Origin: an uncultured Bacilli bacterium | GTDB lineage: Bacteria; Bacillota_I; Bacilli_A; RF39; UBA660 | Reading direction: 5' to 3' | NCBI GenBank assembly: GCA_944373145.1 | Contig: CALWAL010000007.1 | Location: 26,005-90,004 of the forward strand | Length of the DNA stretch: 64,000 nt | In this document: positions 1 to 64,000 of the stretch, piece by piece | How positions within the stretch are numbered: the stretch's first letter is position 1 | Layout: every line of letters starts with the position of its first letter | Program-made: the position numbers and the translations under genes | Notes under the pieces: model-generated | Told to the model about the DNA's origin: nothing | What the model saw: only the letters and a program-made list of their open reading frames with translations | The model's database searches: none

Positions 1-1119
1 CCTAGCATGAGTAAACTTTGCAAAGAAGATGAAGAAGTTAAAGAAAAATGTGCAGAAATTACCAGAAAATTGCAAGATGGTGATTTGGAATATCACCAAT
101 ATTTTGAAAAAATCTGTGAAGTATCAGAAAACGATATTTTGGGAATTTATAAATATTTAGATGTTTCATTTGATTTGTGGTTAGGTGAAAGTGATGCTTA
201 TCCATTTATTCCTAATGTTGAGAAATTATTTTTAGAAAAAGGATTGCTTAAAGAAAGCGAAGGGGCTCTTGTTGTCGATGTCAAAAAAGAAACTGATAAT
301 AAAGAAATTCCACCACTTGTCTTTAAAAAAAGTAACGGAGCATATTTGTATGCTACGACAGATTTAGCCACTATTTACGATCGTGTAACTAATCTTCACC
401 CAGACCACATTTTATATGTAACTGATAGTCGTCAAGCATTACATTTTGAACAAGTTTTTAGAGCTTCAGCCCTAGCTTCCTTAGCACCTTACCAAATGTT
501 TGAACATTTAGGTTATGGAACGGTTAATGGTCAAGACGGAAAACCTTATAAAACGCGTAGTGGGGATTCTCCTAAACTTCAAAACTTATTTAACCAAGCC
601 CGTGAGATTTTAATTTCAAAAAAAGAAACTAATTCTAATATGAAAGACGAAGATATTGATAAGATTGTTAATGCAGTTTTAAAATTTGCAGATTTGCAAA
701 ACAATCGAGAGAGAGATTATATTTTTGATATTAGTAAATTTTCAGAAACTGTTGGTAAAACAGGACCATATATTTTATATACTTATCTTAGACTTCAAAA
801 AATTATTGGTAATATCGATATTAATATTAATAATTTTTCAAATAATATATATAATAATTATGATCGCGATTTACGATTAAAGTTAATTGAATTACATTAT
901 TCATTTAATAGTGCTTATCAATATAGAATGCCACATTATATTGCAGATTATGTATATGATGTTTGTGTTTTAGCCAATGCATTCTACCAAAATAACCGTA
1001 TAAATGGTTTAGAAGACGAAGAAAAGAAACATGATTGGATGACTTTGTTAGGACTTACTAACAAAATTATTAAAGAAATGTTATCTTTATTAGTTATAGA
1101 AATACCTACAGAGATGTAG
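1..1119 (+). CDS. argS: Arginyl-tRNA ligase, 5'-truncated by the window edge
   Basis: Frame is open from base 1. It has the ArgRS motifs KSNGAYLYATTDLA, YVTDSRQALHF, a KMSKS-like KPYKTRSG and the DALR anticodon domain (GKTGPYILYTYLR). Confidence 0.95.
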   Translation, partial: PSMSKLCKEDEEVKEKCAEITRKLQDGDLEYHQYFEKICEVSENDILGIYKYLDVSFDLWLGESDAYPFIPNVEKLFLEKGLLKESEGALVVDVKKETDNKEIPPLVFKKSNGAYLYATTDLATIYDRVTNLHPDHILYVTDSRQALHFEQVFRASALASLAPYQMFEHLGYGTVNGQDGKPYKTRSGDSPKLQNLFNQAREILISKKETNSNMKDEDIDKIVNAVLKFADLQNNRERDYIFDISKFSETVGKTGPYILYTYLRLQKIIGNIDININNFSNNIYNNYDRDLRLKLIELHYSFNSAYQYRMPHYIADYVYDVCVLANAFYQNNRINGLEDEEKKHDWMTLLGLTNKIIKEMLSLLVIEIPTEM

Positions 1120-1134
1120 ATAGTGGAGGAATTT

Positions 1135-1572
1135 ATGAGTTTAAAAGAAATGTCACAAGACGAATTAGAATTATTATCTTATGCCGATTTAACGGAAATG
1201 ATTTTATTAGAAAATAAACATGCGATGAATACGCCAAGTATTTTCCGTCAAATATGTGATTTATTGGGTCTTACTGATGAAGATTACACTAATAAAATTG
1301 GGGATTTTTATACATCGCTTACAACTGATAAAAGATTTTTACTTTTAGAAGGTGCTGAATGGGATTTAAAAGACCGTCATGTTATTGATATTGTTGTTGA
1401 AGATGACGATGAAGAAGATGATGAAGAAATAGAAGAAAAAATGGATGAAGAAGTAAGTTTAGAGGACGAAGAAGTAGAAGAAAATTATGATGATGAAGAC
1501 ACGCTAGATGATGATACTGATGATTTAGATGATTTAGTAGTTATGAGTGATGATGAAATTGAAGGGGAATAA
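1135..1572 (+). CDS. rpoE: DNA-directed RNA polymerase delta subunit
   Basis: IGDFYTSLTTDKRF...WDLK N-domain plus a long D/E tail. GGAGG RBS precedes the ATG at 1135. Confidence 0.92.
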   Translation: MSLKEMSQDELELLSYADLTEMILLENKHAMNTPSIFRQICDLLGLTDEDYTNKIGDFYTSLTTDKRFLLLEGAEWDLKDRHVIDIVVEDDDEEDDEEIEEKMDEEVSLEDEEVEENYDDEDTLDDDTDDLDDLVVMSDDEIEGE

Positions 1573-1586
1573 GCCCTTCTTTTTTA
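1561..1586 (+). terminator. Rho-independent terminator after rpoE
   Basis: GAAGGG...CCCTTC stem followed by a T-run. Confidence 0.7.
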
Positions 1587-1592
1587 TTATAA

Positions 1593-1625
1593 AAAATAAA
1601 CTGACGTAATAAGTCAGTTTATTTT
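1593..1625. promoter_or_regulatory. Perfect 13-bp inverted repeat (operator or second terminator) upstream of the XRE-ABC gene
   Basis: AAAATAAACTGAC-gtaataa-GTCAGTTTATTTT. Confidence 0.5.
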
Positions 1626-1661
1626 AAAGCAAAATATGTTATGATGAGATTGGTGATAGAT

Positions 1662-2642
1662 ATGGATCAAATTAAAATGGGACAATTTATTAGTGAATTA
1701 AGAAAAGAAAAAGGATTAACGCAAAAAGATATTGGAGATAAATTAAACATAACGGATAATTCTGTTTCTAAATGGGAAAGAGGTATTAATGCTCCAGATA
1801 TATATTATTTAGGACCATTATCAGAAATTTTAGGTGTAAGTGTGAAAGAATTGTTAAATGGTGAAAGAAATATTCGTAAAAGAAAAATAAAAAAAGCTGA
1901 TAAAAAAATTGTATTAGAGACTAAAAATTTATCTAAAAATTTTGGAAATAAGAAAATCCTTAAAGCGATAAATATGAAGATTTATGAAGGAGATATCGTT
2001 GGACTGATTGGGCCTAATGGGGCGGGGAAAACAACTTTTATAAAAACAATATTAAATCTTTATAAGGAAAGAGAAGGAGAAGTGTTTATTTGTGGGATAA
2101 ATATTGATCAAGATTTTGAGAAAGCTATTTCGAATGTTGGATGTGTAATTGAAAATCCTGATTTATATCCTCATTTAAGCGGATACAAAAATATCAAGAT
2201 AGTATCACTTTTAAACAATATTAAAGATGATGAATATATTGAAAAGATTGTTAAATTGTTTAAATTAAATGCTAGAATTAAAGACAAAGTAAAAAAATAT
2301 TCACTTGGTATGAAACAAAGATTAGGTATCGTCTGTGCTCTAATTAAAAAACCTAAATTATTAATATTAGATGAACCAACTAACGGGCTTGATCCTCTAG
2401 GGATAAAGGAATTAAGAGATATAATTAAAAATATAAGTGAGGATATGAATGTAACTGTATTAATTAGTAGTCATATATTATCTGAAATAGAAAACATTTG
2501 TGATCGAATTGTTATTATTGATAATGGATATATAATTGACGAAATTGATATTGATGATATGAAGTCACATGAAATATCTTTAGAGCAAGAATTTCTGAAG
2601 TTAACTAGTGGTACAGTTGGGCAAATTGGCGGTGAATTATGA
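1662..2642 (+). CDS. XRE-family HTH domain fused to an ABC transporter ATP-binding domain
   Basis: N-terminus LRKEKGLTQKDIGDKLNITDNSVSKWERG is an HTH_3. It is followed by Walker A GPNGAGKTT, signature YSLGMKQR, Walker B LLILDEP and the H-loop SSH. Start placed at ATG 1662 behind a GGTGA RBS. Confidence 0.88.
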   Translation: MDQIKMGQFISELRKEKGLTQKDIGDKLNITDNSVSKWERGINAPDIYYLGPLSEILGVSVKELLNGERNIRKRKIKKADKKIVLETKNLSKNFGNKKILKAINMKIYEGDIVGLIGPNGAGKTTFIKTILNLYKEREGEVFICGINIDQDFEKAISNVGCVIENPDLYPHLSGYKNIKIVSLLNNIKDDEYIEKIVKLFKLNARIKDKVKKYSLGMKQRLGIVCALIKKPKLLILDEPTNGLDPLGIKELRDIIKNISEDMNVTVLISSHILSEIENICDRIVIIDNGYIIDEIDIDDMKSHEISLEQEFLKLTSGTVGQIGGEL

Positions 2643-4165
2643 AAATTATAAATCTTGTGAAGTGCGAATTTATTAAGAATTATACTTTTAAAAAAATTAT
2701 AGGTGTACTTATAATATTGATTTTTTCAGTTGTTGGAGTAACAGCGTCCCAAGAATATTGCTTTTCATATAGTTCTTCAGTCACAACTGAACTTGATTAT
2801 TTTGAAAATGAATATCAATTTATTTTAGAGTATCCAAGTGAAGATGTTGATTATCAATTGTATCAAGAATATATATTGCCTAAGACAATTTCGGCTTACA
2901 AAAAATTATTGACATTAGAAGATTGTGAAGAATTTAATTATGAAAGTTGGCAATTAACATTAACAAGAGAAAAAATCAGTTTAGAAAAACAATTATATTT
3001 TATTGATAAATATTTAAATAAAGAATTTGTATCTTTAGAGTGGCTTGAACATGATGAAGCTTTATCTGCTGTTAAAGTATTATCTAATTTAAATAGTGAT
3101 GAGTTACTAGTACGTAAAGATGAAATTAATAATATAATTAAGCAATATGATTTATTAATTACTGAAAATAAATTTTATAAGTATGTCGAGTATGAAATAA
3201 GTAAATATGAAAATAATGGTGTATCACTGATAATAAATGATACTAATATTAGTATGTTCCAAAAAATTGTAAATAAGAAAATAGAATCTGAAAGACATTA
3301 TTATGTTTTAAATATATATAGTTTACTTAATTTTGTTTCAACTGGTTATGATAGTAAATATGTAGAAAAAATAGCTAAAGAAGAAAAGGCAAAATATAAA
3401 AGTATATTAGAGTATGCAATAAAAAATGATATTAAACATGATTTATCTAATAATGGTATTGTAGATATGAATAGTGATTATTTTTATATGACTTCTAAAA
3501 AAGTAGTTAATCAAATTTTTAGTTTAAGCATTGTAATTATGATTTTAGTTATTTTAACTAGTGGTGATATAGTTAGTAAAGAACACAGTTTAGGAACAGA
3601 AAGAATGATTATGACTTCTCCCAATAAAAGATGGAAAATATTACTTAGTAAATTTATCTATATGGTTTTAAATGTGTATATTATGTGGTTTATAGCACTT
3701 TTATTATTGTCAATATATGCTAGTGTAAAATATGGAGTTATTGATTTATTTACACCAAAATTAATATATTTTAATAATAAAGTTATAGAAGTAAATTATT
3801 ATTTATATATAATAATAAAATTATTTTATGTGAGTATACCAGTTATTTCACTAATAACGCTTGTTTTTATGTTATCCACCATTACACTAAATACAACAAT
3901 TACAGTGGGAATTGCGATGGCTATGACTGTTATATCCCCATTTTTATGGTACTTTATTCAACAATTTAAAATAATTTTATTAGCATACACTCCAATACCT
4001 TACTTTATGTTCAGCCAAGTAATAAACTTAAATGTAAACTATTTAAAAACTATGGAATTTACAATGATATCTGAAAGTTATGGAATATTTATTTCTATAT
4101 TAACTATTGTTGTATGTTATATAATTTCACTTGTCGTATATATTAAAAGAGACGTAAAAAACTAA
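2639..4165 (+). CDS. ABC-2 type transporter permease with large extracellular loop
   Basis: N-terminal TM, long loop, then about five TMs. GDIVSKEHSLGT..MIMTSPNKRWKILLSK motif. ATGA overlap with the ATPase gene. Confidence 0.85.
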   Translation: MKIINLVKCEFIKNYTFKKIIGVLIILIFSVVGVTASQEYCFSYSSSVTTELDYFENEYQFILEYPSEDVDYQLYQEYILPKTISAYKKLLTLEDCEEFNYESWQLTLTREKISLEKQLYFIDKYLNKEFVSLEWLEHDEALSAVKVLSNLNSDELLVRKDEINNIIKQYDLLITENKFYKYVEYEISKYENNGVSLIINDTNISMFQKIVNKKIESERHYYVLNIYSLLNFVSTGYDSKYVEKIAKEEKAKYKSILEYAIKNDIKHDLSNNGIVDMNSDYFYMTSKKVVNQIFSLSIVIMILVILTSGDIVSKEHSLGTERMIMTSPNKRWKILLSKFIYMVLNVYIMWFIALLLLSIYASVKYGVIDLFTPKLIYFNNKVIEVNYYLYIIIKLFYVSIPVISLITLVFMLSTITLNTTITVGIAMAMTVISPFLWYFIQQFKIILLAYTPIPYFMFSQVINLNVNYLKTMEFTMISESYGIFISILTIVVCYIISLVVYIKRDVKN

Positions 4166-4243
4166 GTCTTTTTTACTTCTTTGTTTTTCTTGCTTTAAAG
4201 AAGACTTTATAGTATAATTTTGTTGTTCGGAAAGGAGATAAGT

Positions 4244-5299
4244 ATGATAGAGAGATTAGAAACGATAGAGAAGCGCTTTAATGAAATAACTGAAGAATTA
4301 ACGAAGCCTGAGACTTTATCTAATATTAAACTTACTTTAGAACTTAATAAAGAGCAAGCAAGTTTAAAAGATACCTATGATGCTTTTCAAATATACAAAC
4401 GTATTTTAGCGGATATAGAAGCAGCTACTGAAATGTTAAAAGATCCTAGTATGGGAGAATTTGCTAAAGAAGAGTTATCTAATTTGCAAACAGAGAAAGC
4501 TAATATGGATGCTAAATTAGAGATTCTATTATTGCCAAAAGACCCTAATGATGGTAAAAATGTTATTATTGAAATTAGAGGTGCAGCCGGTGGTGATGAA
4601 GGAAATATTTTTGCGGGAGATTTATTTAGAATGTATTCCAAATATGCTGAACATCAAGGATGGAAGATTGAAGTATATACGGAAGAACCAGGTGAATCTG
4701 GTGGATATTCTCAAATTGAATTTTTGGTTAAAGGAGATAACGTTTATTCTAAATTAAAATATGAATCAGGTGCTCATCGTGTTCAACGGGTTCCAGAAAC
4801 AGAATCTCAAGGAAGAGTTCATACTTCAACAGCTACTGTTTTAGTAATGCCTGAGGCTGAAGAAGTTGATTATGCTTTAGATATGAATGAAGTGCGTGTT
4901 GATATTACAAGAAGTTCTGGATGTGGTGGTCAGGGTGTAAATACAACTGATAGTGCGGTTCGTCTAACTCATATTCCAACAGGTTTAGTTGTATATTCAC
5001 AAACAGAACGTTCACAAATAAAAAACAAGGAAAAAGCTATTAAAATATTACAAACTCGTCTTTATAATTTAAAAATGGAAGAACGTGAAGCTGAATTAGG
5101 AGCTGAACGTAAAAGTAAGATTGGTACAGGCGATCGCAGTGAAAAAATAAGAACATATAACTATCCACAAAATCGTGTTACAGATCATCGTATTGGTTTT
5201 ACAACAAAACAATTGGATAGGGTCATGGAAGGTGCTTTAGATGAAATTATTGAAGCTTTAATTAATGAAGATCAAACACGTAAATTAAGGGGCGAATAG
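4244..5299 (+). CDS. prfA: Peptide chain release factor 1
   Basis: GGQ motif (GCGGQGVNTTDSAVR), PxT (VPET) and RTYNYPQ. AAGGAG RBS precedes ATG 4244. Confidence 0.97.
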   Translation: MIERLETIEKRFNEITEELTKPETLSNIKLTLELNKEQASLKDTYDAFQIYKRILADIEAATEMLKDPSMGEFAKEELSNLQTEKANMDAKLEILLLPKDPNDGKNVIIEIRGAAGGDEGNIFAGDLFRMYSKYAEHQGWKIEVYTEEPGESGGYSQIEFLVKGDNVYSKLKYESGAHRVQRVPETESQGRVHTSTATVLVMPEAEEVDYALDMNEVRVDITRSSGCGGQGVNTTDSAVRLTHIPTGLVVYSQTERSQIKNKEKAIKILQTRLYNLKMEEREAELGAERKSKIGTGDRSEKIRTYNYPQNRVTDHRIGFTTKQLDRVMEGALDEIIEALINEDQTRKLRGE

Positions 5300-5339
5300 A
5301 AAGTAAAAACTTTCTTTTTTACTATGTAGAAGGAGTCTT

Positions 5340-6053
5340 ATGAGTGATCGAGAATATTTAAAAAAATATTTAAAACCCGATTTATTAGAACAAGGTTTAA
5401 AGCGATTGGAAAATGGCGAGCCAGTTCAATATATTATTGGTAATGTTGATTTTTATGGATATAAATTTGAGATTGATAAAAGGGTTTTAATTCCTCGCTT
5501 TGAAACTGAAGAATTAATTGAAAAGACTATTAATTATTTAAAATCGTTTCCAGATAATGTAAAAATTATTGATTTAGGTACCGGTAGTGGTTGTATTGCT
5601 ATTACATTAAAAAAATTATTACCTCAAGCATCAATAACAGCGGTTGATATATCAGAGCAAGCTTTAGAAGTGGCTAGAGTTAATGCTTCTAATTTGAAGG
5701 CTGATATTACTTTTATTAAAAGTGATATGTTAGATGGAGTTGATGGAACTTTCGATGTTATTATTTCAAATCCTCCATATATTGCTTATGATGAAGAAAT
5801 AATGAAAATAGTTAAAAATAATGAGCCTAAACAAGCTTTATATGCTGCAAATGAAGGCTTATATTACTATGAACAAATATTAAAAAATTGTCCTAAATAT
5901 TTGCAAAATAAATTTCTTATTGCTTTTGAAATTGGGCAAACACAAGGAGAAAAAATTAAATCTTTGGCTTATAAATATTTAGACAATATTACAGTTGACA
6001 TTGTTAAAGATATACAAGGTTTAGACCGGTTCATTTTCATTAAGAATAACTAA
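5340..6053 (+). CDS. prmC: Release factor glutamine N5-methyltransferase (short N-domain)
   Basis: VLIPRFETE, DLGTGSGCIA and NPPY motifs. Lies directly after prfA. Confidence 0.93.
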   Translation: MSDREYLKKYLKPDLLEQGLKRLENGEPVQYIIGNVDFYGYKFEIDKRVLIPRFETEELIEKTINYLKSFPDNVKIIDLGTGSGCIAITLKKLLPQASITAVDISEQALEVARVNASNLKADITFIKSDMLDGVDGTFDVIISNPPYIAYDEEIMKIVKNNEPKQALYAANEGLYYYEQILKNCPKYLQNKFLIAFEIGQTQGEKIKSLAYKYLDNITVDIVKDIQGLDRFIFIKNN

Positions 6054-6370
6054 AAAAGGTTATTCTTTTATTAATGATAAAGTTATTAAAAATAATGAGA
6101 TAGAAGATAGTTCTAAATTTAAATGTGCATTAGGTCAAATTATTATACTTATCATATTTGATTATAAAACTTTAATGATTTTGTTTATAATTTCATTAGT
6201 AGTTTTATTTATTGTAAATATTTTTAGTAAATTCCAATTGCATAGAAATAAATAGATGATATCTCGATTTTTATGCTTTGAAAAAATAGATAATTCCAAA
6301 TCTATTTTTTTATTAAACGTTACTTTTTTTTAGGCAATTGTGTTATAATGTTACTTGTGTAGGTGATGGT

Positions 6371-6988
6371 ATGATAGATGAAGAAGTAGTAAATTTTTAC
6401 GGGTATCCACTTAAAGTTAATCGCTATGTTTTAACACCAAGTGTTGAAACAGAACAATTAATATCGAGAACAATTAATAATTTAGTTGATTTTGATTGCC
6501 CTAAAATTGCTGATATTGGAACGGGTAGTGGGTGCATTGGCATTGCTTTAAAAAAAGAAATTAATTGTGATGTAACTTTAGTTGATATTAGTAATAAGGC
6601 TTTAGATGTTGCTGAGTATAATGCTAAAGAAAATGAAGCTGACGTTGAGTTATTATTAGGCAGTTTTTTAGAACCTTTGACTGCAAAATATGACTGTATT
6701 ATTTCTAATCCAATGTACTTATCTTATGGTGATGATGTGGCTGAGATTGTAGCTCGTTCAGAACCTGTTATCGCTCATTATCAGGGGACTGACGGTTTAG
6801 CGTGTTATGATGCTATCTTAAAAGATGCCAAGAAACATTTGAAAGATCATTTTTTAATTGCTTTTCAACTAGGAGATACGCCTGTTATACCATTACAAAA
6901 AAAGATAAAACAGTATTTTCCAACTGAGCAGGTATGGATAGAACAAGATATGAATAAACGTGATATGTTTTTATTTATTAGAGGTTAG
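6371..6988 (+). CDS. Second HemK/PrmC-like SAM-dependent methyltransferase (NPMY variant)
   Basis: VLTPSVETE, DIGTGSGCIG and SNPMY. Colinear with the upstream PrmC but lacks its N-terminal helices. Confidence 0.8.
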   Translation: MIDEEVVNFYGYPLKVNRYVLTPSVETEQLISRTINNLVDFDCPKIADIGTGSGCIGIALKKEINCDVTLVDISNKALDVAEYNAKENEADVELLLGSFLEPLTAKYDCIISNPMYLSYGDDVAEIVARSEPVIAHYQGTDGLACYDAILKDAKKHLKDHFLIAFQLGDTPVIPLQKKIKQYFPTEQVWIEQDMNKRDMFLFIRG

Positions 6989-6990
6989 TT

Positions 6991-7608
6991 ATGGATTTAT
7001 GGCAATATGAAAAAGAATTATTTAAGCAAAATATTAATATTATTGGTGGTGTTGACGAAGTAGGACGTGGTCCTTTAATAGGACCTGTTGTTGCTGCTTG
7101 CTGTGTTTTGCCTGCTGATTTTGAATTAGATGGATTAACAGATTCTAAAAAATTAAGTGAGAAAAAAAGAGAAAAGTTTTATGATTATATTATTGAACAT
7201 TGTGTAGCTTATGGCGTAGGTATTATTTCACCTGAAGTAATTGATGAAGTAAATATTTATGAAGCGACTAAATTAGCAATGAAAGAGGCTATTAAACAGG
7301 TTCAAAAGCAAATTAAACTTGAATATGTGTTAATAGATGCAATGCCTCTTGATTTAGATATTCCAACTAATTCGATTATTAAAGGTGATGCTAAAAGCAT
7401 TAGTATTGCTGCTGCTTCTGTTATAGCAAAAGTTACTAGGGATCGAATGATGACTGAATTGGATAAAGAATATCCAGAATATGGTTTTGCGAAACATAAA
7501 GGGTATCCCACTAAAGCACATATTGAAGCAATCCATCAATATGGTTTAATTGATGGTTATCGCAAAACATATGGACCAGTTAAGGAAGTATTGGAGGTAT
7601 GTAAATGA
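6991..7608 (+). CDS. rnhB: Ribonuclease HII
   Basis: GVDEVGRGPL, DSKKL, IDA, KGDAKS.SIAAASVIAKVTRD and HKGYPT. Confidence 0.96.
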   Translation: MDLWQYEKELFKQNINIIGGVDEVGRGPLIGPVVAACCVLPADFELDGLTDSKKLSEKKREKFYDYIIEHCVAYGVGIISPEVIDEVNIYEATKLAMKEAIKQVQKQIKLEYVLIDAMPLDLDIPTNSIIKGDAKSISIAAASVIAKVTRDRMMTELDKEYPEYGFAKHKGYPTKAHIEAIHQYGLIDGYRKTYGPVKEVLEVCK

Positions 7609-8537
7609 AAGTATTTTTAATTTCTCATATCGCTGATGCTGATGGTATTATGCCAGTTATTTTATCTAAATTAGTATTTAAGGATTTAGAGTATAAACTG
7701 TTAGAAAATAGCGAAGTAGAAGATTTTATGAGTAATGCTTTTAATGATAATTTTTTTGATAAATATGATCAAGTTTTTATGACTGATTTATGTATTAGTG
7801 AAACATTAGCTGAAAAAATTAATAATTCATCATTTAAAGATAAGTTTCAAGTACTTGATCACCATATTTCTGGTATTGAACTTAACCGTTATTCATTTAT
7901 TACGGTTATTGATGAAGAAAATGGGGTAAAAGAGAGTGGAACTTCTCTTTATTATAAATATTTATTAAAGCATTATCCTATTAAAATTTTAGCGCGACCT
8001 TCTGTATCTGTTATGGTTTCTTTGGTTAGACTTGGTGACACTTGGGAGTGGAAAAAATATAATCGTGAAGATGCACGTCATTTAATGACTATTCTAAGTT
8101 ATTATGGCGTAGAAAAATTTATTAATAACTATGTTGATTTTTTATTAGCTAATGATGAATTTTATTATACTGAAACTGAAAAAATGTTAATTGAAACGGA
8201 TTGTAAACGTATGAATGATTATATTGAAAATAAAAAGTCCCAAGTTATTTTTAAAGAGATTAAAGGATATAAAACGGGTATCGTTTTTGCTGAATTATAC
8301 CGTAGTGAACTTGGGAGTGCTTTAGCAGAATTTTATTCTGATGTCGACTTAATTATTGTAATCAATTTAAGTCGTAGTATTAGTTATCGTTCAGTTAAGG
8401 ATAACATTAATGTAAATGAATTTGCCCAGTCTTTTGGCGGTAAAGGGCATCAAAAAGCTTCTGGTAGCCCACTACCTTTAGGTTTAAAAGAAAATATTAT
8501 TAATTACATTTTTGGGAGGGACAACAATGAATATTAA
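7605..8537 (+). CDS. DHH/DHHA1 family phosphoesterase (oligoribonuclease-like)
   Basis: SH.ADADG, TDL, LDHH and C-terminal GGKGHQKASG. Confidence 0.85.
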   Translation: MKVFLISHIADADGIMPVILSKLVFKDLEYKLLENSEVEDFMSNAFNDNFFDKYDQVFMTDLCISETLAEKINNSSFKDKFQVLDHHISGIELNRYSFITVIDEENGVKESGTSLYYKYLLKHYPIKILARPSVSVMVSLVRLGDTWEWKKYNREDARHLMTILSYYGVEKFINNYVDFLLANDEFYYTETEKMLIETDCKRMNDYIENKKSQVIFKEIKGYKTGIVFAELYRSELGSALAEFYSDVDLIIVINLSRSISYRSVKDNINVNEFAQSFGGKGHQKASGSPLPLGLKENIINYIFGRDNNEY

Positions 8538-9042
8538 TTGTATTAAAGTTGGTTATTTAAGAACGAATTGTTATATTTTAGAAAAAGATAATAAAGTTTT
8601 AGTTTTTGATCCAGCGGATGAATATTTACGTATTAAAGAAGTAATTGGCGATAACGAGGTTGTTGGTGTTATTATTACGCATCATCATCCTGATCATGTT
8701 GGCGCTTTAGAGTATTTTGATGCGGATGTAATTTATGATTTTTATAATTTAGAAGAAGGCGTAAATGAAATTGGCCCATTTAAATTTGAAATTATTTATA
8801 CACCAGGTCATAAAGAAGATTCGATTACAACTTATTTCAAAGATTATAAATTTATGATTACTGGTGATTTTTTATTTTATCAAAGTATTGGGCGAACTGA
8901 TTTTCCAGGAGGAAGCAATGAAGCGATGATATCATCGTTAAAAAAGATTATTGACTATCCTAACGATGTGATGATTTATCCTGGGCATGGCAAACCATCT
9001 GTTTTAGGTAATGAAAAAACCTATATAGTATCTTTACTTTAA
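8527..9042 (+). CDS. MBL-fold metallo-hydrolase (glyoxalase II-like)
   Basis: THHHPDHVG, TPGH, TGDFLF and YPGHG. Confidence 0.9.
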   Translation: MNINCIKVGYLRTNCYILEKDNKVLVFDPADEYLRIKEVIGDNEVVGVIITHHHPDHVGALEYFDADVIYDFYNLEEGVNEIGPFKFEIIYTPGHKEDSITTYFKDYKFMITGDFLFYQSIGRTDFPGGSNEAMISSLKKIIDYPNDVMIYPGHGKPSVLGNEKTYIVSLL

Positions 9043-9074
9043 AATAAAAGAATGTTATAATAAACTTGTTTTGA

Positions 9075-9290
9075 AAAAGCGAAGATGAAAGAGTAGTAAC
9101 AAATTAACTGATTAATAGAGAGTTCATGGTTGGTGGAAAATGAATATGAGGTATTTGTGAATTCACTTTCTAGCATTATAAAAGAAAATTTATAACGGTG
9201 ACGCGTTATAGTCTTAAGGCTAGTTTTGCTAGTGAATTAAGGTGGTACCACGTCAATCACGTCCTTATTAGGATGTGATTTTTTTTATAA
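9075..9290 (+). promoter_or_regulatory. Phe-specific T-box riboswitch leader
   Basis: AGAGAG and GGTTGGTGGAAA stem-I motifs. Specifier GAA-TTC-AC (UUC = Phe) at 9162-9164. T-box AATTAAGGTGGTACCACG at 9235-9252. Terminator AATCACGTCCT-tatt-AGGATGTGATT-T7 lies directly upstream of pheS. Confidence 0.93.
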
Positions 9291-9300
9291 GGAGGTCATT

Positions 9301-10341
9301 ATGGAAAATAAAGAAGAAATATTAAAAAATTTAAAAGAAAAATTAGATAGTGTTACTAATTTAAATAGTTTAAATGATGTTAAAACAGAATTTTTAGGTA
9401 AAAAAGGAAGTATAACTGCACTTTCTTCAATAATTGGTTCCTTACCAGTTGAGGAAAAGAAAACTTTTGGGGCTGAGTTAAATAAATTAAAGGCTGAAGC
9501 AACATCATTATTAGAAAGTAAAAGAGAAGAAATTGAAACTAAAATTTTAAATGAAAAATTGGCTAATGAAAAAATTGATATTAGTTTACCTAGTACGAAA
9601 CTACCAGTAGGAGCACCAAATATTTTGGAACATTTAATAGAAGAAGTAGAAGAAGTATTTATGTCAATGGGGTATGATGTGGTCGATGGGCCAGAAATTG
9701 AAGAAGATAAATATAATTTTGAATTATTAAATATTCCAAAGGGGCATCCAGCACGTGATGCGCAAGATACTTTTTATATTGAAGACGAAACAATTTTATT
9801 ACGTAGTCAAACATCTCCAGTACAAGTTAGAACGATGTTAAGTACTGACGGTAATACTCCAGTTAGAATGATTTGCCCTGGTAAAACTTATAGAAGAGAT
9901 GCTGATGATGCAACACATTCACATCAATTTATGCAAATAGAAGGTTTATTAGTTGATAAAAATATTAGTTTATCTGATTTAAAGGGAACTTTTGATGTGA
10001 TTGCTAAAAAATTATTTGGAGAAGATTGTCGTACTCGTTTTAGACCAAGTTATTACCAGTTTACGGAACCATCAGTTGAAACGGATATTTCTTGCTTTAA
10101 ATGTCATGGTGAAGGATGTTCACTTTGTAAAAATACTGGGTGGATAACGGTATCAGGTGCTGGTATGGTTCACCCTAATGTTCTTCGTAACTGCGGTTAT
10201 GATCCTAATGTTTGGAGTGGGTTCGCTTTCGGTTTCGGGGCTGAACGTTTAGCAATGCTAAAGTATGGAATTAATGATATTCGAACATTCTATCAAACGG
10301 ATTTGAGAGAATCCGCAACATTCGATAGAAAGGAGGCTTAA
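9301..10341 (+). CDS. pheS: Phenylalanyl-tRNA ligase alpha subunit
   Basis: HPARDAQDTFY, LLRSQTSPVQ, FRPSYYQFTEPS and FAFGFGAERLAMLKYG. Confidence 0.97.
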   Translation: MENKEEILKNLKEKLDSVTNLNSLNDVKTEFLGKKGSITALSSIIGSLPVEEKKTFGAELNKLKAEATSLLESKREEIETKILNEKLANEKIDISLPSTKLPVGAPNILEHLIEEVEEVFMSMGYDVVDGPEIEEDKYNFELLNIPKGHPARDAQDTFYIEDETILLRSQTSPVQVRTMLSTDGNTPVRMICPGKTYRRDADDATHSHQFMQIEGLLVDKNISLSDLKGTFDVIAKKLFGEDCRTRFRPSYYQFTEPSVETDISCFKCHGEGCSLCKNTGWITVSGAGMVHPNVLRNCGYDPNVWSGFAFGFGAERLAMLKYGINDIRTFYQTDLRESATFDRKEA

Positions 10342-10342
10342 A

Positions 10343-12718
10343 ATGATAAGCTTAAATTGGGTAAAAGATTATGTTGATCTTACTGGCGAAGATTTAAAAG
10401 AATTGGCTGTTAAAGTTACTAAAGCGGGGGTCAATGTTGAAAAAGTTATTGATAATCATATTAATAATCTGGTTATCGGTGAAGTTATTGAGTGTGTGGA
10501 CCATCCTGACAGTGATCATTTGCACTTATGTCAAGTTAATGTTGGCGATTATGTAACTCAAATTGTTTGTGGAGCTCCTAATGTTCGTAAGGGCCTTAAG
10601 GTTATTGTTGCTTTACCAGGTTGTATTTTACCTGGTGGCGTGGAAATTAAGGCTGGCAAAATTCGTGGTCAAGAGTCAAATGGAATGCTTTGTGCTTTAT
10701 GCGAAGTAGGCGTTGAAGAGCGGACTGAAGAAAATTTTAATAAAGGTATTGAAGAAGTAAAATCGCCTTTAAAACCAGGAAGCGATGCCAATGAATATTT
10801 AGGTATAGATGATGTTTTATATGAGTTAGATGTTCATAAACATCGTAATAACGATTGCTATTATCATTTAGGTTTTGCTTATGAAATTGGTTGTATTATT
10901 AATAAGCCTGTTGTAGAACCAAATAAAGACTATAAAGAAATAAAAGAAAATACAAAAGATTATGTTGATTTGAGTGTCGAGACATCTAAATGCCCGTATT
11001 ATAACTGTAAAATGGTTAAGGATGTTAAAATTAAGGAATCACCTGATTTTATTAAAAAGAGATTAATTGCAGCTGGAATGCGTCCAATTAATAATGTTGT
11101 AGATATTTCTAATTATGTCATGTTAGAGTATGGTCAACCATTACATTTCTTCGACAAAAATAAATTAGGAAATAAAATTTTAGTTAGAGATGCTAAAGAT
11201 GATGAAGAAATTATTACTTTAGATGGAAATAAACGTATTTTAAAAAGTAGTGATATTGTTATTACTGATGGTGATAAACCAATTTGTATTGCCGGAGTTA
11301 TGGGTGGTTTGAATACTGATGTTGATGAGAATACTAAAGACATTTTAATTGAAAGTGCTGTTTTTGATGCTGTAAGTATACGTTATACTGCATCTCGTTT
11401 AGATTTGCGTAGTGAAGCTTCAACACGTTATGGTAAAGGATTAAATTATGAATATACGTCTGCTGCTTTAGCACGTGCATGTCATTTATTAGAAAAATAT
11501 GCAGATGCTAAAATTTTAAGTGGTATTGTTCAATATGATCAAGTAGATCGTACACCAAAGATTGTAACATTTGTAACTTCAGAAGTTAATTCACTACTAG
11601 GTATTGAACTAACTGATCAAGATGTTGAAACCGAATTAAAACGATTAGATTTTCCATACAAAATTAAAAAAGGCGAATTTACTGTAACAATTCCAAATCG
11701 TCGTTTAGATATTGATCCGAATGTTAATGATATTGCTGAAGAAATTGGAAGATTGTATGGTTACCATAATTTAGAATCGACTTTACCAGTTATTCCAACA
11801 AGAAGAGGTGTATATGTTGGTGATGTTAAAATTCGTAAAGAAGCATCTAAAAGGTTGCGTACTTTAGGGCTTACAGAAACTAAAACTTATACATTGACAA
11901 GTGCAGAAATGTCCACTAAGTTTAGATATGAAGATAAAATCCAAGTAGTATTGCCAAATCCAATGAGTATGGATAAATCTGTTGTTAGAACTAGTCTTTT
12001 GCCTTCATTAATGAATGTTTATGAATATAATAATGCACGTCATGTTAAAAATGTTTTATTATATGAGATAGCTAAAACATATGATGCCTCTTATAATGAA
12101 GACAGCAAAATTGCCATCTTAATGAAAGGTAGCTATTTAATTCAAGAATGGCAACATAAAACGATTAAATGTGATTTTTATACCATTAAAGGTGTAGTAG
12201 AAAATTTATTAGATTATTTAGGTTTTAAAAATAGATATACATTTGAAGTCACTGATGCAGCCGATATGCATCCTGGAATGAGTGCTAAAATTTTGTTAGA
12301 TCGTGAACCAATAGGTATTGTGGGTCGCGTGCATCCAAGTATGGCTAAAGATGAAATTTATGTAGCTGAATTATCTTTGACTACTATTTATAATAAACAG
12401 ATTAAACCAATTAAATTTAAGGAGGCGTCTAAGTATCCAGAAATTAATAAGGATTTAGCATTTATTGTTAAAAAAGATGTAACAGCTGGAACATTATTAC
12501 AACAAATCAAAAAATCTGGTGGTAAATTATTAGTTAATGTTGACATATTTGATGTTTATGTTGGCGATAATATTGGTGATGATGAAAAGTCAGTTGCTTT
12601 TTCACTTACTTTTCAAGATTCTAACCGTACTTTGAATGATTCAGAAGTAATGGAAGTGTTTAATAAAATTATTCATGATGTAGAAACTAAAGTAGGTGCT
12701 GTTTTAAGAAATAAATAG
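10343..12718 (+). CDS. pheT: Phenylalanyl-tRNA ligase beta subunit
   Basis: tRNA-binding OB domain (QIVCGAPNV, SNGMLC), B3/4, B5 (DIAEEIGRLYGY) and FDX-ACB domain. Confidence 0.97.
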   Translation: MISLNWVKDYVDLTGEDLKELAVKVTKAGVNVEKVIDNHINNLVIGEVIECVDHPDSDHLHLCQVNVGDYVTQIVCGAPNVRKGLKVIVALPGCILPGGVEIKAGKIRGQESNGMLCALCEVGVEERTEENFNKGIEEVKSPLKPGSDANEYLGIDDVLYELDVHKHRNNDCYYHLGFAYEIGCIINKPVVEPNKDYKEIKENTKDYVDLSVETSKCPYYNCKMVKDVKIKESPDFIKKRLIAAGMRPINNVVDISNYVMLEYGQPLHFFDKNKLGNKILVRDAKDDEEIITLDGNKRILKSSDIVITDGDKPICIAGVMGGLNTDVDENTKDILIESAVFDAVSIRYTASRLDLRSEASTRYGKGLNYEYTSAALARACHLLEKYADAKILSGIVQYDQVDRTPKIVTFVTSEVNSLLGIELTDQDVETELKRLDFPYKIKKGEFTVTIPNRRLDIDPNVNDIAEEIGRLYGYHNLESTLPVIPTRRGVYVGDVKIRKEASKRLRTLGLTETKTYTLTSAEMSTKFRYEDKIQVVLPNPMSMDKSVVRTSLLPSLMNVYEYNNARHVKNVLLYEIAKTYDASYNEDSKIAILMKGSYLIQEWQHKTIKCDFYTIKGVVENLLDYLGFKNRYTFEVTDAADMHPGMSAKILLDREPIGIVGRVHPSMAKDEIYVAELSLTTIYNKQIKPIKFKEASKYPEINKDLAFIVKKDVTAGTLLQQIKKSGGKLLVNVDIFDVYVGDNIGDDEKSVAFSLTFQDSNRTLNDSEVMEVFNKIIHDVETKVGAVLRNK

Positions 12719-12800
12719 GAAGTATAACTTCCTTTTATTTTACTTAAATTGTTTTTTCTTTCAATTTGTGTTATGATTAAAAATAGTTAGGAGTAGCATT

Positions 12801-13844
12801 ATGAAGCAAAAATTTAAAATTGTCTTAAGTGTGGTTGTTTTAATAGCGATTATGGTTCTAATTGTTATCAGTTTACCTGAGGCCGAAGATCATTTTGAAA
12901 GAAAACTTCTTTACGAAATCAATTATTTTGATGAAAAAGATCCTGGTTCTAAATATAATATTAGTATTTATAACGATAATATTGAAATATTAGAATATAA
13001 ATTGTGTGATAGTTGTGAAAATGACGAGCCGGTTAAATACTCTTTAAAATATTCAAATAATCATTTAGAACAAGTAGAAAAATTTGTTAAAGAAGAGTTA
13101 GAAATGAGTGAACAAGAAGTTAAGACTATTTATAAAAAAAATCTAAATGATTATCAAAATGCTGTGTTATTGTCATTGGTACAAGGTGAGGAATATTTTG
13201 ATATAAGTGTTCAAAAATATGATTACAAAATTGTATATACTGCAGATGACGATTTAGAATATTTTATTTTTGTTAATGATAATCAAATAATGGTAAAAAA
13301 AGTTAATTATAATACGGATTTTGAAATTATTAAAAATAGTAGTTATGAAGTTGATTTTAAAGATGACAATATAAAAATGATTATGGATTATGTTATTCAA
13401 GAATCTAAAATCCAAGATAAAAAAGAAATTTATAAAACAGCCTCTTTATATAAAAATGAAAAAAACATTATTTTAAGTTTAATAAATAATGATGAATCTT
13501 ATTTAGAAGAAAAGCCGGTTAACCTTTTATACCAAATTTCTTTTAGTGGTGTTAATTGCTTAACTCCTATACTAAGATTGTATGATGATAATACTTATGA
13601 ATATTATTATACTTATTCAACGGTGGCAAAAGAAATTGAACCTAAAGTAGGTATTTATGATTATTCTTTGGAAAATATAATTGATAATTTAAATAAGTAT
13701 GAAACTGAAGACATTGGTCCTATGTATATTATTACTGATTATAATAATAAAGAGTATACTACACCAGCTTCAAACAAAGAATTAAACAAGTTATTAACAG
13801 AGCTTAACATTGATTTAACAACTTGCCTTATTGTTCAAGCTTAG
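12801..13844 (+). CDS. Hypothetical membrane-anchored or secreted protein with internal duplication
   Basis: N-terminal hydrophobic helix. Two similar blocks end in NLNDYQNAVLLSLVQGEEYF and SLYKNEKNIILSLINNDESYL. Confidence 0.7.
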   Translation: MKQKFKIVLSVVVLIAIMVLIVISLPEAEDHFERKLLYEINYFDEKDPGSKYNISIYNDNIEILEYKLCDSCENDEPVKYSLKYSNNHLEQVEKFVKEELEMSEQEVKTIYKKNLNDYQNAVLLSLVQGEEYFDISVQKYDYKIVYTADDDLEYFIFVNDNQIMVKKVNYNTDFEIIKNSSYEVDFKDDNIKMIMDYVIQESKIQDKKEIYKTASLYKNEKNIILSLINNDESYLEEKPVNLLYQISFSGVNCLTPILRLYDDNTYEYYYTYSTVAKEIEPKVGIYDYSLENIIDNLNKYETEDIGPMYIITDYNNKEYTTPASNKELNKLLTELNIDLTTCLIVQA

Positions 13845-13927
13845 CAACTGTATCTACAGTTGCTTTTTTCATTGAATTACTTTATTAAATATGATATTAT
13901 TTAAGATAGTGAGAGTAGGTGTAGGTT

Positions 13928-14995
13928 ATGGGAAATGATATTTTTTCGGCATTTATTGATAAGAGTAAAAATATGATTTTAGAATACGCTAATACTTTTT
14001 TTAAATATACTATTAATAATAAAAATAAAATCACAAAAACTTTATCTAATATTATTGATATATATATAGATAATTATTATTTGAGGATTAATAATGATTT
14101 TGAAGAAGTTGAAGAATTATTTAGTGTTCAAAAAAGTAAAGATTTATTACTTCGTAAAACGTTATCATCTACGGTTCAATTTTATCGACTTAATAATTTG
14201 AATGATAAAATTGAAAGAGATAAAGCGACAATTATTTTAATTTCTAATGTCATTTATTTAGGTATTTGTTTAAGTGATAAATGTTTTAAACTTTATACAG
14301 GTGAAGCTGATGTTATTGTAGAACAGTTTGTGAATAAATATCATACTAAAATCAGAATTAAAAATTATGAAGAGTACGATGAAATGCTAGAAAGTTTAAT
14401 ATCTATTACGAAAAAAAATATGCATAGTCTTAAGAAAGCTTTCAAATTATTTGATGGAACAAATTATGCTATTCAAGTAAAAAAAATTATGGATTATGAT
14501 AATAAATATTTAGTAGAACCTATTTATGATATTAAGTTATTATCAAAATATAGTGATAATGAAATTGATAGTGCAATTGATAAAAACATTATTTTAGAAC
14601 ATTCTATTATAAGTTTAGAACAAACTATTTTAAAAGTTGTTTATGATTTCCTAAAAGGAATTCACAATACACAATATTTTTTAGAAATGCCTATTGAAAT
14701 ATTCGAACGTCAAAAATATAGTAAAATTTTATCAGAAATTTTTAAGATAGAATGTATTAAAAAAAATGTGGTAGTGGTTTTAAAACATGACGATATTGTA
14801 GAAGATAAAGATACAATTGCCTCTTTAAAAAGACAAAATTATGTTTTAGCGCTCAATCATATTGACATATTAAAGGTTAATGAACAAAGTTTTACTAATT
14901 TTGATTATCTTTTTGTCAATCAACAGTTTTTAGAAACACATGAGGGATATCAAGAAATATGGAGAGCTCAAGGCATTAATTTTATTATTAGTTAG
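13928..14995 (+). CDS. Hypothetical protein, possible degenerate EAL-like C-terminus
   Basis: Long ORF with RBS. The family call is only a pattern resemblance. Confidence 0.65.
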   Translation: MGNDIFSAFIDKSKNMILEYANTFFKYTINNKNKITKTLSNIIDIYIDNYYLRINNDFEEVEELFSVQKSKDLLLRKTLSSTVQFYRLNNLNDKIERDKATIILISNVIYLGICLSDKCFKLYTGEADVIVEQFVNKYHTKIRIKNYEEYDEMLESLISITKKNMHSLKKAFKLFDGTNYAIQVKKIMDYDNKYLVEPIYDIKLLSKYSDNEIDSAIDKNIILEHSIISLEQTILKVVYDFLKGIHNTQYFLEMPIEIFERQKYSKILSEIFKIECIKKNVVVVLKHDDIVEDKDTIASLKRQNYVLALNHIDILKVNEQSFTNFDYLFVNQQFLETHEGYQEIWRAQGINFIIS

Positions 14996-15004
14996 GATGA
15001 TTTT

Positions 15005-15964
15005 ATGAATAAAAGACTGTTAGATTTTATACTTTCAATATCTGAAGATAACTATGATGAATTTATTAAACAAACTAATTTGAGTGTTGAAGGTGATAAT
15101 AATCTTAATCTTGCTCCAATAGATTATTCTTGGATTGATATTGTCGAAAAGTATATACCATTTTTAAAAAATGCGGTTTTTAACCCTTATCAAGAAATAT
15201 TAGATGTTGGTGACTCTAAAAAATTATATGAAAATCGTTTTTTAATTTCTTTAATTTTAAAATTAGACAATTTTATTAATGAAAAATATCGTGAATTATT
15301 AGAACGTTTAAGACTGTCTGATAAAAAAGAATTAATAGTTAAAAGTCAAACTTTTTTGGAATTAGAAAATGTTGAGATTGAATTTAAAATTAAATCATGC
15401 TGTAAAAAAGATGATCAAGGAAGTGCTTATGGATTAAGCGCACAAGAACGAATTGAACGTTTATTAGATGTTTTACAAAATATTAGTGAATCGTCTTTCT
15501 TTAAGTCATTAAAAGATGTTCGATTAGTTGGATCGCCAATTCATCGTACGAATGTAATTTTAGAGGATCAAAACTTTAAAAAATTATTAGAACTTTGGGA
15601 TTTTTTAGAAAACTATCTTTTGATTCGCAAGACATTTTATAATAAAAAAGTTCAAGCTAAACAAAAAGATAGTTTTGAACGTAAACTTGAAAATATTTGT
15701 TTTATAAATTATCAACTGCTTCATCAAGAGAACTTAAATAGTAGTACCGAAGATTATTATCGTTCCTTTTTAGAACAAATCATAGAAAATCTAGTTAAAG
15801 ATAGTTCGATGGATAGTAAAACATTTAAAAAAATTGTTAACAAAAAGTTTGAAGAAGCATATTTAAAGAAGCAAAACAAAAAGAAAAATATTCAGGCAAT
15901 ATTTTACAAAAGTATTGATTCTTATCAGAAGCAAATTAAAGATGCTATTAGATGTTTAAAATGA
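15005..15964 (+). CDS. DUF2357-like hypothetical protein
   Basis: DYSWIDIVEKYIPFL, YENRFLISLI and RTNVILEDQNFKKLLELWDFL resemble DUF2357 proteins. Confidence 0.6.
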   Translation: MNKRLLDFILSISEDNYDEFIKQTNLSVEGDNNLNLAPIDYSWIDIVEKYIPFLKNAVFNPYQEILDVGDSKKLYENRFLISLILKLDNFINEKYRELLERLRLSDKKELIVKSQTFLELENVEIEFKIKSCCKKDDQGSAYGLSAQERIERLLDVLQNISESSFFKSLKDVRLVGSPIHRTNVILEDQNFKKLLELWDFLENYLLIRKTFYNKKVQAKQKDSFERKLENICFINYQLLHQENLNSSTEDYYRSFLEQIIENLVKDSSMDSKTFKKIVNKKFEEAYLKKQNKKKNIQAIFYKSIDSYQKQIKDAIRCLK

Positions 15965-16021
15965 CATCTTTTTTGTTTGACACCTTTAAGGTATAATGCT
16001 ACAATTACCTTAGGTGATAAC

Positions 16022-18175
16022 ATGCTTGTAGATGTTTTAGTTGAAATTAAAGCTAAACAAATTGTTCAGACTTTTACTTATCAGGTACCGTCTTATTTAT
16101 TGAATGAAGTAGCCCTCGGTAAACGAGTTATGGTTCCTTTTGGCACCCGTACATTAGAAGGTTTTATTTTGCAAATATATGATAAAACTGTTAATTTAGA
16201 ATTTGAGTTAAGAGATTTGATTGATGTTATTGACGAAGAACCAGTATTAAATAAAGAATTATTAGAACTAGGCGAATATATTAGTAAGAAAACTTTATGT
16301 AATTTGATTGCAGCTTATCAGACAATGCTTCCAAAGGCATTAAAGGCTAAACATGGAGTAGAAGTTTCTAAAAAGTATGTTACGTATCTTAAATTAGTTA
16401 AAAATGATTATATTCCAACTACAGAAAAGCAAAGGTTGTTAATAGAACAATTAAAAAGTGGCGATGTTGCTAAAAGTGAAATTATTAATTTTAATTCATT
16501 AAAAACTTTGATTAAAAAAGGAATTGTTACAGAATATAAAGTTGAGCAATATCGTTTATTTAATGAAGATACAACCATTAAAGAAAAAATTGCTTTATCG
16601 GAAGAACAAAAAAATGCTATTGATAAGATTTTGAAATATCAAAATATTTTCAAACCGTTTTTACTGTATGGTGTAACTGGAAGTGGCAAAACAGAAGTTT
16701 ATTTAAATGCTATTGATCATATGTTAAAAATTGGAAAAGAAGCAATCGTTTTAGTACCAGAGATAAGCTTAACTCCTCAATTGGTAAACCGTTTTAGAAA
16801 AAGGTTTGGTAATAAAGTGGCTATTCTTCACTCTCGTTTAAGTGATGGTGAACGTTATGATGAGTGGCGTAAAATTGAGAGAAAAGAGGTAAACATTGCG
16901 ATTGGTGCTCGAAGTGCTATTTTCGCACCTTTTACTAATTTAGGAATTATTATTGTTGATGAGGAACATACAGCAACATACAAACAAGAAAATACTCCTA
17001 AATATAGTGCTAACGATGTAGCTTTATATCGTGGAAAATATCATCAATGCCCAGTTGTTTTTGGCAGCGCAACGCCTTCAATTGAAAGTTATACGCGTGC
17101 TAAGACAGGTATTTATGAATTACTAACTATGAAAAAAAGAATTAATAATAAATTGCCACAAGTAAAACTTATTGATATGAAAGAAAGTATTAAAAATGGT
17201 TATAAAGTAATTTCAAAAGAATTATACAAGGCTTTAGAAAGATGTTTTGCAAATGGTGAACAAGCTATTTTGCTTTTAAATAGACGAGGATATTCAACAA
17301 CTGTAATGTGTCACGAATGTGGATATAAAATTACTTGTCCTGCGTGTGACATTCCTTTAACGTACCATAAACGAAATAATATTATGAAATGTCATTATTG
17401 TAATTATACGACCTCTAAAAGTTATATTTGCCCAGAGTGTGGCAGTAAAAATATTAATGAATTTGGCATGGGAACTGAAAAATTAGAAGAAATTTTAAAA
17501 GAGATGTTTCCTAGTGTTAAAATCGTTCGAATGGATGTTGATACCACTTCTAAGAAGGGGAGTCATGAAAGAATAATTTCTGCTTTTGCCGAAAAAAAAT
17601 ATCAACTTTTATTGGGAACCCAAATGATTGCTAAAGGATTAGATTTTTATGATGTGACTGTGGTAGGTGTTATCAATGGTGATGCTAGCTTAAATGTTCC
17701 GGATTTTAGAAATGCCGAGCGAACTTTTTCCTTGTTAAATCAAGTAGCTGGTCGTGCAGGAAGATCTCATAAAATAGGTCAAGTTTTTATACAAGGTTTT
17801 AATTTAAATCATTATAGTATCATTAATGCAGCAATGCACAATTATGAAGCATTTTATGAAGAAGAGATGCGTATTAGAAAGGTTTTAAAATATCCTCCTT
17901 TTTATAATTTATCCATCATTAAGATTGTTGGCAATGATTATGATTTATGTATACGTGAAGGAGAAAAAATACAGAAATACTTATCTCAAAAATTAGTTAA
18001 TGATATTGTTTTAGGGCCAACAAGTTCGTTAACTCCTAAAATAAATAATAAATATTATATTCAAATAATGATTAAATATAAAAATACAAAAGAAATAATG
18101 ACACCTTTTAGATTTATTCAAGAAAAGTATCGAAACAATCAAAAAATTATGGTAGATTTTGATGTTAGTGCTTAA
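16022..18175 (+). CDS. priA: Primosomal protein N' (replication restart helicase)
   Basis: GVTGSGKTEVY, DEEH, LLNRRGY, four CxxC and GTQMIAKGLDF. ATG 16022 follows an AGGTGA RBS. Confidence 0.96.
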   Translation: MLVDVLVEIKAKQIVQTFTYQVPSYLLNEVALGKRVMVPFGTRTLEGFILQIYDKTVNLEFELRDLIDVIDEEPVLNKELLELGEYISKKTLCNLIAAYQTMLPKALKAKHGVEVSKKYVTYLKLVKNDYIPTTEKQRLLIEQLKSGDVAKSEIINFNSLKTLIKKGIVTEYKVEQYRLFNEDTTIKEKIALSEEQKNAIDKILKYQNIFKPFLLYGVTGSGKTEVYLNAIDHMLKIGKEAIVLVPEISLTPQLVNRFRKRFGNKVAILHSRLSDGERYDEWRKIERKEVNIAIGARSAIFAPFTNLGIIIVDEEHTATYKQENTPKYSANDVALYRGKYHQCPVVFGSATPSIESYTRAKTGIYELLTMKKRINNKLPQVKLIDMKESIKNGYKVISKELYKALERCFANGEQAILLLNRRGYSTTVMCHECGYKITCPACDIPLTYHKRNNIMKCHYCNYTTSKSYICPECGSKNINEFGMGTEKLEEILKEMFPSVKIVRMDVDTTSKKGSHERIISAFAEKKYQLLLGTQMIAKGLDFYDVTVVGVINGDASLNVPDFRNAERTFSLLNQVAGRAGRSHKIGQVFIQGFNLNHYSIINAAMHNYEAFYEEEMRIRKVLKYPPFYNLSIIKIVGNDYDLCIREGEKIQKYLSQKLVNDIVLGPTSSLTPKINNKYYIQIMIKYKNTKEIMTPFRFIQEKYRNNQKIMVDFDVSA

Positions 18176-18232
18176 TTTTATTTGTTTTGTTCTAAAAATG
18201 TGCTATAATGTGTATTAGAGAGTAAAGAGGTT

Positions 18233-18652
18233 GTGCTTATGCGTGATGAATTAGTAAATAAATGGAGAAGTTCACTTATTTTACGTAGTGAACCAACAGA
18301 AGAAATAGAAATTTTACAACCATTAGCTGATAAAGATATTGAAGTTGAAAAAGAACTTTTAAAACGTGAACGCAAGAAATTAGAGGTTGAAAAAGATTTA
18401 GCGTATGAACGAATTCAATTGGAATTTGAAACATTAAGACAGGAAAGGGAATGTTTTGAAAGAATGCGGCGTCAATATGAAAAACAGCGAAAGTTGGATG
18501 AAGAAAGTTTTCAAGCGGTAAAATTAGAATTTGAAAAGTATAAAGAATTAGAAAAGCAAAAATTACAATTAGAAACTAAAGAGATGTTAAATAATTGTCA
18601 CAATTTTAAAGAGTTTTTTGATGATTATCGCGGCGATAATAAAATGTCTTAA
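18233..18652 (+). CDS. Hypothetical coiled-coil protein
   Basis: E/K/R-rich heptad pattern. Confidence 0.7.
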   Translation: MLMRDELVNKWRSSLILRSEPTEEIEILQPLADKDIEVEKELLKRERKKLEVEKDLAYERIQLEFETLRQERECFERMRRQYEKQRKLDEESFQAVKLEFEKYKELEKQKLQLETKEMLNNCHNFKEFFDDYRGDNKMS

Positions 18653-18667
18653 TAAAGAGGTGAATTT

Positions 18668-19759
18668 ATGAGTTCAAAAGTAAACACAGCTAACGATGAT
18701 ATATTAAATGAAATTATAGGTATTGAATATGAAGATGATGATGCTTTAACTTTACTTGATGATGAAGAAGCAGTGACGACAGTTAAAGAAGAAGATGAAG
18801 ATTTAGCTTCTTTTTATGCTGAAACCAAAGAACCAGTACAACCAGTTAAAAGAAATGTAGATTTGTATACTGAACAGACAGTTACAAAACCAGAAGTAGA
18901 AATAAAAAATGAATCAGTGCCTTCAAAAGTAGAGAATAAAACCCCTACCTTACATACTACAGTAACTCCAAATAAGGATGTTAATGCTTCTAAAGAAAAT
19001 ATTTATCAAAACAAATTAGATCAATTAGCTACTAATATTGATGCATACTTAAATGGCTCTTTAGAAAGCCGAAAAGATGATGTTAAGGTTGAAAAGATGA
19101 ATTCTGTTGTTGTTGAGGCTCCAAAAGTTATTCCAAAACCTGTTTCTGCCCAACCTGAAACAATTAAAACCCCTGGCTTTAATCAGATGTCAGCGCCTGA
19201 GGTTAAAGAAACAGTTAAAAGTACAAATAATTTAGAACAGTTATTTGCAAAAGTTTCCGATAATGTACGTGGAGCTAGCGATGTTAAACGGAAAATGGAA
19301 GAACGATATCGTGAATTACAGAGATTATATGACGAATTTGAAAAAAAGAAAAAAGCTGATTATGCAGAAATTAATGCTTATAAAGATGAAGTATATAATA
19401 AACTAAAAGTTCGCAAAGAAGAAATAGATGAGCAAGCTCGTAAACTAAAAGTAGAACAAGATATTTTAGCAAATCAGAAGAAACAATTTGAAACAGAAAA
19501 ATTGAGAATTAAAGACGATGCTAAAAAGAAAGAAGAAGAACTTTTAAATGCATTTAAAGAACGTGAAAAAAATATTGAGCAAGTTGAGAATGGCTTAATT
19601 AGACGTAAAGAACAATTAGATGTTGAAAAAGCTAATATTGCTAAGGCTAAAGCTGAATGTGAACAAGAGAAAAAGGAATTGGCAGATAATTTGGTTAAAT
19701 TTAATCAATTGGTTGATGACTTTACCAAGGGTGTAGATCGTTTTAGTGAGAATAATTAA
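18668..19759 (+). CDS. Hypothetical protein with acidic N-terminus, P/T-rich linker and C-terminal coiled coil
   Basis: Long ORF with GAGGTGA RBS. Composition-based domain layout. Confidence 0.72.
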   Translation: MSSKVNTANDDILNEIIGIEYEDDDALTLLDDEEAVTTVKEEDEDLASFYAETKEPVQPVKRNVDLYTEQTVTKPEVEIKNESVPSKVENKTPTLHTTVTPNKDVNASKENIYQNKLDQLATNIDAYLNGSLESRKDDVKVEKMNSVVVEAPKVIPKPVSAQPETIKTPGFNQMSAPEVKETVKSTNNLEQLFAKVSDNVRGASDVKRKMEERYRELQRLYDEFEKKKKADYAEINAYKDEVYNKLKVRKEEIDEQARKLKVEQDILANQKKQFETEKLRIKDDAKKKEEELLNAFKEREKNIEQVENGLIRRKEQLDVEKANIAKAKAECEQEKKELADNLVKFNQLVDDFTKGVDRFSENN

Positions 19760-19816
19760 TCAAGCGAATGCTTGATTTTTTAAATATAAAAAAGGTATAA
19801 TTAAATTGGTGATAGT

Positions 19817-20962
19817 ATGGTGTATTTAAGTATCGTAAATGGTCGAAATCAAAATGAGTTAGTTAAATTGTATGAGGGTGAAATTTACGAAATTGATCGC
19901 TTGACTATTAATTTTATTTCATCTGACGATATTAGAAAAAGGTATAAAGCTAAGTTAGCTGAATTTAAAAAGAAATATCCGCATGCAGCTGATGGTGCGG
20001 TTAGAATTTATGGCGATGGTGTATACAGTGAAAATGGACAACGCGTTTTATATAAAAAGCATAAAGTTGCTTTTAATCATATTATTAAAGATAAACACTT
20101 TTTGAGATGGACTAGTGAGCGTGATTTATCTGGACGATATGGCCGTGTTATTAAAGATGTATATATTTTACGTGGTATAACACAATTTCATCGCGAAATA
20201 ACAAGAATTAATCAATACATTAAGGAATTAAAAAGAAAAGATAAAGAAGATACGGGGTTAACAGGTGGTAGTAAACGATATTATTTGTTTATGAGAGCTT
20301 TATTGAATCGCTATGAAGAATATCGAAAAATTTACCATAAGCCAAGTATTGATGAAATATGGAAAGAACATTTAAGAAAACTAGATTCTAGTAAAACTAA
20401 ACTTGTAAAAAAACCAATTAAACCAAGTTCAATTATTAAAGAAGATGTTTCTTTAGAAGAATATGACCATGAAGAGTTTGATATTAAACTTGAGTATGAA
20501 GAACCATTATATGAATTTTTTACAGGTGATTATTTTGAACAGTATTATGGAAATATTTTTGTAGATGATGAACTAGTCATTTTAACTGATACACCAAAGA
20601 TAGAAAATAATCAAAGAGTGGCTTCAATTATTAATGCTACTGAAATTTGTTATAATGGGATTATTACGATTGGAAATATGAAAAGAATTAATGCTGAGAT
20701 AAACGATTCTTTTAATCAAGCACAAATTATTATTTTTTATGTTGAAAATGATAGCCAACATTTAGAACTATTATTAGCAATAGCTAAAGTGAATCATGCC
20801 AAAATATTGTTAGTTACTAACGATTTAGAATTATTACAAAAATATCAAAAACGTTATAAGAATATTATTCCTTTATTTGATAATGGTGAAGTTAAATTAG
20901 AAAAAATGATAGCCGACTTTTTTGCTGAGGAATATCGTCAAGCACGAGGTTATCATAAATGA
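19817..20962 (+). CDS. Hypothetical protein
   Basis: 381-aa ORF with RBS, overlapping the xerC start (ATGA). Confidence 0.7.
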   Translation: MVYLSIVNGRNQNELVKLYEGEIYEIDRLTINFISSDDIRKRYKAKLAEFKKKYPHAADGAVRIYGDGVYSENGQRVLYKKHKVAFNHIIKDKHFLRWTSERDLSGRYGRVIKDVYILRGITQFHREITRINQYIKELKRKDKEDTGLTGGSKRYYLFMRALLNRYEEYRKIYHKPSIDEIWKEHLRKLDSSKTKLVKKPIKPSSIIKEDVSLEEYDHEEFDIKLEYEEPLYEFFTGDYFEQYYGNIFVDDELVILTDTPKIENNQRVASIINATEICYNGIITIGNMKRINAEINDSFNQAQIIIFYVENDSQHLELLLAIAKVNHAKILLVTNDLELLQKYQKRYKNIIPLFDNGEVKLEKMIADFFAEEYRQARGYHK

Positions 20963-21840
20963 AAAAAACGGTTTTAGACTTTTTAGAAATTTTAGAATTT
21001 GAAAAAAATTATTCTCATAATACTATTTTGAATTATCGTGATGATTTAGAACTATTTATAACTTTTTTAAATGAAATTGGTTATGACAATTTTAAAGTTG
21101 ATTATCAAATTATCAGACAGTATTTATCATACCTTTATGAGCATAAATATACGAATAAAAGCATTGCTAGGCATATTAGTTCTCTTCGTAGTTTCTTTAA
21201 ATATTTATTAAAAACAGGCTTGATTGAAAATAATCCTATGACTTTGATATCTAACCCTAAAGTAGAAAAAAAATTACCTAAGTTTGTTCCGTATAAGGAG
21301 TTGGACCAATTGTTAAATATTTTTGATGGTGATACTCCATTAGATTGTCGAAATTCTTTGATTTTAGAACTTTTATATGCTACAGGCATTCGAGTTAGTG
21401 AATTAATTAATATTAAATTGAATGATATTGATTTTAAAAGATGTGAAATTAAAATTTTAGGAAAGGGTAATAAAGAACGAATTGTATTATTTGGTAGTCG
21501 TTGCTTGAATCTTTTAAACCGATATTTAGAGTTGTTTTATGATAAATATAATATCAATCATACCGATTATTTATTATTGGGAGTAAGAGGAAATAAAATA
21601 AATGACCGAGAAGTAAGAAAAATTATAAATTTAGCAGTAGATAAAGCAGGAATTAAATTAAATATTTCACCTCACGTTTTGCGCCATACTTTTGCAACAC
21701 ATATGCTGAATGAAGGCGCTGATTTGAGAAGTGTACAACAACTTTTAGGGCATGAATCATTAAGCACGACAACAATATATACACATGTTTCAAATGAGCG
21801 ATTGCGAAATATTTATCTACATAGTCATCCAAGAGCTTAG
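20959..21840 (+). CDS. xerC: Chromosomal tyrosine recombinase XerC/XerD type
   Basis: LLYATGIRVSEL, KGNKERIV, HVLRHTFATHML, DLRSVQQLLGH and TTTIYTHV. Confidence 0.8.
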   Translation: MKKTVLDFLEILEFEKNYSHNTILNYRDDLELFITFLNEIGYDNFKVDYQIIRQYLSYLYEHKYTNKSIARHISSLRSFFKYLLKTGLIENNPMTLISNPKVEKKLPKFVPYKELDQLLNIFDGDTPLDCRNSLILELLYATGIRVSELINIKLNDIDFKRCEIKILGKGNKERIVLFGSRCLNLLNRYLELFYDKYNINHTDYLLLGVRGNKINDREVRKIINLAVDKAGIKLNISPHVLRHTFATHMLNEGADLRSVQQLLGHESLSTTTIYTHVSNERLRNIYLHSHPRA

Positions 21841-21851
21841 GGGGGATTTAT

Positions 21852-22373
21852 ATGTATTGCGATGATATTAATAAACTCTATAGTGAAAAAAGAGAGGCCA
21901 AACGATTAATTATAATTGATTTTTTAAAAATATATATTCAATTAAAATTATTTTTTCCAAGTTTACTTGAAGAAAGGCAAAAACTTGTTAAATTAGTACA
22001 ATTATATTTAGATTGTGATGCTAATGAAGCAGAAGTGTTATCATCAATTAAAAAACAATATGGTATTTTAGATGAACATGAGGGAGTTGATGTTTTACTT
22101 GATGATTTCGATGTAATGGCAGAGAATTTATACGAACATTGTCAAGAAAGCTTTGGTGATTATGAAGATTTTCTTGCTATGTATGGTGACTTTATTGATA
22201 AATTGATAGCTAAAATAAGTGGTAAAAATTTAGAAGATGTTGATCGTTATAGATATATTATGACACCGCGCAAGATTAATTTTCCATTATTTAGTCAAGA
22301 ATATAAAAATAAGATTTTAATGATGTTACCGACTTTACCAAGCGAGGGGGAAGATTTTAATGGCGAAGCTTAG
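21852..22373 (+). CDS. Hypothetical protein
   Basis: 173-aa ORF lying operon-like between xerC and tdk. Confidence 0.65.
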   Translation: MYCDDINKLYSEKREAKRLIIIDFLKIYIQLKLFFPSLLEERQKLVKLVQLYLDCDANEAEVLSSIKKQYGILDEHEGVDVLLDDFDVMAENLYEHCQESFGDYEDFLAMYGDFIDKLIAKISGKNLEDVDRYRYIMTPRKINFPLFSQEYKNKILMMLPTLPSEGEDFNGEA

Positions 22374-22941
22374 TTTTAGATATGGTGCGATGAATTGTGG
22401 TAAAACAACAGCTCTTCTACAAGTGGCACATAATTATAAGGAAAAAGGATTAAAAGCGTTAATTGTTAAACCATCAATTGATACTAAAGGTGGCAAATGT
22501 ATTGTATCAAGATTAGGTATAAAAAAGAAAGTCGATGTTTGGCTAAGACCTAAGGATAATGTTAGAGAAGTTATTGACTTTAAGAATGTCGCCTGCATTT
22601 TAGTGGATGAGGCACAATTCTTAACGCCAGCTCAAGTTAATGATTTTTGGCTTGTCACAAAACTTTATGATATTCCAGTTATTTGCTATGGTTTAAGGAC
22701 TACATTTCAAACTAAATTTTTTAGAGGTAGTGCACCACTTATGGAATTAGCTGATGATTTAGAGGAGTTGGTAACTATTTGTAAGTGTGGTGCGAAGGCT
22801 AAATTTCAGGGCCGTAAAGTCAATGGTGTTTTCGTTACTGAAGGTGGTGAAGTCGCAATTGATGGTGAAAATGAGGTTACTTATGAATCGTTGTGTGGTA
22901 AATGCTATATTGAAGAAGTTCTCGGTATTCATGAACTGTAA
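22360..22941 (+). CDS. tdk: Thymidine kinase
   Basis: YGAMNCGKTT, DEAQF, YGLRTTF and zinc-binding C.CG...LCGKCY. Confidence 0.95.
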   Translation: MAKLSFRYGAMNCGKTTALLQVAHNYKEKGLKALIVKPSIDTKGGKCIVSRLGIKKKVDVWLRPKDNVREVIDFKNVACILVDEAQFLTPAQVNDFWLVTKLYDIPVICYGLRTTFQTKFFRGSAPLMELADDLEELVTICKCGAKAKFQGRKVNGVFVTEGGEVAIDGENEVTYESLCGKCYIEEVLGIHEL

Positions 22942-23037
22942 ATAAGAAAAAATTTTTTATGATTTTCTTCTTTTTTCTTGCCTCGAACATTTAGAACTGT
23001 TATAATAACGTTGTACACATAAAGGAGGAATTATAGA

Positions 23038-25671
23038 ATGAAATTTGTATACTTATTCAAAGAAGGTAATGCAGATATGAGAAACCTTCTAGGTGGTAAG
23101 GGTGCTAATTTAGCGGAAATGACTAATTTAGGATTACCAATTCCACAAGGTTTTACTGTTACGACAGAAGCTTGTACTGATTACTATAAAAATGATAAAA
23201 CAATTTCTAGTGAAATTGAAGAACAAATTTATACTGCTCTTCATGAATTAGAAAAAATGCAAGGCAAGACCTTTGGAGATGTTAATGATCCACTATTAGT
23301 ATCTGTAAGAAGCGGTGCACGTGCATCAATGCCAGGAATGATGGATACAATCTTAAATTTAGGTTTAAATGATGAAGCAGTAGAAGGATTTGCAGCAAAA
23401 ACTGGTAACCCACGTTTTGCATATGATTCTTATCGCCGTTTTATTCAAATGTATTCTGATGTAGTTATGGAAGTAAATAAATCATTCTTCGAAAAAATTA
23501 TTGATGAGTTAAAAGAAGAAAAAGGCATTAAGTATGATACTGAAATGACTGTTGAAGATTTACAAGAATTAGTAAAAAGATTTAAAAAGGTTTATAGTGA
23601 CCATATGAATGGTGCAGAGTTCCCACAAGATCCAAAAGAGCAATTAATGGGAGCTGTTAAAGCTGTATTTAGATCTTGGGATAATCCACGTGCTATTGTA
23701 TATCGCCGTATGAACGATATTCCAGGTGACTGGGGAACAGCTGTAAATGTTCAAGCAATGGTATTTGGTAATATGGGAGATACATCTGGTACAGGTGTAG
23801 CATTTACAAGAAATCCATCTACCGGTGAAAAAGGTATTTATGGAGAATATTTAATTAATGCTCAAGGCGAAGATGTTGTTGCTGGTGTTAGAACTCCTCA
23901 ACCAATTACTAAATTAGCTGAAGATATGCCTGAAGTTTATGAAGAATTTATGGCTATTGCTCATAAACTAGAAAACCATTATCGTGATATGCAAGATATG
24001 GAATTTACTATTCAAGAAGGAAAATTGTATTTCTTACAAACTCGTAATGGTAAAAGAACCGCACATGCAGCTATTCAAATTGCTTGCGATTTAGTTGATG
24101 AAGGTATGATTACGAAAGAAGAAGCAATTTTAAGAATTGAGGCTAAATCATTAGATCAATTATTGCATCCAACTTTTGATACTGAAAGTTTAAAAAATGG
24201 CGAAGTTATTGGTTCTGCTTTACCAGCATCTCCAGGTGCTGCTGCTGGTTATGTAGTATTTACTGCTGAAGAAGCTAAAGTTTTAGGTAAAGGCGGAAAA
24301 GGTGACCGTGTTATTTTAGTTCGTTTAGAAACTACACCAGAAGATATTGAAGGTATGGTTGCCGCTCAAGGTATTTTAACAGTTCGTGGAGGTATGACAT
24401 CACATGCTGCAGTTGTTGCTCGTGGTATGGGTACTTGTTGTGTATCAGGTTGTGGTGAAATTGTTATTAATGAAGAAGCTAAAGAATTTACTTTAGGCGG
24501 ATATACTTTCCATGAAGGTGATTATATTTCATTAGATGGATCTACAGGTAAGATTTATAAAGGAGATATTGAAACTAAAGAGGCAAGTGTTAGTGGCAAT
24601 TTTGGACGCATTATGGCATGGGCAGATGAAGTTAGAACTTTAAAAGTTCGTACAAATGCCGATAATCCACGTGACACTAAGAAAGCTTTAGAATTAGGGG
24701 CTGAGGGCATTGGTTTATGTCGTACAGAGCACATGTTCTTCGATGAAGTTAGAATTCCAAAAATCAGAAAAATGATTTTATCCGAAACTGTTGAAGCACG
24801 TGAAGCTGCTTTAAATGAATTAATTCCATTCCAAAAAGGCGATTTCAAAGAAATGTACAAGGCTTTAAATGGTCTACCAATGACTGTACGTTATTTAGAT
24901 CCACCACTACATGAATTTTTACCAACAGCTGAAGCCGATATTATTGCTCTTGCTAATGAAATGGGTGTTACGGTTGAACATTTAAAGAATAAATGTAATG
25001 ATTTACATGAATTTAACCCAATGATGGGACACAGAGGTTGCCGTTTAGCTGTAACTTATCCTGAGATTGCTAAAATGCAAACTAGAGCTTTAATGGAAGC
25101 TGCAATTGAAGTAAGTGAAGAAGAAAATATAACTATAGTTCCTGAAATTATGATTCCTTTAGTTGGCGAGGTTAAAGAATTAAAATTTGTAAAAAACATT
25201 GTAGTTGAAACTGCTGAATTAGTTAAGAAAGAGAAAAATTCAAATATTGAATACCATATTGGTACAATGATTGAAATTCCAAGGGCTGCTTTAACTGCCG
25301 ATAAGATTGCTGAAGAGGCTGAGTTCTTCTCATTTGGTACAAATGACTTAACACAAATGACATTTGGATTCTCAAGAGATGATGCTGGTAAGTTCTTAGA
25401 TGCATATTATCAAAATAAAATTTATGAATCAGATCCATTTGCTAAATTAGATCAAACAGGTGTTGGTCAATTAGTTAAAATGGCTGTTGAAAAGGGACGT
25501 GCAACTAGACCAAATATTAAATTAGGTATTTGTGGTGAACATGGAGGAGAACCAAGTAGTGTTGAATTCTGCCACAATCTAGGATTAACTTATGTTTCTT
25601 GTAGTCCATTTAGAGTACCAATTGCACGTTTAGCTGCTGCACAAGCTGTAATCAAAAATGGGAGGAACTAG
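23038..25671 (+). CDS. ppdK: Pyruvate, phosphate dikinase, with the C-terminal VIKNGRN supplied by the integrated element
   Basis: GGKGANLAEM, LVSVRSGA, GGMTSHAAVVARG (phospho-His), GIGLCRTEHMF and GICGEHGG. Confidence 0.97.
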   Translation: MKFVYLFKEGNADMRNLLGGKGANLAEMTNLGLPIPQGFTVTTEACTDYYKNDKTISSEIEEQIYTALHELEKMQGKTFGDVNDPLLVSVRSGARASMPGMMDTILNLGLNDEAVEGFAAKTGNPRFAYDSYRRFIQMYSDVVMEVNKSFFEKIIDELKEEKGIKYDTEMTVEDLQELVKRFKKVYSDHMNGAEFPQDPKEQLMGAVKAVFRSWDNPRAIVYRRMNDIPGDWGTAVNVQAMVFGNMGDTSGTGVAFTRNPSTGEKGIYGEYLINAQGEDVVAGVRTPQPITKLAEDMPEVYEEFMAIAHKLENHYRDMQDMEFTIQEGKLYFLQTRNGKRTAHAAIQIACDLVDEGMITKEEAILRIEAKSLDQLLHPTFDTESLKNGEVIGSALPASPGAAAGYVVFTAEEAKVLGKGGKGDRVILVRLETTPEDIEGMVAAQGILTVRGGMTSHAAVVARGMGTCCVSGCGEIVINEEAKEFTLGGYTFHEGDYISLDGSTGKIYKGDIETKEASVSGNFGRIMAWADEVRTLKVRTNADNPRDTKKALELGAEGIGLCRTEHMFFDEVRIPKIRKMILSETVEAREAALNELIPFQKGDFKEMYKALNGLPMTVRYLDPPLHEFLPTAEADIIALANEMGVTVEHLKNKCNDLHEFNPMMGHRGCRLAVTYPEIAKMQTRALMEAAIEVSEEENITIVPEIMIPLVGEVKELKFVKNIVVETAELVKKEKNSNIEYHIGTMIEIPRAALTADKIAEEAEFFSFGTNDLTQMTFGFSRDDAGKFLDAYYQNKIYESDPFAKLDQTGVGQLVKMAVEKGRATRPNIKLGICGEHGGEPSSVEFCHNLGLTYVSCSPFRVPIARLAAAQAVIKNGRN
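25641..25648 (+). other. attL core (ACAAGCTG) inside the ppdK 3' end
   Basis: Identical 8-mer at 39182-39189, extending to ACAAGCTGnnATCAAA at both sites. Confidence 0.8.
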
Positions 25672-25740
25672 TAATAGTCGATAATTCCTTGATTTTACAG
25701 GGTTTTATCAAGTTACTTTTTAATCCAAATTAGATAATTT

Positions 25741-25792
25741 AAGACTAAATCTAAATATATCGTCGCATATATTTACGGATTTAGTCTTTTTT
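25741..25792 (+). terminator. Element-supplied terminator for ppdK
   Basis: AAGACTAAATC-TAAATATA...TATATTTA-cg-GATTTAGTCTT followed by TTTT. Confidence 0.7.
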
Positions 25793-25831
25793 CGTGGAAT
25801 TCTGCGATGAAGAAATGGAGGTAATTACTGG

Positions 25832-26305
25832 GTGAAATTGATGTATTCTAGGCCAATATTAAGGGATTTATCGCAGGGCGCACGTATAGCTTTTGTAAGG
25901 CAGTTTAGGGCGAAGACACAGGATGAAATAGCTGGTTTGTTAGGTGCAACTGGCGAATGCAGAAGAAGGACTATGACAAGATATGAAAAGGGGGATAGAA
26001 ATCCTACCACAGCAAGAGCCAAGCTTATTGCTGAATTATTAAATGTTAATTATCATGCCATTAAGCAATATGATTACAAAGAACCATTGGATTTTATCTA
26101 TACTTTGTTATGGATGGAGGAGTTACTGCCTAATTATCATTTTGATGTAGATGATGTATTTATTACTGATGTGGATTTCCTTAATACTATTAATGCCTTT
26201 CTGAAAGAATGGGAGATTATGAAGAGAAAGAGAAAGAATAGGGAGATTAAGTATTCAACTTACATTGAGTGGAAGCTATCATATTCTTTCGAGGACAGAA
26301 AATGA
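25832..26305 (+). CDS. XRE-family HTH transcriptional regulator
   Basis: IAFVRQFRAKTQDEIAGLLG...MTRYEKGDRNP. ATGA overlap with the parB-like gene. Confidence 0.8.
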   Translation: MKLMYSRPILRDLSQGARIAFVRQFRAKTQDEIAGLLGATGECRRRTMTRYEKGDRNPTTARAKLIAELLNVNYHAIKQYDYKEPLDFIYTLLWMEELLPNYHFDVDDVFITDVDFLNTINAFLKEWEIMKRKRKNREIKYSTYIEWKLSYSFEDRK

Positions 26306-27141
26306 ATGGTACTAAAGTTATTAAGATAGTGGATATAGAACCGTTTAAGGATCATCCATTTATAGTTGAAGTTGATGACTCGTTGAAAGAATTGGCACAG
26401 AGTATTATGGAGAATGGTTTATTAAATCCTATTATTGTAAGAGAGAAAGGTAGTAAGTATGAGATGGTTTCTGGTCATAGAAGATTAAAAGCATTAGAGA
26501 TGAATGGTGCTGATGAAGTAGACGCATTTGTTAAAGCTTTATCCGATGATGAAGCTACTATATTTATGGTTGACTCTAATCTTCAAAGAGAGAAGATACT
26601 TCCTAGTGAAAGGGCATTTGCATATAAGATGAAGATGGATGCTTTAAAGCACCAAGGCAAAGCTTTGTCTCCTAAGGGAACAAAATCACATTCGGTCGAT
26701 GAGATAGCAGATACAAAGACTCAGGTCTTTCGTTATATAAGACTTACTTACTTGATTCCGGAACTGTTAAAGATTGTTGATGATACTGCTAGGACTAACG
26801 ATAAGCACAATATAACAATGGGTATTAGACCTGCTGTAGAATTGTCTTACTTGAGTAAGGATGAGCAAAAGTTGGTGTATTCAGAGATGATTTATGATGA
26901 TTTAAGTCCTTCACATGCACAAGCAATCCGAATAAGGAAGTTGAGTGAGAAGAAGAAACTAGATGCAGACAAGCTAGAGAAGATATTATTGGAGAAGAAG
27001 GGAAACCAACATGAGCAGATATCTTTTAATAAGGAGAATATAGAGAGTGTTTTGCCTTATGATCTGCTTAAGAGAGATAAGCGTTATATTGAAGAATATA
27101 TTATTGAAGCTATTAAGGCATATAAGAAGGGTAATAGATAG
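26302..27141 (+). CDS. ParB/RepB/Spo0J-family protein
   Basis: PFKDHPF, LAQSIMENGLLNPIIVR, YEMVSGHRR (ParB box) and NLQRE.ILPSERAFAY. Confidence 0.9.
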   Translation: MNGTKVIKIVDIEPFKDHPFIVEVDDSLKELAQSIMENGLLNPIIVREKGSKYEMVSGHRRLKALEMNGADEVDAFVKALSDDEATIFMVDSNLQREKILPSERAFAYKMKMDALKHQGKALSPKGTKSHSVDEIADTKTQVFRYIRLTYLIPELLKIVDDTARTNDKHNITMGIRPAVELSYLSKDEQKLVYSEMIYDDLSPSHAQAIRIRKLSEKKKLDADKLEKILLEKKGNQHEQISFNKENIESVLPYDLLKRDKRYIEEYIIEAIKAYKKGNR

Positions 27142-27149
27142 ACAATGTA

Positions 27150-27177
27150 AAAGGAAAGAGAGCTTTCTCTTTCCTTT
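27150..27177. terminator. Bidirectional terminator between parB and the convergent MTase gene
   Basis: AAAGGAAAGAGA-gctt-TCTCTTTCCTTT. Confidence 0.8.
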
Positions 27178-29407
27178 AGTTTTCTTCATCTTCTTCAACT
27201 GTTTCCATATCGTTAAATAGTTTCTTTGTATTTGTGTGATACCTATATTGGTATACTTCTAGTTCTCTTTTAAGAGCTAATTCAAGTTCTGTATATTTCG
27301 CTTCCATTAGTGTTAGCAATAGACAAATATCTGCTTGAGCACCTAGTGGAATAACCGGAATTGTTAATTGTCTAAAGTCTTCAAGTGTAATATAGTTAGT
27401 AGGTGAAGAAGTGTTGTTATAGTATCTTTTGATATGTTTATTGATTTTTTCTACAAAGTAGTCTGATTCTAATACATATCTTAGATATGCGGGTGATACT
27501 TCGTCTTCTATATTTTTAAATGGTCTTAATCGAAATACACTATCCGAGAATATAAAGTTAGGTTTTTGTACTATAGCTGCCTTAGTACCTTTTGAGTAAA
27601 TAGCGAATAATACATCATCCTTTTTCAACTTTCCTTTACTAATGAACTCATCTAAGTCTTCTTTTCTTATTCTTTCTGTATGAATAGTTTTGTTTTCTTT
27701 GATATACATTAGCGAACTGTCTTCCATAACAGCACCATTTTGTATTTCCTTTGTTGTAATATAACGATATGGGAAATTATCGTTGGTATCTATTTTCATG
27801 TCTTTTATTTTAGAACCAATAGTTATATCGGCAACATTAACTAGTGGAATCATTTTAATTTGATTGCTTTGTTTTAGTTGTTCTAAAGTATTGACTATAC
27901 ATTTGTTAACCCTTTTAATTTGTGTATTATACTTTAAACGTGATTTGTAATTAGCTTCTTCTTCATTCTCGTAAATGAAATCAGATAAGCATACATCTTC
28001 AATAGTTGTAAATGTGTGTTCTTTTTTATAATTAATGTAGTCACAAATATTTAATGAATATTTGTGATTTGCTATTTCTTCTGGAGTTGCTAAGTACGAT
28101 AGGTTGTCTATGCTCTTTCTACCTAATATAAGTTCTATGATGTTATCTATATTTTCATCACTAAAAGTTACTTGATTACTATTCTTAGTGCATATGTTAC
28201 CTGCATCAACAAATAATATATTGTTGTCTGTTTTGTTTTTTCGAATCAGAAACAGACATGTACCGGTATCAGTTCTTAGGAACATCTTTCTAGGTAGTAG
28301 TATTATTGTATCTATTTGATTGCTATCAACTAAATGTTTTTTTACTGCGGTTTCTTCAGGATTTGTTCTGGATAACATGTTTGGTGTGTCAATTGCCAAT
28401 GCTAATCCATTTTTATTTAGTGTGTATATGATGTGGTATATGAATGCCCAATCAGCTAACTCTTTATTAGGAAGAGGTTTGTCATTGAATCTCTCGTCGT
28501 CTTCTCGCAAAGCTGATTTATTCCAAGGTATTCCAAATGGTGGGTTAGCAAATATCAAATCGTACTTTTCTTTTTCTTCTTTATCATAAGTTAGCAATGT
28601 ATCACATTGAGAAATTTTAAAGTCCCTTACATTATGTATTATCATATTCATTCTACACAACATAGCAGGTATTGCATTTAATTCTTTGCCATAGAAAGGT
28701 ATAGTATTGTTAAATCTTGCATATTCGGTTAATAATGAACCACTTCCACAAGTAGGATCGTAGATGTTATTAGGATCAGTGATATATTGGTCTGAAATCT
28801 TTTTTAATAGTTTTACTATTGATGGTTGAGTATAGAATATGCCATTTTTAAGACTCATGGTATTGTTTGTATCTTTATTGTTTAGTAAGAATTCAAAGAT
28901 ATTACCAAATAAGTCATAATCAGATTTGTTAATGTCATAGTCAACATCTGATATAGCTTTTAATATGGTTGAATATATATTACTCCTTATATTTTGACTA
29001 GTTCCAATACCTTCTGCTTCAGTATCTATGTTTCTAAAGATTTCACATATCTCATATTTAGAAGACTGCTTGATATTCTTGAATATTGAGTTTAATGTTG
29101 AATCTAAACGACTACTATTCAATTCTTTTGCTACAATATTTTGGAATAAGTCTTCTGGGTATATGAAGAAATCTATATCACTTTGTACTTGAGATTTATA
29201 TGCTTCTGCCTCATTGTTATTTAGTTCAATATAATTTACATTGAAGCTAGTTTGAATATGCTTGATTATGCTTTCGGAAAGAAAGCGGTAGAATAAGATT
29301 AAGTATATGTATTTTTCATAACTAGTTATATCCTGACCTTTGTTATATCCTGTCAAAGCTTTTTTTAAGTTTTTTGTGATTGTTCCAACACTTTTCATTC
29401 TTCCCAT
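27176..29407 (-). CDS. Type I-like N6-adenine DNA methyltransferase (HsdM) fused to a single HsdS-like target recognition domain
   Basis: HsdM N-domain, FYTQP, DPTCGSGSLL (motif I) and ANPPFG (motif IV). The C-terminus has a TRD pattern (RYITTKEI, LKKDDVLF, YLRYVLES, FRQLTIPVIPLGAQ) plus a long helix. Confidence 0.85.
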   Translation of the reverse strand: MGRMKSVGTITKNLKKALTGYNKGQDITSYEKYIYLILFYRFLSESIIKHIQTSFNVNYIELNNNEAEAYKSQVQSDIDFFIYPEDLFQNIVAKELNSSRLDSTLNSIFKNIKQSSKYEICEIFRNIDTEAEGIGTSQNIRSNIYSTILKAISDVDYDINKSDYDLFGNIFEFLLNNKDTNNTMSLKNGIFYTQPSIVKLLKKISDQYITDPNNIYDPTCGSGSLLTEYARFNNTIPFYGKELNAIPAMLCRMNMIIHNVRDFKISQCDTLLTYDKEEKEKYDLIFANPPFGIPWNKSALREDDERFNDKPLPNKELADWAFIYHIIYTLNKNGLALAIDTPNMLSRTNPEETAVKKHLVDSNQIDTIILLPRKMFLRTDTGTCLFLIRKNKTDNNILFVDAGNICTKNSNQVTFSDENIDNIIELILGRKSIDNLSYLATPEEIANHKYSLNICDYINYKKEHTFTTIEDVCLSDFIYENEEEANYKSRLKYNTQIKRVNKCIVNTLEQLKQSNQIKMIPLVNVADITIGSKIKDMKIDTNDNFPYRYITTKEIQNGAVMEDSSLMYIKENKTIHTERIRKEDLDEFISKGKLKKDDVLFAIYSKGTKAAIVQKPNFIFSDSVFRLRPFKNIEDEVSPAYLRYVLESDYFVEKINKHIKRYYNNTSSPTNYITLEDFRQLTIPVIPLGAQADICLLLTLMEAKYTELELALKRELEVYQYRYHTNTKKLFNDMETVEEDEEN

Positions 29408-29539
29408 TATAACACCTCCATTTAATCAGTAAATATTATACCACTTTTTAACCGATTTTAGAATGTAACTACAATAATCAATGTTATTAGTTTAAATATC
29501 CCAATCTATATATCTGTCTTTTTGATTAGTCAAAATATA

Positions 29540-29558
29540 TCCCAAGTAACACTAGGGA
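29540..29558. promoter_or_regulatory. Operator-like palindrome, copy 1
   Basis: TCCCAAGTaacACTAGGGA, 17/19 identical to 36924-36942. Confidence 0.6.
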
Positions 29559-29662
29559 AGTTTTTGAAGTGAATTATGATGGTTGAATGTGCTCAGAAAT
29601 GTTTTAGTTTTTATAATAATTAATACCACTTTTTGTATATTTTAGAGTAAATTGGTTACTAA

Positions 29663-29844
29663 ATTTCGTACAATACTATGACAATTGTTAGATTACCTTT
29701 CGAGTTTATTATGGTGTTTTTTACTTTTTTGATAGTTTAGTGAAAAATGTCTTTTAGATTTCGTATAGTAATGTGACAGTTGATGGATTGTCTGGTTAGT
29801 TCTTCACCTTCACAACTTTTAAGATAATCCATCAATAATTGTCA
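29663..29844. repeat. Imperfect 32-bp direct repeat plus long inverted repeat
   Basis: 29663-29694 and 29758-29789 match at 25/32. TGACAGTTGATGGATTGTC (29774-29792) is inverted, with a small insertion, at 29823-29844. Confidence 0.55.
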
Positions 29845-30290
29845 GTTTAATTTTATATTACTATGATGGTTGATGAATCATCGGATTTACAGCGACGTTT
29901 TTACAACTTAGTGCGAGATTGCCAACTCGTTAAACGCAATAACAATACTAAAGATACTAATACTAATAATCAAAACATTAATTTTAATAAGAATATTAAC
30001 AAGAGAAAGATAAAAGATAATATTCAGTGATCTAGACGGTATTTTGTAATTTAGAGAATGGGGATATTTAAACATTAAGAACACAGGAACCCCAATTATA
30101 TTTATAGTATCGACGTACAATTTCACTAGAAGATGTATATGCAGATATAAGATGATTATTTTATTTGATTAAGCTGGTCAAGCGGAGATTTTGAAGTGAC
30201 TATGGTTATTTATACTAGTTTTGCTTTAAAGTCTCTCAAACCGGTTTAAAGTTGCTAAATATTTTGAATTTAGAGAGGATTTGAGAATGT

Positions 30291-30680
30291 ATGAAAGCAC
30301 ATTGGATTGTTAAACTTAAGAATCCATTTAATGGAATGAAGCTGGTTGCTTATGAAGATGGACGTGTCTATGTTGGTGGAACTGGACCTTTAATTGGTAA
30401 GCTTAAATCAACTTCTATGAAGAAAATTAGATATTACATCAACGAGTATGCCCATTATATCAAGATAGTTGGATATGAAGTTCAGGATATATATGGATTT
30501 ATAGCCAAGTTCTGGGATAATAGCAATGTTAAGCGTGATGACCTGACGGTTAAAGGTTGGCCTTACGAGCGTGAATTCCTAGAGATTATATTTAACAAGA
30601 ATTCATATCGTAAGTTTTTGATTGGTGATGGTGAGTTTGTTTCTATTATGCATGATTATTTATTAACTTCGTTAGATTAA
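30291..30680 (+). CDS. Hypothetical protein
   Basis: 129-aa ORF with a GAGG RBS upstream. Confidence 0.65.
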   Translation: MKAHWIVKLKNPFNGMKLVAYEDGRVYVGGTGPLIGKLKSTSMKKIRYYINEYAHYIKIVGYEVQDIYGFIAKFWDNSNVKRDDLTVKGWPYEREFLEIIFNKNSYRKFLIGDGEFVSIMHDYLLTSLD

Positions 30681-30695
30681 GCATGCAGAGGAATG

Positions 30696-30900
30696 AAACT
30701 GGTTTTGTTTTTATCAGCAACTGCTGCAGGTAAAACTGGTTCTGGGGATCGTTGCATGAAGCGTTGCTTGATTCGGTGGATCCGGCGTAGCTTGTAGGAG
30801 AGCAAGTTACCGGTTTTACCTAATCCTATTTGTAAGAACATTACCTAGTGGTATTTATACTTTTATATGGATTTTTAGTGCAACGAAGTGTGGGTTGCCT
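30696..30900. other. GC-enriched structured non-coding segment of unknown function
   Basis: 13-bp stem AGGTAAAACTGGT/ACCGGTTTTACCT (30728-30821) encloses sub-hairpins. A GCAAC...GTTGC hairpin lies near 30880-30898. Confidence 0.45.
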
Positions 30901-31012
30901 TTTCTGCTGTCTTCACAATGTGCTGGAGTAAGTAATAATATTTATATTCTGTTCTATTTCCTATTGATTAAGTTTTACTTTTAAGGTTAAATACAAAATC
31001 AAAGGTGAATAG

Positions 31013-31360
31013 ATGATGAAAGATACAAAGATAGATAGATATATTGATAAATCACTTCTTCCAAAACATCACTATATAACACTAGAACTAGTTAGAAGGA
31101 AGTTTATCAGCAGTGAATCGGATTTTGATTTATACCTGTATGATGCTCTATTTGAAGAATTATTGTTGAGATATGACTTTAAGACAGTTATAGTTGCAAC
31201 AAATTACGTTGCTACGAGAGTTAAACAGCAGCAATTTTGCTCGGAAGATGGAGCCAAGATCGAGAACTTATATGCCTATTTTAGGTCTTCTATTACATTT
31301 AACCTAAGAAAGATTACTAATCAGATAGATTTTGATTGGTTGAATGATGATTATGATTGA
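31013..31360 (+). CDS. Hypothetical protein, possibly resembling a replication-initiator C-terminal domain
   Basis: 115-aa ORF with AAGGTGA RBS and an IENLYAYFRSSI motif. Confidence 0.6.
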   Translation: MMKDTKIDRYIDKSLLPKHHYITLELVRRKFISSESDFDLYLYDALFEELLLRYDFKTVIVATNYVATRVKQQQFCSEDGAKIENLYAYFRSSITFNLRKITNQIDFDWLNDDYD

Positions 31361-31593
31361 TTTCCTTATAGTTTTTCTACCTTTTTTAGGGTTTTTGCAG
31401 CTTTTTTATATATTTTAGTAGAACATCCTATTGTAGAAATGTCCTGCTATTATGAGAAAAATATTACGATTTTGAAACGTCTTGATTTTTGCTTCTTTTC
31501 TCTGTTAGTGGGTATTTCTATTACTTTGTTCGAAAGATTCTTCAAATGGGCAGAGAATGCCGAATCAGGTGGTTATTTGAGAGGAGTTGTACT

Positions 31594-32025
31594 ATGAGAA
31601 CTTGGCTGGTTAAGCTTGAAAGATACGATAAGAACTGGATTACCTTGTATGATGATGCAAATGTATTAACCTATGGAAGAAAGAAACCTTATGTTTTGAA
31701 GAAATCAGCGATGGAAATGGTACAAGAATTGATTAGTGAGTATTCTGCTGATGATTCAACTGCTGATTTTGATCAAGATTGCATTATCAAATGTAATATC
31801 AATCCGAAACTAGTGAGCCATAATCGTTTGTTTTTTAATCAGATGGTGGCAATATTATTTGATTTTAGAAATATTAAGCATCCAGATAGTCGTCTAGGTC
31901 CTATATTAGAGGAAATAGAACGTTTAAGAGCAGATGGAACACTACAAGAGATGATAGACACAGATGGTCAAGATGCTGTTATAGAACAATTAATTATGAA
32001 TTTTAGTGATAGAGATAGCGATTAA
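31594..32025 (+). CDS. Hypothetical protein
   Basis: GAGGAG RBS precedes ATG 31594. A terminator follows. Confidence 0.65.
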   Translation: MRTWLVKLERYDKNWITLYDDANVLTYGRKKPYVLKKSAMEMVQELISEYSADDSTADFDQDCIIKCNINPKLVSHNRLFFNQMVAILFDFRNIKHPDSRLGPILEEIERLRADGTLQEMIDTDGQDAVIEQLIMNFSDRDSD

Positions 32026-32122
32026 TGAGTGATTGCTCTCTTTTTATTTGGTTTTAGAGATGAATTATATGTTTATTTTATCAACTTTTTATGGTACAAC
32101 ATGGTTAGTATGGAGGTAAAAT

Positions 32123-32443
32123 ATGTTTAGACCTAAGACTGATGATGACATTACTGAAGAAGAATTTGTAACGATATTATCACCTTTCGTTGATAAATGT
32201 CATGAATACATAGAGAAGAAACTTATTCCAGTATATGTTGCTTACTATATAGCAGAAGCATACAATACAAGTTCTTTAGAAGAGGATACTTATGATATTT
32301 TCATAAACTCTGCCTTATGTTCATTTAATATTGAACCTGCTAATTATGAAACTATCAAATCTGATACTACAAAGCTGCTAGAGGATGAATATCACTTAAG
32401 AGTAATAAGCGAAGATCCACTAGATTTTGAAAGAATATTCTGA
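32123..32443 (+). CDS. Hypothetical acidic protein
   Basis: GGAGGT RBS, 106 aa. Confidence 0.65.
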   Translation: MFRPKTDDDITEEEFVTILSPFVDKCHEYIEKKLIPVYVAYYIAEAYNTSSLEEDTYDIFINSALCSFNIEPANYETIKSDTTKLLEDEYHLRVISEDPLDFERIF

Positions 32444-32567
32444 TCCTATGTTATTTGACAATAGATGCTTTAGTTGGAATTATAGTTTAAGAATTATTGT
32501 TTATTTCATTTAAATAGCTGTATAATTATTTAAAGCACGTTATTATACAAAGCGGATGGTGATGTAA

Positions 32568-32795
32568 TTGAATAAGCTTATTCTTGAGTTTCCTACATTC
32601 GAAGAGATAAAAGAAGTTTTATCTAAGGAACTACCTGATATCATTGAGATAACATTTAAGAGTCAAGAAAACAATGCTAAAGAGTTTGAAATAATATATT
32701 ATTTGGTTAATTGTACTGATTACTTTTTTGAATCGTTAACGCCAACTGATGATTCACGTACAAACTTTATAGCACACTTTAAAAGGAAGAGTTAA
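32568..32795 (+). CDS. Hypothetical protein
   Basis: 75-aa ORF with TTG start and GGTGA RBS. Its stop lies in a bidirectional terminator (32781-32808). Confidence 0.55.
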   Translation: MNKLILEFPTFEEIKEVLSKELPDIIEITFKSQENNAKEFEIIYYLVNCTDYFFESLTPTDDSRTNFIAHFKRKS

Positions 32796-32824
32796 TTCTC
32801 TTCCTTTTCTATGATTAATAGACT

Positions 32825-33097
32825 TTAATCGATTTTTTTTGTTACGTTACTAGATTCTGGTTCTTCAAATAATTTTGATAACGGTATTCCAAGAACTTTA
32901 GCAAACTTATATGTAGTACCGATACTTGCTGTTTGAAATACTTTTTCAGATTCAAGATTTTTTATGAAACTCAAAGCATACAAACTTTTTTCAGCGAGTT
33001 GTTCTTGTGTCATACCTGCCTCTTTTCTATACTTTTTTAGATTTTTAGCTAATATTGTGTAAGCATAGTTTTCATCAATTTGGTTTTTATTATTCAT
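32825..33097 (-). CDS. XRE-family HTH regulator, divergent from the zinc-ribbon genes
   Basis: LAKNLKKYRKEAGMTQEQLAEKS...FIKNLES...AKVLGIPLSKLF. Confidence 0.88.
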   Translation of the reverse strand: MNNKNQIDENYAYTILAKNLKKYRKEAGMTQEQLAEKSLYALSFIKNLESEKVFQTASIGTTYKFAKVLGIPLSKLFEEPESSNVTKKID

Positions 33098-33277
33098 TTG
33101 TCCCACCCATAACAATTATCTCAATAATAAGTTAAATATTTAGTATGTTGTTCGTAGACTTTTGTGGTATAATAATTATATAGTAAGTTGTTTTCATGGA
33201 AGTAGTTTAATGATTTTGTTTACCGAAATATTTGAAGATAGTAGCTTTTATGAAGAAAGTTAGTGATGGTGATTGAT

Positions 33278-33814
33278 ATGGCATTAATTAAATGTGTTGA
33301 GTGCGGAAAAGAGATTAGTGATACAACCGATATATGCGTTCATTGTGGTGCACCTACTTCTATTTCAACTAAGCGTAACGATAATGTTGTTACTAAATCT
33401 AAGAGGAACAATAAACGTAACATCGTCATTTTTATTGTTGTATGTTTATTAGTTTTTTGTATTGTAATTATTGTTGTACCTTTTTTTATAAACCTTAGAA
33501 ATAAGGATATATTAGCTTCTGATACCTTAGATGCTGAATATTCAGCACCTGAGCTAGAATATATTTATGGGGATGCGATGAGAGTTATATTTGAATTTAA
33601 AGATGATGGAACAGCAATTTATCAACGTTGCAATGCTAAAACTGATGCTTGTGCAGATCCTCATTCATATACTTATAAGAAATACGGATTAGATGTAGAT
33701 ATTTATGGCAGTGGTAATAACCTTTTATATGATTGTTCTTTAAAAGACTCTGGCAAGTTTCTAAATTGCTACGATATGAGTGGTCAATATCAAGATTATG
33801 CAAAGACTAATTAA
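33278..33814 (+). CDS. Zinc-ribbon header protein 1 (single TM plus extracellular domain)
   Basis: MALIKCVECGKEISDTTDICVHCGAP, followed by a TM helix IVIFIVVCLLVFCIVIIVVPFFI. Confidence 0.8.
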   Translation: MALIKCVECGKEISDTTDICVHCGAPTSISTKRNDNVVTKSKRNNKRNIVIFIVVCLLVFCIVIIVVPFFINLRNKDILASDTLDAEYSAPELEYIYGDAMRVIFEFKDDGTAIYQRCNAKTDACADPHSYTYKKYGLDVDIYGSGNNLLYDCSLKDSGKFLNCYDMSGQYQDYAKTN

Positions 33815-33841
33815 TTTAAGAGTAAGAAAGGAAGGAAAATT

Positions 33842-34192
33842 ATGGCACTAATTAAATGTAAAGAATGTGGAAAAGAGATTAGTGATACTGCTAATGAATG
33901 TGTTCATTGTGGATGTCCTTTAGGTAAAGTGAAGTTCTATACTTCTAATAATTGGACAGGTATAGCGAGTAGATATATTATCTCTAATAATAATGGACAA
34001 GTTCTTGCTAAACTAAAAGGTGGCGAAGAATTTGAAATAAATATTGATGAAGATACCAAATTTTATGTTCGATGCAATACTACTCTTAGCAGAAAAAAAC
34101 ATGAAGTTGTAGCATATGCATGTAAGATTAATAAGTTTCTAGTCGAAATAACTTTTATGGGAGCAAGTACTCGTGTATCAGAGATTAATTAA
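33842..34192 (+). CDS. Zinc-ribbon header protein 2 (soluble beta-rich tail)
   Basis: MALIKCKECGKEISDTANECVHCGCP. No TM. Confidence 0.8.
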   Translation: MALIKCKECGKEISDTANECVHCGCPLGKVKFYTSNNWTGIASRYIISNNNGQVLAKLKGGEEFEINIDEDTKFYVRCNTTLSRKKHEVVAYACKINKFLVEITFMGASTRVSEIN

Positions 34193-34212
34193 TATTTTAA
34201 AGGAGGAAAATT

Positions 34213-34665
34213 ATGGCATTAATTAAATGTAAGAGTTGTGGTAAAGAAATTAGCGATAAGTCTACTAAATGTGTTCATTGTGGTTGTGATACTGATTATT
34301 CAATTACATATTTTTGTTCTGAGTGTGGTAAAGAGTTTGATAACATTAAATGTATGAATTGTGGTTATTCTCCTAATAATAAGAAAGATACTACTAATCA
34401 ATCAGCGAATGTTGGTTTTAATTTTAAACCATTATTAATAAGTTTAGCAGTAGGAATTATTACTTTTATTATCATGTCCTATGTTGAAGGGATTTTTATT
34501 GTGGACATATCTGTGTCAATAATACTATTTTTAACTTGTTTGGGAGCTCTAACTGGTTCTTTGGATGATTTTGTTGATACAATGGACGATTTTCATGCAA
34601 GTACAGATAAAGATCCTTATAAAAGAGCTTTGTACAAGGAAATTAAGAAGAATAACAAGAAGTAA
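34213..34665 (+). CDS. Zinc-ribbon header protein 3 (double zinc ribbon plus two TMs)
   Basis: MALIKCKSCGKEISDKSTKCVHCGCD, second ribbon CSECG...CMNCG, then two hydrophobic segments. Confidence 0.8.
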   Translation: MALIKCKSCGKEISDKSTKCVHCGCDTDYSITYFCSECGKEFDNIKCMNCGYSPNNKKDTTNQSANVGFNFKPLLISLAVGIITFIIMSYVEGIFIVDISVSIILFLTCLGALTGSLDDFVDTMDDFHASTDKDPYKRALYKEIKKNNKK

Positions 34666-34721
34666 TTGCTATAAAAGACTATTTACTATGGTACAATATA
34701 CTTAACTGAGGAGGTTCAATT

Positions 34722-35420
34722 ATGACTAAAAAAATTGGAATTAAGAAAATTGAAACTAGTATTCCTTGTGATGTTTTTGTTTCGAGTATAGATGGAATCG
34801 TTGGTGCATCAAAAGGTGTTAATCTAGATGTTTACTTCACTTCTAAGAAAATTTATGAATTAGAAGATACCATGTTTGTTGTACTTGACATGTATGATGG
34901 TACCGGTGAAATGAAAGCTTTATTAGTGGGTAATAGAGATAAAGAATTTACTTCACTAGTTGATGGTATTAAGATTGATGCCGATGTAAGATATAGAATA
35001 AGTGGTAATGTTTCTATACCTTCTGACACTGATGATGTGGAGTTACCTTTTATGAATGATATTAAGAATAATAAGTTGTTTTGTATTTATGCTTTTCAAA
35101 GAAATCCTAAATCAACGTATTGTGAACTAAAACATCTTGCTAGGACAGAGATTGAGAAAGTTCGTGATGGTATAAGTACTGTTCAACAAAGTATTATTGA
35201 TAGTCTTAAGTATGATAAAAGTATTTCTATGGAAGAACTTCATATCATGTATTGTTTTGATGGTGATGGTGGTTTTGATCTAGACATACATCAATTTTAT
35301 GATTTATATGTAAGCCCATTGATAAAGAGTAAAGAAATTAAGGTGTGCAATTTAAAACAATGTTCTAAAGAGAAACCTTTACCAATGCCAGAATTTGAGC
35401 TTATGTATAATTGTAATTAA
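34722..35420 (+). CDS. Hypothetical protein with possible OB-fold
   Basis: GAGGAGG RBS. VLDMYDGTGEMKALL...YRISGNV resembles OB-fold nucleic-acid-binding domains. Confidence 0.6.
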   Translation: MTKKIGIKKIETSIPCDVFVSSIDGIVGASKGVNLDVYFTSKKIYELEDTMFVVLDMYDGTGEMKALLVGNRDKEFTSLVDGIKIDADVRYRISGNVSIPSDTDDVELPFMNDIKNNKLFCIYAFQRNPKSTYCELKHLARTEIEKVRDGISTVQQSIIDSLKYDKSISMEELHIMYCFDGDGGFDLDIHQFYDLYVSPLIKSKEIKVCNLKQCSKEKPLPMPEFELMYNCN

Positions 35421-35486
35421 TAGACAGAGATTAATTCTCTGTTTTTTCTAAAGACGCTGTAATTTTGTTTAATGTATGTTTTAATG

Positions 35487-35678
35487 TAGAAGATGCTACA
35501 TATGCTGTAGTACCTGAAGACAACATCAAGAGGTAGCTCCTCTTGTGAAGATACATGATGTGGTTTGATTCCGGTTAAATCATGGAAGGGTTATAAGTGA
35601 ACGATTGTCCCTAGTGCAGTAAACAAGCGCCGCCATTTAGAACTTTAGCAAGATAGACTTTGTAGTCTGTCTTTTTAT
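35487..35678 (+). ncRNA. Candidate ~190-nt structured non-coding RNA, family unrecognised
   Basis: Possible extended -10 (TGtTTTAAT) upstream, four successive hairpins and an intrinsic terminator AAGATAGACT-ttgt-AGTCTGTCTT-TTT. No ORF. Confidence 0.4.
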
Positions 35679-35831
35679 TTGGCCTAATATGGGTGTAAAC
35701 GAAATCATTTGATTTCTTTTATATTAGAAACTTGTCCAAAATGCGTTGCTTTTTATCTGAATTTAAGTGATTTATATAAACGAAATGTGAAAGATGTTTT
35801 CTTTTACACTTTAGAAAAGAGGTAATTTAAT

Positions 35832-36434
35832 ATGGAAAGCAAAGTATGGGGTTACTGCCGCTGTTCCACCAACGATTCAAAACAAGATGTCAAGTATCAG
35901 ATTGATGCATTAATTGATAAAGGTGTAGATATATCTAATATAAGGTATGAGTATATTTCTGGTAGGAAGGAACATAGACCTGGACTTGATGCACTGTTAG
36001 AAGAAATGAATGAGGGTGATACTTTAATAGTTACTGATATTACTCGTTTGTGTAGGAATACAAAGGTTTTGTGTGAAATAATTGATTTGATTATTGCAAA
36101 GAAATTTAGGCTTATTGTTGGAAGTATTGATATAGATTGTAGGAATGGTAGTTTAGATCCTATGATTGAAGGTATGCTAAAAATTAACGCGGTTTTTGGG
36201 GAGATGGAAGCAAAACTGAAAATACATCAAATCCATTTAGGATTAGCTACAGCTGTTAAGGCTGGTAAGAAGTTAGGACGTCCTAAGTCAACTTATGATG
36301 ATATTCCAAAGGTGTTTATGCAGTATTATCCTAAGTATAAGAATGGAACTCTAAACAAAATGGCTTTTGCTAGAGTTACTCAATTATCGTATCCAACTAT
36401 TTATAAGTACCTAGATATTGTTGAGAATGCTTAG
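35832..36434 (+). CDS. Small serine recombinase (resolvase/invertase family)
   Basis: GYCRCST catalytic motif, EYISG...RPGL, GDTLIVTDITRLCR, GKKLGRP and C-terminal HTH. Confidence 0.93.
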   Translation: MESKVWGYCRCSTNDSKQDVKYQIDALIDKGVDISNIRYEYISGRKEHRPGLDALLEEMNEGDTLIVTDITRLCRNTKVLCEIIDLIIAKKFRLIVGSIDIDCRNGSLDPMIEGMLKINAVFGEMEAKLKIHQIHLGLATAVKAGKKLGRPKSTYDDIPKVFMQYYPKYKNGTLNKMAFARVTQLSYPTIYKYLDIVENA

Positions 36435-36569
36435 TAGTAGTTATTATTAAGAGAACTTTTTGCTAAAGTTTTCTTTTTTTTTGATTAATCTGAGTTTTAT
36501 TCAAAATATTTCGTATAACAGTATAGTTGCTTTTTCCATAATGGGCAACTAGAAAGTAAGGTGATTTGT

Positions 36570-36893
36570 ATGAATTATGGTTATTATGTAAAAGGAAGAA
36601 GTGAGATGGAAAATTGGGATACTTATTATGATGTGTATTGTTATGTCCCAGATGACGAGAAAATCTTTTGCGACGAAATAGGCAGTAGTAAAAATTTGGA
36701 TTATCTTCTTGATATTATGGGAGAAGGTGATAGCCTTCATCTCACTAATCTCTTTGATTTAGGAAGAAGTTGGGATAAGGTTATTAAGGCTTTGTACATT
36801 CTTAATGATAATAATATTAGATTGTTTGTTATGAACGATGAGGTTAATCTTGATGATGTAATATATGTAATTACAGGTGCCGAAGTAGCTTAA
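36570..36893 (+). CDS. Degenerate resolvase-like protein lacking the catalytic YxRxS motif and the HTH
   Basis: IFCDE...LDYLLDIMGEGDSLHLTNLFDLGRS...IRLFV matches the resolvase core. The N-terminus reads MNYGYYVKGRS. AAGGTGA RBS precedes ATG 36570. Confidence 0.65.
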   Translation: MNYGYYVKGRSEMENWDTYYDVYCYVPDDEKIFCDEIGSSKNLDYLLDIMGEGDSLHLTNLFDLGRSWDKVIKALYILNDNNIRLFVMNDEVNLDDVIYVITGAEVA

Positions 36894-36923
36894 TAAGCTA
36901 CTTTTTTAATGTTTGATTTTTAT

Positions 36924-36942
36924 TCCCAAGTAGGACTAGGGA
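36924..36942. promoter_or_regulatory. Operator-like palindrome, copy 2
   Basis: TCCCAAGTaggACTAGGGA, upstream of the microprotein-integrase genes. Confidence 0.6.
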
Positions 36943-37145
36943 GAATTTTCACACTATTGTCTGGTAAGGATGTACGTATGTCTTTTAGTGAGAATATTTA
37001 TGTATTAATGCTTGATAATTCGCTGTTTTTATAAGGTTTTTAGCACTTTTTTCAACTTTTTGCATTTAAAATTGCGAAACGCCTGACACAAATCGTAACA
37101 ACTAACAAGCTCGTTTGAGAGTTTTGGAAAGTGTGGTGGATTATT

Positions 37146-37307
37146 GTGTCTAATAGGATTGATTTCAAACTTAGTGATTCAAATAAGAAAATACTTAATA
37201 TGAATCTTGCTGTTGAGATTATTAGAAACTTATTATTTGTAAATGAAGTTATAACTTCAGAAGAGTTTCAAAATGTTATTAAGTGTGCTAATCGTAGTGT
37301 CAAATGA
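37146..37307 (+). CDS. 53-aa SHOCT-like microprotein upstream of the integrase (absent from the ORF track)
   Basis: GTG start behind GGTGGA. Sequence is MSNRIDFKLSDSNKKILNMNLAVEIIRNLLFVNEVITSEEFQNVIKCANRSVK*. Confidence 0.55.
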   Translation: MSNRIDFKLSDSNKKILNMNLAVEIIRNLLFVNEVITSEEFQNVIKCANRSVK

Positions 37308-37351
37308 TTGTATAAAAGATATTAAGATTAAAATAGAGGTGAGAAATTATT

Positions 37352-39079
37352 ATGGATTCAATATGTTTTTATGCTCGTGTTTCCACGAAGCATGAATCTC
37401 AATTATATTCTTTTGAGAACCAAGTTCAATTATATGATATGTTTTTAGTAGAGCATTCTCATGAGAATTGGGAAGTATATGATAGATATTTTGACAAAGG
37501 TATAACAGGTACTTCGATGAAAAAGCGTAAGGGTTTTTTAAGGATGATAGATGATGCTAAACGTGGTTGCTTTAATACTATTATAACCCGTGAGGCTTCT
37601 CGTTTTGCAAGAAATGTTCAAGATACTCTTAATGTTTCAATTGATCTTGTTGAGAGAGGTATTAGACTTATTTTTATTGAAGATAAGCTAGATACAAAAC
37701 AAGATGAAGATTGGAAAAGTAGATTAACACAACTTGCTATTGATGCTGAAAAGCATTCAAAAACACAATCAGTCAACGCTAAAGCAGGTCAAAAAATATC
37801 TAGAGCGAAACATGTATTATATGGTAATGGGAATGTATTAGGTTATGATAGAGTAGGAAAGGAATATGTCATTAATGCTGAGCAAGCTAAGGTTGTTAGA
37901 TTGATTTTTGATATGTGTTTACGTGGAAGCGGAAGTAGAGATATTCAATACGAACTAGAGAAGAAAAACTATCTTACATCAACCGGTTTAGAGAACTGGA
38001 ACGTTGCAACCATCACAAGAATACTTCGTAACTCGATATATTGTGGTACTGTTGTTTACAATAAAAGTTATAGTAGTGATTATTTACATCAAAAGCGTAT
38101 TCTTAATAAAGGAGAAGTAGAGCAACTCGTTGTAGAAGATAGAGTTCCGGCAATTGTTTCTAAAGAAGATTTTGCTAGAGCACAGGAGATACTTGATAGC
38201 CATAAAACTAATAATAAAGGTGTAGTGACTACGGTTGGGAAACCACCGACTACTATCTTTGGGAAGAAACTCAAATGTAGTTGTGGATATAGTATGCAGA
38301 AAAAGAAATATCATACATATAAGGATGGACATACTGCCTATTGTTATCAATGCTATGACCAAGTAAATAGAGGCTCTTTTACCTCTAGAAAGAAACACGG
38401 TGTAAGTGTTGAAGGTGTTTGTGATACAAAAATAATTCCAGATTGGAAATTGAAATTAGCATCCTATACTATATTTGATATGTTAATTGATAGAAGAGAG
38501 GATATTATCGATATTATAGATAAACTACTAGAATCAGCGGTTGATGATGATAAAAATCTTCTATGTAGTGAGCAGGAGTTTTATGAAAAAGAAATAGAAG
38601 CCTTGAAGAGAAGGATATCTAAGTTAATGGATTTATATACTAATGAATATATAACTCTGAATGAGTTTAACGAAAAGAAGAAAGAAATAGATACCACAAT
38701 GAATGAATATAATGCTAAACTAAACAAACTTATAACTAATAAGTGTATAACTCCAAAAACAATTAGTGAACGTTTAGCTGAATGTAAAGATATAATTACT
38801 AATAGTTTTATGAATTATAAAGATGGAACTACATATGAGTTGTTAGTAGATTCTTTTGTTGATAGAATTATTGTAAGTAATGATAAGCTTGAATGGCATA
38901 TGAGATTAACAAAAGAAATTAAAATGCCGCTTGATGATGTTATAAGAGAGAAAGAAGTGTTTATAGGTACATTATCACTTACTAAAGATGACGCTACATA
39001 TTATTCTAAGTATTGCAATGATTTATCTAGAGTATGCTTTGATAAAGCATTGCTGGTTGATATATATCTTATGTTCTGA
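37352..39079 (+). CDS. Large serine recombinase (integrase)
   Basis: FYARVST...Q, YFDKGITGT, REASRFAR, LGYDR, recombinase domain (ILRNSIYCG), zinc ribbon (KCSCG...YCYQC) and coiled coil. Confidence 0.95.
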   Translation: MDSICFYARVSTKHESQLYSFENQVQLYDMFLVEHSHENWEVYDRYFDKGITGTSMKKRKGFLRMIDDAKRGCFNTIITREASRFARNVQDTLNVSIDLVERGIRLIFIEDKLDTKQDEDWKSRLTQLAIDAEKHSKTQSVNAKAGQKISRAKHVLYGNGNVLGYDRVGKEYVINAEQAKVVRLIFDMCLRGSGSRDIQYELEKKNYLTSTGLENWNVATITRILRNSIYCGTVVYNKSYSSDYLHQKRILNKGEVEQLVVEDRVPAIVSKEDFARAQEILDSHKTNNKGVVTTVGKPPTTIFGKKLKCSCGYSMQKKKYHTYKDGHTAYCYQCYDQVNRGSFTSRKKHGVSVEGVCDTKIIPDWKLKLASYTIFDMLIDRREDIIDIIDKLLESAVDDDKNLLCSEQEFYEKEIEALKRRISKLMDLYTNEYITLNEFNEKKKEIDTTMNEYNAKLNKLITNKCITPKTISERLAECKDIITNSFMNYKDGTTYELLVDSFVDRIIVSNDKLEWHMRLTKEIKMPLDDVIREKEVFIGTLSLTKDDATYYSKYCNDLSRVCFDKALLVDIYLMF

Positions 39080-39181
39080 CAACTAAGTAATACACTTAGT
39101 TGTTTTTATGTTATAATAATGTAGTAATATTTAGATGTAGTCTGATATGTGATATATCTTCCTCTTATATCCTACAACCGT

Positions 39182-39189
39182 ACAAGCTG
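39182..39189 (+). other. attR core of the large element, which is also the left core of the relic island
   Basis: ACAAGCTG, followed in frame by AIKEKNNK* (stop 39213-39215) and a terminator at 39230-39262. Confidence 0.8.
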
Positions 39190-39373
39190 CTATCAAAGAA
39201 AAAAACAATAAATAACACATAATAAATATAGACTGAGATTAAAATTAATCTTAGTCTTTTTTGATATGTGATAGTAAAAGATAACAATATATATAATGTT
39301 AAAATATCTTTTTATAGTATAATAGAATTAATAGATAAATAGTAATTTATTGTTATGATTGGAGGAAAAGAAA

Positions 39374-39727
39374 ATGGGAAAAGTAATTGTATTATTTGAG
39401 GTTACAATAAAAGATGGAAAGAAAGATGATTATTTAAAGAGAGCTGAAATCTTAAAAGCACATTTAAAGAATATGAAAGGTTTTATATCTGCTGAAAGAT
39501 TTCAATCTTTAGCAAGCGAAAAGAAAGTATTAAGTATGACAGTATGGGAAAATGAGGAAAGCGTTCAAATTTGGAGAAATTTATCTGAACATAGAGAAAG
39601 CCAATTAGCAGGTAGAATGGAAGATTTTGAAGATTACAAAATAACAGTAGTTACACCAATTCGTGAATATGGAATGAATGATAGAACTAATGCACCTAAA
39701 GATTCAAATGAATATTTTAACGTATAA
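39374..39727 (+). CDS. Antibiotic biosynthesis monooxygenase (ABM)-family protein
   Basis: GFISAERF, SMTVWENEES...WRNLSEHRESQ..GR. GGAGG RBS. Confidence 0.85.
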   Translation: MGKVIVLFEVTIKDGKKDDYLKRAEILKAHLKNMKGFISAERFQSLASEKKVLSMTVWENEESVQIWRNLSEHRESQLAGRMEDFEDYKITVVTPIREYGMNDRTNAPKDSNEYFNV

Positions 39728-39754
39728 TAATTATGCCAGAAAGAGTTATAATTT

Positions 39755-40390
39755 ATGAATAATTATTTTGAATATGGAGATAAAGAAATAAATTATCTAA
39801 AAAACAAAGATAAAAAATTAGCAAAAGTAATTGATAATTTAGGTTTTGTTGAAAGACCAGTAGATACAGATATATTTGAATCAATAGTTCATATGATGGT
39901 TGGACAACAAATTTCAACAAAGGCACATAAAACTATTTGGAAAAGAATGTTAGATTATTATAATATAGTGAAACCTATAAATATTTCAAAAACAAGCATA
40001 GGACAAATGCAAAGTTTTGGAATGACATATATAAAAGCTAACAATATTATAAATTTTTCAAATAAAGTATTAAATAATGAAATAAACCTTGAAGAACTTA
40101 ATAATAAAACAGATAATGAAGTAATAAGAGAGTTATCAAATATAGATGGTATTGGAGAATGGACAGCAGAAATGATAAGGCTACATTCAATGCAAAGAAA
40201 AGATATATTTAGTTATAAAGATTTAGCGATTCATAGAGGGCTAAAACTGATATATCATCATAAGAAAATTGACAAAAAGCTATTTGATAAATATAAAAAA
40301 AGATTTAGCCCTTATGGTAGTATAGCAAGCATTTATATATGGGCAGTAGCAGGATGTAAAATACCGAATTTAGAGGAGGTTTTGGAATGA
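39755..40390 (+). CDS. alkA: DNA-3-methyladenine glycosylase II (AlkA, HhH-GPD family)
   Basis: MVGQQIS and helix-hairpin-helix LSNIDGIGEWTAEM...DLAIHRG, FSPYGSIASIYIW. Confidence 0.85.
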   Translation: MNNYFEYGDKEINYLKNKDKKLAKVIDNLGFVERPVDTDIFESIVHMMVGQQISTKAHKTIWKRMLDYYNIVKPINISKTSIGQMQSFGMTYIKANNIINFSNKVLNNEINLEELNNKTDNEVIRELSNIDGIGEWTAEMIRLHSMQRKDIFSYKDLAIHRGLKLIYHHKKIDKKLFDKYKKRFSPYGSIASIYIWAVAGCKIPNLEEVLE

Positions 40391-40926
40391 TATATACGAC
40401 ACACTATAAAGCTCCAGTAGGAGATATATTGTTAGCAAGTAAAGATGAAAAGCTAATTGGATTATGGATTGAAGGACAAAAGTATTATCTATCTAATTTA
40501 AAAGAAGAAATACAAGAAAATGATAAAGATGAAACATTGGTAAAAACCAAAAAATGGTTAGATAGATATTTTAATGGAGAAAAGCCTAAAATAGATGAAT
40601 TAGATTTAGCACCAATAGGAAGTGATTTTAGACAAGAAGTATGGAAAATATTATGCAAGATCCCTTATGGAGAAGTAACTACTTATAATGATATATCAAA
40701 AGAAATTGCTGAAAAAAGAGGAATAAAAAGAATGTCTGCACAAGCTGTGGGTGGTGCAGTAGGTCATAATCCTATTTCAATTATTATTCCTTGTCATAGA
40801 GTTGTAGGAACAAATGGTAGTTTAACAGGATATGCAGGAGGAATAAATAAAAAGATATTTTTACTAAAACACGAATATGTAAATATGAGTAATTTGTTTG
40901 TTCCAAAGAAAGGAACTGCTCTATGA
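40387..40926 (+). CDS. ogt: Methylated-DNA--protein-cysteine methyltransferase
   Basis: IPYGEVTTY, AQAVGGAVGHNP and active site IIPCHRV. Confidence 0.93.
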   Translation: MIYTTHYKAPVGDILLASKDEKLIGLWIEGQKYYLSNLKEEIQENDKDETLVKTKKWLDRYFNGEKPKIDELDLAPIGSDFRQEVWKILCKIPYGEVTTYNDISKEIAEKRGIKRMSAQAVGGAVGHNPISIIIPCHRVVGTNGSLTGYAGGINKKIFLLKHEYVNMSNLFVPKKGTAL

Positions 40927-41465
40927 AAAGGTGTAAATGGTGTAATCTAAATAATCCAAATTATATTGAATACCACGATAACGAATGGTGCAGACCAAAC
41001 TTTGATGATAAGTATTTATATGAAATGCTAATATTGGAGTCTTTTCAAGCAGGATTATCTTGGGAATGTGTTTTAAATAAAAGGGATAGTTTTAGAAAAG
41101 CATTTGATAATTTTGATATTGATAAAGTTTGCTCTTATGATGAAAATAAGATAAACGAATTATTGAATAATAAAGGCATTATTAGAAATAAATTAAAAAT
41201 AAAAGCAAGTATAAATAATAGTATAATCTTCAAAACGATAGTTAATGAATATGTGACATTCCATAATTATTTAAAATCATTTACACAAGATAAAACAATT
41301 TATGAAATAGATAAAACAGGTAACGAATTGTCTGATAATATATCAAATGACCTAAAAAAACGAGGAATGAAATTTGTAGGAAGTACAATTATATATTCTT
41401 ATTTACAGGCAATAGGGGTTATCTATTCACACGATGAAGAATGTAGTTTGTATAAAGCAAATTAG
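40923..41465 (+). CDS. tag: DNA-3-methyladenine glycosylase I
   Basis: RCKWC, YHDNEW, LESFQAGLSW and FVGSTIIYSYLQAIG...H. Confidence 0.93.
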   Translation: MKRCKWCNLNNPNYIEYHDNEWCRPNFDDKYLYEMLILESFQAGLSWECVLNKRDSFRKAFDNFDIDKVCSYDENKINELLNNKGIIRNKLKIKASINNSIIFKTIVNEYVTFHNYLKSFTQDKTIYEIDKTGNELSDNISNDLKKRGMKFVGSTIIYSYLQAIGVIYSHDEECSLYKAN

Positions 41466-41592
41466 AGCGACAACTTACAATTTATCAAGTAGATGAAAAA
41501 ATATTTTTTGGTACAATTAAGATGCGTATTGAAAAAATAAGCCAAATAGTATTTGTTTTTGACAAAAAACACTCCACGAATATTACAGTGCT

Positions 41593-41626
41593 ACAAGCTA
41601 CAGTTAAAGAAAAATTAAACAAATAA
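41593..41626 (+). other. Third att core plus probable native ppdK 3' end (QA-TVKEKLNK*)
   Basis: ACAAGCT at 41593-41599, in-frame tail ending at TAA 41624-41626, followed by a strong terminator and resumption of backbone genes. Confidence 0.72.
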
Positions 41627-41646
41627 TCGAAGGCAATTTAATAGTT

Positions 41647-41676
41647 AAAAGCAAGCTAAGATATTAGCTTGCTTTT
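41647..41676 (+). terminator. Probable native ppdK terminator
   Basis: Perfect 13-bp stem AAAAGCAAGCTAA-gata-TTAGCTTGCTTTT. Confidence 0.85.
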
Positions 41677-41785
41677 AATGTAATTTTGTATAGTGTTTGT
41701 AGGATTTGATATTCGGCAAAATTTTTATTCTTTTAATTGCTTTTATTAATACTTTTGTATTATAATTATAGTAGGTGATACAAGA

Positions 41786-42682
41786 ATGAAAATATTGTGT
41801 ATAGGACATGCGGCTTATGATATTACCACTCCTGTCGATAGCTTCCCAGTTGAGAATACAAAAAATAGAGTTCAGGAACGTATTGAATGTGGTGGTGGAC
41901 CTGCTGGAACAGCTGCATATCTTTTAGGTAAATGGGGGATGGAAACTTATTTTGCTGGCATTGTTGGTGATGATTTATATGGACATAATATTGCTAAAGA
42001 ATATGCTACAGTTGGTGTAAATACGGATTATTTACAAATTAGTTCACAGCACACGACAACATCAAGTTATATAATTGCTAATCGCGAAAATGGTAGCAGA
42101 ACAATACTTACATATAGACCTAGTTCGATGAAGATGAACCCAGTTAAGATTGACATCAATCCAGACATGATTATTATTGACGGTCAAGAACCTGAAGTGT
42201 CAGCGCAAGTGTTACGTGATAATCCAAATGCGATTAGTATTATTGATGCGGGACGCGATCGCAAAGAAATTAGAGATTTGTGCAAAATGGTTACTTATGT
42301 AGCTTGTTCGAAAGATTTTGCTCAATTAGTAAGCGGTATTTCAATTTATGATGATGAAAGTTTAAATTATGCTTTTAAAAAATTAGAAGAAGAGTTTAAC
42401 ACTAAAATTATTATTACGTTGGAAGCCACTGGTTGTGCTTATCGTAACGAATCAGGTAAAGTGGAAATTGTTCCTTCTATAAAAGTTAAAGCGATTGATT
42501 CAACTGGTGCTGGCGATATTTTTCATGGAGCTTTGGGGTATGCTTTAGCACTTAAATGGCCGTTGCCGGAGGCTTTAAGATTTGCCAATATTGCTGGAGC
42601 GATGTCTGTAACTCGTATAGGTGGTCGCAATTCAATTTTTGAATTAGATGAAATGTTAGAAGTTTATAATGAAATTAAGTGA
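41786..42682 (+). CDS. PfkB/ribokinase-family carbohydrate kinase
   Basis: GGGPAGTAAY.LGKWG and AIDSTGAGDIFHGA. Confidence 0.9.
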   Translation: MKILCIGHAAYDITTPVDSFPVENTKNRVQERIECGGGPAGTAAYLLGKWGMETYFAGIVGDDLYGHNIAKEYATVGVNTDYLQISSQHTTTSSYIIANRENGSRTILTYRPSSMKMNPVKIDINPDMIIIDGQEPEVSAQVLRDNPNAISIIDAGRDRKEIRDLCKMVTYVACSKDFAQLVSGISIYDDESLNYAFKKLEEEFNTKIIITLEATGCAYRNESGKVEIVPSIKVKAIDSTGAGDIFHGALGYALALKWPLPEALRFANIAGAMSVTRIGGRNSIFELDEMLEVYNEIK

Positions 42683-42941
42683 TGTTATTTTTATTAATTC
42701 CTTTCCTACTTTAGATTTGCACGGATATGATCGTGATAGTGCAAGAGTTAAAATATTGGAATTTATTAGCGACAACATAGTAATGGGGAATGAATTTATT
42801 ACCATTATTCACGGTGTAGGAAGTGGAACTCTTCGAAGGGAAGTAGATGAGACATTAAGAAAAAATCGAAATGTTGTTGAACATCAAATATTTCGTGCCA
42901 ATAATGGTTGCACAATCGTTAGATTAGTAAAATTTAAATAA
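42669..42941 (+). CDS. Stand-alone Smr-domain protein
   Basis: LDLHG and IIHGVGSGTLR. Confidence 0.88.
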   Translation: MKLSDVIFINSFPTLDLHGYDRDSARVKILEFISDNIVMGNEFITIIHGVGSGTLRREVDETLRKNRNVVEHQIFRANNGCTIVRLVKFK

Positions 42942-43005
42942 CTTGACAATGTGATGGTTTTGTGTTAGAATATGCAACATCTCATTGAAAAGGGGGAGAG
43001 TATTT

Positions 43006-44457
43006 ATGTATGAAGAAAGAAGAGATAGCTTTTCAATTAGGGATTTATGTTTACAAATATTATTTATAGTACTATTTGTATTAATTTTAATTATGTTATT
43101 CCCTACAAAAGGCTACGTAAAAAAAGCAATTCAAGATAATCAAGTAGAAGTTCAATCAGGATATGACATAGAACAATTGGCGGTATTATACAATCAAATA
43201 TTTGCTAATAATATGGCAGCTATGAAAGATGCTGCAATCGGTTATTATACAAACGAAAGATTGCCACAAAAAGTAGGCGATACTGACAAGATGACATTAC
43301 AAGAAATGTATGATTTACATTTAGTATTAAAATTATACGATAAAGATAACAAGGCTTGTAGCCCTACTGATTCATATGTTGAAATTACTAAATACGATGA
43401 GGAGTATCGTTTAAAAGTAAATTTAAGTTGTGGTAGTGATGAAGACTATATAATTGTATATTTAGGATGTTACGATTATTGTGAGGCTACAGGTGTTTGT
43501 GAAAAACAAGTAACAACGACAACGCCGGTGAAAAAGCCTGATAAACCATCAAAGCCAAGTGACCCTGATGATAAACCATCAAATCCAGATCCGGAGCCAG
43601 AAGATAAATTATGTGAATATAAGAAGGTTACGGATGGTAAATGGGGAGAATATGGCTCTTGGTCAAAATGGTCAACGGAAAAAGTAACAGAGACTGAGGC
43701 AAGAGATGTCGAAACCAAAACAGAAAAAGTGGTAACTGGATATACAACTGTTAAAAAGAAAGTCGGAACAAAAACAGAAACGTATATTGAAAAGTACACT
43801 ACTTCAAAATATATATCAGGTTATACAACTGAAAAATATATATCAGGGTATACGACTGAAAAATATCAATCTGGAACAACAACTCAAAAAGTAGCAGTTG
43901 GAACTAAAAAAGTTCAAGTTGGTACGACAACCAAAGAAACGGTAAAAAAAGTACCAGCCGGAACAACGACTGTTTATGTGTCTTCTGGTTCAGGAACAAC
44001 TGTTCCTAATAGTACTAGCGAGTATATTTATGTAAAAACAGGATCAAAGACTAGTCAAAGTTGTTCAAGTTGTGCAACTGTAACTACTTATACATGGGAT
44101 AAGTATAAAGTTACAACTGTTTATAAAACAGAAACAGTAACGGAAAAAGTTCCTGTATATTCTGTAGAAACAGTTTATGAGACTAAAACAGTGCCAGTAT
44201 ATTCAACTAGAAAGGTACCAGTATACTCAACTAAAAAGGTACCAGTATATTCAACAAAGAAAACACCAGTATACGCAACAAGAGAAGTTGCTGTATATGA
44301 AAATGTAAAAGTTGCAGTTTATGATACGGTTACATATTATCGTTATAGAACAAGAAAATATATCGGTGGAACAACAGATATTAAATGGAGTACTTGTGAT
44401 CCGGTAGATAAGAACTTAATTAATAAAGGTTACTATTTAACAGGTAATGTAAAGTAA
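43006..44457 (+). CDS. Membrane-anchored surface protein with pilin-like N-domain and repeat-rich beta stalk
   Basis: N-terminal TM, Cys-containing globular part, P/D/K linker and T/K/V/Y-rich repeats. Confidence 0.75.
   Translation: MYEERRDSFSIRDLCLQILFIVLFVLILIMLFPTKGYVKKAIQDNQVEVQSGYDIEQLAVLYNQIFANNMAAMKDAAIGYYTNERLPQKVGDTDKMTLQEMYDLHLVLKLYDKDNKACSPTDSYVEITKYDEEYRLKVNLSCGSDEDYIIVYLGCYDYCEATGVCEKQVTTTTPVKKPDKPSKPSDPDDKPSNPDPEPEDKLCEYKKVTDGKWGEYGSWSKWSTEKVTETEARDVETKTEKVVTGYTTVKKKVGTKTETYIEKYTTSKYISGYTTEKYISGYTTEKYQSGTTTQKVAVGTKKVQVGTTTKETVKKVPAGTTTVYVSSGSGTTVPNSTSEYIYVKTGSKTSQSCSSCATVTTYTWDKYKVTTVYKTETVTEKVPVYSVETVYETKTVPVYSTRKVPVYSTKKVPVYSTKKTPVYATREVAVYENVKVAVYDTVTYYRYRTRKYIGGTTDIKWSTCDPVDKNLINKGYYLTGNVK
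43807..43875 (+). repeat. 27-bp coding tandem repeat (KYISGYTTE)
   Basis: Two near-identical units plus a partial third. Confidence 0.8.
44191..44286 (+). repeat. 24-bp coding tandem repeat (VPVYSTKK)
   Basis: Four consecutive units, followed by two diverged ones. Confidence 0.8.
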
Positions 44458-44565
44458 GGATAAAAGAGGCGACTGAGTCGTCTTTTTTATTTGACAGCAC
44501 TAAACTAATATGCTATCATAAAAGTAGAATAAGATAGTATAATATTATAATAGGAGGGGTGTATT

Positions 44566-44985
44566 ATGAAGGAAACATATTTATTTGACTACGTTAATGA
44601 AAATGAATTTAAAAAACTAGAACGTTCATTAAAAAAGTATAATATGCTTGCCTATAAAAAATTATATTTTGAGTATTATCCATCATTAAAAAATGGAAAT
44701 TTTATTGGAAAATTGATTTCAACTAATAAAAAGAATGGAACTCAGACATATGAATTAAAATTGCCAACGGATGCTTTATTTTCAAAAGTTCATGGTGACC
44801 TTAGATTATATTATTTAGTATACGAAAAAGAAAAAATTGTTATGTTAGATAAATTGGAACCGGTTGAAATATTGAGTGAAGGACATGCTAGTGAACTTGT
44901 TACATATAAGGGTGTTATGGTTTCTAAACAACACTCTGATAAAGATATGTTTAAAATTAATTTATTAAATATGTTAGATAAATAA
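44566..44985 (+). CDS. Hypothetical protein, possible RelE/ParE-like fold
   Basis: Own promoter (TTGACA...TATCAT) and AGGAGG RBS. YELKL...GDLRLYYLV...IVML pattern. Confidence 0.65.
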   Translation: MKETYLFDYVNENEFKKLERSLKKYNMLAYKKLYFEYYPSLKNGNFIGKLISTNKKNGTQTYELKLPTDALFSKVHGDLRLYYLVYEKEKIVMLDKLEPVEILSEGHASELVTYKGVMVSKQHSDKDMFKINLLNMLDK

Positions 44986-45016
44986 AAAGTATTAGAATTG
45001 ATTTCCAATACTTTTT

Positions 45017-45667
45017 TTATGATATATATGATCCACAATATTGACAACGACCGACTTTTTCTTCTATTTTATTACTAGCTCCACAGTTTTTACATGTGAC
45101 AACTCGTGTCAAAACATTTTTGATGCTATTTAATTCTTCAATATATCCTTCAGGTAAATAAATTTTATTTCTTTTTTCATCAATAACATAGCGTTCTAAA
45201 TATCTTTTATCAATTAATGTGTTTAAATCTTTAATTACTTTGTTTTTAGATAAATGAATTGCTGCGCTAATACCACTTAAGTCTTCTATTCTTTTGTTGA
45301 CAATAAGGTCAATATATTTTCGATATCTTCTAGCTTTAAGTTTGTTATATACTCCTAAAATAAATAGAATTATTCCAATAATTGTGTGAAATAAACTAAA
45401 ATTGTATAATAAATCTATTTCTTCTTTTTTATATTCCGCCAAAGTTGTCGCATACCAATATAACCCACTTAATGCAAAAAAGATAATTCCCAAAATAATT
45501 AATGTGTTACCAATTTTAAATAAGTTGCGCCTATGCAAGAATGTTCTTCGAAGCAAAAGGAATATAGCTATAGGTGGAAATATAAAAAGCATTGCAATAA
45601 TAAATATCCAACTGTCAAAAAAGTAATCTCTATCGGGAATACCATATATTTTATTGTTTTTTTCCAT
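45017..45667 (-). CDS. Membrane protein with C-terminal zinc ribbon
   Basis: Three hydrophobic segments and a terminal CKNCG...CQYCG. Confidence 0.75.
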   Translation of the reverse strand: MEKNNKIYGIPDRDYFFDSWIFIIAMLFIFPPIAIFLLLRRTFLHRRNLFKIGNTLIILGIIFFALSGLYWYATTLAEYKKEEIDLLYNFSLFHTIIGIILFILGVYNKLKARRYRKYIDLIVNKRIEDLSGISAAIHLSKNKVIKDLNTLIDKRYLERYVIDEKRNKIYLPEGYIEELNSIKNVLTRVVTCKNCGASNKIEEKVGRCQYCGSYIS

Positions 45668-45760
45668 ATCATCACCTTAACTATAATTATATAACGATAT
45701 ATTTATATGTTCAATATGCAATTAATAAAAAAAGCTGATATATCAGCTTTTTAATTCAAA

Positions 45761-45845
45761 TGGTGCGAGTGAAGGGACTTGAACCCCCATGCCTTGCGGC
45801 GCTAGATCCTAAGTCTAGTGCGTCTGCCAATTTCGCCACACTCGC
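45761..45845 (-). tRNA. tRNA-Leu(TAG)
   Basis: Reverse complement GCGAGTG...CTAGA-CTTAGGA-TCTAG...GGTTCAAGTCC...CACTCGC-ACCA, with a long variable arm. Confidence 0.95.
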
Positions 45846-45848
45846 AAG

Positions 45849-45925
45849 TGGTGGATCTTGTAGGACTCGAACCTACGACCGCCCGGTTATGAGCCGGATG
45901 CTCTAACCAACTGAGCTAAAGATCC
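45849..45925 (-). tRNA. tRNA with CAT anticodon, Ile2 (lysidine) type
   Basis: GGATCTTTAGCTCAGTTGGTTAGAGC...CTCATAA...GGTTCGAGTCC...GATCCACCA matches the Bacillus Ile2 pattern rather than elongator or initiator Met. Confidence 0.9.
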
Positions 45926-46132
45926 ATCAACAAGTACTTTTATAATATATCACAATTAAATGATGAATGCAATAGAAATAAATAATTTTATAGATAATTT
46001 TAAGTATTTATTAATTGTAAAAAGTTGATTATTATGCTATAATTTACTTGTACTATTGATTATTATTTAGATTTGACAAACAAAGGAAAAGATGATAATA
46101 TATACGCTATCTTTAAGAGAAGGGGGATATAT

Positions 46133-47803
46133 ATGTTAAGATTAATTCAAGTAAATGTTGAAAAATTAAAAAAATTGTTTGGTACGGAGAAGAAAATAGA
46201 TAAAAAAGGTATTTTTGGGAAAAGGGCAGTAGCTATTGCTTTTGCTTCAGTTGTTACTGTAAGTTCGCTAACTGGATGTGGTAGTAATCAAGATGTAGCT
46301 AGCAATACATCGACACCAGATACTTCATCCATTAATAGTTCGGATGTTGGAACAGCATCGTCTACTGAAAGTACAGGAATTGAAGTTGCTGATGGATTTG
46401 TAATAGGTGTGAACGATACTTATTCAATTACAGACTGGGATAATTTTGTTGATAACAGTTTGGATATTGTTAATGGAAAAATTAATAATACTGATGAAGA
46501 GCGTTTTAGGGTTGCTTTATCGGTTTTAAATGTCGAATATCTTGCTGATAATGGTGAAAAAGTTTTAGCAGAACAGTTCGGACTTGGAACTGATGTTGAA
46601 AGTGTTTTAAATGCATATTACAGTTTGACATCACAAGTCCGTGAATATAATACAGAAATTGATAACGTTGATGAATATTTAGCATATTCAAATTTATTAT
46701 TAGATACTAAAGATCAAGCTATTTTAAAACAATTAGAAAGTTATGCTAAAGAAGTAATTTCTTTAAAAGCTGATTTAACTGATGAAAATAAAGAACGCAT
46801 TCAAGAAATTTTTGATATTGTTTATGCCTTTGCTAATGGAACTGGAACTATTGATGTTGAAATAAATGGTAGTATGGAACAAATTGCTGAAATTGATTTA
46901 TCAAGAGGGGGAATTCTTGCTGCTGAAAATGTTGTTCAAACTATTTCTGTTATGAGTCAGAATATTGTTGAACAAGATAAGAGAGAGGCCTTAGATGGCG
47001 AGTTACGTTCTCAAGATACTTTAGCAAAAATTCAAGAGTTAATCATCAAGTATCAAACATTAGGCGGTATAAGGGAAGTTAATGTAGAAAGACAACAAGA
47101 AGTTTTTGATAATTATACTAAAGGCTTTGCTATTGTTTTAAGTGAATTAAAAGAGATTGGTTGTACAGAAGAGGAAGCAAAAGCTTTATATACATTAACT
47201 AATATTGATTATTTTGTTGATTCTATGGAAAGTCAAAATGTCTTTGAATTAATTTATAAAGATGGTATTGACATTAATGAATTATTTAAAAGTGCGGAAG
47301 CAGCCGTTGCTAAAATTGTTAAATATAATGATTCTAAAGAAGATATTAATGAAATATATGATATGGCTCGTTTGGTTATGACTGATGTTGAAGATGCAAT
47401 TTCTTTAAGAGCGTTATCACAGACTGCTTATAATGTAACTTCGAGTGATGCTAATGTTTCTTCTAGTGCAGTTAGTATCATTAAGGGCTACTCACAATAT
47501 TCATCAGAAGTTACTGTTGACTATAAAACAGAGGAAGCTGATGGTACTCTAGTTGAACATTCACTTGATAAAAATGCTTTAAGTAAAGGAGCAACACAAA
47601 TTATTGATTTCTATACTTATTATTCAGTAATGAATCATAAGAGTGTTTATGGAGCTACAGCAGATGCAATTTTACCATTAGTAGATGGTAGTCAAAATGG
47701 CTTTAGCCCATATGATGAAATTGTGTTAATGGTTGATGATTACTGTGCTGATAGAAATGTAGCGGTGTACAATTATCAAATTGGAGAAAATATCCAAAAA
47801 TAA
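46133..47803 (+). CDS. Putative lipoprotein with two tandem homologous domains
   Basis: Long basic leader, hydrophobic stretch, lipobox SLTGC and S/T linker. Confidence 0.7.
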   Translation: MLRLIQVNVEKLKKLFGTEKKIDKKGIFGKRAVAIAFASVVTVSSLTGCGSNQDVASNTSTPDTSSINSSDVGTASSTESTGIEVADGFVIGVNDTYSITDWDNFVDNSLDIVNGKINNTDEERFRVALSVLNVEYLADNGEKVLAEQFGLGTDVESVLNAYYSLTSQVREYNTEIDNVDEYLAYSNLLLDTKDQAILKQLESYAKEVISLKADLTDENKERIQEIFDIVYAFANGTGTIDVEINGSMEQIAEIDLSRGGILAAENVVQTISVMSQNIVEQDKREALDGELRSQDTLAKIQELIIKYQTLGGIREVNVERQQEVFDNYTKGFAIVLSELKEIGCTEEEAKALYTLTNIDYFVDSMESQNVFELIYKDGIDINELFKSAEAAVAKIVKYNDSKEDINEIYDMARLVMTDVEDAISLRALSQTAYNVTSSDANVSSSAVSIIKGYSQYSSEVTVDYKTEEADGTLVEHSLDKNALSKGATQIIDFYTYYSVMNHKSVYGATADAILPLVDGSQNGFSPYDEIVLMVDDYCADRNVAVYNYQIGENIQK

Positions 47804-47876
47804 AAATACCGAAAGGTATTTTTTTTATCGATTATTATTATAATATGATATAATAATTACATGAAGGAGTGATAGG

Positions 47877-49262
47877 ATGAGATTATATAATACTCTCAGT
47901 CATCGTGTAGATGATTTTGTTCCTTATAATGCTAATGAAGTGACAATGTATACATGTGGACCAACTGTGTATCATTTTGCCCATATTGGTAATTTAAGGA
48001 CTTATATTTTCGAAGATATTTTAGAAAAAAGTTTAAAATATTTGGGGTATAATGTTAAGCGATGTATGAATATCACTGATGTTGGTCATTTGTCTAGTGA
48101 TTCCGATTCTGGCGAAGATAAAATGTTGAAGGGAGCTAAAAGAGAACACAAATCTGTTTTAGAAATAGCTGATTTTTATACTAAAGCATTTATGTCCGAT
48201 TGTGATAAATTAAATATTCGTTGGCCAGATATTGTGTCTCCGGCAACGCAAAATATTGATGAATACATTAAAATTATTACCGTTTTGTTAGATAAGGAAT
48301 TAGCTTATATTTCTGGAGGAAATGTATATTTTGATACGTCAAAGTTAAAAGATTATTATGTGTTAACTAATCATAAAGAAAATGAAATGGTAGTTGGCGT
48401 TCGTGAAAGTGTTGAAGAGGATAGCAATAAACGAAATCAAGCTGATTTTGTTTTATGGTTTACAAAATCAAAGTTTGAAGATCAAGAACTAAAATGGGAT
48501 AGTCCATGGGGATACGGGTATCCTGGATGGCATATTGAGTGCTCTGGTATTAGTATGAAGTATTTAGGAGAAAATTTAGATATTCATTGTGGAGGAGTTG
48601 ATAATATTTTTCCACATCATACTAATGAAATTGCTCAGTCTGAAGGCTATTTAGGGCATCCTTGGTGTAAATATTGGGTACATGGTGAGCATCTAAACGA
48701 TCAAGAAGGTAAAATGAGTAAGTCAAAAGGTGAATTTTTAACTGTATCTTTGTTAGAAAGTAAAGGATATAATCCACTTGGATATCGTTTTATGTGTTTA
48801 AATAGCCATTACCGTAAACAGTTAATGTTTACTTATGATGCTTTAGATAATGCTTTAAATGCTTATGATAAGTTAAAAAAGAAAGTATCTTCTCTAGGAA
48901 ATAATGAGGATGCAACAAATACTGAAGCGTTTGATAATAAATTTAAAGAAGCTTTAGCAAACGATTTGAATACTTCTTTAGCGCTTACCATTTTATATGA
49001 TGTTTTAAAAAGCGATTTAAGTAATGCTCAAAAAAGATATTTAGTTAATAAATTTGACACTGTATTATCTCTTGATCTGACCGAAAAAGTTGCTAGTCTT
49101 GATAGTGAGTTAGTTAAATATATTGAAGAAAAGATTGAAGAACGTAAATTAGCAAAACAAAATAAAGATTTTGCTTTAGCTGATCATATTCGTGATGAAC
49201 TGTTAGAACGAGGCGTTATTATTAAAGATACTAGAGAAGGTACAGTTTACGAAATAAGGTGA
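47877..49262 (+). CDS. cysS: Cysteinyl-tRNA ligase
   Basis: MYTCGPTVY..AHIGN, PGWHIECS, FPHHTNE and KMSKS. Confidence 0.97.
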   Translation: MRLYNTLSHRVDDFVPYNANEVTMYTCGPTVYHFAHIGNLRTYIFEDILEKSLKYLGYNVKRCMNITDVGHLSSDSDSGEDKMLKGAKREHKSVLEIADFYTKAFMSDCDKLNIRWPDIVSPATQNIDEYIKIITVLLDKELAYISGGNVYFDTSKLKDYYVLTNHKENEMVVGVRESVEEDSNKRNQADFVLWFTKSKFEDQELKWDSPWGYGYPGWHIECSGISMKYLGENLDIHCGGVDNIFPHHTNEIAQSEGYLGHPWCKYWVHGEHLNDQEGKMSKSKGEFLTVSLLESKGYNPLGYRFMCLNSHYRKQLMFTYDALDNALNAYDKLKKKVSSLGNNEDATNTEAFDNKFKEALANDLNTSLALTILYDVLKSDLSNAQKRYLVNKFDTVLSLDLTEKVASLDSELVKYIEEKIEERKLAKQNKDFALADHIRDELLERGVIIKDTREGTVYEIR

Positions 49263-49266
49263 TAAA

Positions 49267-49956
49267 TTGATATATGGATTAGAAACGATATTTACATTAT
49301 TTTTAGCGCTTATTGCTTTTGTAATTGTTATTGCAGCACAAGTTTATTTATCTTCAACTTATAAAAAAGGTAAAGAAGTTAGAAACAGTGTGGGATTAAG
49401 TGGGTGTGAGGTTGCGCGAAAAATATTAGATAGTAATGGTTTAACAGATGTTTATGTTGTTCAAACAGAAGGGACTTTGTCTGACCATTATGATCCTAAA
49501 CGTAAAGTTATTCGCTTGTCAAAAGATATTTTTCATGGAACAACAGTAGCTGCAGCCGCTGTAGCCGCCCATGAGTGTGGCCACGCCATCCAAGATAAAG
49601 ATAATTATACTTTTATGCGTATTAGGGGGGCACTAGTTCCTTTTGTAAATTTGATAACTTATATTGGCTATATTGCTCTAATAATTTCTTTGTTTGCTGG
49701 AATTACAGGTTATTTAACAATTTCTATTGGTTTGATTATAGTAGCTTTGGTATTTCAATTTATAACGTTACCAGTTGAATTTGATGCATCCAGAAGAGCT
49801 CTAAATGAAATTGAACGTCTATCTTTAGTGGCACCTAATGAGCATGAACTTTCTAAAACGGTTTTACGCGCGGCTGCTTTAACTTATGTAGCCTCATTAA
49901 TTTCAACAATACTTGATTTATTGAGATTGGTTATTATGTTCAATGATCGTGATTGA
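49267..49956 (+). CDS. Putative membrane zinc metallopeptidase (YugP-like)
   Basis: LSDHYDP, AAHECGHAIQ, TLPVEFDASRRA and AALTYVA. Confidence 0.88.
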   Translation: MIYGLETIFTLFLALIAFVIVIAAQVYLSSTYKKGKEVRNSVGLSGCEVARKILDSNGLTDVYVVQTEGTLSDHYDPKRKVIRLSKDIFHGTTVAAAAVAAHECGHAIQDKDNYTFMRIRGALVPFVNLITYIGYIALIISLFAGITGYLTISIGLIIVALVFQFITLPVEFDASRRALNEIERLSLVAPNEHELSKTVLRAAALTYVASLISTILDLLRLVIMFNDRD

Positions 49957-50007
49957 GAATTAATTTAATTAATTCTTTTTTTATGTTATAATGTTCTCGG
50001 TGATAGA

Positions 50008-50880
50008 ATGGATGGCGTTTTTTTAGTTGACAAGGAAGCGGGAGTTACTAGCCGTGATGTTGTAAATGAAATTATAAAAAAAACAGCGACTAGTAAAGTT
50101 GGTCATACGGGAACATTGGATCCTTTAGCAACTGGTGTTTTAGTAATTTGTGTTGGTAAGGCAACTAAATTAGTTGACTATTTGTCTAGTGTAGATAAAA
50201 CATATATTGCTGAGATAACATTGGGACTTGAAACGGATACTTTAGATTGTGAAGGAAGTATAAAGAATGAAAAATTTGTATCATGTTCGGATGAAGAGAT
50301 TATTAAGGCTATATTTTCAATGAAAGGAAAATATGAACAAGAAGTTCCACTTTATTCAGCGGTTAAAGTTAATGGAAAAAGATTATATGAGTATGCTCGC
50401 GAGGGCTTGAAAGTTGAGTTACCTAAACGTGAAGTTCAAATTTTTGATATTAAATTATCTTCGCCAATTAAACGATATGATGGCAAAATTATTTTTTCTA
50501 TTGAATGCCGTGTTAGTAAGGGTACTTATATTAGAAGTTTAGTTCGTGATATTGCATTAAAATTACATACAATTGGAATTATGAGCAAACTAAGAAGAGT
50601 CAAACAAGGACGATTTAGCGTTGAAAACTGTAAAAAAATTGATGATATACGTATTAAAGACATGATAGGAATTAGAGATTTATTAAGTGACTTGCCAACA
50701 GTTACTGTTGACAATGGCTTGAAAAAAGACATATTAAATGGTAAAATATTAGATAGTTTATATAATAATAATCAGGTATTATTTGTTGATCAAAATAATT
50801 TTGCTTTAGCAATTTATCATATTTATGATAAAGACAAGACTAAGTTAAAACCATATATAATGATAGGAGGAATAAAATGA
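50008..50880 (+). CDS. truB: tRNA pseudouridine(55) synthase
   Basis: KVGHTGTLDPLATGVL, YSAVKVNGKRLY and SKGTYIRSL. Confidence 0.96.
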   Translation: MDGVFLVDKEAGVTSRDVVNEIIKKTATSKVGHTGTLDPLATGVLVICVGKATKLVDYLSSVDKTYIAEITLGLETDTLDCEGSIKNEKFVSCSDEEIIKAIFSMKGKYEQEVPLYSAVKVNGKRLYEYAREGLKVELPKREVQIFDIKLSSPIKRYDGKIIFSIECRVSKGTYIRSLVRDIALKLHTIGIMSKLRRVKQGRFSVENCKKIDDIRIKDMIGIRDLLSDLPTVTVDNGLKKDILNGKILDSLYNNNQVLFVDQNNFALAIYHIYDKDKTKLKPYIMIGGIK

Positions 50881-51761
50881 CATTAGTAATATTGGCGGCC
50901 GGTTTAGGAAGTCGCTTTGGGGGATTGAAACAAATTGAACCAGTTGGTCCAAATGGGGAATTTATTATTGATTATTCTATTTATGATGCAATAAGAGCTG
51001 GCTTTGATAAAGTTGTATTTATTATTAAAGAGGATATTTATGATGTTTTTCGAAATACAATAGGTAAACGTATTGAGGGAAAAATTGAAGTAGAATACGC
51101 TTTTCAAAGTTTAGATGTTATTCCAGAAGGTATTGTTTTGCCTAGTAATCGTGTTAAACCATTGGGAACGGCACAAGCATTATATTGTGCGTTAGATAAA
51201 ATTGATGGACCTTTTGCCATAATTTCGGCAGATGATTTTTATGGTAAAGAATCTTTTGAATTATTAGGCCAATCTTTAAAAAATAATCATGAATTTAGTG
51301 TTATTGGCTACCAATTAGGAAATACTTTAGCTGAAACAGGTGCTGTAAAGCGTGGCGTTTGTTTTAGTGAGAATGGAATTTTAACTAAAATTATTGAAAG
51401 TAAAGTTGAACGTGTTAATGGTATTATATCTTGTGAACCAATAGATGGGGGAGCAAAGTACACTGTTTGTGAAGAACATCCTGTTTCTATGCTTATGTAT
51501 GGAATGCAGACCGATATTTTTAATTATTTGCGCAATGATATTAAAGACTTCTTTAACAAAAATAAAGATAATTTAGATAAGTGTGAATATTATTTACCAC
51601 AAGTTTTAAGTGATTACAGCAAAAATTGTAATGTTGATGTTAAGTTAATTATGACTCCAGCTGTATGGCGAGGAGTGACTTATGCGGCAGATTTAAATGA
51701 TTTAAAAGAATATATTAGAGAGTTGATAGATAAAGGAGTGTATCCGGAAAATCTATATTAG
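50877..51761 (+). CDS. Sugar-phosphate nucleotidyltransferase-family protein
   Basis: LVILAAGLGSRFGGLKQ, KPLGT.QAL and ISADDFYG. Confidence 0.85.
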   Translation: MTLVILAAGLGSRFGGLKQIEPVGPNGEFIIDYSIYDAIRAGFDKVVFIIKEDIYDVFRNTIGKRIEGKIEVEYAFQSLDVIPEGIVLPSNRVKPLGTAQALYCALDKIDGPFAIISADDFYGKESFELLGQSLKNNHEFSVIGYQLGNTLAETGAVKRGVCFSENGILTKIIESKVERVNGIISCEPIDGGAKYTVCEEHPVSMLMYGMQTDIFNYLRNDIKDFFNKNKDNLDKCEYYLPQVLSDYSKNCNVDVKLIMTPAVWRGVTYAADLNDLKEYIRELIDKGVYPENLY

Positions 51762-53636
51762 GTGATGATTATGTTTGTTGATTTAGGTGCATTTGATAAT
51801 GAAAAAAATTTATATAATCAGAGGGTAGAGAATCTTAAAAATACTGTAACAAACCCTCAAGTTTTAGAACGACAATTAGAAGAAGAGCGTTTAAAATTTA
51901 AGGGGATTACAAGAAAATACTTAAGTGTGGCTTTAGCGACACTTAAAGAAGTGTTTAATATTGATTATTCTTTATATAAAGTTGGGCGTGATGTAGATGC
52001 TAATTTCAAAACAATTGAAACAACAGTCCAAAAAACCCAAACTGAAATTGTTAATGATATGAATGAATTTGTCAAGAAGGCTAATGGGATGAATTTAGAG
52101 GCATATAAAATTAATAAATTAAATATTGCTATTAGGGTTATTATGTCTTATGTTGATGATGTGGCTATTAATGAGGATGAAAATAAAGAGTTTTATTTGA
52201 ATCACTCTAAAGTAATTGCAAGTTCAGTAGATATGCCAGTAACTAAAAAAGTTGAACAAGCGCCTCAACAACCGGTGACAGTGCAACATAATCCATATGC
52301 TAATCAGCCACTAAGCCCCGGAACATTGTCGCCTCAACAGAAAGTAAATAATGAGCCCTTAGTTGATCCTTTTGCTAGTATTTATGCTGGAACTATGGTA
52401 ACCACTCCGGCAACTACGCCATCAGGTCAACCAATAACTACTAATAATACTTCGAGTGTTTATCAAATGAATAATCAGCAAACGATATCAATAAATGAAA
52501 ATAATGCAGGTAATTCAACATCTATATTTGGTGATACTTTCCAATCTTCAAATGAATATTCGAGTTTAGAGCAAACATCTCAATCACAAAATTTTGTTAA
52601 TCAATCTGCACCAACGGTCAATAATAGTTTTGGTCAGGTTGTTAGCAACCCTAGTCCTAACCCGGTTTTGAATAATCCTTTTCAAGATCAAATGAGTAAT
52701 GCCTATCAACCAACTGTGAATAATTTTGCAAATTCTAATGTAAATAATAATTATAATCAAAATAATGCGATGTTTAAACAATTATTAATGCCAGATGCTG
52801 GAATGACCAGTTCTATACCAGCACAAGCAACTCCGGAAATAAATACTAGTAATTTAAATCAAGCGGTGTCAAATCAAGTTGTTATTCCAAATCAAGATTT
52901 AATTAAAACAAACAATATTGTTTTAGGTAGCGAAAAAATTGCAATTGTTTTTCAAATTATTTCGGCTATATTGATTCCAATTTTATCTTTAATAAGCGCA
53001 GCCTGTTTATATTTTATCTTAAATTCGGACGCTATTAATAAGTTTATAGCTGATATGCCTAGTGCACTTACAAATATAGCTTTATTTTTAGTAATAGCAA
53101 CTATTTGTCTTTTATTATCAGGCCCAATAATAGCTTTAGCACGTAAACGAACTGCTTATGTTGTGCGATATTTGATTGCTCCAGCGTTATTATCAATTCC
53201 TACTATGAATTTATTGATGGAATTGGTAGGAAAAATAAAAATTGATTCTATGGAAACAATGACACAGATTATAGGAATTTTAGTAATTGCAATGCCTATT
53301 TATTTTGCGTTTATAATATTTTTATTAATTCGTGGATTTGTAAATGGAAATGGCGATGTTCGTATTCAAGCCCCAAAATGGACTATTTTTGATAAGTTAG
53401 GAATGCTATTTGTCATCTATTTTTTAGTCATACCAGGTATTTATATGATTTGTAGTATTATAGGTTTAAATATTAAATTTTTAAATGATGCTTTAGAAAT
53501 TATTTATTTTACTAATAATGAAGATATTTCACAATATATAGAACCATTGTTTACTATTGGGTCACCAATTATAGCAGCATTAGGGATGATTCTTAGATCT
53601 ATTATTATTTTTAAAAATAGTAGAAAAAGGGCATAA
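51762..53636 (+). CDS. Hypothetical protein with N/Q/P-rich low-complexity middle and multi-TM C-terminus
   Basis: 624-aa ORF with about six TMs at the C-terminus. Confidence 0.7.
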   Translation: MMIMFVDLGAFDNEKNLYNQRVENLKNTVTNPQVLERQLEEERLKFKGITRKYLSVALATLKEVFNIDYSLYKVGRDVDANFKTIETTVQKTQTEIVNDMNEFVKKANGMNLEAYKINKLNIAIRVIMSYVDDVAINEDENKEFYLNHSKVIASSVDMPVTKKVEQAPQQPVTVQHNPYANQPLSPGTLSPQQKVNNEPLVDPFASIYAGTMVTTPATTPSGQPITTNNTSSVYQMNNQQTISINENNAGNSTSIFGDTFQSSNEYSSLEQTSQSQNFVNQSAPTVNNSFGQVVSNPSPNPVLNNPFQDQMSNAYQPTVNNFANSNVNNNYNQNNAMFKQLLMPDAGMTSSIPAQATPEINTSNLNQAVSNQVVIPNQDLIKTNNIVLGSEKIAIVFQIISAILIPILSLISAACLYFILNSDAINKFIADMPSALTNIALFLVIATICLLLSGPIIALARKRTAYVVRYLIAPALLSIPTMNLLMELVGKIKIDSMETMTQIIGILVIAMPIYFAFIIFLLIRGFVNGNGDVRIQAPKWTIFDKLGMLFVIYFLVIPGIYMICSIIGLNIKFLNDALEIIYFTNNEDISQYIEPLFTIGSPIIAALGMILRSIIIFKNSRKRA

Positions 53637-53663
53637 AAAAAGGAAGAATTAGTTCTTCTTTTT

Positions 53664-54281
53664 TTATAATTTACGATATAATCCAATTGCTCTTCCTAAA
53701 ATTGTCACGTTATTTAAAATTATTGGTGCCATCGTATCATTTTCTGGTTGTAAACGAAAATAATTTTTTTCCTTATAAAAAGTCTTGAGCGTTACTTCAT
53801 TTTCTTCTGTCATAGCTACAACAATTTCACCATTACGCGCTACGCTTCTTTTTTCAACAATAATAATATCGCCATCGTGGATACCCGCATTAATCATACT
53901 TTCACCGTTTACTTCTAAAGTAAAAACTTCTTTACCTTTGGGTATTAAATATGATGGTATTGAAAAAAAATTATCGGGATTCTCAATCGCTTCAATTGGA
54001 GATCCGGCTGTTATTTTTCCTAATAATGGAACTTCAGCAACCTGTTCATCTTTATTATTAAATTCGTTATCAACCATTAATTCAATTGTTCGATTTTTAT
54101 TCGAACCTTTTTTTATGTAACCTTTATCAGCTAAACCATCTAAATGTGCCTGAATTGTAGCTGGGGAGGAAACGTTCAAAGCCTCCGCTATTTCTCTTAC
54201 GGTTGGTGGATAGCCATGTGATACAATATATTCTTTAATAAACTGTAAAGTATCTTCTTGGCGTTTAGTTAATTTTTCCAT
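53664..54281 (-). CDS. lexA: SOS repressor LexA
   Basis: GYPPTVREIA, ITAG cleavage site, GESM (Ser) and TLK (Lys). Confidence 0.96.
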   Translation of the reverse strand: MEKLTKRQEDTLQFIKEYIVSHGYPPTVREIAEALNVSSPATIQAHLDGLADKGYIKKGSNKNRTIELMVDNEFNNKDEQVAEVPLLGKITAGSPIEAIENPDNFFSIPSYLIPKGKEVFTLEVNGESMINAGIHDGDIIIVEKRSVARNGEIVVAMTEENEVTLKTFYKEKNYFRLQPENDTMAPIILNNVTILGRAIGLYRKL

Positions 54282-54305
54282 ATATTCCTCCTTAATACTA
54301 TAGTT

Positions 54306-54345
54306 ATTTTAACACATTCAATTGTAAATGTCAAACAAATGTTTG
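54306..54345 (-). promoter_or_regulatory. lexA sigma-A promoter with overlapping SOS box
   Basis: Minus strand TTGACA (54334-54329)-17 nt-TAAAAT (54311-54306). The palindrome CAAAC-aaat-GTTTG (54332-54345) overlaps the -35. Confidence 0.78.
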
Positions 54346-54364
54346 ATAATGTTAAGAAAAAGCG

Positions 54365-54393
54365 TTGACACGAATATTTGTTCGTGTTAAAAT
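54365..54393 (+). promoter_or_regulatory. Sigma-A promoter with an SOS box in the spacer
   Basis: TTGACA (54365-54370), spacer carrying CGAAT-attt-GTTCG (54371-54384), then TAAAAT (54388-54393). The Bacillus consensus is CGAAC-N4-GTTCG. Confidence 0.85.
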
Positions 54394-54417
54394 AAATTTA
54401 AAGATAGGAGTGATAAT

Positions 54418-54564
54418 ATGAATTTTCTTAAAAATAATATTATGGGATTGGTTTTCATTATAACGGTGTTTAGTATTACTTGTTTTGGTGCTTGGAGTAA
54501 TGCAAAGATGGAATATAATAGTCACATAGAGGAAGAGGAATATTTAGAAATAAATTTATATTAA
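54418..54564 (+). CDS. 48-aa single-TM microprotein, SOS-regulated, in the YneA/SosA position (absent from the ORF track)
   Basis: AGGAGTGA RBS. Sequence is MNFLKNNIMGLVFIITVFSITCFGAWSNAKMEYNSHIEEEEYLEINLY*. Confidence 0.72.
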   Translation: MNFLKNNIMGLVFIITVFSITCFGAWSNAKMEYNSHIEEEEYLEINLY

Positions 54565-54623
54565 GAATATTTATTGTTTTTTAAAAATTTGATATAATGT
54601 ATTAATATGATAGGAGGAACAAG

Positions 54624-56603
54624 ATGAATGATAATATGTTAGTAGCAAGTATTAGGGGACTTGGAATTGACATGATTAATCAAGCTAAATCTGGGCATCC
54701 CGGAATTGTTTTAGGCGCAGCGCCTATTTTGTATACATTATATAAAAATCATCTAAATATTAATGCAAGTGATAGTACTTGGATTAATCGTGATCGATTT
54801 GTCATGTCGGCTGGTCACGGTTCTGCACTGCTATATTCAGTTTTATTTGTTTGTGGATATGGAATAACAATTGATGATTTAAAAAATTTCCGTCATATAG
54901 GGTACAAAACTCCTGGACATCCTGAATATGGAATAACGCCTGGTGTTGATTGCTCAACAGGACCGTTAGGGCAAGGAATTGCTAATGCTGTAGGAATGGC
55001 TTTAGGACAAAAAATTTTGAAAGAAAGATATCGAATTGATCAATCAAAATCATTAGTTGATTATGATGTTTATGCTTTAGTTGGTGATGGCGATTTAATG
55101 GAAGGTATTTCTTATGAAGCTTGTTCACTAGCTGGTACTTTGAAGCTTAATAATTTAATTGTTTTGTATGATTCTAATGGAATTAGTTTAGATGGGCCTA
55201 CTTCTAAAACTTTTAACGAAAATGTTCGCGCTCGTTTTGAAGCTATGGGATGGGATACTTATCTAGTTAAAGATGGTAATAAGATTGGAGATATTGATAA
55301 AGCTATAAGTAAGGCTAAAAAGTCTAATAAACCATCTTTAATTGAAGTTAAGACGGTTATTGGTTATGGCTCTATGCTAGCTGGAACTTCAACTGTTCAT
55401 GGTAAACCATTAGATGATGCTGATATTGAGCAATTAAAAAAACAGTTAGGTTTACCAAATGAACCTTTTTATGTTAATGTAGAAGAATTTAGTCATTTGC
55501 GTAATCATATTGCTAATCGTGTTAATCCAAAATATATGGAGTGGAATGATAACTATCAAGCTTATGTACGCTTATGTGGTGGTGATTCAACTTTAGCTGG
55601 CTATTTATTTAATAATGATTTTAATTATGATTTAATTAATTTAGATTGGAAGTTTCCAACTAGTTTAAAGCAAGCTTTACGTGATACTAACAATGTTTTT
55701 ATTAATTATTTAAATCGCAACATTAAGACCATTGCTGGAGGGTCAGCTGATTTAGCATCAACGACTAAAACATATGTAAAAGAATTAGCCGATATTGATG
55801 CTAATAATTTTAATGGTAATAATATTTGGTTTGGGGTTAGAGAACATGCGATGGGAGCTATTTTAAATGGTATGGCTTTAGTAGGTGTCAAAGCTTATGG
55901 TTCAACTTTTTTAAGTTTTGTTGATTATTTAAAGCCGGCTATGCGTATGTCAGCTCTTATGAAATTACCTGTTATTTATATTTTTACTCATGACTCTATT
56001 TCTATCGGTCCAGATGGCCCAACACACCAGCCTATTGAACAATTAGCTCTTATGCGTTCAATACCGGGAATGAAGGTTTATCGCCCAGCTGATGCCAAAG
56101 AGTTACTAGGCTGTTGGCAAGCAATTTTAAATACTAATCATAACCCAAGTGCATTAGTTTTAAGTCGTAATGAGGTTGATTTGTTAAAGGAGTCAAAAGC
56201 TTTAGAAACATTAAACGGAGGTTATATTTTACATCATGAAACAACTGCGTTAAAAGCAATTTTAGTAGCAACCGGAACTGAAACTCACACTGCTTTGCAT
56301 ATTGCATATGAATATGAACGTGCAGGTGAAGGAGGAATCAGAGTTGTCAGCATGCCTTGTTTAGAAAAATTTTTAGAAACTGATCAAAATTACCAAGAAA
56401 GTGTATTACCACCAGGATATCGAAAGATTATTATTGAGGCAGGCAGTTCTTTTGGTTGGCATCGGATTATGAAAGATTATGATGGTATTATTTCTTTGGA
56501 TACTTTTGGTGTTAGTGGCACTAAAGATGAAGTATTGCAAGCTATGAATTTTAGTTATCAACAAATATTTACTCGTGTACAAGAATTACTTGTTAAAAAG
56601 TAG
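54624..56603 (+). CDS. tkt: Transketolase
   Basis: [40 protein letters not shown] and THDS...DGPTHQP. Confidence 0.96.
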
Positions 56604-56694
56604 TTCTTTTTTTATTCTTTATTACGTAATATTTAATAAGTCTTGTATTTTTAGTCATTATTTAGTAAAATATTCACTGAAAGGAATTGATAAT

Positions 56695-56913
56695 ATGGGT
56701 CTTTTAGTTGATGTATTACAAATATTAATTGGTGTTGTAATTGGCGCAGTAATTGGATTTTTTATAGCTCGTAAGTATATGAAAAAATATATTAAGCAAA
56801 ATCCTCCTATCAATGAACAGATGATAAAGGCGATGATGATGCAAATGGGAAGAACACCAAGCCAAAAACAAATTAATCAAATGATGAAATCAATGACTAA
56901 GTATATGGACTAG
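56695..56913 (+). CDS. yneF: UPF0154/YneF-family small membrane protein
   Basis: TM followed by [29 protein letters not shown]. Start at ATG 56695 behind AAGGA. Confidence 0.9.
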
Positions 56914-56924
56914 TCATTTTTTTA

Positions 56925-58148
56925 TTGTTAGGAAGTGGTTTGTTGAATTTAAAAATGATTCAAAAAGTAATTAATGCATCAGATAAATATGATTTAGATT
57001 TAGAAATAACTGGAATAAGCACAAATAGTTTAGATATTCAAGCAGGTAATATTTTTTTAACTATTAATTCAGGCTATTTATATATTGATGATGCAATTAA
57101 AAAGGGAGCTGTGGCTATAATAACGGAAAAGGAAAATATCAAAGCTAATGTTCCGGTTTTATATGTATGTAATACAAAAAAGGCTTTAAAAACTTTAGCT
57201 AGTTATTTTCGAAGTATATATCACGGTAAAGTGATTGCAATTACCGGTAGTAATGGTAAAACATCAACTAAAGAATTGTTAAAGTATGCTTTAGCAAAAC
57301 ATTATCGCGTTTTAGCTAATCCAAATAGTGAAAATAATATTTTGGGCATTTCAAAAACTTTATTGAAATTAACTGATGAGTATGATTTTTTAATTCTTGA
57401 ATTAGGAATGAACCATAAAGGTGAAATTAAAGAGTTATCACATTTAATTAAACCAGATATCGGCATTATTACTAATATTGGATCATCACACATTGGTATT
57501 TTAGGAAGCAAAGAAAATATCTTTAAGGCTAAAATGGAAATTTTAGAAGGAAATTCAAAAATAAATTTATATGTAAATGGTGATGATCCTTTTTTAAAAC
57601 AAGTTCAAGCTATTAAAGTTTTACCTAAAATAGAATATCCAAATATCAATAAATATAATAGTGCACTTGTATCAGCTTATTTAAAAGATTTAGGATATGA
57701 AGAAGCTGAAATAAAAGACTTGATGGAAAGTTTTCCAGGAATTGCTTCGCGATTAACAAGATATTATTATGATAAACATATTGTCATAGATGATGCTTAT
57801 AATGCCTCTTATGAATCGTTTCTTGAAGGACTTGCCAAATTAAAGCAGTATAATTGTCGAAAGATTGTTATTTTTGGCGATATGTTAGAATTAGGCTCTT
57901 TTAGTGAATATTATCATCAATTGGTTTATGATGAATTAAAAAAAATAGACAACGTTTTAGTTATTACAATCGGCAATGAAACAAAATTTTTAAATAATGA
58001 ATTTCATTTTTTATCGTTATTAGATTTAGAAAAATATCTTTTAAATTTTGATTGGAATAATGATGATATTGTTTACTTAAAAGCTTCACATAAAATAAAT
58101 TTATCATCATTAATTAACTTTTTTAATAACTTGTGGTTAGATAAATAG
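56925..58148 (+). CDS. murF: UDP-N-acetylmuramoyl-tripeptide--D-alanyl-D-alanine ligase
   Basis: AITGSNGKTSTKE, LELGMNHKGEI, DDAYNAS and FGDMLELG. Confidence 0.88.
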   Translation: MLGSGLLNLKMIQKVINASDKYDLDLEITGISTNSLDIQAGNIFLTINSGYLYIDDAIKKGAVAIITEKENIKANVPVLYVCNTKKALKTLASYFRSIYHGKVIAITGSNGKTSTKELLKYALAKHYRVLANPNSENNILGISKTLLKLTDEYDFLILELGMNHKGEIKELSHLIKPDIGIITNIGSSHIGILGSKENIFKAKMEILEGNSKINLYVNGDDPFLKQVQAIKVLPKIEYPNINKYNSALVSAYLKDLGYEEAEIKDLMESFPGIASRLTRYYYDKHIVIDDAYNASYESFLEGLAKLKQYNCRKIVIFGDMLELGSFSEYYHQLVYDELKKIDNVLVITIGNETKFLNNEFHFLSLLDLEKYLLNFDWNNDDIVYLKASHKINLSSLINFFNNLWLDK

Positions 58149-58192
58149 GTAAAAAAGCAAAGATAATGATAAAAAGATAGTATTTAAATTAA

Positions 58193-60188
<1,996 letters not shown>

Positions 60189-60557
60189 TTAATTCCTTTT
60201 TGTTTGCTTTGAAATACCAATCATTCCGCCTAGCGATGAAGTTATTAAAACTAATAAATAATAGATAAGGTTTTTTAAATTGAAAAGATTATAGAAAATA
60301 AGATTTAAAAGTATGAAAATAAAAATATAAATTAGGCCTATTTCTAAACCCTCTAAATATCCTCTTTTAGAAGCTTTTTTTCCTTGTTTATATGAACCAA
60401 TTAAAATAGCTCCCAAAATAATTAAAATTTGAGTAATAGTTAAAATTTTATCATTTAAAATATTAAAATAACTTAGAATAGTTGTAAATAAAATGGCAAC
60501 AACAAGAAAAATCATTGATGGGAGAAGATTAATTAATAATAATTTTATTTGTTTCAT
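60189..60557 (-). CDS. Small four-TM membrane protein (TIGR04086/DUF3792-like)
   Basis: GKKASKRGYLEGLEIG and terminal SSLGGMIG. Confidence 0.75.
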   Translation of the reverse strand: MKQIKLLLINLLPSMIFLVVAILFTTILSYFNILNDKILTITQILIILGAILIGSYKQGKKASKRGYLEGLEIGLIYIFIFILLNLIFYNLFNLKNLIYYLLVLITSSLGGMIGISKQTKRN

Positions 60558-60659
60558 AAAATCACCTAATTAAATTTATGCTGCTTTTAATATAATATAA
60601 CTTTCTTGACTAAAAATTTGGTCTAAAGTATAATTTAAATATAAGGGTATGGTGTGATT

Positions 60660-61508
60660 ATGGCGAAGAAAAAGTTTAATTTAAAAAAAGCTTTTCAAAA
60701 AGACCGATTACTTTGCTTCGAAATTTTTATTTCAATAATAATTTTCATATTTGTAATTTTTTTAATGGTGTTTTCTATATGTGATAAAAAATATATTGTT
60801 AAATTTAATTCTAATGGCGGTTCTATAGTTACTTCAAAACGCATAAGATATAATAGAACTATCAAAGAGCCACAACCCCCTATACGTGATGGTTATCAAT
60901 TTATAGGATGGTATTACGATAATGAAAAGTTTTCTTTTGATACTAAGATAAAGGATAATTTAGAATTAGAAGCTAAATGGAAAAAAATTATTACAAGTCA
61001 GATTACTGATATAAAGTTAGATTATCAAGATTTTACTATTTTACCAAATAAAGAATTGCAATTGATACCTAAAATTACTAGTTCTTCGTCTGATAATGAA
61101 AAACTTTATTGGGATAGCAGTGATAGTTCTGTCGTGGAAGTTGATAGTAACGGTTTAATTAAAACTAAAAAAGAAGGAGAGACTCTTATTACAGTAAGTA
61201 CGCTTAACGGACTAAATGATCAAATTAAGGTTACAGTCAGTGCGGATGCAGTACCAATAAATGCATTACAATTTAAAACAGATATTATTTTACTTTATAA
61301 AGATTATAAGCGTTCTTTAGAAATAATAGTTACTCCGAATAATTATTCAAATAGAAATATGATATGGGAAAGTAGTGATTCTAGTATTGTTGAAGTTAAT
61401 GCAGATGGTGTTGTTACGGGTTTAGAAGTTGGTGAGGCATATATAACAGTTACTTCTTTAGATGGGCGAATAAAAGCTAAATGTAAAGTAAATGTTATTG
61501 AGGCATGA
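60660..61508 (+). CDS. Surface protein with one InlB B-repeat and two Ig-like (Big_2) domains
   Basis: TM, FNSNGGS...P.RDGYQFIGWY and two W.SSDSSVVEV.. repeats. Confidence 0.85.
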   Translation: MAKKKFNLKKAFQKDRLLCFEIFISIIIFIFVIFLMVFSICDKKYIVKFNSNGGSIVTSKRIRYNRTIKEPQPPIRDGYQFIGWYYDNEKFSFDTKIKDNLELEAKWKKIITSQITDIKLDYQDFTILPNKELQLIPKITSSSSDNEKLYWDSSDSSVVEVDSNGLIKTKKEGETLITVSTLNGLNDQIKVTVSADAVPINALQFKTDIILLYKDYKRSLEIIVTPNNYSNRNMIWESSDSSIVEVNADGVVTGLEVGEAYITVTSLDGRIKAKCKVNVIEA

Positions 61509-61648
61509 AAATACGACTTTTAAGCCTTTTTTATAGTTTGTTAGCTGGGTAATATATTGACTAAAATATCCAATATTGATAAAATTAAGATGTAAAAATA
61601 GGAAAGTAGGAGAAAGCTAAGTAACAATTTTTTTGAAAGGAAGGTACT

Positions 61649-63622
61649 ATGGGAGACAATAAAAAGAGAAAAAAAGTTTCTATTTTTGATGAGGATTTTG
61701 AAAGTGAATTGGAAGAATTAAAAAAATTAGACGAGGAAACAGAAGAAATAGAAGAGTTGGAAGAAAATTCAAAATATGAAACTGTAAATCAATCAGAAAA
61801 GAAACATAAAAATGTTCGTGATGACGAAAAAACTGGCGTTGAAGAGGGAAAAAATAAGAAAAGGGAACAAACTAAATCAAATGACGATGAAGATGTAGAT
61901 GATTTTGTTAAAGCTTTTAATAAGAAGAAAGAATCAAAATCTATAGCGGAAGACGATAAAGATTTATGGGAAAGCAAGAAAATGAAAAAAGATGTATCAG
62001 AAAAAAAGGATATTAAAAAGATTGAAAAAACTTTTATGGAAGATGACGATGAAGATAATGGTAATTCTTCCATAATTGGAAAAATTATTTTTGGAATTGT
62101 TATATTGGTTATTATCATTATTTTACTATTTAAAGCTTGCAATAAAGGGGCTGATGAATATAGGGTTATATTTGACTCAAATGGCGGTAGCGAGGTTGCT
62201 AGTTTAGTTGTTAAGGCGGACGGAACGATAAAAGAACCAGAAGCACCAACTAAGGAAGGATATGATTTTGCTGGTTGGTATTATAATGATACTGAATTTG
62301 ATTTTAATACTCCTATTACCAACGATATCACACTAGAAGCACGTTGGGTTGAAGCTGAAAATGTTCCAGTTAGCGGAGTTGAAGTTGATCAAAACTCATT
62401 AGAGTTGAGCCCAGGAAGCACATCAAAAATCGTGGCAACAGTTAAGCCGGATACAGCTAAAGATAAATCATTAACATGGGTAAGCAGTAATCCTGATGTT
62501 GCTACAGTTGATGAGCAAGGTAATATTAAAGGTGTTAAAGTTGGTAGTGCTGTAATCACAGTAACAACTAATGATGGTGCATTTACGGCGACTGTTAAAG
62601 TAACAGTAAGCGAAGATATTGTAGCTGTAACTGGTGTGTCTTTAAATAAAAGCAGTTTAGCTTTAGGACCTAATGAAAGTGCCAATTTAGTTGCAAATGT
62701 AACACCAAGTAATGCATCTAATAAGGGGGTTACATGGACAAGCAGTAATACGAGTATTGCAACCGTATCATCAACAGGAACGGTAACAGCATTAAAAGAT
62801 GGGACAGTAACAATTACGGCAACAACCAAGGATGGCTCATTTACAGCGACAGCAACGGTTACTGTCAAAACAGTTAAGGTAACGGGTATTAGTGTTAATA
62901 AAACAACAGTTAGCGTTAAAGAAGGAAAAGTTTCTAAAGTTGTAGCAACTGTATCACCAAGTAATGCTACAAATAAAAATGTAACTTGGTCTAGTGCTAA
63001 TTCAGGTATTGCAAAAGTTTCATCTACTGGAGTTATTACAGGAGTTAAAGAGGGTACAACAACAATAACTGTTAAAACAGCTGATGGTAACTATACTAAG
63101 ACAATCAATGTAACTGTTTTGCCAATAGTTGAAGCAAAAAGTGTGGCGATTAGTGGTAATACGTCAGGAACTGAAGGTGGTAAAATTACTTTAAAAGCAA
63201 TTATTAATCCATCGGACACTGATGATAAGACGGTTACATGGACAAGTAGTAATACAAGTATTGCAACGGTATCGTCAACCGGTGTTGTAACTTTAAAGAA
63301 AGCAGGAACTGTCACAATTACTGCTGAAACAAAAAATGGTAAAAAAGCAACACATACAATTACTATTAAAGAAAAAGCTGCAAGTTATGCTATTATTTTA
63401 ACTGCCTTAAAAGATGAGCTTGGTAGTGTAACACAATATTCAATATTAGTTACTAAAAATGGTTCAGAATTTAAAGATTTTAAAGGATTTAATTATCAAG
63501 GAACTGCGGGCCGACCAGAGGGTACAATACCGGCTACAATTATTGATAAAAATGTTAAATCAGTGGATTTAGTTTTAAGTGATGGTACAACAGCAAAAGA
63601 TGTTCCAATTAGTTATAAATAG
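61649..63622 (+). CDS. Surface protein with charged cytoplasmic N-terminus, TM, InlB B-repeat and about five Big_2 domains
   Basis: FDSNGGS...PTKEGYDFAGWY and repeated VTWTSSNTSIATVSSTG.V units. Confidence 0.88.
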   Translation: MGDNKKRKKVSIFDEDFESELEELKKLDEETEEIEELEENSKYETVNQSEKKHKNVRDDEKTGVEEGKNKKREQTKSNDDEDVDDFVKAFNKKKESKSIAEDDKDLWESKKMKKDVSEKKDIKKIEKTFMEDDDEDNGNSSIIGKIIFGIVILVIIIILLFKACNKGADEYRVIFDSNGGSEVASLVVKADGTIKEPEAPTKEGYDFAGWYYNDTEFDFNTPITNDITLEARWVEAENVPVSGVEVDQNSLELSPGSTSKIVATVKPDTAKDKSLTWVSSNPDVATVDEQGNIKGVKVGSAVITVTTNDGAFTATVKVTVSEDIVAVTGVSLNKSSLALGPNESANLVANVTPSNASNKGVTWTSSNTSIATVSSTGTVTALKDGTVTITATTKDGSFTATATVTVKTVKVTGISVNKTTVSVKEGKVSKVVATVSPSNATNKNVTWSSANSGIAKVSSTGVITGVKEGTTTITVKTADGNYTKTINVTVLPIVEAKSVAISGNTSGTEGGKITLKAIINPSDTDDKTVTWTSSNTSIATVSSTGVVTLKKAGTVTITAETKNGKKATHTITIKEKAASYAIILTALKDELGSVTQYSILVTKNGSEFKDFKGFNYQGTAGRPEGTIPATIIDKNVKSVDLVLSDGTTAKDVPISYK

Positions 63623-63646
63623 TAAAAAGGATTGGAGAAGAAGAAA

Positions 63647-64000
63647 ATGAAAAAATATAGTAAATATTTATTTGTAAGCATATTGTCTTTCTTCTTCTCT
63701 TTAACTATTACATATGCCAAGGAATACACTCTAACAGAATTGGCAGAGAGAGTTAAGGAGATAGAACCAAATGCAAGTTATGTTTATGTTATAGGTGAGT
63801 ATGCTTTTACATCAAGTCACATTTTATCAACTCAGGATGCTATGTTAGCGGCACGTTCGATTAAAGTTAATGATGTTAGTGGAGCTGTTGAAGGGGATCC
63901 AATATTTGATGAAATGGCAATTGTTTTTTTAAATGGAATTGTTGATAGTAATTTTGATTTAGTAAATTTTGAATTTAGGAATGCTATTGTTGGAGATGCA
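63647..64000 (+). CDS. Secreted protein, 3'-truncated by the window edge
   Basis: GGAG RBS, signal-peptide-like MKKYSKYLFVSILSFFFSLTITYA, and a frame open to base 64000. Confidence 0.7.
   Translation, partial: MKKYSKYLFVSILSFFFSLTITYAKEYTLTELAERVKEIEPNASYVYVIGEYAFTSSHILSTQDAMLAARSIKVNDVSGAVEGDPIFDEMAIVFLNGIVDSNFDLVNFEFRNAIVGDA

Follow-up and report, generated by a model that had tools for sequence, protein, structure and literature searches.

What kind of element lies at the 3' end of ppdK in an uncultured chicken-gut bacterium, where does it begin and end, and how might it move? These questions are raised by a 64,000-nucleotide stretch of DNA, here called the window, in which a 13,541-bp element (25644-39184) is found at the end of that gene (Table 1). 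The original prediction, a serine-integrase element in the ppdK 3' end, is confirmed by the domains of its large serine recombinase (LSR) and by seven empty sites, and the answers that follow come from comparing the element with its target, with its copies in other hosts and with its relatives.

Table 1. Features of the ppdK locus, in positions of the window
Feature	Position	Strand	Remarks
ppdK	23038..25671	+	877 aa; native to CA 25642-25643; Pfam PPDK_N, PEP-utilizers, PEP-utilizers_C
attL core repeat ACAAGCTGTAATCAAA	25641..25656	+	inferred crossover dinucleotide CA 25642-25643
P' arm of attP (AGCTGTAATCAAAAATGGGAGGAA)	25644..25667	+	also encodes substitute PpdK tail
Hairpin after replacement tail	25741..25788	+	inverted repeat I16
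HTH (XRE-type) regulator	25832..26305	+	157 aa; Pfam HTH_19, HTH_3
ParB/Spo0J-family protein	26302..27141	+	279 aa; ParB_N 1.7e-16; TIGR00180 85.7 bits, above cut-off
Orphan type I-like N6-adenine DNA methyltransferase fused to one HsdS-like specificity domain	27176..29407	-	743 aa
Five small ORFs	30291..32795	+	129, 115, 143, 106, 75 aa
XRE-type HTH repressor candidate	32825..33097	-	HTH_19 1.3e-10; divergent from cargo genes
Three paralogous zinc-ribbon proteins, variable cargo	33278..34665	+	178, 116, 150 aa; Zn_Ribbon_1
Conserved protein with N-terminal OB-fold (nucleic-acid-binding type)	34722..35420	+	232 aa
Small serine recombinase (resolvase/invertase type)	35832..36434	+	200 aa; Pfam Resolvase 6e-25
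107-aa ORF	36570..36893	+	weak, sub-threshold Resolvase N-terminal likeness (Pfam E=0.016)
53-aa ORF	37146..37307	+	directly upstream of LSR gene; conserved across clade
Large serine recombinase (LSR)	37352..39079	+	575 aa; Pfam Resolvase + Recombinase
P arm of attP (TTCCTCTTATATCCTACAACCGTA)	39159..39182	+	same in all copies
attR core repeat ACAAGCTGCTATCAAA	39182..39197	+	crossover CA 39183-39184
Displaced ppdK tail QAAIKEKNNK-stop	39183..39215	+	gene end in element-free strains
Recombinase-less cassette ABM-alkA-ogt-tag	39190..41592	+	gene calls, Pfam; between tails 2 and 3
Fossil attR: P-arm-like AAAAAACACTCCACGAATATTACAGTGCTA, then third ppdK-like tail QATVKEKLNK-stop	41564..41626	+	tail 41594-41626

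Boundaries, target and crossover

The sequence ACAAGCTGnnATCAAA is present in the window only at 25641 and 39182, and the pattern ACAAGCTG..ATCAAA has exactly two occurrences on both strands, at these same positions (..TA.. in the first, ..CT.. in the second). Seven conspecific contigs, with ppdK 99.85% identical, lack the element, and its presence or absence varies within one species. All seven read ...GCTGCTGCACAAGCTGCTATCAAAGAAAAAAACAATAAATAA, the exact join of the left and right flanks, which fixes the boundaries at 25644-39184 and confirms the limits and the attB that had been proposed; attB there reads GCT GCA CAA GCT GCT ATC. Candidate contig joints between 24000 and 41000 had sides of less than 30 nt and were taken as noise.

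PpdK is 877 aa long when the element is present; in its absence the protein has 878 aa and ends in AAIKEKNNK. The stop codon is regenerated on integration at the A-A-Q-A-A-I codons that serve as attB, and the last nine ppdK codons (AVIKNGRN and the stop) come from the element. In the mechanism that we favour, the 575-aa LSR would have inserted the cassette by attP x attB recombination, with the crossover in the ...AAAQAAI... motif, at the CA of its conserved Gln codon. The P' arm would furnish the substitute C-terminus, after which comes a hairpin, probably the ppdK terminator, and PpdK would stay intact.

LSR attP sites are imperfect inverted repeats about 50 bp long that enclose a 2-bp crossover. 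Joining 39159-39184 to 25644-25667 rebuilds an attP of the form TTCCTC-N38-GAGGAA, in which 13 of 24 arm positions are symmetric about CA and all other centres within 15 bp on either side reach at most 12. Scores of at least 13 are reached at 1.0% of the positions in the window, and the symmetry by itself would be only moderate evidence. An Oscillospiraceae relative (L104, 40% identical) has 14/24 at CA and no more than 9 at other centres, and the attP of a sister element (LSR573), assembled in L122/L124, is symmetric at CA in 16/24. The TTCCTC motif of the P arm is common to L013 and L035. Comparison of attL with attR across six host species narrowed the crossover window to CAAGC: in the L005/L024 host this is the only sequence that attL and attR have in common, and the L012 host rules out the preceding base, so the crossover must lie within these five letters. 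Such sequence comparisons give the best support to the CA of the Gln codon. The reconstructed attP/attB and the CA crossover of the original prediction are thus upheld by the empty sites, the CAAGC mapping and the CA-centred symmetry of three independent attP sites.

A simple fixed attP does not explain the P' arm, which has three alleles within 6 nt among the copies (GCTGTA, GCCGCT and GCTGCA). These three GCNGNN variants of attL among hosts could pass for host variation, as they would if the crossover fell in the second identical block, ATCAAA, and the variable stretch were host-derived. That placement is highly improbable, as all seven empty sites of the window's species have GCTGCT versus GCTGTA in the window's attL, and both the CAAGC-only junctions of L005/L024 and the symmetry maxima at CA in the three attP sites speak against it.

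The recombinase and its companions

The LSR matches PF00239 (E=1e-20, residues 6-148) and PF07508 (E=9e-24, residues 177-282) and aligns to the catalytic domain of 3g13, which is, with SprA (9dxh), among its PDB relatives. Residues R9-V10-S11-T12 are invariant in 10 clade members, as are the zinc-ribbon cysteines C309, C311 and C334, with C331 near-invariant; no Pfam zinc-ribbon model matched at E<=0.01. Judged by this conservation, the catalytic and zinc-ribbon residues are intact. The order resolvase-recombinase-zinc ribbon-putative coiled coil is that of Bxb1, phiC31, TP901-1, A118 and SprA of SPbeta, and the attP sites of characterised LSRs are likewise imperfect palindromes, about 50 bp long and with a 2-bp crossover in the middle. 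TP901-1, A118 and SprA are remote sequence relatives from the PDB (SprA at E=5e-11 over residues 52-279). The element here is not in a phage. Megablast of the element against phages gave no matches, and tblastn of the LSR against phages and plasmids gave 37% identity at most, the best phage-collection match being 37%. The NCBIfam scores against the Ccr equivalogs fall far under the cut-offs, with CcrB the best at 109 bits (cut-off 900), then CcrC at 74 (900) and CcrA at 35 (700), which places the LSR outside these families.

Among the other products, the methyltransferase fusion matches Pfam N6_Mtase at 1e-70 and, in PADLOC, MTase_I and Specificity_I (the latter on residues 485-716), and the element holds no restriction subunit to go with it. 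The five small ORFs have no family matches in Pfam, PHROGs or PADLOC; the sister LSR573 element has ORFs of about 129, 113 and 145 aa in matching order, a synteny by ORF length only. The zinc-ribbon paralogues have a common N-terminal header (direct repeat family D1). For the 232-aa protein there are 134 homologues, mostly 80-100% identical and none of them named. Its AlphaFold model is confident only at residues 30-128 (pLDDT about 80), and Foldseek matches it best to OB domains from PolC, RPA and AsnRS, a generic assignment. The small serine recombinase is also found in the L013 and LSR573 elements. The 53-aa ORF matches no family in Pfam, PHROGs or NCBIfam, and a homologous ORF of 42-62 aa lies 26-60 nt upstream of the LSR gene in 14 of the 17 relatives checked; it is a candidate directionality or accessory factor.

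Rfam gave no matches within the element at E<=0.1. Profile scans of the 16 ORFs (Pfam, PHROGs, PADLOC, NCBIfam) revealed no relaxase, coupling protein, T4SS, replication or phage structural family, which agrees with the earlier statement that no relaxase, T4SS or phage structural gene is recognisable. Five to seven ORFs of no assignable function could conceal mobilisation or replication functions.

Spread between hosts and the nature of the element

Copies of the element share 95.2-99.97% identity over as much as 13.4 kb, with a single residue difference in the LSR, while the ppdK genes of their hosts are 70-81% identical pairwise. The same intact 13.5-kb unit is present in all hosts, which belong to at least six species (the sixth host is in L125, and a further tail was seen in run X7). 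Near-identical copies in hosts with divergent ppdK mean that the element moves between species, and since they sit at the same crossover in six host species, a free attP form must exist, a conclusion supported indirectly. The 24 public runs were available as assembled contigs rather than raw reads, and assemblies drop rare circular forms; in these contigs no circular junction or excision of the window's copy was seen, the probable source run giving integrated attR only, and three sister runs integrated attR or nothing. The exact cognate attP pattern had no matches in IMG/VR viral contigs, nor did the P arm pattern in JGI metagenome contigs. A junction in L009/L010 was considered as the circular form of the window's element and rejected, as its left arm comes from a different LSR, which has 584 aa and is about 40% identical; the attR of that LSR was seen in L046, and the junction is symmetric at only 10/24. 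Run X3, like L009, has a hybrid junction. Contigs that lead from an LSR gene through a junction to an HTH gene may be either tandem arrays or free circles.

With high probability, in our judgement, the element is a non-self-transmissible 13,541-bp integrative cassette that has its own LSR, resides in the ppdK 3' end, passes through a circular attP form and behaves in the manner of SCC; its boundaries, target, crossover window, intact recombinase, host spread and family-wide target are established. Excision would yield the circular attP form, by which the cassette may move between species, with transfer supplied in trans. For this last step, mobilisation by or co-transfer with a conjugative element would be somewhat more likely than phage-mediated transfer.

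One version of that route is a relaxase-less mobilisable island with only an oriT, like the Vibrio MGI, entering as single-stranded DNA through the conjugation pore of another element; it bears on the transfer route only and is compatible with the cassette explanation. Leading regions of conjugative DNA have genes resembling the OB-fold protein, the ParB-family protein and the orphan methyltransferase in the cargo here, and the spread over at least six species would also fit. The scans, which do not recognise oriT, found no relaxase, coupling protein or recognisable oriT, and the OB-fold assignment is generic and modelled with confidence over part of the protein only, so that this version is possible but doubtful. 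The original prediction of a satellite or a reduced ICE finds no support, as the scans turned up no gene or relic for packaging, replication or conjugation and the unit is intact in all hosts. In particular, these profiles detected none of the genes that define an ICE (relaxase, coupling protein, type IV secretion) among the 16 ORFs. Packaging by a helper phage after induction would suit a small 13.5-kb element with a divergent XRE-type repressor and its own integrase, yet it is unlikely: PHROGs revealed none of the replication and packaging-interference or terS genes of PICI-like elements, there being no primase or replicase, no terminase small subunit and no capsid-remodelling or other structural or packaging PHROG, the element has no similarity to any phage record, the best LSR match in the phage collection is 37% identical, and IMG/VR gave no match to the exact attP pattern.

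The absence of transfer genes and the 107-aa degenerate resolvase-like ORF, which hints at some decay, could instead suggest an immobile remnant of a prophage or ICE that kept only its integrase. We give this very little credence. The cross-species identity of the copies already contradicts it, the complete unit being 98-99.9% identical in hosts with ppdK 70-81% identical, and the variable presence within one species and the intact att sites and LSR also count against it.

The cassette explanation finds its closest functional analogue in SCC-type cassettes, which the element would most resemble. SCC elements are known for an LSR, a housekeeping gene 3' end as target, stacking, remnants and cargo of the restriction-modification type. 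SCC/SCCmec (CcrAB, CcrC) likewise have an LSR without transfer genes, leave the 3' end of their target uninactivated, stack in tandem with recombinase-less remnants between repeated cores and have restriction-modification-type cargo. Their target is rlmH/orfX, whereas here it is ppdK, and SCC has a CcrA/CcrB pair, whereas this element of uncultured gut Bacilli has one LSR and a small resolvase. ICESt1, ICESt3 and CIME of Streptococcus thermophilus, which use tyrosine integrases and include some self-transmissible ICEs, accrete at the 3' end of fda; they too use the end of a central-metabolism gene, with tandem accretion on a common att core.

Stacked cassettes and a shared target

Downstream of the element, the ABM-alkA-ogt-tag cassette is found in every empty-site contig and probably represents what is left of an older insertion. 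As read from the order of tails and arms, the site is stacked, with the element followed by this cassette and then by a third, fossil tail. Another species (L036 at 5867) has a near-identical arm and tail upstream of pfkB.

When species-representative genomes were scanned with the LSR alone, no close relative came up; an alignment-based scan did find relatives. The LSR relatives examined number 78, are 37-59% identical and come from Bacilli, Lachnospiraceae, Oscillospiraceae and one Muribaculaceae MAG. A ppdK-tail remnant lies beside the recombinase gene in at least 49 of these 78, against 91 of 1573 control windows; by this measure the window's recombinase is one member of a large ppdK-targeting LSR clade. 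Our literature search brought up no paper that connects ppdK to a serine recombinase. In Bacteroidota, the same ppdK codons are a published attB, used by conjugative transposons with tyrosine integrases (PMC11005914). PvCTn and related elements (Front Microbiol 2024, PMC11005914) use the same gene and the same conserved codons as the element here, regenerate the stop codon within a few residues, and include several unrelated elements at one site; by eye, the window's attB differs from the 20-nt PvCTn motif at two positions. They differ from the element here in being conjugative transposons of 14-76 kb with a T4SS in Bacteroidota hosts (PMC11005914), and the integrase here is a serine recombinase rather than the BVU3359 type, which is listed with PF13102 (tyrosine-type) and accompanied by a T4SS. 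Of the predicted new integrase/att pair on a conserved metabolic gene, the ppdK target holds, while the novelty is overstated, given a large clade and the PvCTn-type elements on the same codons (PMC11005914).

We put at about even the chances of a broader reading, in which the end of ppdK acts as a docking site dedicated to one large clade of serine-recombinase cassettes from gut Firmicutes, a clade that we found described in no paper. Their conserved backbone would consist of the LSR with its partner, an ORF of about 55 aa (possibly a new family of directionality factors), together with the OB-fold protein and the small resolvase. The cassettes would stack, with fossil tails left behind and ends exchanged at the shared CA core, and two recombinase superfamilies would have captured the one site convergently.

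The locus provides a defined LSR/attP/attB triple that is a candidate for recombinase tools, natural experiments in six hosts having confined its crossover to 5 bp. It also offers a natural system for studying how related LSRs make use of one core, build stacks and trade modules. Many serine-recombinase cassettes of gut Firmicutes land in the last ppdK codons, as do transposons with tyrosine-type integrases in Bacteroidota, and the ppdK tail may be useful as a marker of horizontal transfer in gut metagenomes.

The att sites and the crossover

A scan of both strands of the window finds just two copies of the repeat ACAAGCTG..ATCAAA, at 25641 (the left junction, attL, reading ..TA..) and at 39182 (the right junction, attR, reading ..CT..), just as the original prediction had it. 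The left copy is spanned by ppdK, whose product ends there in AAQAVIKNGRN, and from the right copy the frame runs on as QAAIKEKNNK, each closed by a stop codon. When the join of 39159-39184 to 25644-25667 was recomputed, it gave the predicted attP, TTCCTC-N38-GAGGAA, with 13 of 24 arm positions symmetric about CA, the top score among neighbouring centres. Scores of at least 13 turn up at 1.0% of the positions in the window, so the symmetry taken alone is only moderate evidence for a site.

The window belongs to a 241-kb scaffold from a chicken-gut metagenome. Querying for exact matches to the ABM protein encoded downstream retrieved seven contigs of the same species that lack the element, with ppdK 99.85% identical. 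In these contigs ABM-alkA-ogt-tag comes immediately after an 878-aa ppdK, and the empty site, ...GCTGCTGCACAAGCTGCTATCAAAGAAAAAAACAATAAATAA, is the exact join of the left and right flanks. Because the join is exact, the TA at 25649-25650 derives from the element, and the crossover falls inside ACAAGCTG. The original prediction had reconstructed the att sites correctly.

The same element, recognized by an identical ParB protein, was found in further hosts, seen in contigs from other genomes or metagenomes (L-numbers). In the host of L005 and L024, attL reads ...GCTGCT-CAAGC-CGCTATCAAAAATGGG and attR reads ...CCGTA-CAAGC-AACAATTAATAATCGTTAA, with CAAGC as the sole common stretch, and in L012 the base preceding CAAGC is the host's, which together confine the crossover dinucleotide to CA, AA, AG or GC. 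Symmetry picks out CA in three independent attP sites: that of the window, that obtained by joining the two ends of a relative (40% identity) in L104, an Oscillospiraceae MAG (14/24, other centres at most 9), and that of a sister element whose large serine recombinase (LSR) has 573 aa and is 46% identical (16/24). Since it is the centre in all three, CA, the predicted position, is probably the crossover and the best supported of the four candidates.

The P' arm (the left end) has three alleles, differing only in the 6 nt adjoining the core (window 25644-25650), namely GCTGTA in the window and L012, GCCGCT in L004, L005, L007 and L009, and GCTGCA in L125 (380-395). Variation in these 6 nt far exceeds the 0.1-1% across the remaining element.

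Gene content

Features of the element and its surroundings, in window coordinates
Feature	Position	Length	Remarks
ppdK	23038-25671	877 aa	Pfam PPDK_N, PEP-utilizers, PEP-utilizers_C
HTH regulator			in the element
ParB/Spo0J-family protein			TIGR00180, above its cut-off
Type I-like N6 methyltransferase		743 aa	fused to one specificity domain; restriction subunit absent
Five small ORFs			no family match
XRE-type HTH			divergently transcribed
Three zinc-ribbon paralogues	33264-34287		in the element
232-aa protein	34722-35420	232 aa	N-terminal OB fold predicted
Small serine recombinase		200 aa	
107-aa ORF		107 aa	sub-threshold likeness to resolvase
53-aa ORF	37146-37307	53 aa	
Large serine recombinase		575 aa	resolvase and recombinase domains
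ABM-alkA-ogt-tag cassette	39190-41592		directly after the element; no recombinase
Third ppdK-like tail, QATVKEKLNK and stop	41594-41626		fossil

The LSR has an RVST catalytic motif and four zinc-ribbon cysteines that are conserved within its clade, and its PDB relatives are 3g13, SprA, TP901-1 and A118. The three zinc-ribbon genes are consecutive and share an N-terminal header of about 89 nt (69-82% identity) followed by unrelated C-terminal parts; at their position, the sister element has other cargo (218 and 442 aa). For the 232-aa protein, 134 homologues were found, the majority 80-100% identical and none named; some of them, about 304 aa long, have another sequence in place of the C-terminal half. 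Its structure model is confident only at residues 30-128, the predicted OB fold, for which the top Foldseek matches were the OB domains of PolC, RPA and Asn/Asp-tRNA synthetases. In L024 (11240-12670) and L025, copies otherwise 99% identical, an IS with a 476-aa DDE transposase (DUF772/DDE_Tnp_1_6) lies between the 107-aa and 53-aa ORFs.

As predicted, profile searches of the element's ORFs found no relaxase, T4SS or phage structural gene, nor a replication initiator, terminase or capsid family; an Rfam search of the element gave no match, and phage and plasmid comparisons gave no close relative. The proposed labels, a satellite or a reduced ICE, are thus unsupported, the former for want of a replication initiator, terminase, capsid or close phage relative, and the latter of a relaxase or T4SS.

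Mobility, stacking and hybrid junctions

Copies of the element were 99.3% (L026, human gut, 13.36 kb), 99.2% (L004), 99.1-99.9% (L024), 98.1-99.97% (L007), 99.6% (L027) and 95.2% (L012) identical to that of the window, with one differing residue in the LSR (C562R), and the ppdK genes that carry them are just 70-81% identical among themselves. A sixth host was seen in L125 and a further host tail in sequencing run X7, and at least half of the sampled LSR-region words were present in twenty public runs (chicken, sheep, mouse and human gut). Among assembled contigs, those of the probable source run contained only the integrated junction and no circular form of the window's copy, and pattern scans did not find the cognate attP. 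All copies share the same crossover and the same P arm (the right end), so each must at some stage have existed with a free attP. For excision and transfer this evidence is indirect but strong, and the element is a genuine LSR cassette that is mobile at present.

The ABM-alkA-ogt-tag cassette (39190-41626 with its closing tail) lies between the second ppdK tail and the third, fossil one, which is preceded by AAAAAACACTCCACGAATATTACAGTGCTA, a sequence resembling the family's P arms. As the cassette is in all the empty-site contigs, it is fixed in the species. Another species (L036) has a near-identical arm and tail at 5867, directly upstream of pfkB, and two more tails besides; extra tails are also found in L104 and L041. 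In L041 (11870-11990), two att-like sites stand 55 bp apart past the LSR, with identical tails (QAVVKSEGK and stop) and a P-arm-like left side each. Another stacked arrangement is seen in L117 (8580-13039), where a block with a large serine recombinase of another kind (537 aa) follows the sister element.

The element's left end was also found joined at the CA core to the P arm of an element with a 584-aa LSR, in L009 (2190-2300), L010 and L034, and to a 573-aa LSR-type P arm in a contig of run X3 that ends at window 25639. The 584-aa LSR element has its own attR in L046, and its LSR reading frame crosses the hybrid junction in L009. The best interpretation of these hybrids is as either tandem arrays or ends that were exchanged, two cases that look the same from assembly alone. 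The attP of the sister element, TGCCCACCAAATGAGACAGCAACA-CA-AGCTGCTATTAAATTTAGAGGGCA, was assembled in L122 (8319-8650) and L124 (7713-8045), flanked by the LSR and the HTH-ParB left end, and is a circular or tandem form found in two samples.

A family of cassettes at the ppdK tail

Aligning the LSR with nine relatives and searching species-representative genomes gave 80 loci, which were scanned for a short ORF matching QA-x-[IVLM]...stop, at most 400 nt past the LSR stop or overlapping it. Such a tail was found in 49 of the 78 relatives with enough sequence, compared with 91 of 1573 control windows; the tails follow GCA/GCAGCA-CA, as in QAAIKAKKN, QAAIAERK and QAVVKEN, each before a stop. Among the hosts are numerous MAGs of uncultured Bacilli and 'Tenericutes', isolates of Lachnospiraceae (Lachnoanaerobaculum gingivalis, Jutongia huaianensis and Hominifimenecus microfluidus), Oscillospiraceae and one Muribaculaceae MAG. 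In L104 ppdK itself lies 7 kb upstream, and L013, with a 64%-identical LSR, has the element's P arm motif and a ppdK tail.

In 14 of 17 relatives checked (e.g., L035, L036 and L045), the LSR gene is preceded, at a distance of 26-60 nt, by a 42-62-aa homologue of the 53-aa ORF with the motif ..LN..I[AI]..[IL][IF][KR]......I[ST]..E[FY]..[LV]....R[ST][VF][KN]. These small ORFs matched no known family and are candidate directionality factors. The sister element runs 129, 113 and 145 aa, HTH (reverse strand), 232 aa, resolvase, small ORF and LSR, and its ORFs are like those of the window's element in length and order, with different cargo between them. Taken together, the tails, the upstream ORF and this synteny by ORF length place the element in a large and modular family of cassettes that is dedicated to the ppdK tail.

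In Bacteroidota, PvCTn and related conjugative elements use the same ppdK codons (PMC11005914), but differ from the window's element in kind and in enzyme class: PF13102, the family listed for their integrase BVU3359, points to a tyrosine type. In the literature open to searching, no paper joins ppdK with a serine recombinase. The integrase/att pair, predicted to be new, is so in detail; it belongs to a widespread LSR family, and its target was already known for another integrase class.

The closest functional analogue is the SCC cassette, which is likewise LSR-driven, sits at the 3' end of a housekeeping gene, carries no transfer genes, stacks, and leaves remnants without a recombinase. The LSR of the window falls far below the Ccr equivalog cut-offs and the target gene is not that of SCC, and so the element works like an SCC but is not one.

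Follow-up and report, generated by a model that had tools for sequence, protein, structure and literature searches.

The 3' end of ppdK as a probable docking site for islands moved by large serine recombinases

The window analysed here, 64,000 nucleotides of an uncultured Bacilli bacterium, carries behind its pyruvate, phosphate dikinase gene (ppdK) what we take, with a probability of about 0.78, to be a docking site for related islands that large serine recombinases (LSRs) move, E1 being a mobile member of the family and E2 an older block that arrived by the same mechanism. This family would have its chromosomal attB at the 3' end of ppdK. Strand exchange by the recombinase would fall in the codon of Gln869 (CAA), nine codons ahead of the stop, and the right arm of the element would supply an alanine codon, 7-8 further codons, a stop and a terminator, leaving PPDK intact with a new tail, while the previous tail and terminator would end up, no longer used, on the distal side of the element. 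Since only the junction next to ppdK retains the conserved coding half-site of the gene, newcomers should enter at that point and displace older blocks downstream; E1, E2 and the original end would then be ordered by increasing age, and a position nearest ppdK may, as a rule, mark the newest element. The features concerned are listed in Table 1.

Table 1. Features in and downstream of ppdK (coordinates are positions in the window)
Feature	Position	Strand	Basis or remark
ppdK (pyruvate, phosphate dikinase), 877 aa	23038-25671	+	ORF; PDB PPDK chains, E 1e-50 up to the tail; PPDK Pfam domains in called genes
Site A		+	...GCT GCA CAA GCT GTA ATC AAA AAT GGG AGG AAC TAG; 3' end of the ppdK ORF; reads QA-VIKNGRN-stop
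attL crossover codon CAA (Gln869), host ppdK/E1 junction	25642-25644	+	host side variable up to CAA; element side constant from ATCAAAAATGGG onward
E1, 13.5-kb island	25644-39184	+	precise conspecific empty site; full-length copies in L110 and L108 with unrelated flanks
E1-supplied replacement ppdK end, A-VIKNGRN + stop	25645-25671	+	same end on diverse PPDKs
Terminator hairpin of ppdK, E1-supplied	25741-25793	+	-29.9 kcal/mol over a 129-nt stretch, z -4.3; then T-run
XRE-type HTH gene	25832-26305	+	Pfam HTH_19/HTH_3
ParB_N-domain protein	26269-27141	+	Pfam PF02195, E 2e-16; phrog_4715
Type I-like N6-adenine methyltransferase fused to one specificity domain, cargo	27176-29407	-	Pfam N6_Mtase, E 1e-70; PADLOC MTase_I + Specificity_I
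Small serine recombinase, 200 aa	35832-36434	+	Pfam Resolvase, E 6e-25
LSR, 575 aa	37352-39079	+	Pfam Resolvase + Recombinase; phrog_95 integrase, E 1e-98
E1 element-side left arm (P-left), left half of attR	39160-39185	+	...TCTTATATCCTACAACCGTA-CAA; identical in L104, L108, L109, L110
Site B	39183-39218	+	...ACC GTA CAA GCT GCT ATC AAA GAA AAA AAC AAT AAA TAA; reads QA-AIKEKNNK-stop
E2, 2.4-kb block	39185-41595	+	in all conspecific contigs seen; without recombinase
Putative E2-supplied ppdK end, A-AIKEKNNK + stop	39186-39218	+	878-aa PPDK of L082-L089 ends AAIKEKNNK
Terminator, putatively E2-supplied	39230-39263	+	stable hairpin + T-run, z -6.7
Leader motif TAATAGATAAATAGTAATTT	39329-39348	+	between -10 box and RBS of the E2 operon
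E2 cargo operon	39374-41465	+	Pfam matches, called genes
ABM monooxygenase-like, E2 cargo	39374-39727	+	Pfam
AlkA-like HhH-GPD glycosylase, E2 cargo	39755-40390	+	Pfam
Ogt, E2 cargo	40387-40926	+	Pfam
Tag, E2 cargo	40923-41465	+	Pfam
Site C left arm, element-side family type	41579-41596	+	ATATTACAGTGCTA-CAA; fits A-C-N-G-T-N-S-T-A-CAA
Site C	41594-41629	+	...GTG CTA CAA GCT ACA GTT AAA GAA AAA TTA AAC AAA TAA; reads QA-TVKEKLNK-stop
Probable displaced ppdK end, A-TVKEKLNK + stop	41597-41629	+	in frame with CAA; xVKEK-like
Terminator of the site C end	41644-41679	+	stable hairpin + T-run, z -5.6
pfkB-family kinase	41786-42682	+	downstream of ppdK in L119 (directly adjacent), L124, L004, L010, L035

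Interchangeable ends and the crossover codon

At 25642, 39183 and 41594 (sites A, B and C) the window has in-frame ends of the ppdK type, all three with a hairpin terminator behind them. A first-pass annotation made from the letters alone had described them as three tails with terminators of their own, and sequence, folding and pattern search all bear this out. The tails of sites B and C are, as it had also claimed, homologs of equal length (8 codons each, with 25/33 nt in common by count), and the TACA-N4-TACAAGCT left arm that it assigned to the two right-hand cores precedes both. The degenerate 18-nt pattern ACAAGCTNNNRTYAAARA matches the window at sites A, B and C only, always on the + strand, and matches none of 100 dinucleotide-preserving shuffles (0 expected vs. 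3 observed).

The point of exchange can be read from junctions of the same element in different hosts. In L104, L108, L109 and L110 the P-left arm of E1 is followed by four different host tails; across four hosts its attR reads CCGTA-CAA and then GCTGCT, TCTGTT, GCAACA or GCCGCTATACGT, and the codon after CAA is GCT, GCC, GCA or TCT according to the host. The core CAAGCT proposed earlier is thus wrong, its GCT being a plain, host-variable alanine codon. Comparison of the junctions places the exchange within the CAA glutamine codon (CA or AA), nine codons before the stop. L059 has CAA at attL vs. CAG at attR, which indicates CA as the exchange dinucleotide; CA would accordingly be the central dinucleotide, and the best symmetry axis of the rebuilt attP falls between C and A (12/24), though in a scan of every axis shuffled sequence reaches a symmetry at least as good. 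On the element side, an arm common to the family, A-C-N-G-T-N-S-T-A-CAA, is seen at attR of L005, L033, L035, L059 and E1.

Target-site duplication, or homologous recombination that copied the ppdK 3' end, might also leave repeated ends with no att exchange by a serine recombinase, and the two copies in L005, 99% identical over ~120 bp, do exceed typical serine-recombinase cores. Even there, however, CAA is exactly where the identity starts; on the left of that codon the distal copies are never ppdK-like and have their own conserved arm instead, the same E1 joins hosts with unrelated right-hand sequences, and an LSR gene borders the right arm of E1 and, in L080, sits close to the right end. 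Copying of this kind seems to us hardly credible.

The last 8 codons and the stop of the window's ppdK (25645-25671) come from E1, and the ends AAIKNGRN or AVIKNGRN are found joined to PPDKs only 67-87% identical. Within a single species, PPDK proteins have up to four alternative tails, set by the occupant. PPDKs that match the window's at 98-100% identity across the last 318 residues end in AVIKNGRN, AAIKEKNNK, AAIKSRQN (with an E1-family HTH gene coming next) or AAIKAHQN, and the PPDK cluster of the L108 host shows ATINNR (the majority), AAIKNGRN, AAIKNGGQL and AAIKARQN, ATINNR also being the displaced tail at attR of E1. The C-terminus does switch with occupancy, as had been suggested: conspecifics with an empty site end in AAIKEKNNK and the E1-occupied window in AVIKNGRN. 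"Mimicry" of the host tail, part of the same suggestion, describes only the beginning of the supplied end, where a conserved element-side arm encodes QAAIK; what follows is variable.

E1, its genes and its spread

A precise empty site is present in six conspecific contigs (L082, L083, L084, L086, L087 and L089), where ppdK...CAA joins straight to GCTGCTATCAAAGAAAAAAACAATAAATAA. The junction reads ppdK...GCACAA/GCTGCTATCAAAGAAAAAAAC and is followed directly by ABM-alkA-ogt-tag-pfkB. Up to the crossover their ppdK is 99.8-99.96% identical in nucleotides to that of the window, and, in keeping with the first-pass annotation, none of the six ends in VIKNGRN; all encode an 878-aa PPDK ending in AAIKEKNNK.

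E1 occupies the same ppdK codon in at least six other host lineages, whose ppdKs are 66.5-87% identical (aa). Its HTH protein occurs on 22 contigs, and wherever the context is shown E1 follows ppdK; its first 3 kb are 96-100% identical among copies that follow diverged ppdK genes. Full-length E1 is 99.3% identical in L110, from a human gut sample, and 99.1% in L108, where an IS has been added, while the flanks of both are unrelated to the window's except for ppdK (72-74% nt). More host variants come from runs X2 and X5 and contig L125, and the two codons just after CAA exist in three versions among otherwise near-identical copies. The assembler contigs of the source run, which drop rare variants, contain neither an excised circle nor an empty-site junction. 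Judged from these comparisons, E1 is a live, currently mobile island that has spread recently between hosts, always to the ppdK end.

No capsid or conjugation genes were found in E1, its PHROGs matches being integrase, ParB and repressor only. Homologues of the XRE-type HTH gene directly follow ppdK in L005, L035, L038, L080 and L128, and by this comparison it is the conserved leftmost gene of the element family. The methyltransferase is an orphan, and the remaining content consists of unknown genes. The LSR ends 104 nt before attR, gives a weak match to the RD-ZD-CC region of the A118 integrase and, among solved structures, matches a conjugative-transposon recombinase, SPbeta SprA/YokA, and the TP901-1 and A118 integrases. 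It is 39% identical to the ppdK-adjacent recombinase of L080 and 36% to that of L045; other elements at the ppdK site, in other genomes and in conspecific strains, have an E1-type HTH at the left end or recombinases in this 36-39% range, so that the recurrent hotspot with related recombinases postulated at the outset holds. From its position and this comparison, the E1 LSR would catalyse exchange at these att sites. The 200-aa small recombinase is possibly a CcrA/DsiA-like partner of the large one (for the DsiA parallel, see PMC3146451).

E2 and the original end

Between conspecific contigs E2 is 99.1-99.96% identical, like its flanks, and neither a recombinase nor a remnant of one was found in it. 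Its AAIKEKNNK end, in use in the E1-free strains and displaced in the window, fits the element-supplied QAAIK consensus of the family. The tail and terminator at site C lie 159 nt upstream of pfkB, which its recurrence behind ppdK marks as the ancestral downstream neighbour, and this tail is probably the original ppdK end, displaced; xVKEK-like ends elsewhere are AVVKEKSN (empty site of L119/L124) and SVVKEK (the L104 host). E2 is absent from L119, L124, L004 and L010. In L119, ppdK (ending in AVVKEKSN and a stop) is followed after 91 nt by pfkB, with the same upstream synteny as in the window, though L119, alone among the related species seen in having the two genes side by side, is distant (ppdK 67%, pfkB 78% identical). 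Given the indirect but concordant evidence of the family-type arm at site C, the QAAIK tail at site B and the ppdK-pfkB adjacency of L119, E2 is most likely an older, stranded insertion, now fixed in the species, which presumably originated by the same route as E1. It would be what remains of a larger island, or else a cassette without a recombinase that was at one time mobilized in trans.

The first-pass annotation had itself named ancestral backbone as the opposing account of the block; site C would then be a chance likeness in A+T-rich DNA and E1 the sole insertion. At the species level this is borne out in part: the block is in every conspecific contig seen (no conspecific without it was found among the contigs and PPDK sequences seen), its G+C of 26.2% is only slightly under the 28.5-30.7% of the flanks, and it holds housekeeping-type repair genes and no recombinase. 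Related species, however, have other genes or none between ppdK and pfkB, L119 lacking the block, and the 18-nt pattern is confined to the three sites and absent from the shuffles. Site C, moreover, reads in frame, has a terminator behind it and closely precedes the pfkB promoter region, at the place taken by the ppdK end in L119; the sequence to its left is a match to the family's element-side arm and not to ppdK. An ancestral origin is therefore improbable.

A less remote possibility, which we hold only tentatively, is that E2 is no decayed island and is instead a cassette (tail mimic, terminator, promoter and leader, cargo operon, arm) captured, and perhaps still movable, in trans by a resident recombinase of the family, the ppdK end serving as a gene-capture platform in the manner of ACME/psiSCC at orfX or of cis-mobilizable elements. 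Recombinase-less elements moved by their neighbours are on record for SCC composite islands (PMC3026799) and have been suggested for the Dehalococcoides ssrA islands (PMC3146451). Both E2 arms are intact, and small recombinase-less blocks with the same type of border occur in unrelated genera (L033, with an ABC transporter, L059, L005 and L035). The leader motif TAATAGATAAATAGTAATTT, unique in the window, recurs in two other species before genes downstream of ppdK or upstream of pfkB (L126/L127, L116/L117). Yet every conspecific seen has E2, which has diverged no differently from the backbone, and a circle junction and a second context for its two arms were both looked for and not found. Its left arm is also unlike that of E1 at most positions, matching at 10/24 (counted) outside TACA-N4-TA, so that the E1 recombinase may not act on it.

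Comparison with other insertion systems

As the target of such a family, ppdK would be a new gene for stacked islands of the SCC or Dehalococcoides ssrA type. Insertions of A118 in comK, SPbeta in spsM and skin in sigK split and inactivate the gene until excision; the enzyme class is the same and the att exchange inside a protein-coding gene equally precise, but ppdK is kept whole by the supplied end. ICESt1/ICESt3 and cis-mobilizable elements at the fda 3' end of Streptococcus thermophilus are a case of site-specific accretion, like that seen here at the 3' end of a metabolic gene, and some of them keep att sites without an integrase. Elements of the ICESt1/ICESt3 type use tyrosine integrases and conjugative partners, whereas the ppdK system has serine recombinases and no conjugation genes were found.

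SCC and SCCmec, including SCCmec-ACME, at the orfX (rlmH) 3' end of staphylococci (PMC3026799, PMC7029739) likewise have LSRs and leave a conserved single-copy housekeeping gene intact. Their composite islands are, like the ppdK array, tandem elements with direct site repeats between them, and ACME and psiSCC units are without recombinase, as is E2. Here, in contrast, the target is ppdK, the exchange takes place nine codons inside the coding region, and a terminator is swapped in together with a protein tail that is visibly different; the host bacteria belong to uncultured low-G+C Bacilli and Clostridia of the gut, and one element is found at 99% identity across hosts with PPDKs only 67-87% identical.

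The ssrA islands of Dehalococcoides (DsiB/DsiA; McMurdie et al. 2011, PMC3146451) also lie in tandem behind a single-copy essential gene, with a repeat of the gene's 3' end at their bounds, and lack transfer genes, as does E1. Their module of a ~540-aa serine integrase, a 200-aa small serine recombinase and a ParB-domain protein resembles the E1 trio (575 aa, 200 aa, ParB_N). Some of these islands have no integration module and are interpreted as cis-mobilizable or fixed, and the concept of cis-mobilizable elements and accretion is cited in the same paper (PMC3146451). Their target, in contrast, is an RNA gene (tmRNA) and not a protein tail, their cargo differs from that of E1 and E2, and their module lies at attL on the reverse strand, whereas the E1 recombinase lies at attR on the forward strand (PMC3146451).

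The E1 island and its hosts

Three in-frame ppdK-like ends, each with a strong hairpin and T-run on its 3' side, had been reported in the first-pass annotation, and all three are readily seen: the degenerate pattern ACAAGCTNNNRTYAAARA has three matches in the 64 kb, all on the + strand, at the ends designated sites A (25642), B and C, and none in 100 shuffled sequences.

Features of the ppdK-pfkB region (window positions)
Feature	Position	Strand	Description
ppdK	23038-25671	+	877 aa; after ...ARLAAAQA ends VIKNGRN*
E1	25644-39184		13.5-kb island in the ppdK 3' end
ORF within E1	36561-36893		110 aa, between the small and large recombinase genes
Site B	39183	+	in-frame CAA GCT + 8 codons + stop; AIKEKNNK*
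E2 (block 2)	39185-41595		distal 2.4-kb block
Leader motif	39329-39348		20 nt, between the -10 box and RBS of the E2 operon
Site C	41594	+	in-frame CAA GCT + 8 codons + stop; TVKEKLNK*

Contigs of the same species were retrieved by exact look-up of the downstream pfkB protein. In six of them (L082, L083, L084, L086, L087 and L089) ppdK, with 878 aa in the complete copies, has ABM-alkA-ogt-tag-pfkB immediately after it, and the junction, ...GCTGCTGCA CAA GCT GCT ATC AAA GAA..., consists of the left side of site A and the right side of site B. E1 is a precise insertion with a very short core, a hybrid attL (site A) and attR (site B), and an intact attB in these six contigs. Look-up of its HTH protein gave 22 contigs. 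In every place shown the island stands at a constant distance 3' of ppdK, with differing neighbours and with ppdK genes that are only 66.5-87% identical in protein. Full-length E1 is 99.3% identical in L110, from a human gut sample, and 99.1% identical in L108/L109, where it contains an IS (DDE_Tnp_1, 476 aa; 15476-16906) between the 107-aa gene and the recombinase; outside E1, these contigs align to the window in ppdK only, at 72-74% nucleotide identity. More host variants occur in public runs X2 and X5 and in contig L125, and a JGI metagenome scan with the E1 right arm added another occupied host and gave no circle junction. At least seven host lineages, from the gut of chickens and humans, carry this one 13.5-kb island at 99% identity. 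Judged from these comparisons, E1 is a precise, recent and mobile large serine recombinase (LSR) island, and its empty sites and many hosts amount to a clean natural experiment.

The joints expected after excision were defined by CCTACAACCGTACAAGCTGTAATC for an E1 circle, ATTACAGTGCTACAAGCTGCTATC for an E2 circle and GCTGCTGCACAAGCTACAGTT for the fully empty site. Logan contigs of the source run showed no joint 25644/39185, 39185/41595 or 25644/41595; the comparison covered only assembler contigs of public runs, which would miss rare excision products. A joint 24200->39098 in the source-run contigs was disregarded, one of its sides being only 22 nt, and the single IMG/VR match to a 19-mer of the E1 left arm was rejected as chance, lying in coding sequence of an unrelated phage. 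In run X4, at window 25639, the sequence joined to the left end of E1 is not ppdK and ends GATGTGGCA, similar to an element-side arm; E1 may there be second in a stack.

E1 encodes an XRE-type HTH protein and a ParB_N protein. It also carries a type I-like methyltransferase with a fused specificity domain, some dozen small genes of unassigned function, a 200-aa resolvase 0.9 kb upstream of the LSR, and the 110-aa ORF, which has a faint resolvase-domain match (E 0.017) and appears to be a degenerate third serine-recombinase gene. The LSR itself (575 aa) stops 104 nt before site B. It has an N-terminal catalytic domain (PF00239, E 1e-20, residues 6-148), with YARVST near the N-terminus, and a Recombinase domain (PF07508, E 9e-24); the zinc ribbon PF13408 is unreported even at E <= 1 and weak in the homologue of L080, and the match to the C-terminal region of A118 integrase (residues 157-515) is weak (E 4e-4), with Cys pairs visible. 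Apart from the window's own record, exact look-up of the LSR matched a contig of one run only, and an IMG/VR search with it gave no relatives. Neither phage structural nor conjugation genes were found in E1; among the proteins compared with PHROGs, matches were to integrase, ParB, repressor-type regulators and unknown-function or membrane families only, with none of the capsid, tail, terminase and lysis genes of a prophage. The central genes of E1 (about 31000-33100, encoding proteins of 113/115, 143, 106 and 75 aa and an HTH protein) recur, with an identical 143-aa protein, in another element, seen in L107 and L111-L114. In most of these contigs that element adjoins recG and encodes a DnaB-like helicase as well as a tyrosine integrase. 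E1 and elements of this kind exchange modules.

Crossover point and PPDK tails

In all copies the right junction of E1 reads ...CCTACAACCGTA-CAA, followed by GCTGCTATCAAAGAA... in the window, TCTGTTGTTAAAGAAAAATAA in L104 and run X2, GCAACAATTAATAATCGTTAA in L108/L109 and GCCGCTATACGTGAAAAAGGGAGCAACTAG in L110, while at the left junction the host sequence is variable right up to CAA. Only CAA is common to all hosts, so the exchange takes place within it; the longer CAAGCT first proposed as the core has to be given up, GCT being the Ala codon. In the family member of L059 the proximal copy is CAA and the distal copy CAG, a difference that points to CA as the central dinucleotide. The best dyad axis of the rebuilt attP lies between this C and A, with 12 of 24 positions pairing, a maximum similar to the one that shuffled sequence reaches when all axes are scanned. 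At the two codons next to the crossover (window 25645-25650 and the attL of L094, L095, L097, L100, L110 and L125), E1 copies that match at 99-100% over kilobases differ, reading GCTGTA, GCCGCT or GCTGCA, and E1 is constant from ATCAAAAATGGG onward; the variants may be attP alleles or the mark of occasional exchange further to the right. The 'native' tail that E1 displaced in the L110 host (GCCGCTATACGTGAAAAAGGGAGCAACTAG, 17588-17620) shows clear homology to the one supplied by E1, GCCGCTATCAAAAATGGGAGGAACTAG: either the E1 arm was captured from such a host or the tail is the fossil of an older E1-like element.

The ppdK reading frame is open with every occupant, giving pyruvate, phosphate dikinases (PPDKs) of 873-878 aa. 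That the C-terminal tail switches with occupancy, as was inferred from the window alone, proves to be real, with E1-free contigs of the same species carrying a ppdK with the site B end and four tails present among near-identical PPDKs. Among proteins matching the window's at 98-100% identity over the C-terminal 318 aa, the tail is AVIKNGRN, AAIKEKNNK, AAIKSRQN or AAIKAHQN, and after AAIKSRQN come a terminator and an E1-family HTH gene. The PPDKs of the L108 host, a single cluster at 90% identity, likewise have four tails (ATINNR, AAIKNGRN, AAIKNGGQL and AAIKARQN); ATINNR, the majority tail (873 aa), is identical to the displaced tail at the right junction of E1 in L108, and AAIKNGRN is the tail that E1 supplies. 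The 120 closest PPDK representatives have 56 different tails between them. Since the region after AAAQA is naturally variable across Bacillota and in alignment falls on the final few residues of the solved Clostridium symbiosum enzyme, the swap is probably tolerated. PPDK C-termini in these clades tell which element is present, and near-identical PPDKs differing only in the tail are not to be taken for sequencing errors or alleles.

The distal block

E2 encodes ABM (whose start the gene caller sets later than the ORF start used here), an AlkA-like glycosylase, Ogt and Tag. A recombinase gene is absent, and no remnant of one was found; tblastn of three family LSRs against it gave only weak matches (best E 0.015), and nothing was found in support of reading the open frame that runs into site C (...IYQVDEKIFFGTIKMRIEK...) as the fossil of an LSR C-terminus. 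To the right of E2, site C runs on in frame as a ppdK-like end, which has a terminator of its own and lies 159 nt before pfkB. In L119, where the upstream synteny is that of the window and ppdK, at 67% identity, is not that of a close relative, the gene has the end AVVKEKSN*, shared with L124, and 91 nt separate it from pfkB; the displaced end in the L104 host is SVVKEK. The left arm of site C, ATTACAGTGCTA-CAA, is unlike the GCTGCTGCA-CAA of ppdK and fits the A-C-N-G-T-N-S-T-A-CAA of distal junctions in L005, L033, L035, L059 and E1. The right side of site B, CAA GCT GCT ATC AAA, fits the element-supplied QAAIK consensus (E1, L128, L126 and L080), whereas that of site C does not.

Related species have other genes, or none, between ppdK and pfkB, and recombinase-less blocks with similar borders occur in L033 (an ABC transporter), L059, L005 and L035. 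E2 is present in every contig of the species seen, diverging as its flanks do (99.1-99.96%), and no PPDK of the species has the end ATVKEKLNK. Neither an E2 circle nor an E2 empty-site junction was found; E2 turned up in no other context, and a JGI metagenome scan for its left arm was blank. Among AlkA relatives only three reach 73-77% identity, the others being at 60% or below, and the one context examined (L122) is not at ppdK. Taken together, the borders and distribution make it most likely that E2 is an older insertion by the route of E1, now stranded and vertically inherited; it is either a fossil that has lost its recombinase or a cassette of the E1 system that never had one.

The leader motif of the E2 operon, TAATAGATAAATAGTAATTT, is unique in the window and recurs in two other species (L126 12121; L116 594) upstream of genes 3' of ppdK or 5' of pfkB, which suggests an expression module shared by these cassettes. 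Contig L085, from the same species, has unrelated genes over its first 7.8 kb (1-7873) and joins block 2 only at window 39666, so that no more than the final 20 codons of ABM are left; either the array is rearranged or the scaffold is chimeric. The same sample has a ppdK with the tail AAIKSRQN followed by an E1-family HTH gene (L128).

Stacking and comparison with known islands

The natural sites of E1 share 13-21 of 24 nt in their left halves, which encode ...PIARLAAAQ, and 8-16 of 24 in their right halves. In an occupied locus the conserved left half-site would survive only at the ppdK-proximal junction, and a newcomer should therefore land beside ppdK, pushing older units downstream. The polymorphic, proximal E1 and the fixed, distal E2 agree with an order in which the newest element lies next to ppdK, as we infer. 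Tandem units separated by copies of the site, one of them without a recombinase, are seen in the window (sites A, B and C, with E2) and in an analogous arrangement in L035.

This architecture resembles that of the composite SCC islands at orfX, including their recombinase-less ACME/psiSCC units between direct repeats (PMC3026799). The likeness to the ssrA islands of Dehalococcoides is closer: these are tandem, bounded by repeats of the gene 3' end and devoid of transfer genes, some units being thought cis-mobilizable or fixed, and their module comprises a serine integrase of about 540 aa, a 200-aa small serine recombinase and ParB (PMC3146451), a trio that E1 has as LSR, 200-aa recombinase and ParB. 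What differs here is the target, the tail of a protein, so that the C-terminus of an enzyme changes; the hosts differ as well, and a single island has spread across hosts whose PPDKs are only 67-87% identical. A full-text literature search brought up no paper that reports ppdK as the target of a recombinase or as an att site. The ppdK 3' end is a new target gene for an already known LSR and SCC- or ssrA-type island architecture, an undescribed docking site in a gene of central metabolism, its hosts being gut bacteria that are abundant and for the most part uncultured. As E1 occupies at least four natural attB variants with dissimilar right halves, its recombinase is a candidate broad-host integrase for bacteria that currently lack genetic tools.

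A more far-reaching reading, tentative and given roughly three chances in ten, is that the ppdK end serves as a serine-recombinase gene-capture platform in gut Bacillota, where recombinase-less cassettes like E2 would be taken up at the ppdK half-site junction, the latest arrival lying nearest to ppdK, and E1-like islands would carry them from genus to genus. Each cassette would be self-contained, made up of a QAAIK tail mimic with terminator, a promoter bearing the shared leader, cargo and an arm. Tolerance of the E1 recombinase for very different right half-sites, also part of this reading, would explain its unusually broad host range. If such a platform exists, the array would record acquisitions in order, and the current occupant could be read from the PPDK C-terminus.

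In a DNA-level search of L001-L080 for repeated ppdK ends, only L059 and L005 rose above controls, the other cases being identified by the peptide pattern and the shared left arm in combination. A third apparent tail in L035 (15297) was taken as chance, a 302-aa ORF (14489-15397) ending within about 100 nt of it. In L005 the two ppdK ends (10721-10845 and 17775-17900) are 99% identical over about 120 bp, covering tail and terminator; the identity begins exactly at CAA and is far longer than in the other cases.

Follow-up and report, generated by a model that had tools for sequence, protein, structure and literature searches.

The window, the 64,000-nucleotide stretch of DNA that was analysed, comes from an uncultured Bacilli bacterium and contains a large-serine-recombinase element. 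Besides the large serine recombinase (LSR), the element encodes an HsdM-like methyltransferase fused to a single TRD, two XRE proteins (XRE1 and XRE2), a ParB, a small resolvase and several proteins without assigned function (Table 1). Two 19-bp palindromes that differ only in their spacer, AAC in copy 1 and AGG in copy 2, had been predicted at this locus and both were confirmed in the sequence. Their symmetry is imperfect: at arm position 5 the left arm has A and the right arm T. The two copies agree in this deviation and are oriented the same way. The dyad has an 8-3-8 geometry with 7 of the 8 arm positions symmetric and half-site centres 11 bp apart, which is about one helical turn. Copy 1 lies 132 nt from the methyltransferase start at ATG 29407, and copy 2 lies 188 nt from GTG 37131 and 203 nt from GTG 37146, in agreement with the predicted distances of about 130 bp upstream of the methyltransferase and about 200 bp upstream of the microprotein-LSR genes. 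The second GTG is the more likely start of the microprotein, judging from its homologues. The small resolvase gene is located between the two palindromes and ends just before copy 2.

Table 1. Features at the two palindrome-bearing regions, in window coordinates.
Feature	Position	Strand	Remark
HsdM-like methyltransferase fused to single TRD	27176..29407	-	
Extended -10 of the methyltransferase, TGGTATAAT on the minus strand	29434..29443	-	conserved in all lineages
Palindrome copy 1, TCCCAAGT-AAC-ACTAGGGA	29540..29558	+	
Promoter-like box 1a, ATTTCGTACAAT	29663..29674	+	116 bp past the centre of copy 1
Promoter-like box 1b, ATTTCGTATAGT	29758..29769	+	GTGAAA 18 nt upstream
Rightward early operon	29863..32795	+	small ORF, then ORFs of 129, 115, 178, 106 and 75 aa
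Third canonical box, ATTTCGTATAAC	36508..36519	+	52 nt ahead of the resolvase-like ORF 36561-36893
Intrinsic terminator	36882..36904	+	directly before copy 2
Palindrome copy 2, TCCCAAGT-AGG-ACTAGGGA	36924..36942	+	
Degenerate box 2, AAATCGTAACAA	37090..37101	+	159 bp past the centre of copy 2
Microprotein (37146-37307) and large serine recombinase (37352-39079)	37146..39079	+	unit downstream of copy 2

The pattern TCCCAAGT-N3-ACTAGGGA occurs twice in the 1.29 Mb genome, both times inside the element, and no further site appeared when up to 2 mismatches were allowed; the next-best matches, at 3-4 mismatches, are at chance level. The chance expectation for the window is 0.01 matches, and the observed count was reached in none of 100 shuffles. 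As anticipated by the original prediction, the palindrome is element-specific, the rest of the chromosome being without copies. The half-site that had been noted at 35608-35615 does exist but carries no signal, half-site counts being at or below expectation (16 for TCCCAAGT and 8 for TCCCTAGT in the genome, against 17 expected for each). It is part of an RNA-like element that is conserved in its own right, and L177 and L180 have CACCAAGT at the orthologous position. Beyond the palindrome and short promoter-related words, we found no similarity between the two palindrome-bearing intergenic regions. A scan of the contig collection with a W-degenerate form of the palindrome returned only an unrelated perfect hairpin repeat from other phyla. 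The 31 single matches in a scan of viral contigs can be put down to chance, since none of them had homologous genes beside it. Single matches in G256, G012 and G017 were likewise rejected as chance, those in G256 and G012 falling within ORFs, and so was the palindrome TAGCAAGTAATACTTGCGA in G360, which sits within an SSB gene.

In related serine-integrase elements the palindrome stands out as an island of identity within intergenic DNA that is otherwise unalignable, with 2-3 copies per element in constant orientation. Orthologues of copy 1 are found at the same place in G358, L246, L141 and G444 and in degenerate form in G230, while copy 2 has orthologues in G358, L176, L177, L183, L184, L185 and G444. 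A perfect copy is still kept where the identity of the LSR is 50%, and L246, with a methyltransferase of 76% identity, has a palindrome with 2 mismatches. The element body of G444 is the same as that of the window (methyltransferase 98% and small resolvase 99% identical), so its three perfect sites say little about selection. Across 11 anchored sites the fraction of the commonest base was 0.91 in the arms and 0.56 in the flanks, with conservation ending at the arm ends and about 17 contiguous positions constrained. Constraint is stronger on the left arm (CCAAGTA), which is invariant, than on the right arm, where some copies have ACCAAGGA. Conservation in homologous elements, on which the original prediction had made itself depend, is thus borne out by a footprint in orthologous non-coding DNA, and the sequence comparisons support the view that the two palindromes represent one shared, selected and element-specific cis-element. 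Repeated palindromes of other sequence were sought in more distant ppdK-XRE1-ParB elements and none were found.

Such a footprint could in principle act as RNA or single-stranded DNA, for example as a weak terminator, a processing site or an origin. The palindrome can form a 7-bp stem (-6.7 kcal/mol) and a T-run follows after 2-3 nt, but compensatory covariation is absent over 13 sites: only 1 of 104 cells is compensated, changes break pairs, and pair 5-15 never forms. The genuine terminator that adjoins copy 2 shows the opposite pattern in homologues, its stem sequence changing while pairing is kept. At copy 1, moreover, neither strand carries an upstream gene that could be terminated there, and an Rfam search gave no match at or near either site. 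A hairpin is therefore highly improbable, given the missing compensatory changes.

Equally little speaks for a res, hix or att-like site of the small serine resolvase or the LSR, with the copies as direct repeats bounding an excisable segment. The direct repetition and the resolvase gene between the copies would suit such a role, but the central bases differ among the copies of one element (AAC/AGG in the window, and AAT/AGG/AAG and AAC/AGG/AAG elsewhere), which is incompatible with the 2-bp crossover made by serine recombinases; an identical central dinucleotide is missing in the window, G358 and G444. At 19 bp and odd length, the site is also far shorter than the known recombination sites of 25-50 bp, and there is no room for 12-bp half-sites around a 2-bp core in at least 24 bp. 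Nor do the enzymes follow the site: the palindrome is kept in G358 with a resolvase of only 36% identity, G250 has a resolvase of 86.5% identity and neither the methyltransferase nor the motif, and the LSR of G444 is unrelated (only 28% identical). Because the spacers differ, we do not consider the palindrome to be a crossover site, and the chance that it is one appears very small.

Every palindrome copy is followed on the same strand, 114-187 bp downstream, by a promoter-like, element-specific box with the consensus ATTTCGTAYAA, of which 3 of the 6 occurrences in the genome are inside the element. The boxes are located 52-55 nt ahead of ORF starts. Degenerate box 2 is about 45-55 nt upstream of the microprotein start, and its homologues read TTTCGTATAAC at 52-55 nt from the microprotein ORF; the GTGAAAAATGTC...box arrangement of box 1b is also present in G444. 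A sigma-54 or ECF-type reading of the box was rejected on account of inconsistent spacings. The palindrome-to-box distances of 116, 116, 114, 115, 128, 137, 147, 159 and 159 bp show a periodicity of about 10.7 bp that 0.055% of random distance sets match. G444 contributes distances of 138 and 158 bp and L246 an out-of-phase distance of 124 bp; with both added by hand arithmetic, the estimates were R ~0.79 and p ~0.001 at a period of 10.6 bp. The steps of about 10.6 bp between palindrome and box are helical phasing.

The distance from copy 1 to the rightward box is a constant 114-117 bp in three diverged lineages (to box 1a, 116 bp in the window and in G358 and 114 bp in G230), L246 being the departure noted above. 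Because of this near-constant spacing, and because the methyltransferase has an extended -10 of its own about 110 bp from copy 1, this copy looks tied to the rightward early operon and not to the methyltransferase promoter. The proposed wiring of copy 1 to methyltransferase expression was accordingly not borne out. The sequence pattern shows the palindrome to be a regulatory element of double-stranded DNA that forms part of a modular unit, which consists of a T-tract, TCCCNAGTA-NN-ACYAGGGA, a second T-tract, free sequence spanning about 11-15 helical turns and the box. One palindrome-box unit heads the rightward early operon beside the methyltransferase gene and one or two more head recombinase operons.

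The original prediction had assigned such a shared operator to one of the XRE proteins or to ParB. The shared, selected and element-specific site stood up, but the proposed binders fail in co-occurrence: none of XRE1, XRE2, ParB, the small resolvase and the LSR accompanies the palindrome as the cognate binder of a dimeric HTH operator would, nor does the site overlap or abut a core promoter. XRE1 and ParB are very unlikely readers, since G444 has its three perfect sites in the same element body and neither gene. XRE2, the small resolvase and the integrase are poor fits as well. For a classical mobile-element repressor of the XRE type it can be said that XRE1 and XRE2 are both HTH_3/HTH_19 proteins and that palindromes of such size are bound by dimeric XRE proteins. 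Against this, the recognition helix of XRE1 is unchanged in motif-free lineages, G358 and G444 have no XRE2 or none that can be recognised, while XRE2 is 74-100% identical in the motif-free L249, G350, G223 and G250 (in G350 both XRE2 and the 75-aa ORF are 100% identical), and the upstream regions of the two XRE genes hold no copy of the palindrome. An XRE operator is consequently a very faint prospect.

A slim chance is left for a KorB-like loading or operator site of the ParB-CTPase, possibly locked at promoters by XRE1. In the ParB of the window, an HTH accompanies an N-terminal domain of the CTPase type with the GHRR motif; the protein can be aligned with Spo0J and Noc and matches ParB_N and TIGR00180. 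There is precedent in KorB, whose OB sites take effect at a long distance from promoters (PMC11790492). The window, G358, G230 and L246 share one ParB recognition helix; L249 has another, and also a different site. An element-encoded ParB-CTPase, as a parS or OB site would imply, is a finding for the window only, however, and site and ParB do not co-occur. Sites are present without XRE1 or ParB both in G444, a genome that is 95% complete, and in the L141/L252-255 element type, whereas L250 has the same ParB helix and no site within 20 kb. ParB homologues are found in 50 of 401 genomes and the motif in 3, and the imperfect 8-3-8 geometry resembles neither parS nor OB.

Only the methyltransferase follows the palindrome in its distribution. 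Among 401 genomes of the family, the single-TRD M-S fusion is restricted to the genome of the window, G358 (80%) and G230 (46%), and the palindrome is found in exactly these three, degenerate in G230; the pairing was assessed over these 401 genomes together with G444 and L246 and leaves aside the elements L176, L177 and L185. As would be expected for the target of a half-S methyltransferase dimer, presence follows the methyltransferase/TRD lineage throughout this set. Where the methyltransferase is a distant paralogue (35-46%), the site is degenerate or absent. In the complete element L272, with middle genes at 74-94%, XRE1 and ParB at 75-77% and a 35% methyltransferase paralogue, neither a canonical palindrome nor a second copy was found, and a search across the complete element did not yield a second copy of the L249/L272 variant TCCCTAATTGAAGAGGGGA. 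Since copy 1 adjoins the methyltransferase gene, the co-occurrence is in part plain linkage. The suggestion that the palindrome is the enzyme's own bipartite target gains support from the one-to-one co-occurrence, which points to a possible link.

With the other candidates of the element eliminated, we infer that the HsdM-single-TRD methyltransferase is functionally coupled to the palindrome. Our preferred reading, to which we assign a probability of roughly 0.4, is that the palindrome may be a distal regulatory site coupled to the methyltransferase, either through its target or as a methylation-sensitive operator. An enzyme of this type is expected to work as a symmetric dimer, and most likely the palindrome would hold its symmetric target. 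The output of the early and integrase promoters would then depend on whether the methyltransferase occupies the site, or on a methylation state that a partner at the promoter reads, and recombinase expression would be linked to whether the element is newly arrived or replicated or is established. The site does not show the short half-sites, the non-specific spacer of about 5-8 bp and the many genomic copies of a half-S methyltransferase target. Its approximately 17 conserved positions exceed any known type I-like specificity, so the target can at most be a sub-motif, and a strictly symmetric dimer does not fit because the left arm is more constrained than the right. A second reader besides the methyltransferase may still be needed.

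A possible, though less probable, alternative is a distal operator or upstream activating site for a regulator unrelated to methylation, which could be an unrecognised small protein of the methyltransferase-side or recombinase-side module or a host factor, acting as a dimer that loops to the promoter complex. The 8-3-8 geometry with half-site centres 11 bp apart and about 17 bp conserved would suit such a dimer, the palindrome-box phasing suggests looping, and the unassigned proteins offer candidates. However, all annotated DNA-binding proteins fail in co-occurrence, L272 and G350 retain the uncharacterised middle genes at 74-100% and have no canonical site, and a host factor should have chromosomal sites, of which there are none at up to 2 mismatches.

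In a further reading, which is rather doubtful, methylation by an orphan HsdM-single-TRD methyltransferase that recognises the palindrome could be the element's establishment switch. The recombinase and early genes would be expressed from newly arrived or replicated DNA, which is un- or hemimethylated, and kept silent in resident DNA that is fully methylated. The palindrome-plus-box unit would be a portable cassette, placed before unrelated serine integrases that target ppdK or a spoVD-like gene.

To our knowledge, essentially nothing is known about the regulation of large-serine-recombinase elements in uncultured gut Bacilli. What emerges here is a two-part, portable control unit, in which a palindrome and a phased promoter box stand together at the head of the early genes and of the integrase. 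The regulators that would first come to mind drop out as candidates, and attention shifts to the methyltransferase that the element itself encodes. This raises the question of whether integrase expression in such elements is gated by DNA methylation, and should the link to the methyltransferase fail, the palindrome remains a clean handle for fishing out another regulator.

Among known systems, the C-boxes of restriction-modification systems, of the GACT-N3-AGTC type, are HTH-type palindromes with a 3-bp spacer beside a methyltransferase gene, as here. The present site differs in its unrelated sequence and in the extra copies before recombinase genes; a restriction gene is absent, and no C gene tracks the site. 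A few palindrome copies across a mobile element that act at a distance on several promoters are also known from KorB and OB, with KorA or TrbA, on plasmid RK2 (PMC11790492, PMC13584720). The window likewise encodes a ParB-CTPase and an adjacent HTH gene, but its site persists without ParB and XRE1 in G444, is imperfect (8-3-8, against the perfect 13-bp OB) and stands in a helical phase with the promoter that a sliding clamp would not need. Helical-phase dependence is characteristic of looping operators such as araO2-araI, gal OE-OI and lac O1-O3, and here too a distal dyad site is separated by integral turns (about 11-15) from a promoter-proximal element; the proximal partner is the box, a different motif, in place of a second palindrome. 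Closest to the preferred reading are methylation-sensitive promoter control in mobile DNA and autoregulating methyltransferases, as in IS10/Tn10 with Dam, pap, agn43 and M.SsoII-type systems. Common to these and to our proposal are a methyltransferase and a near-promoter site that would decide the expression of transposition or recombination genes, and here the methyltransferase gene lies beside one copy of the site. What sets the present case apart is a type I-like HsdM-single-TRD fusion, in a reading drawn from sequence, and a site of about 17 bp that is phased 114-159 bp upstream of the box and repeated before the serine integrase.

The original prediction, a 19-bp palindrome (8-bp arms, 3-bp spacer) upstream of both the methyltransferase (MTase) and the integrase, a large serine recombinase (LSR), was borne out: TCCCAAGTAACACTAGGGA (copy 1) and TCCCAAGTAGGACTAGGGA (copy 2) were the only matches in the window at up to 2 mismatches, where 0.01 were expected. 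As predicted for an element-specific motif, no further copy was found in the 1.29-Mb assembly that contains the window (15 contigs, 28% G+C), in which the next-best matches had 3-4 mismatches, the chance level. Both copies are located within an element of about 13.5 kb, bounded by ppdK and a cluster of ABM, alkA, ogt and tag genes. The consensus of the palindrome is TCCCNAGTA-NN-ACYAGGGA. Its symmetry is imperfect, arm position 5 being A in the left arm but T in the right one, and the two copies are alike in this asymmetry and in orientation.

Features of the element and its surroundings (window positions)
Feature	Position	Strand	Remark
ppdK	23038-25671		boundary
XRE1	25832-26305	+
ParB-family CTPase-type protein	26269-27141	+
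HsdM-like MTase fused to one TRD	27176-29407	-
MTase extended -10	29434-29443	-	TGGTATAAT
Intergenic region holding copy 1	after MTase		880 bp
Copy 1	29540-29558
Operon of small unknown ORFs	after copy-1 intergenic region	+	rightward
Conserved block	29830-29935
115-aa ORF	31013-31360
XRE2	32825-33115	-
Three zinc-ribbon paralogues	33263-34665	+
232-aa ORF	34722-35420	+
Conserved non-coding element	35450-35685	+	~230 nt; terminator 35650-35673
Small resolvase	35832-36434	+
Degenerate resolvase-like ORF	36561-36893	+	110 aa
Terminator	36882-36904	+
Copy 2	36924-36942	+
Small hairpin	37100-37130
Microprotein	37146-37307	+
LSR	37352-39079	+

Isolated half-sites are not enriched in the genome, their frequency being at or below chance (16 of TCCCAAGT and 8 of TCCCTAGT, 17 expected for each), and the lone half-site at 35608, originally listed with the palindromes, is therefore uninformative. 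It falls in the separately conserved, RNA-like non-coding element upstream of the small resolvase, where the related loci L177 and L180 have CACCAAGT at the orthologous bases. Identity of this element to its counterparts is 88% (L177) and 80% (L180), the adjoining proteins being just ~34% identical; it had no match in Rfam, and RNAalifold on three sequences gave several hairpins with 4 compensated pairs. The only gathering-level Rfam matches in the window were a T-box leader and two tRNA genes (9073-9269; 45764-45925). Four half-sites of either sequence within 900 bp (7435-8309) sit within coding genes (RNase HII, DHH-like) and appear to be due to chance.

Among 401 genomes of the same family, searched with 1 mismatch allowed, the site pair was found only in G358, from another genus; a single match in G256 lies inside an ORF and was dismissed as chance. 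The G358 element is syntenic with that of the window, with identities of 72% for XRE1, 79% for ParB, 80% for the MTase, 59% for the LSR and 36% for the resolvase, and no detectable XRE2. In both places the palindrome is an island of identity amid unalignable intergenic DNA, and G358 has a third copy, in degenerate form, after copy 2. The motif is thus not only rare in its own genome but kept in related elements. Positions C3, C4, A6, G7, T8, A9, A15, G17 and A19 were invariant in 13 aligned sites, and in 11 anchored sites the commonest-base fraction was 0.91 within the arms but 0.56 in the flanks, and T-tracts border the site on either side. Unrelated to the window element is the perfect hairpin repeat cgTTCCCAAGT-N3-ACTTGGGAAcg (L003-L111), which resembles repeats of the REP/MITE type; it recurs in several phyla, among them Verrucomicrobiota, Desulfobacterota and Campylobacterota, and a contig often has several copies.

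Palindromes in related elements of other genomes (G) and of loci or metagenome contigs (L), with protein identities to the window and distances from palindrome centre to box
Element	MTase	LSR	Site	Site 1 to box (bp)	Recombinase-proximal to box (bp)
Window			copies 1 and 2	116	159
G444	98%	28%	three perfect copies (0 mismatches)
L141/L144	93% (L141)		1 mismatch
G358	80%	59%	1 mismatch	116	128
L246	76%		2 mismatches
G230	45-46%		degenerate, AACCAAGTAGGGCCAAGAA	114
L249/L272	35%		TCCCTAATTGAAGAGGGGA, single copy; none near LSR
L176		64%	perfect		137
L177		66%	1 mismatch, at asymmetric position		147
L185		50%	perfect		159
L184			degenerate		115
L183			degenerate, tandem

It is very improbable that the palindrome acts as a hairpin. 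The changes in the 13 sites break pairs rather than compensate (1 of 104 cells compensated), pair 5-15 never forms and the stem is weak (-6.7 kcal/mol). In the genuine terminator that immediately precedes copy 2 it is the reverse: the sequence diverges and the pairing persists. A crossover site for a recombinase has as little to recommend it, since the central bases differ between the copies in every element and the length of 19 bp is odd. Nor does the site follow a recombinase: the resolvase lineage varies, G250 has the same resolvase as the window (86.5%) with neither palindrome nor LSR, and the G444 LSR is only 28% identical. The degenerate resolvase-like ORF is a catalytic-domain remnant without the catalytic serine motif; in G444 (L266, 4427-5063) there is a counterpart of 126 aa and, besides it, an 84-aa C-terminal fragment of a resolvase, the two having a palindrome-plus-box unit of their own.

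The box in question, A(A/T)TTCGTAYA(A/G), lies downstream of every palindrome copy on the same strand. There are six in the genome, three of them inside the element, all on the plus strand, and an additional degenerate box precedes the microprotein. In homologues the box is placed 52-55 nt before the microprotein or resolvase-like ORF, and from this spacing it is predicted to behave like a promoter -10 region with a weak -35. At site 1 the DNA between palindrome and box is unalignable among the window, G358 and G230. The nine tabulated distances cluster at a period of ~10.7 bp (R = 0.88), which 0.055% of random distance sets matched (periods 10-11.2 bp). Hand counts for G444 (138 and 158 bp) are in phase and L246 (124 bp) is out of phase; with these included, R is ~0.79 and p ~0.001 by hand calculation. 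The additional copies farther upstream in G358 and L183 are off phase, at 185-187 bp from the box. Since the MTase has a conserved extended -10 of its own, ~110 bp from copy 1 and at a variable distance in other lineages, copy 1 looks tied to the rightward unit and not to the MTase promoter.

The strongly conserved block to the right of copy 1 includes TTGTCA-17-TATGAT as well as the opening 19-26 codons of a small ORF (MMVDESSDLQRRFYNL...), after which comes a low-complexity tail that differs among lineages; the block is kept even in L249, where the DNA on its left is replaced. The small hairpin between box and microprotein start (CTC-N4-GAG in the window) shows compensated stem changes across lineages (GCTC/GAGC, CCC/GGG, CTCAA/TTGAG); it may serve as a structure of the 5' UTR or as a further operator.

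The proposal that the site is read by an XRE protein or by ParB was not supported, and we regard either as a highly unlikely reader. G444 (95% complete) shares the element body with the window (MTase 98%, resolvase 99%) and has it, with three perfect palindromes, next to a truncated PBP/spoVD-like gene, but it has no XRE1, and its only ParB relatives are two distant ParB_N proteins of 31-34% identity. Judged by sequence comparison, this counts decisively against XRE1 and ParB; the same ParB-less left end occurs in at least 5 metagenome contigs. Many different elements begin on the left with ppdK-XRE1-ParB; homologues of ParB are present in 50 of the 401 genomes, including an ICE, L250, and nine such loci contained no motif. 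The XRE1 recognition helix, RRTMTRYEKG, is unchanged between lineages with and without the motif, and the ParB helix (TKTQ...) is common to motif-bearing lineages but also found in L250, with no site within 20 kb. Other element proteins were rejected as well: XRE2 and a 75-aa ORF are 100% identical in G350, which has no motif; the LSR and microprotein are unrelated in G444; and the middle genes are kept in L272, a complete element without a canonical palindrome, in which XRE2 and the ORFs of 129, 178, 115 and 232 aa are 74-94% identical to those of the window.

The body has been swapped between integration modules (L266, G444:C12:26000-45999, versus window 27176-36434), the PBP/spoVD-like gene in G444 being truncated after SxxK. 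The 115-aa ORF has its homologue in the C-terminal portion of a protein of 274 aa directly after ParB in G151 (L218, G151:C14, reverse strand 2174-2998), whose N-terminus by eye resembles a plasmid-type replication initiator. In L250, genes of conjugation type (sortase, SpaA adhesin, SSB, TraG-like) come after the ppdK-XRE1-ParB end. A plasmid- or ICE-like backbone may be the ancestor of the element.

With the other element proteins failing, the MTase remains as a candidate. Three of the 401 genomes had a member of its family: the genome of the window, G358 (80%) and G230 (46%), which are exactly the genomes with the motif, degenerate in G230. Site conservation tracks MTase identity across elements, a correlation to which plain linkage contributes, site 1 being adjacent to the MTase gene; the copies near the recombinase, however, are 7-11 kb distant from that gene, with variable cargo in between. 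As in half-S type I enzymes, an M-S fusion with one TRD is expected to form a dimer that recognises a symmetric site, and the top-strand A6 and the A that pairs with T14, 8 bp apart, would fit the target spacing of the M.AhdI type. The alternative in the original prediction, that the palindrome is the MTase's own target, stands as far as motif and MTase family co-occur; however, with ~17 constrained positions and unequal arms the palindrome goes beyond the type I-like specificities that are known, and the target can therefore be at most a sub-motif. There may also be a methylation-sensitive partner. From these comparisons of gene content and sites, we tentatively favour a coupling of the palindrome to the MTase, with a probability of about 0.4; a reading by some other regulator, unrelated to the MTase, seems somewhat less probable.

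Tested against the features of known classes, the palindrome unit did not qualify as parS/OB, as a serine-recombinase site, as a terminator or as a classical operator overlapping its promoter. To our knowledge, no control site of a mobile element has been described that accompanies an orphan MTase of type I-like build and stands before serine integrases. As a distal, phased operator the unit is like the looping operators of ara, gal and lac, and as a multi-copy site the palindrome is like the OB sites of KorB, which are present in multiple copies on RK2 (PMC11790492).

Follow-up and report, generated by a model that had tools for sequence, protein, structure and literature searches.

What holds together a row of genes whose products start alike and end differently? 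In an integrative element of an uncultured low-GC chicken-gut bacterium of the Bacilli, three consecutive genes (zr1, zr2 and zr3, Table 1) encode proteins that all begin with MALIKCxxCGKEISDxxxxCVHCG and then part ways. A first-pass annotation of the window, that is, the whole 64-kb stretch of DNA analysed here, took them for a modular system in which a constant header carries variable payloads. Open reading frames and alignments agree with the underlying description: the three genes follow one another, all start with the header, and their likeness ends abruptly past the second CxxC, after the last cysteine pair.

Table 1. Coordinates of the zr array, its header repeats and its surroundings (positions in the window).
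Feature	Position	Strand	Description
ppdK	23038-25671		flanking gene
Host integrative element	25641..39188	.	~13.5 kb, inserted at ppdK 3' end; Pfam matches
XRE-type HTH regulator	32825..33115	-	divergent from array; Pfam HTH_19 E 1.3e-10, HTH_3 E 9e-9
Divergent intergenic region	33116..33277	.	face-to-face promoter-like sites
Header repeat copy 1	33264..33352	+	D1, RBS, start codon and zr1 ribbon codons; 69% identical to reference copy
zr1	33278..33814	+	178 aa from ATG; predicted cytoplasmic C4 ribbon, one TM helix, extracellular beta-barrel with four conserved Cys
Header repeat copy 2	33828..33916	+	D1, zr2
zr2	33842..34192	+	116 aa; ribbon and soluble beta-sandwich, no TM segment; optional array member
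Header repeat copy 3	34199..34287	+	D1, zr3; 82% identical to reference copy
zr3	34213..34665	+	150 aa; predicted two zinc ribbons, two-helix membrane hairpin, conserved basic C-terminal tail
232-aa protein	34722..35420	+	no assigned family; 3' of zr3
Resolvase	35832-36434
Large serine recombinase	37352-39079
ABM-family gene	39359-39727		other flanking gene

The shared header

The four cysteines C6, C9, C20 and C23, predicted zinc ligands, are present in all three proteins. All four are invariant in the zr1 alignment; in that of zr2, three of them (C6, C9 and C23) never vary and C20 is absent only in one protein (P0002), and among the zr3 orthologs, as read from their loci, one (L006/L008) has a serine replacing the glycine after the first CxxC. 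Against Pfam PF13240, zr1 and zr2 score 26.8 and 27.6 bits, above the 25-bit gathering cut-off, and zr3 scores 24.4 bits, just below it, with 24.7 bits for DZR and an E-value of 7e-5 for Zn_ribbon_3. Judged by its sequence, the header is a generic, widespread N-terminal C4 ribbon of the PF13240 type. It is not specific to this locus: near-verbatim copies sit on hundreds of unrelated tails in many phyla, genome-wide and on unlinked genes, and the header was found in 516 stretches of genomes from various phyla, besides 321 stretches of viral contigs. Its non-cysteine residues (ALIK, GKEISD) are conserved among these unrelated proteins, a hint that points to one specific shared partner.

As DNA, the headers make up the largest direct-repeat family of the element (D1, three copies of 89 nt, 69-82% identity). 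Within the first 72 nt, zr1 and zr2 have 58 identical positions, zr2 and zr3 58, and zr1 and zr3 54; exact identical runs between the window headers measure only 16-20 nt, and the start context GGAAAATTATGGCA is common to zr2 and zr3, as first annotated. Scanned in all six frames, the 64-kb window contains no further header of this type. We rejected chance co-location: three headers lie within 1.4 kb, none elsewhere in the 64 kb, and the arrangement is kept in over 20 loci.

Gene conversion as the source of the likeness among headers was rejected as well, since paralogs within a locus are no closer than paralogs between loci: nucleotide identity of the headers is 0.84 for orthologs, 0.73 for within-locus paralogs and 0.71 for between-locus paralogs. 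Where the amino acid is the same, the codon is identical at a frequency of 0.71 in orthologs, 0.70 in within-locus paralogs and 0.69 in between-locus paralogs. Headers track gene type, not locus, each type bearing its own signature (DTTDIC in zr1, DT[AS]xxC in zr2 and DKSTKC in zr3), and their DNA likeness is largely the result of amino-acid conservation and AT-biased codon use. Since codon usage predicts only 0.57 identical codons, the observed 0.70 leaves room for some residual DNA-level constraint or shared ancestry. No hairpin such as would mark a recombinase site is common to the three headers; as single-stranded DNA they fold at -2.7 to -5.7 kcal/mol, into hairpins that differ.

The three tails

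The tails are of the kinds initially described, a TM segment with an ectodomain in zr1, a soluble beta domain in zr2, and a second ribbon with two hydrophobic segments in zr3. The frame of zr1 is also open from a GTG at 33263, upstream of the ATG. Its AF2 model consists of a helix (residues 44-80) that includes the TM segment and of a beta domain (residues 85-178), the ectodomain blocks having pLDDT values of 89-93, and the best Foldseek matches in the PDB are small lipocalin-like barrels (2m4l, 4hwm, 3lhn and NlpE) with an E-value of only ~0.01. The zr2 model is all-beta (pLDDT 76) and has only generic beta-sandwich matches, the best with an E-value of 0.002. Because these fold matches are weak and generic (E 0.002-0.01), we draw no function from them. 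In zr3, a motif scan identifies a second CxxC...CxxC ribbon, and two hydrophobic segments and a K-rich end, of the form PYKRALYK.IKKNNKK or ERAMYNQLKRNGKKK and found in all relatives, can be read from the translation; a PDB sequence search with this protein gave unrelated eukaryotic C2H2 fingers and small archaeal ribbon proteins, matched via the cysteine pattern and hence set aside.

The tails have no sequence similarity to one another and their predicted folds differ, which bears out the view that they are unrelated; a recent tandem duplication followed by tail divergence was rejected on these grounds and because each gene has its own, equally diverged full-length orthologs. None of the tails matches anything in PADLOC, PHROGs, NCBIfam or Pfam, the PHROGs matches covering the header only, and in PADLOC-DB v2 no defence model is matched at E <= 0.01 by zr1, zr2, zr3 or the 232-aa protein. 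Full-length relatives were found for all three: 19 clusters (90% identity) for zr1, 51-97% identical to the query, seven proteins at 53-95% identity plus more distant ones of 132 aa for zr2, and about 22 at 39-98% for zr3. From these alignments, each zr gene is an old and stable full-length family, header and tail being conserved down to 40-50% identity. The zr1 ectodomain also follows lipoprotein signal peptides (P0277, P0278) and, in P0281, a non-ribbon head; the ribbon and TM segment behave as an interchangeable anchor for it. No full-length zr1 relative occurs in 2.9 million viral contigs, which contain header-level matches only.

The host element and the divergent regulator

The two ends of the element have the core ACAAGCT in common, at 25641 and 39182. 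By its Pfam matches, the element contains HTH and ParB-like genes, an N6 DNA methylase, small unknown genes, the XRE-zr operon, a resolvase and a large serine recombinase; these matches include no phage structural gene and no endolysin or lysis cassette. The array had been placed in a lysogeny module, which is doubtful for an element that lacks phage structural genes and whose zr1 has no full-length relative in viral contigs. A phage origin of the element was considered and is unsupported, the phage relatives of its serine recombinase being only distant (best 37% identity) and zr1 being matched at full length by none of the viral contigs.

The divergent XRE gene reported upstream of the array is indeed present. 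Its product matches transcriptional repressors in PHROGs and small control proteins in PADLOC (HTH_VI, capH, R-M control protein), and an HTH gene occupies this position in all related loci, the gene itself being sometimes swapped for another. The intergenic region contains promoter-like sites on the + strand (33155-33184) and on the - strand (33197-33169), with an extended -10 TGGTATAAT at 33165-33173 read from the sequence, all of them consensus matches only. No terminator-like site was found between 33278 and 35420, a hairpin lies past the 232-aa gene at 35424-35442, and this gene is probably the last of the zr operon. Its product has no match in Pfam, PHROGs, PADLOC or NCBIfam, and its position is taken in relatives by one to three proteins of 300-330 aa. 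The array runs away from the XRE gene and shares a strand with the genes for resolvase, replication and integrase, which follow it. In relatives, R-M genes adjoin the HTH-zr block, and the HTH-zr-resolvase block is found with serine or tyrosine integrases and with differing replication genes.

Related arrays and their junctions

The order zr1-(zr2)-zr3 and its context are kept in a set of related integrative elements of uncultured gut Bacilli (L001-L021), including elements that have diverged to 40-65% identity. While zr3 is found in every array of this family, zr2 is missing from L006-L013 and L016-L021.

Several pairs of loci reveal where the arrays changed. L002 and L003 are 99.76% identical over 7.5 kb upstream and 97% downstream, and L002 has lost zr1, its junction fusing the zr1 GTG start and RBS to the zr2 body within an identical stretch of 18 nt. 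Two-gene arrays keep the whole 27-nt spacer of the zr1-zr2 type up to the ATG and continue with a zr3-type header and body. Identity between the window and L008 is 97.9% as far as 33912, inside header copy 2; beyond this point, the zr3 proteins are only about 58% identical, and nucleotide identity is 75% over 34567-35099. This junction, as read from the alignment, is a mosaic breakpoint at a header. Taken together, the compared sequences show that the headers are recombination points, at which variants without zr1 or zr2 and mosaic elements have arisen.

The prediction that homologous elements would differ in copy number, with breakpoints at the header and turnover of tails, holds in its first half only. 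Copy number varies and breakpoints fall at headers (L002/L003, the two-gene arrays, L014, and the window and L008), but there is no fast turnover of payloads: among close relatives, it is the presence or absence of the same three tails that varies, and different tails appear only in the more distant L014/L015, where zr2 is followed by two ribbon-headed genes with other tails. The documented changes are losses and one mosaic junction, and gain of a new tail in a near-identical background was not seen among the compared loci. Tandem ribbon-headed genes with unrelated tails occur in 16 of the 80 header-bearing genome loci, among them a row of nine in a genome from the same uncultured Bacilli group (L064), whose headers have identical stretches of up to 46 nt in common.

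Many DNA metagenome contigs aligned to the window break at 33840-33913, and none is a clean deletion variant; these breaks occur because the header is shared with genes of other organisms in the assembly graph.

Expression

Contigs of 177-234 nt from RNA-type chicken-gut libraries, with 0-1 mismatch, cover zr1, zr3 and both the zr1/zr2 and zr2/zr3 junctions, and no RNA-type contig of comparable length falls on 19 kb of flanking chromosome (41000-60000). The array thus appears to be transcribed in gut samples. These are low-depth assembled metatranscriptome contigs, and three of the four runs are doubtfully RNA; the signal may come from DNA carry-over or from a more abundant relative of the element.

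Discussion

The data probably reflect three separate families that share a generic ribbon and whose repeated header DNA incidentally recombines, a reading we hold with good though not full confidence. As the families are old and separately conserved and the headers are merely short repeats, the locus would be an ordinary accessory operon and not a payload-swapping system. In this operon, zr1, zr2 and zr3 would be the promoter-proximal genes of the element's cargo region: zr1 would hold its ribbon inside the cell and, through a single membrane pass, expose a small lipocalin-like barrel outside, zr2 would be a soluble cytoplasmic protein made of the ribbon and a beta-sandwich, and zr3 would combine a pair of ribbons with a membrane hairpin and a basic tail in the cytoplasm. 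Between the direct repeats of 70-90 nt, recombination of the ordinary homologous or slipped kind has yielded the variants without zr1 or zr2 and the mosaics. Header recombination looks like a by-product of the repeats, with no dedicated mechanism.

The first-pass annotation had gone further and proposed that the header is a docking or degradation tag and at the same time a selected recombination handle, by which cassettes are traded in the manner of integrons or shufflons. Array make-up does vary with junctions at the headers, L014/L015 do carry other tails beside zr2, and ribbon-headed rows are found in 16 of 80 loci, including the nine-gene row with its 46-nt exact runs. However, we consider such a system very unlikely, because (i), the documented events are losses and one mosaic junction, (ii), the three families are old and their order is fixed, (iii), the headers are type-specific and not homogenised within the locus, (iv), exact runs of 16-20 nt are a poor substrate for RecA-type insertion, (v), the header DNA contains no shared hairpin or inverted repeat and, (vi), the same header stands on unlinked genes genome-wide and in many phyla. 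What survives of the recombination handle is the position of the junctions. A membrane-tethered signalling role, in which the ribbons bind nucleic acid or a regulator, the zr1 barrel senses a ligand and the trio feeds the XRE switch between excision or replication and staying integrated, has somewhat more in its favour and is still unlikely. The genes adjoin the divergent XRE promoter region and, on their strand, lie ahead of those for resolvase, replication and integrase, proteins with the ribbon-TM-ectodomain order have been interpreted as possibly being transcription factors tethered to the membrane or parts of stress signalling (PMC3355149; PMC11237479), and the modelled zr1 barrel would be of a ligand-binding type. 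Yet one ribbon of 24 residues makes a poor candidate for binding specific DNA sequences, and the window contains no protease, kinase or sigma factor linked to the array; zr2 lacks a membrane segment, and the block is not tied to one switch, since the backbone modules around it vary (serine or tyrosine integrase, replication genes).

The array could also be a set of membrane-damaging effectors, zr3 acting like a class II holin or an abortive-infection pore, zr1 and zr2 modulating it and the adjacent XRE protein keeping it off until needed. The sole member found in every array, zr3 has two TM helices with both ends predicted to be cytoplasmic and a highly charged, K-rich C-terminus conserved in all relatives. 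Against this, the element contains no endolysin or lysis cassette, an N-terminal double ribbon of 55 residues is not a holin feature, no holin or Abi model is matched, and apparent transcription in ordinary gut samples fits a lethal product poorly; we regard this role as improbable. It is tempting, within the accessory-operon reading, to see zr1 and zr3 as a constant pair and zr2 as an optional cytoplasmic partner, the ribbon serving as a common cytoplasmic cap or interaction knob and the whole forming XRE-controlled membrane accessories that provide an envelope-level exclusion or defence benefit to the host or the element. In its favour are the R-M genes that adjoin the block in relatives, the likeness of the XRE protein to small regulators found in defence operons, and the occurrence of the block with either type of integrase. 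We offer this tentatively, as our best guess at a function but one that falls short of an even chance: transcribed away from the XRE gene and along with the resolvase, replication and integrase genes, the array could belong to the element's induced programme instead of to host-benefit cargo. With little confidence, we further speculate that header rows of gut Bacillota act as a homology-driven cassette platform which, besides deleting members, also picks up new tails from header-bearing genes elsewhere, building arrays such as L064, and that the conserved non-cysteine residues dock all members to one cytoplasmic partner.

How does this operon compare with known systems? The zr proteins share with PF13240 (Zn_Ribbon_1) and PF12773 (DZR) proteins a C-x2-C-x(12)-C-x2-C ribbon at the extreme N-terminus, predicted to be cytoplasmic, and as in these families zr1 consists of a ribbon, one TM helix and a variable outer domain while zr3 has paired ribbons. 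A ribbon-TM-extracellular domain architecture was described for YARHG-domain proteins (PMC3355149). Unlike the proteins of this literature, in which mobile-element operons are not discussed, the zr tails are without a match among described domains, zr2 lacks a membrane segment, and the genes form a conserved mobile-element operon. TcaA of Staphylococcus aureus also has an intracellular zinc finger and a single membrane span and is mostly extracellular; it is a protein of 463 aa with a large ectodomain, encoded by a chromosomal gene tied to cell-wall phenotypes (PMC10328498). Residues 5-75 of zr1 align to TcaA residues 3-74 (NCBIfam NF053815, E 3e-5), at 23 bits against a cut-off of 550: zr1 falls outside the TcaA family and shares the anchor module only, the TcaA ectodomain being unrelated. 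Bacillus subtilis YdjG, from the ydjFGHI PspA operon, has two ribbons followed by a TM segment and an NTF2-like domain (PMC11237479). Compared by description, zr3 resembles it in its N-terminal double ribbon, its membrane segment and its operon with other membrane-associated proteins, but has a TM hairpin and a basic tail instead of the NTF2-like domain, and the zr locus has no PspA, band-7 or TPM-domain partner. The papers found here propose functions of the header as predictions and hypotheses only (PMC3355149, PMC11237479, PMC10328498). Our literature search found no paper on tandem PF13240-headed arrays or on the function of the header, and work that we have not seen may exist.

The zr junctions recall the modular evolution of mobile elements. 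Temperate phages and mobile elements undergo mosaic exchange at short conserved module boundaries, and the zr junctions likewise fall in a short conserved stretch (RBS, ATG and first ribbon codons). Unlike these boundaries, the zr stretch is the coding sequence of a protein domain, present in three tandem copies, and therefore also causes deletions inside a single element. The resemblance to integron cassettes and shufflons is superficial: the genes are co-oriented, each is preceded by a similar short sequence and recombinase genes are near, but there is no attC-like hairpin, the repeat is translated, each gene has its own RBS, the junctions fit homology and not a fixed cut site, and the payloads have stayed stable through long divergence.

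At present, the finding amounts to a well-characterised yet ordinary accessory operon. Its interest lies in the PF13240 ribbon, which small membrane proteins of Bacillota and their mobile elements carry as one of their commonest N-terminal modules. The locus is a compact and conserved test case, with one header on extracellular, cytoplasmic and intramembrane partners and with natural deletion variants, and it illustrates how cargo regions of mobile elements are reshaped by recombination hot spots that arise from a repeated domain-coding sequence. Should the ribbon bind one shared partner, thousands of hypothetical proteins now called 'zinc-ribbon domain-containing' could receive an annotation.

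A common header on three unlike genes

The ORF calls, an alignment of the gene starts and a six-frame scan bear out the first-pass annotation that three consecutive genes, zr1, zr2 and zr3, carry one header on unlike tails: all three begin with the zinc-ribbon N-terminus MALIKC..CGKEISD....CVHCG, their resemblance stops past the second CxxC, and no further header of this type was found in the 64-kb window. The spacers are short (27 nt between zr1 and zr2, 20 nt between zr2 and zr3), the start context GGAAAATTATGGCA is common to zr2 and zr3, and the three gene starts form the largest direct-repeat family of the host element (89 nt, 69-82% identity).

Coordinates of the features discussed (array genes from the ORF list and sequence; L001-L021, loci with relatives of the array; L064, another header-bearing locus)
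Feature	Locus	Coordinates	Remarks
Integrative element	window	about 25641-39188	flanked by ppdK and an ABM-family gene
XRE/HTH_19 gene	window	32825-33115	divergent from the array
zr1	window	33278-33814	178 aa, co-oriented with zr2 and zr3
zr2	window	33842-34192	116 aa, co-oriented with zr1 and zr3
zr3	window	34213-34665	150 aa, co-oriented with zr1 and zr2
Gene(s) downstream of zr3	window	34722-35420
Gene(s) downstream of zr3	L002-L005	8872-11886
Hydrophobic gene between HTH and zr1	L002-L005	7176-7994
Hydrophobic gene between HTH and zr1	L009	7672-7947
Hydrophobic gene between HTH and zr1	L011	7117-7392
Hydrophobic gene between HTH and zr1	L018	7215-7481
Amidase-gene neighbourhood	L001	29-331
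Amidase-gene neighbourhood	L009	15957-16528
Amidase-gene neighbourhood	L011	14921-16126
Amidase-gene neighbourhood	L016	15692-16471
Exact-match RNA-type contigs, zr1	window	33313-33546, 33306-33490
Exact-match RNA-type contig, zr1/zr2 junction	window	33733-33936
Exact-match RNA-type contig, zr2/zr3 junction	window	34123-34299
Exact-match RNA-type contig, zr3	window	34439-34650
Nine-gene ribbon-headed row	L064	473-6532	same strand; CALVKN010000043, uncultured Bacilli MAG
zr1-zr2-zr3	window, L001, L003-L005
zr2-zr3	L002
zr1-zr3	L006-L013, L016-L021
zr2, 214-aa protein, 559-aa ribbon-TM-ectodomain protein	L014/L015

The header itself is widespread. It matches Pfam PF13240 (Zn_Ribbon_1) in all three proteins, above the cut-off in zr1 and zr2 and just below it in zr3, whose second ribbon gives extra matches to DZR and Zn_ribbon_3. 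Homology searches with each protein returned a few full-length relatives and then many header-only proteins of 64 to 289 aa, which match about the first 25 residues at 70-92% identity and are quite unlike in the Pfam domains they carry. In sampled sequences, one of them annotated as Bacteroidales, MALIKCKECGKEISDKA..C.HCG stands near-verbatim on multi-TM, thioredoxin-like, acidic-linker and other tails. A pattern scan confirmed 516 header-bearing stretches in representative genomes, mostly of Bacillota (the other carriers include Bacteroidia, Prochlorococcus, Sulfurovum, Nitrospinaceae and a Pseudomonadota genome), and 321 more in viral contigs. The constant header with variable payload is thus a property of the whole domain family and not of this locus.

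The full-length relatives fall into 19 clusters (at 90% identity) for zr1, 51-97% identical to the query, seven proteins for zr2 (53-95% identity, plus more distant 132-aa relatives of the same architecture) and about 22 for zr3 (39-98% identity). The header variant is set by the gene type and not by the locus: DTTD[IV]C[IV]HCGAPTS in zr1, DT[AS]xxC[IV]HCGCP[LI]GK in zr2, and DKSTKCVHCG followed by the second ribbon in zr3. Each of the three is an old family of its own.

Tandem rows of ribbon-headed genes are common in Bacillota, since 16 of 80 further header-bearing genome loci (L022-L101) contain two or more adjacent ribbon-headed genes (e.g. L033, L039, L042, L059, L065 and L067). The most striking case, L064, has nine consecutive genes, each starting MALIKC.ECGKEISD...C..CG; their tails (multi-TM, lipocalin-like, SH3-like and thioredoxin-like) have no BLAST similarity beyond one second-ribbon match, and their headers, on average 78% identical in nucleotides, have identical stretches as long as 46 nt in common. 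A zr1-zr3 element is present elsewhere in this MAG, at L025.

Recombination at the headers

The match of 61 of 78 nt between the first two headers largely reflects a conserved protein sequence written in an AT-rich codon dialect. From the window's own codon usage, averaged over the header, identical codons are expected for 0.57 of the shared amino acids, and we observed 0.70 in paralogs of one locus, 0.69 in paralogs of different loci and 0.71 in orthologs, a modest excess overall, of the same size in every class. Nucleotide identity is 0.84 between orthologs, 0.73 between paralogs within a locus and 0.71 between loci, with no sign of locus-specific homogenisation. The longest exact runs shared by the window's headers are only 16-20 nt, and the three header DNAs have no hairpin in common, hence nothing resembling attC or a recombinase site.

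Three comparisons place junctions at the header, indicating that the headers act as recombination points. (i) L002 and L003 are 99.76% identical across 7.5 kb upstream and 97% identical downstream, with zr1 exactly missing from L002. There the zr2 body follows the zr1 ribosome-binding site and its unusual GTG start, the crossover lying within TGGCATTGATAAAGTGTA, 18 nt common to both headers. (ii) The aligned two-gene arrays (L006, L008 and L009) have a zr1-to-zr2 spacer through all 27 nt to the ATG and switch to zr3-type sequence within the first six codons or so; the remaining two-gene loci have the same spacing. (iii) Between 31122 and 33912, where the zr2 header ends, the window matches L008 at 97.9% identity; past that point nucleotide identity drops to 75-87%, and the two zr3 proteins share about 58% identity. 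Either zr2 disappeared from the two-gene arrays when its header recombined with that of zr3, or the reverse event brought it in; because zr2 orthologs are about as diverged as those of zr1 and zr3, repeated loss from a three-gene ancestor is the simpler reading. The 214-aa protein of L014/L015 combines a double ribbon like that of zr3 with a single TM segment and a different tail.

The header had been proposed to be a handle for swapping payloads, an interpretation that the results support in part. Recombination at headers is real, but the events documented in the loci examined are loss and mosaicism, with no acquisition of a new tail in a close background, and the evidence speaks against a system dedicated to payload swapping here. 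For ribbon-headed rows such as L064, we give a real homology-driven cassette mechanism a small probability.

Host element and expression

Besides the XRE-zr operon and a gene for a 232-aa unknown, the element has HTH and ParB-like genes, an N6 methylase, small unknown genes, a resolvase and a large serine recombinase; it contains no phage structural genes, and viral contigs yielded no full-length zr1 relatives. The short core ACAAGCT is itself present at both ends (25641 and 39182) and a third time at about 41593, some 2.4 kb further right.

Exact-protein look-ups gave twenty-one related loci with a recurring block: an HTH gene on the minus strand, usually a hydrophobic gene, zr1, optionally zr2, and zr3, then one to three unknown 300-330-aa genes and a resolvase, with R-M genes usually close by. 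The block lies in backbones ending in a large serine recombinase (L001-L005, L009-L012, L016) and in others ended by a tyrosine integrase (L006, L007, L020), and is thus a cargo module that passes from one backbone to another. Among species-representative genomes only five carry full-length zr1, each of them an uncultured gut 'Bacilli/Tenericutes' MAG, and chicken-gut metagenomes contain the window's sequence.

Some features of the relatives deserve mention. The gene between HTH and zr1 (83-113 aa, conserved and very hydrophobic) is absent from the window, whose XRE-zr1 spacer is 162 nt. The genes downstream of zr3, a single 232-aa version in the window, matched no family in any library; in L002, two of the tandem copies are about 67% identical in nucleotides. 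The serine-recombinase end adjoins an Amidase_3/LysM gene in several relatives, and L001 has a 100-aa Amidase_3 gene upstream. The relatives' element family may integrate into or beside the amidase gene, whereas the window's copy lies at the ppdK 3' end.

The XRE-zr1 spacer contains promoter-like sites in face-to-face orientation, and the first terminator-like site is a hairpin past the 232-aa gene (35424-35442). In four RNA-type chicken-gut samples (one metatranscriptome and three runs labelled 'RNA-Seq', assembled as low-depth contigs), contigs of 177-234 nt with 0-1 mismatches cover the array, and three more of 150-256 nt with 2-6 mismatches lie between 30.5 and 35.4 kb. No such contigs fell on the methylase, ParB-like or recombinase genes, and none of comparable length on 19 kb of flanking chromosome (41000-60000). 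The pattern points to co-transcription of the array, above the level of the neighbouring chromosomal genes, although the contigs are of low depth and may stem from DNA carry-over. The near-exact contigs (150-256 nt) span 30494-35387, the central part of the element; either the operons there are highly expressed or this host is outnumbered by a close relative of the element.

In four DNA metagenome runs, from chicken gut and other sources, contigs break or branch at the zr2 header (33840-33913), and summed depth in run X9 spikes there to 115, against about 6-10 on either side. Both effects arise because other organisms have genes with this header. Such headers are an assembly hazard for loci of ribbon-headed genes.

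Predicted proteins and function

In AlphaFold2 models built with family alignments, zr1 runs from a low-confidence ribbon through a disordered basic linker and a TM helix to an eight-stranded beta domain (residues 85-178, pLDDT about 90) with four Cys invariant in the family; positive charges before the helix place the ribbon in the cytoplasm. The closest structures in the PDB are small lipocalin-like barrels (BT_0846 2m4l, YedD 4hwm, 3lhn and the NlpE N-domain), with probability near 1 yet E of about 0.01. The zr2 model is a ribbon and a beta-sandwich (pLDDT 76) with generic sandwiches as its only PDB matches; the zr3 sequence reads as a pair of ribbons, then two hydrophobic helices, then a basic C-terminus that is conserved, so that both its ends should be cytoplasmic. 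No library searched gave any of the tails a name. The N-terminus of staphylococcal TcaA aligns with zr1 residues 5-75, far below the TcaA family cut-off; the published model of TcaA puts its zinc finger inside the cell and most of the protein outside, joined by a single membrane span (PMC10328498).

Few relatives emerged when the zr1 ectodomain was used by itself in an exhaustive search. The domain follows a ribbon and TM segment in P0128, P0275 and P0280, a lipoprotein signal peptide in P0277 and P0278, and, in P0281, an unrelated, non-ribbon cytoplasmic head with a TM segment. The ectodomains of P0280 and P0281 are closely similar by eye. Heads are therefore swapped as well as tails, and the ribbon with its TM segment behaves like one of several interchangeable membrane anchors.

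We tentatively favour an element-encoded envelope-level accessory function, in which the array would serve, for example, in exclusion or defence: zr1 and zr3 are a constant pair to which zr2 may be added, the ribbons of all three lie on the cytoplasmic side, the block travels as cargo and sits beside R-M systems, the XRE gene resembles small control proteins of defence operons, and the array is apparently expressed in ordinary gut samples. Membrane-tethered signalling into the element's switch is an alternative in line with earlier hypotheses (PMC3355149, PMC11237479), and zr3 might instead be holin- or Abi-like. The array is a new, unnamed set within a known class, the small proteins headed by a PF13240 ribbon, here carried by a mobile element. 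The strong conservation of the header's non-cysteine residues across unrelated proteins argues that the ribbon has a specific, shared partner.
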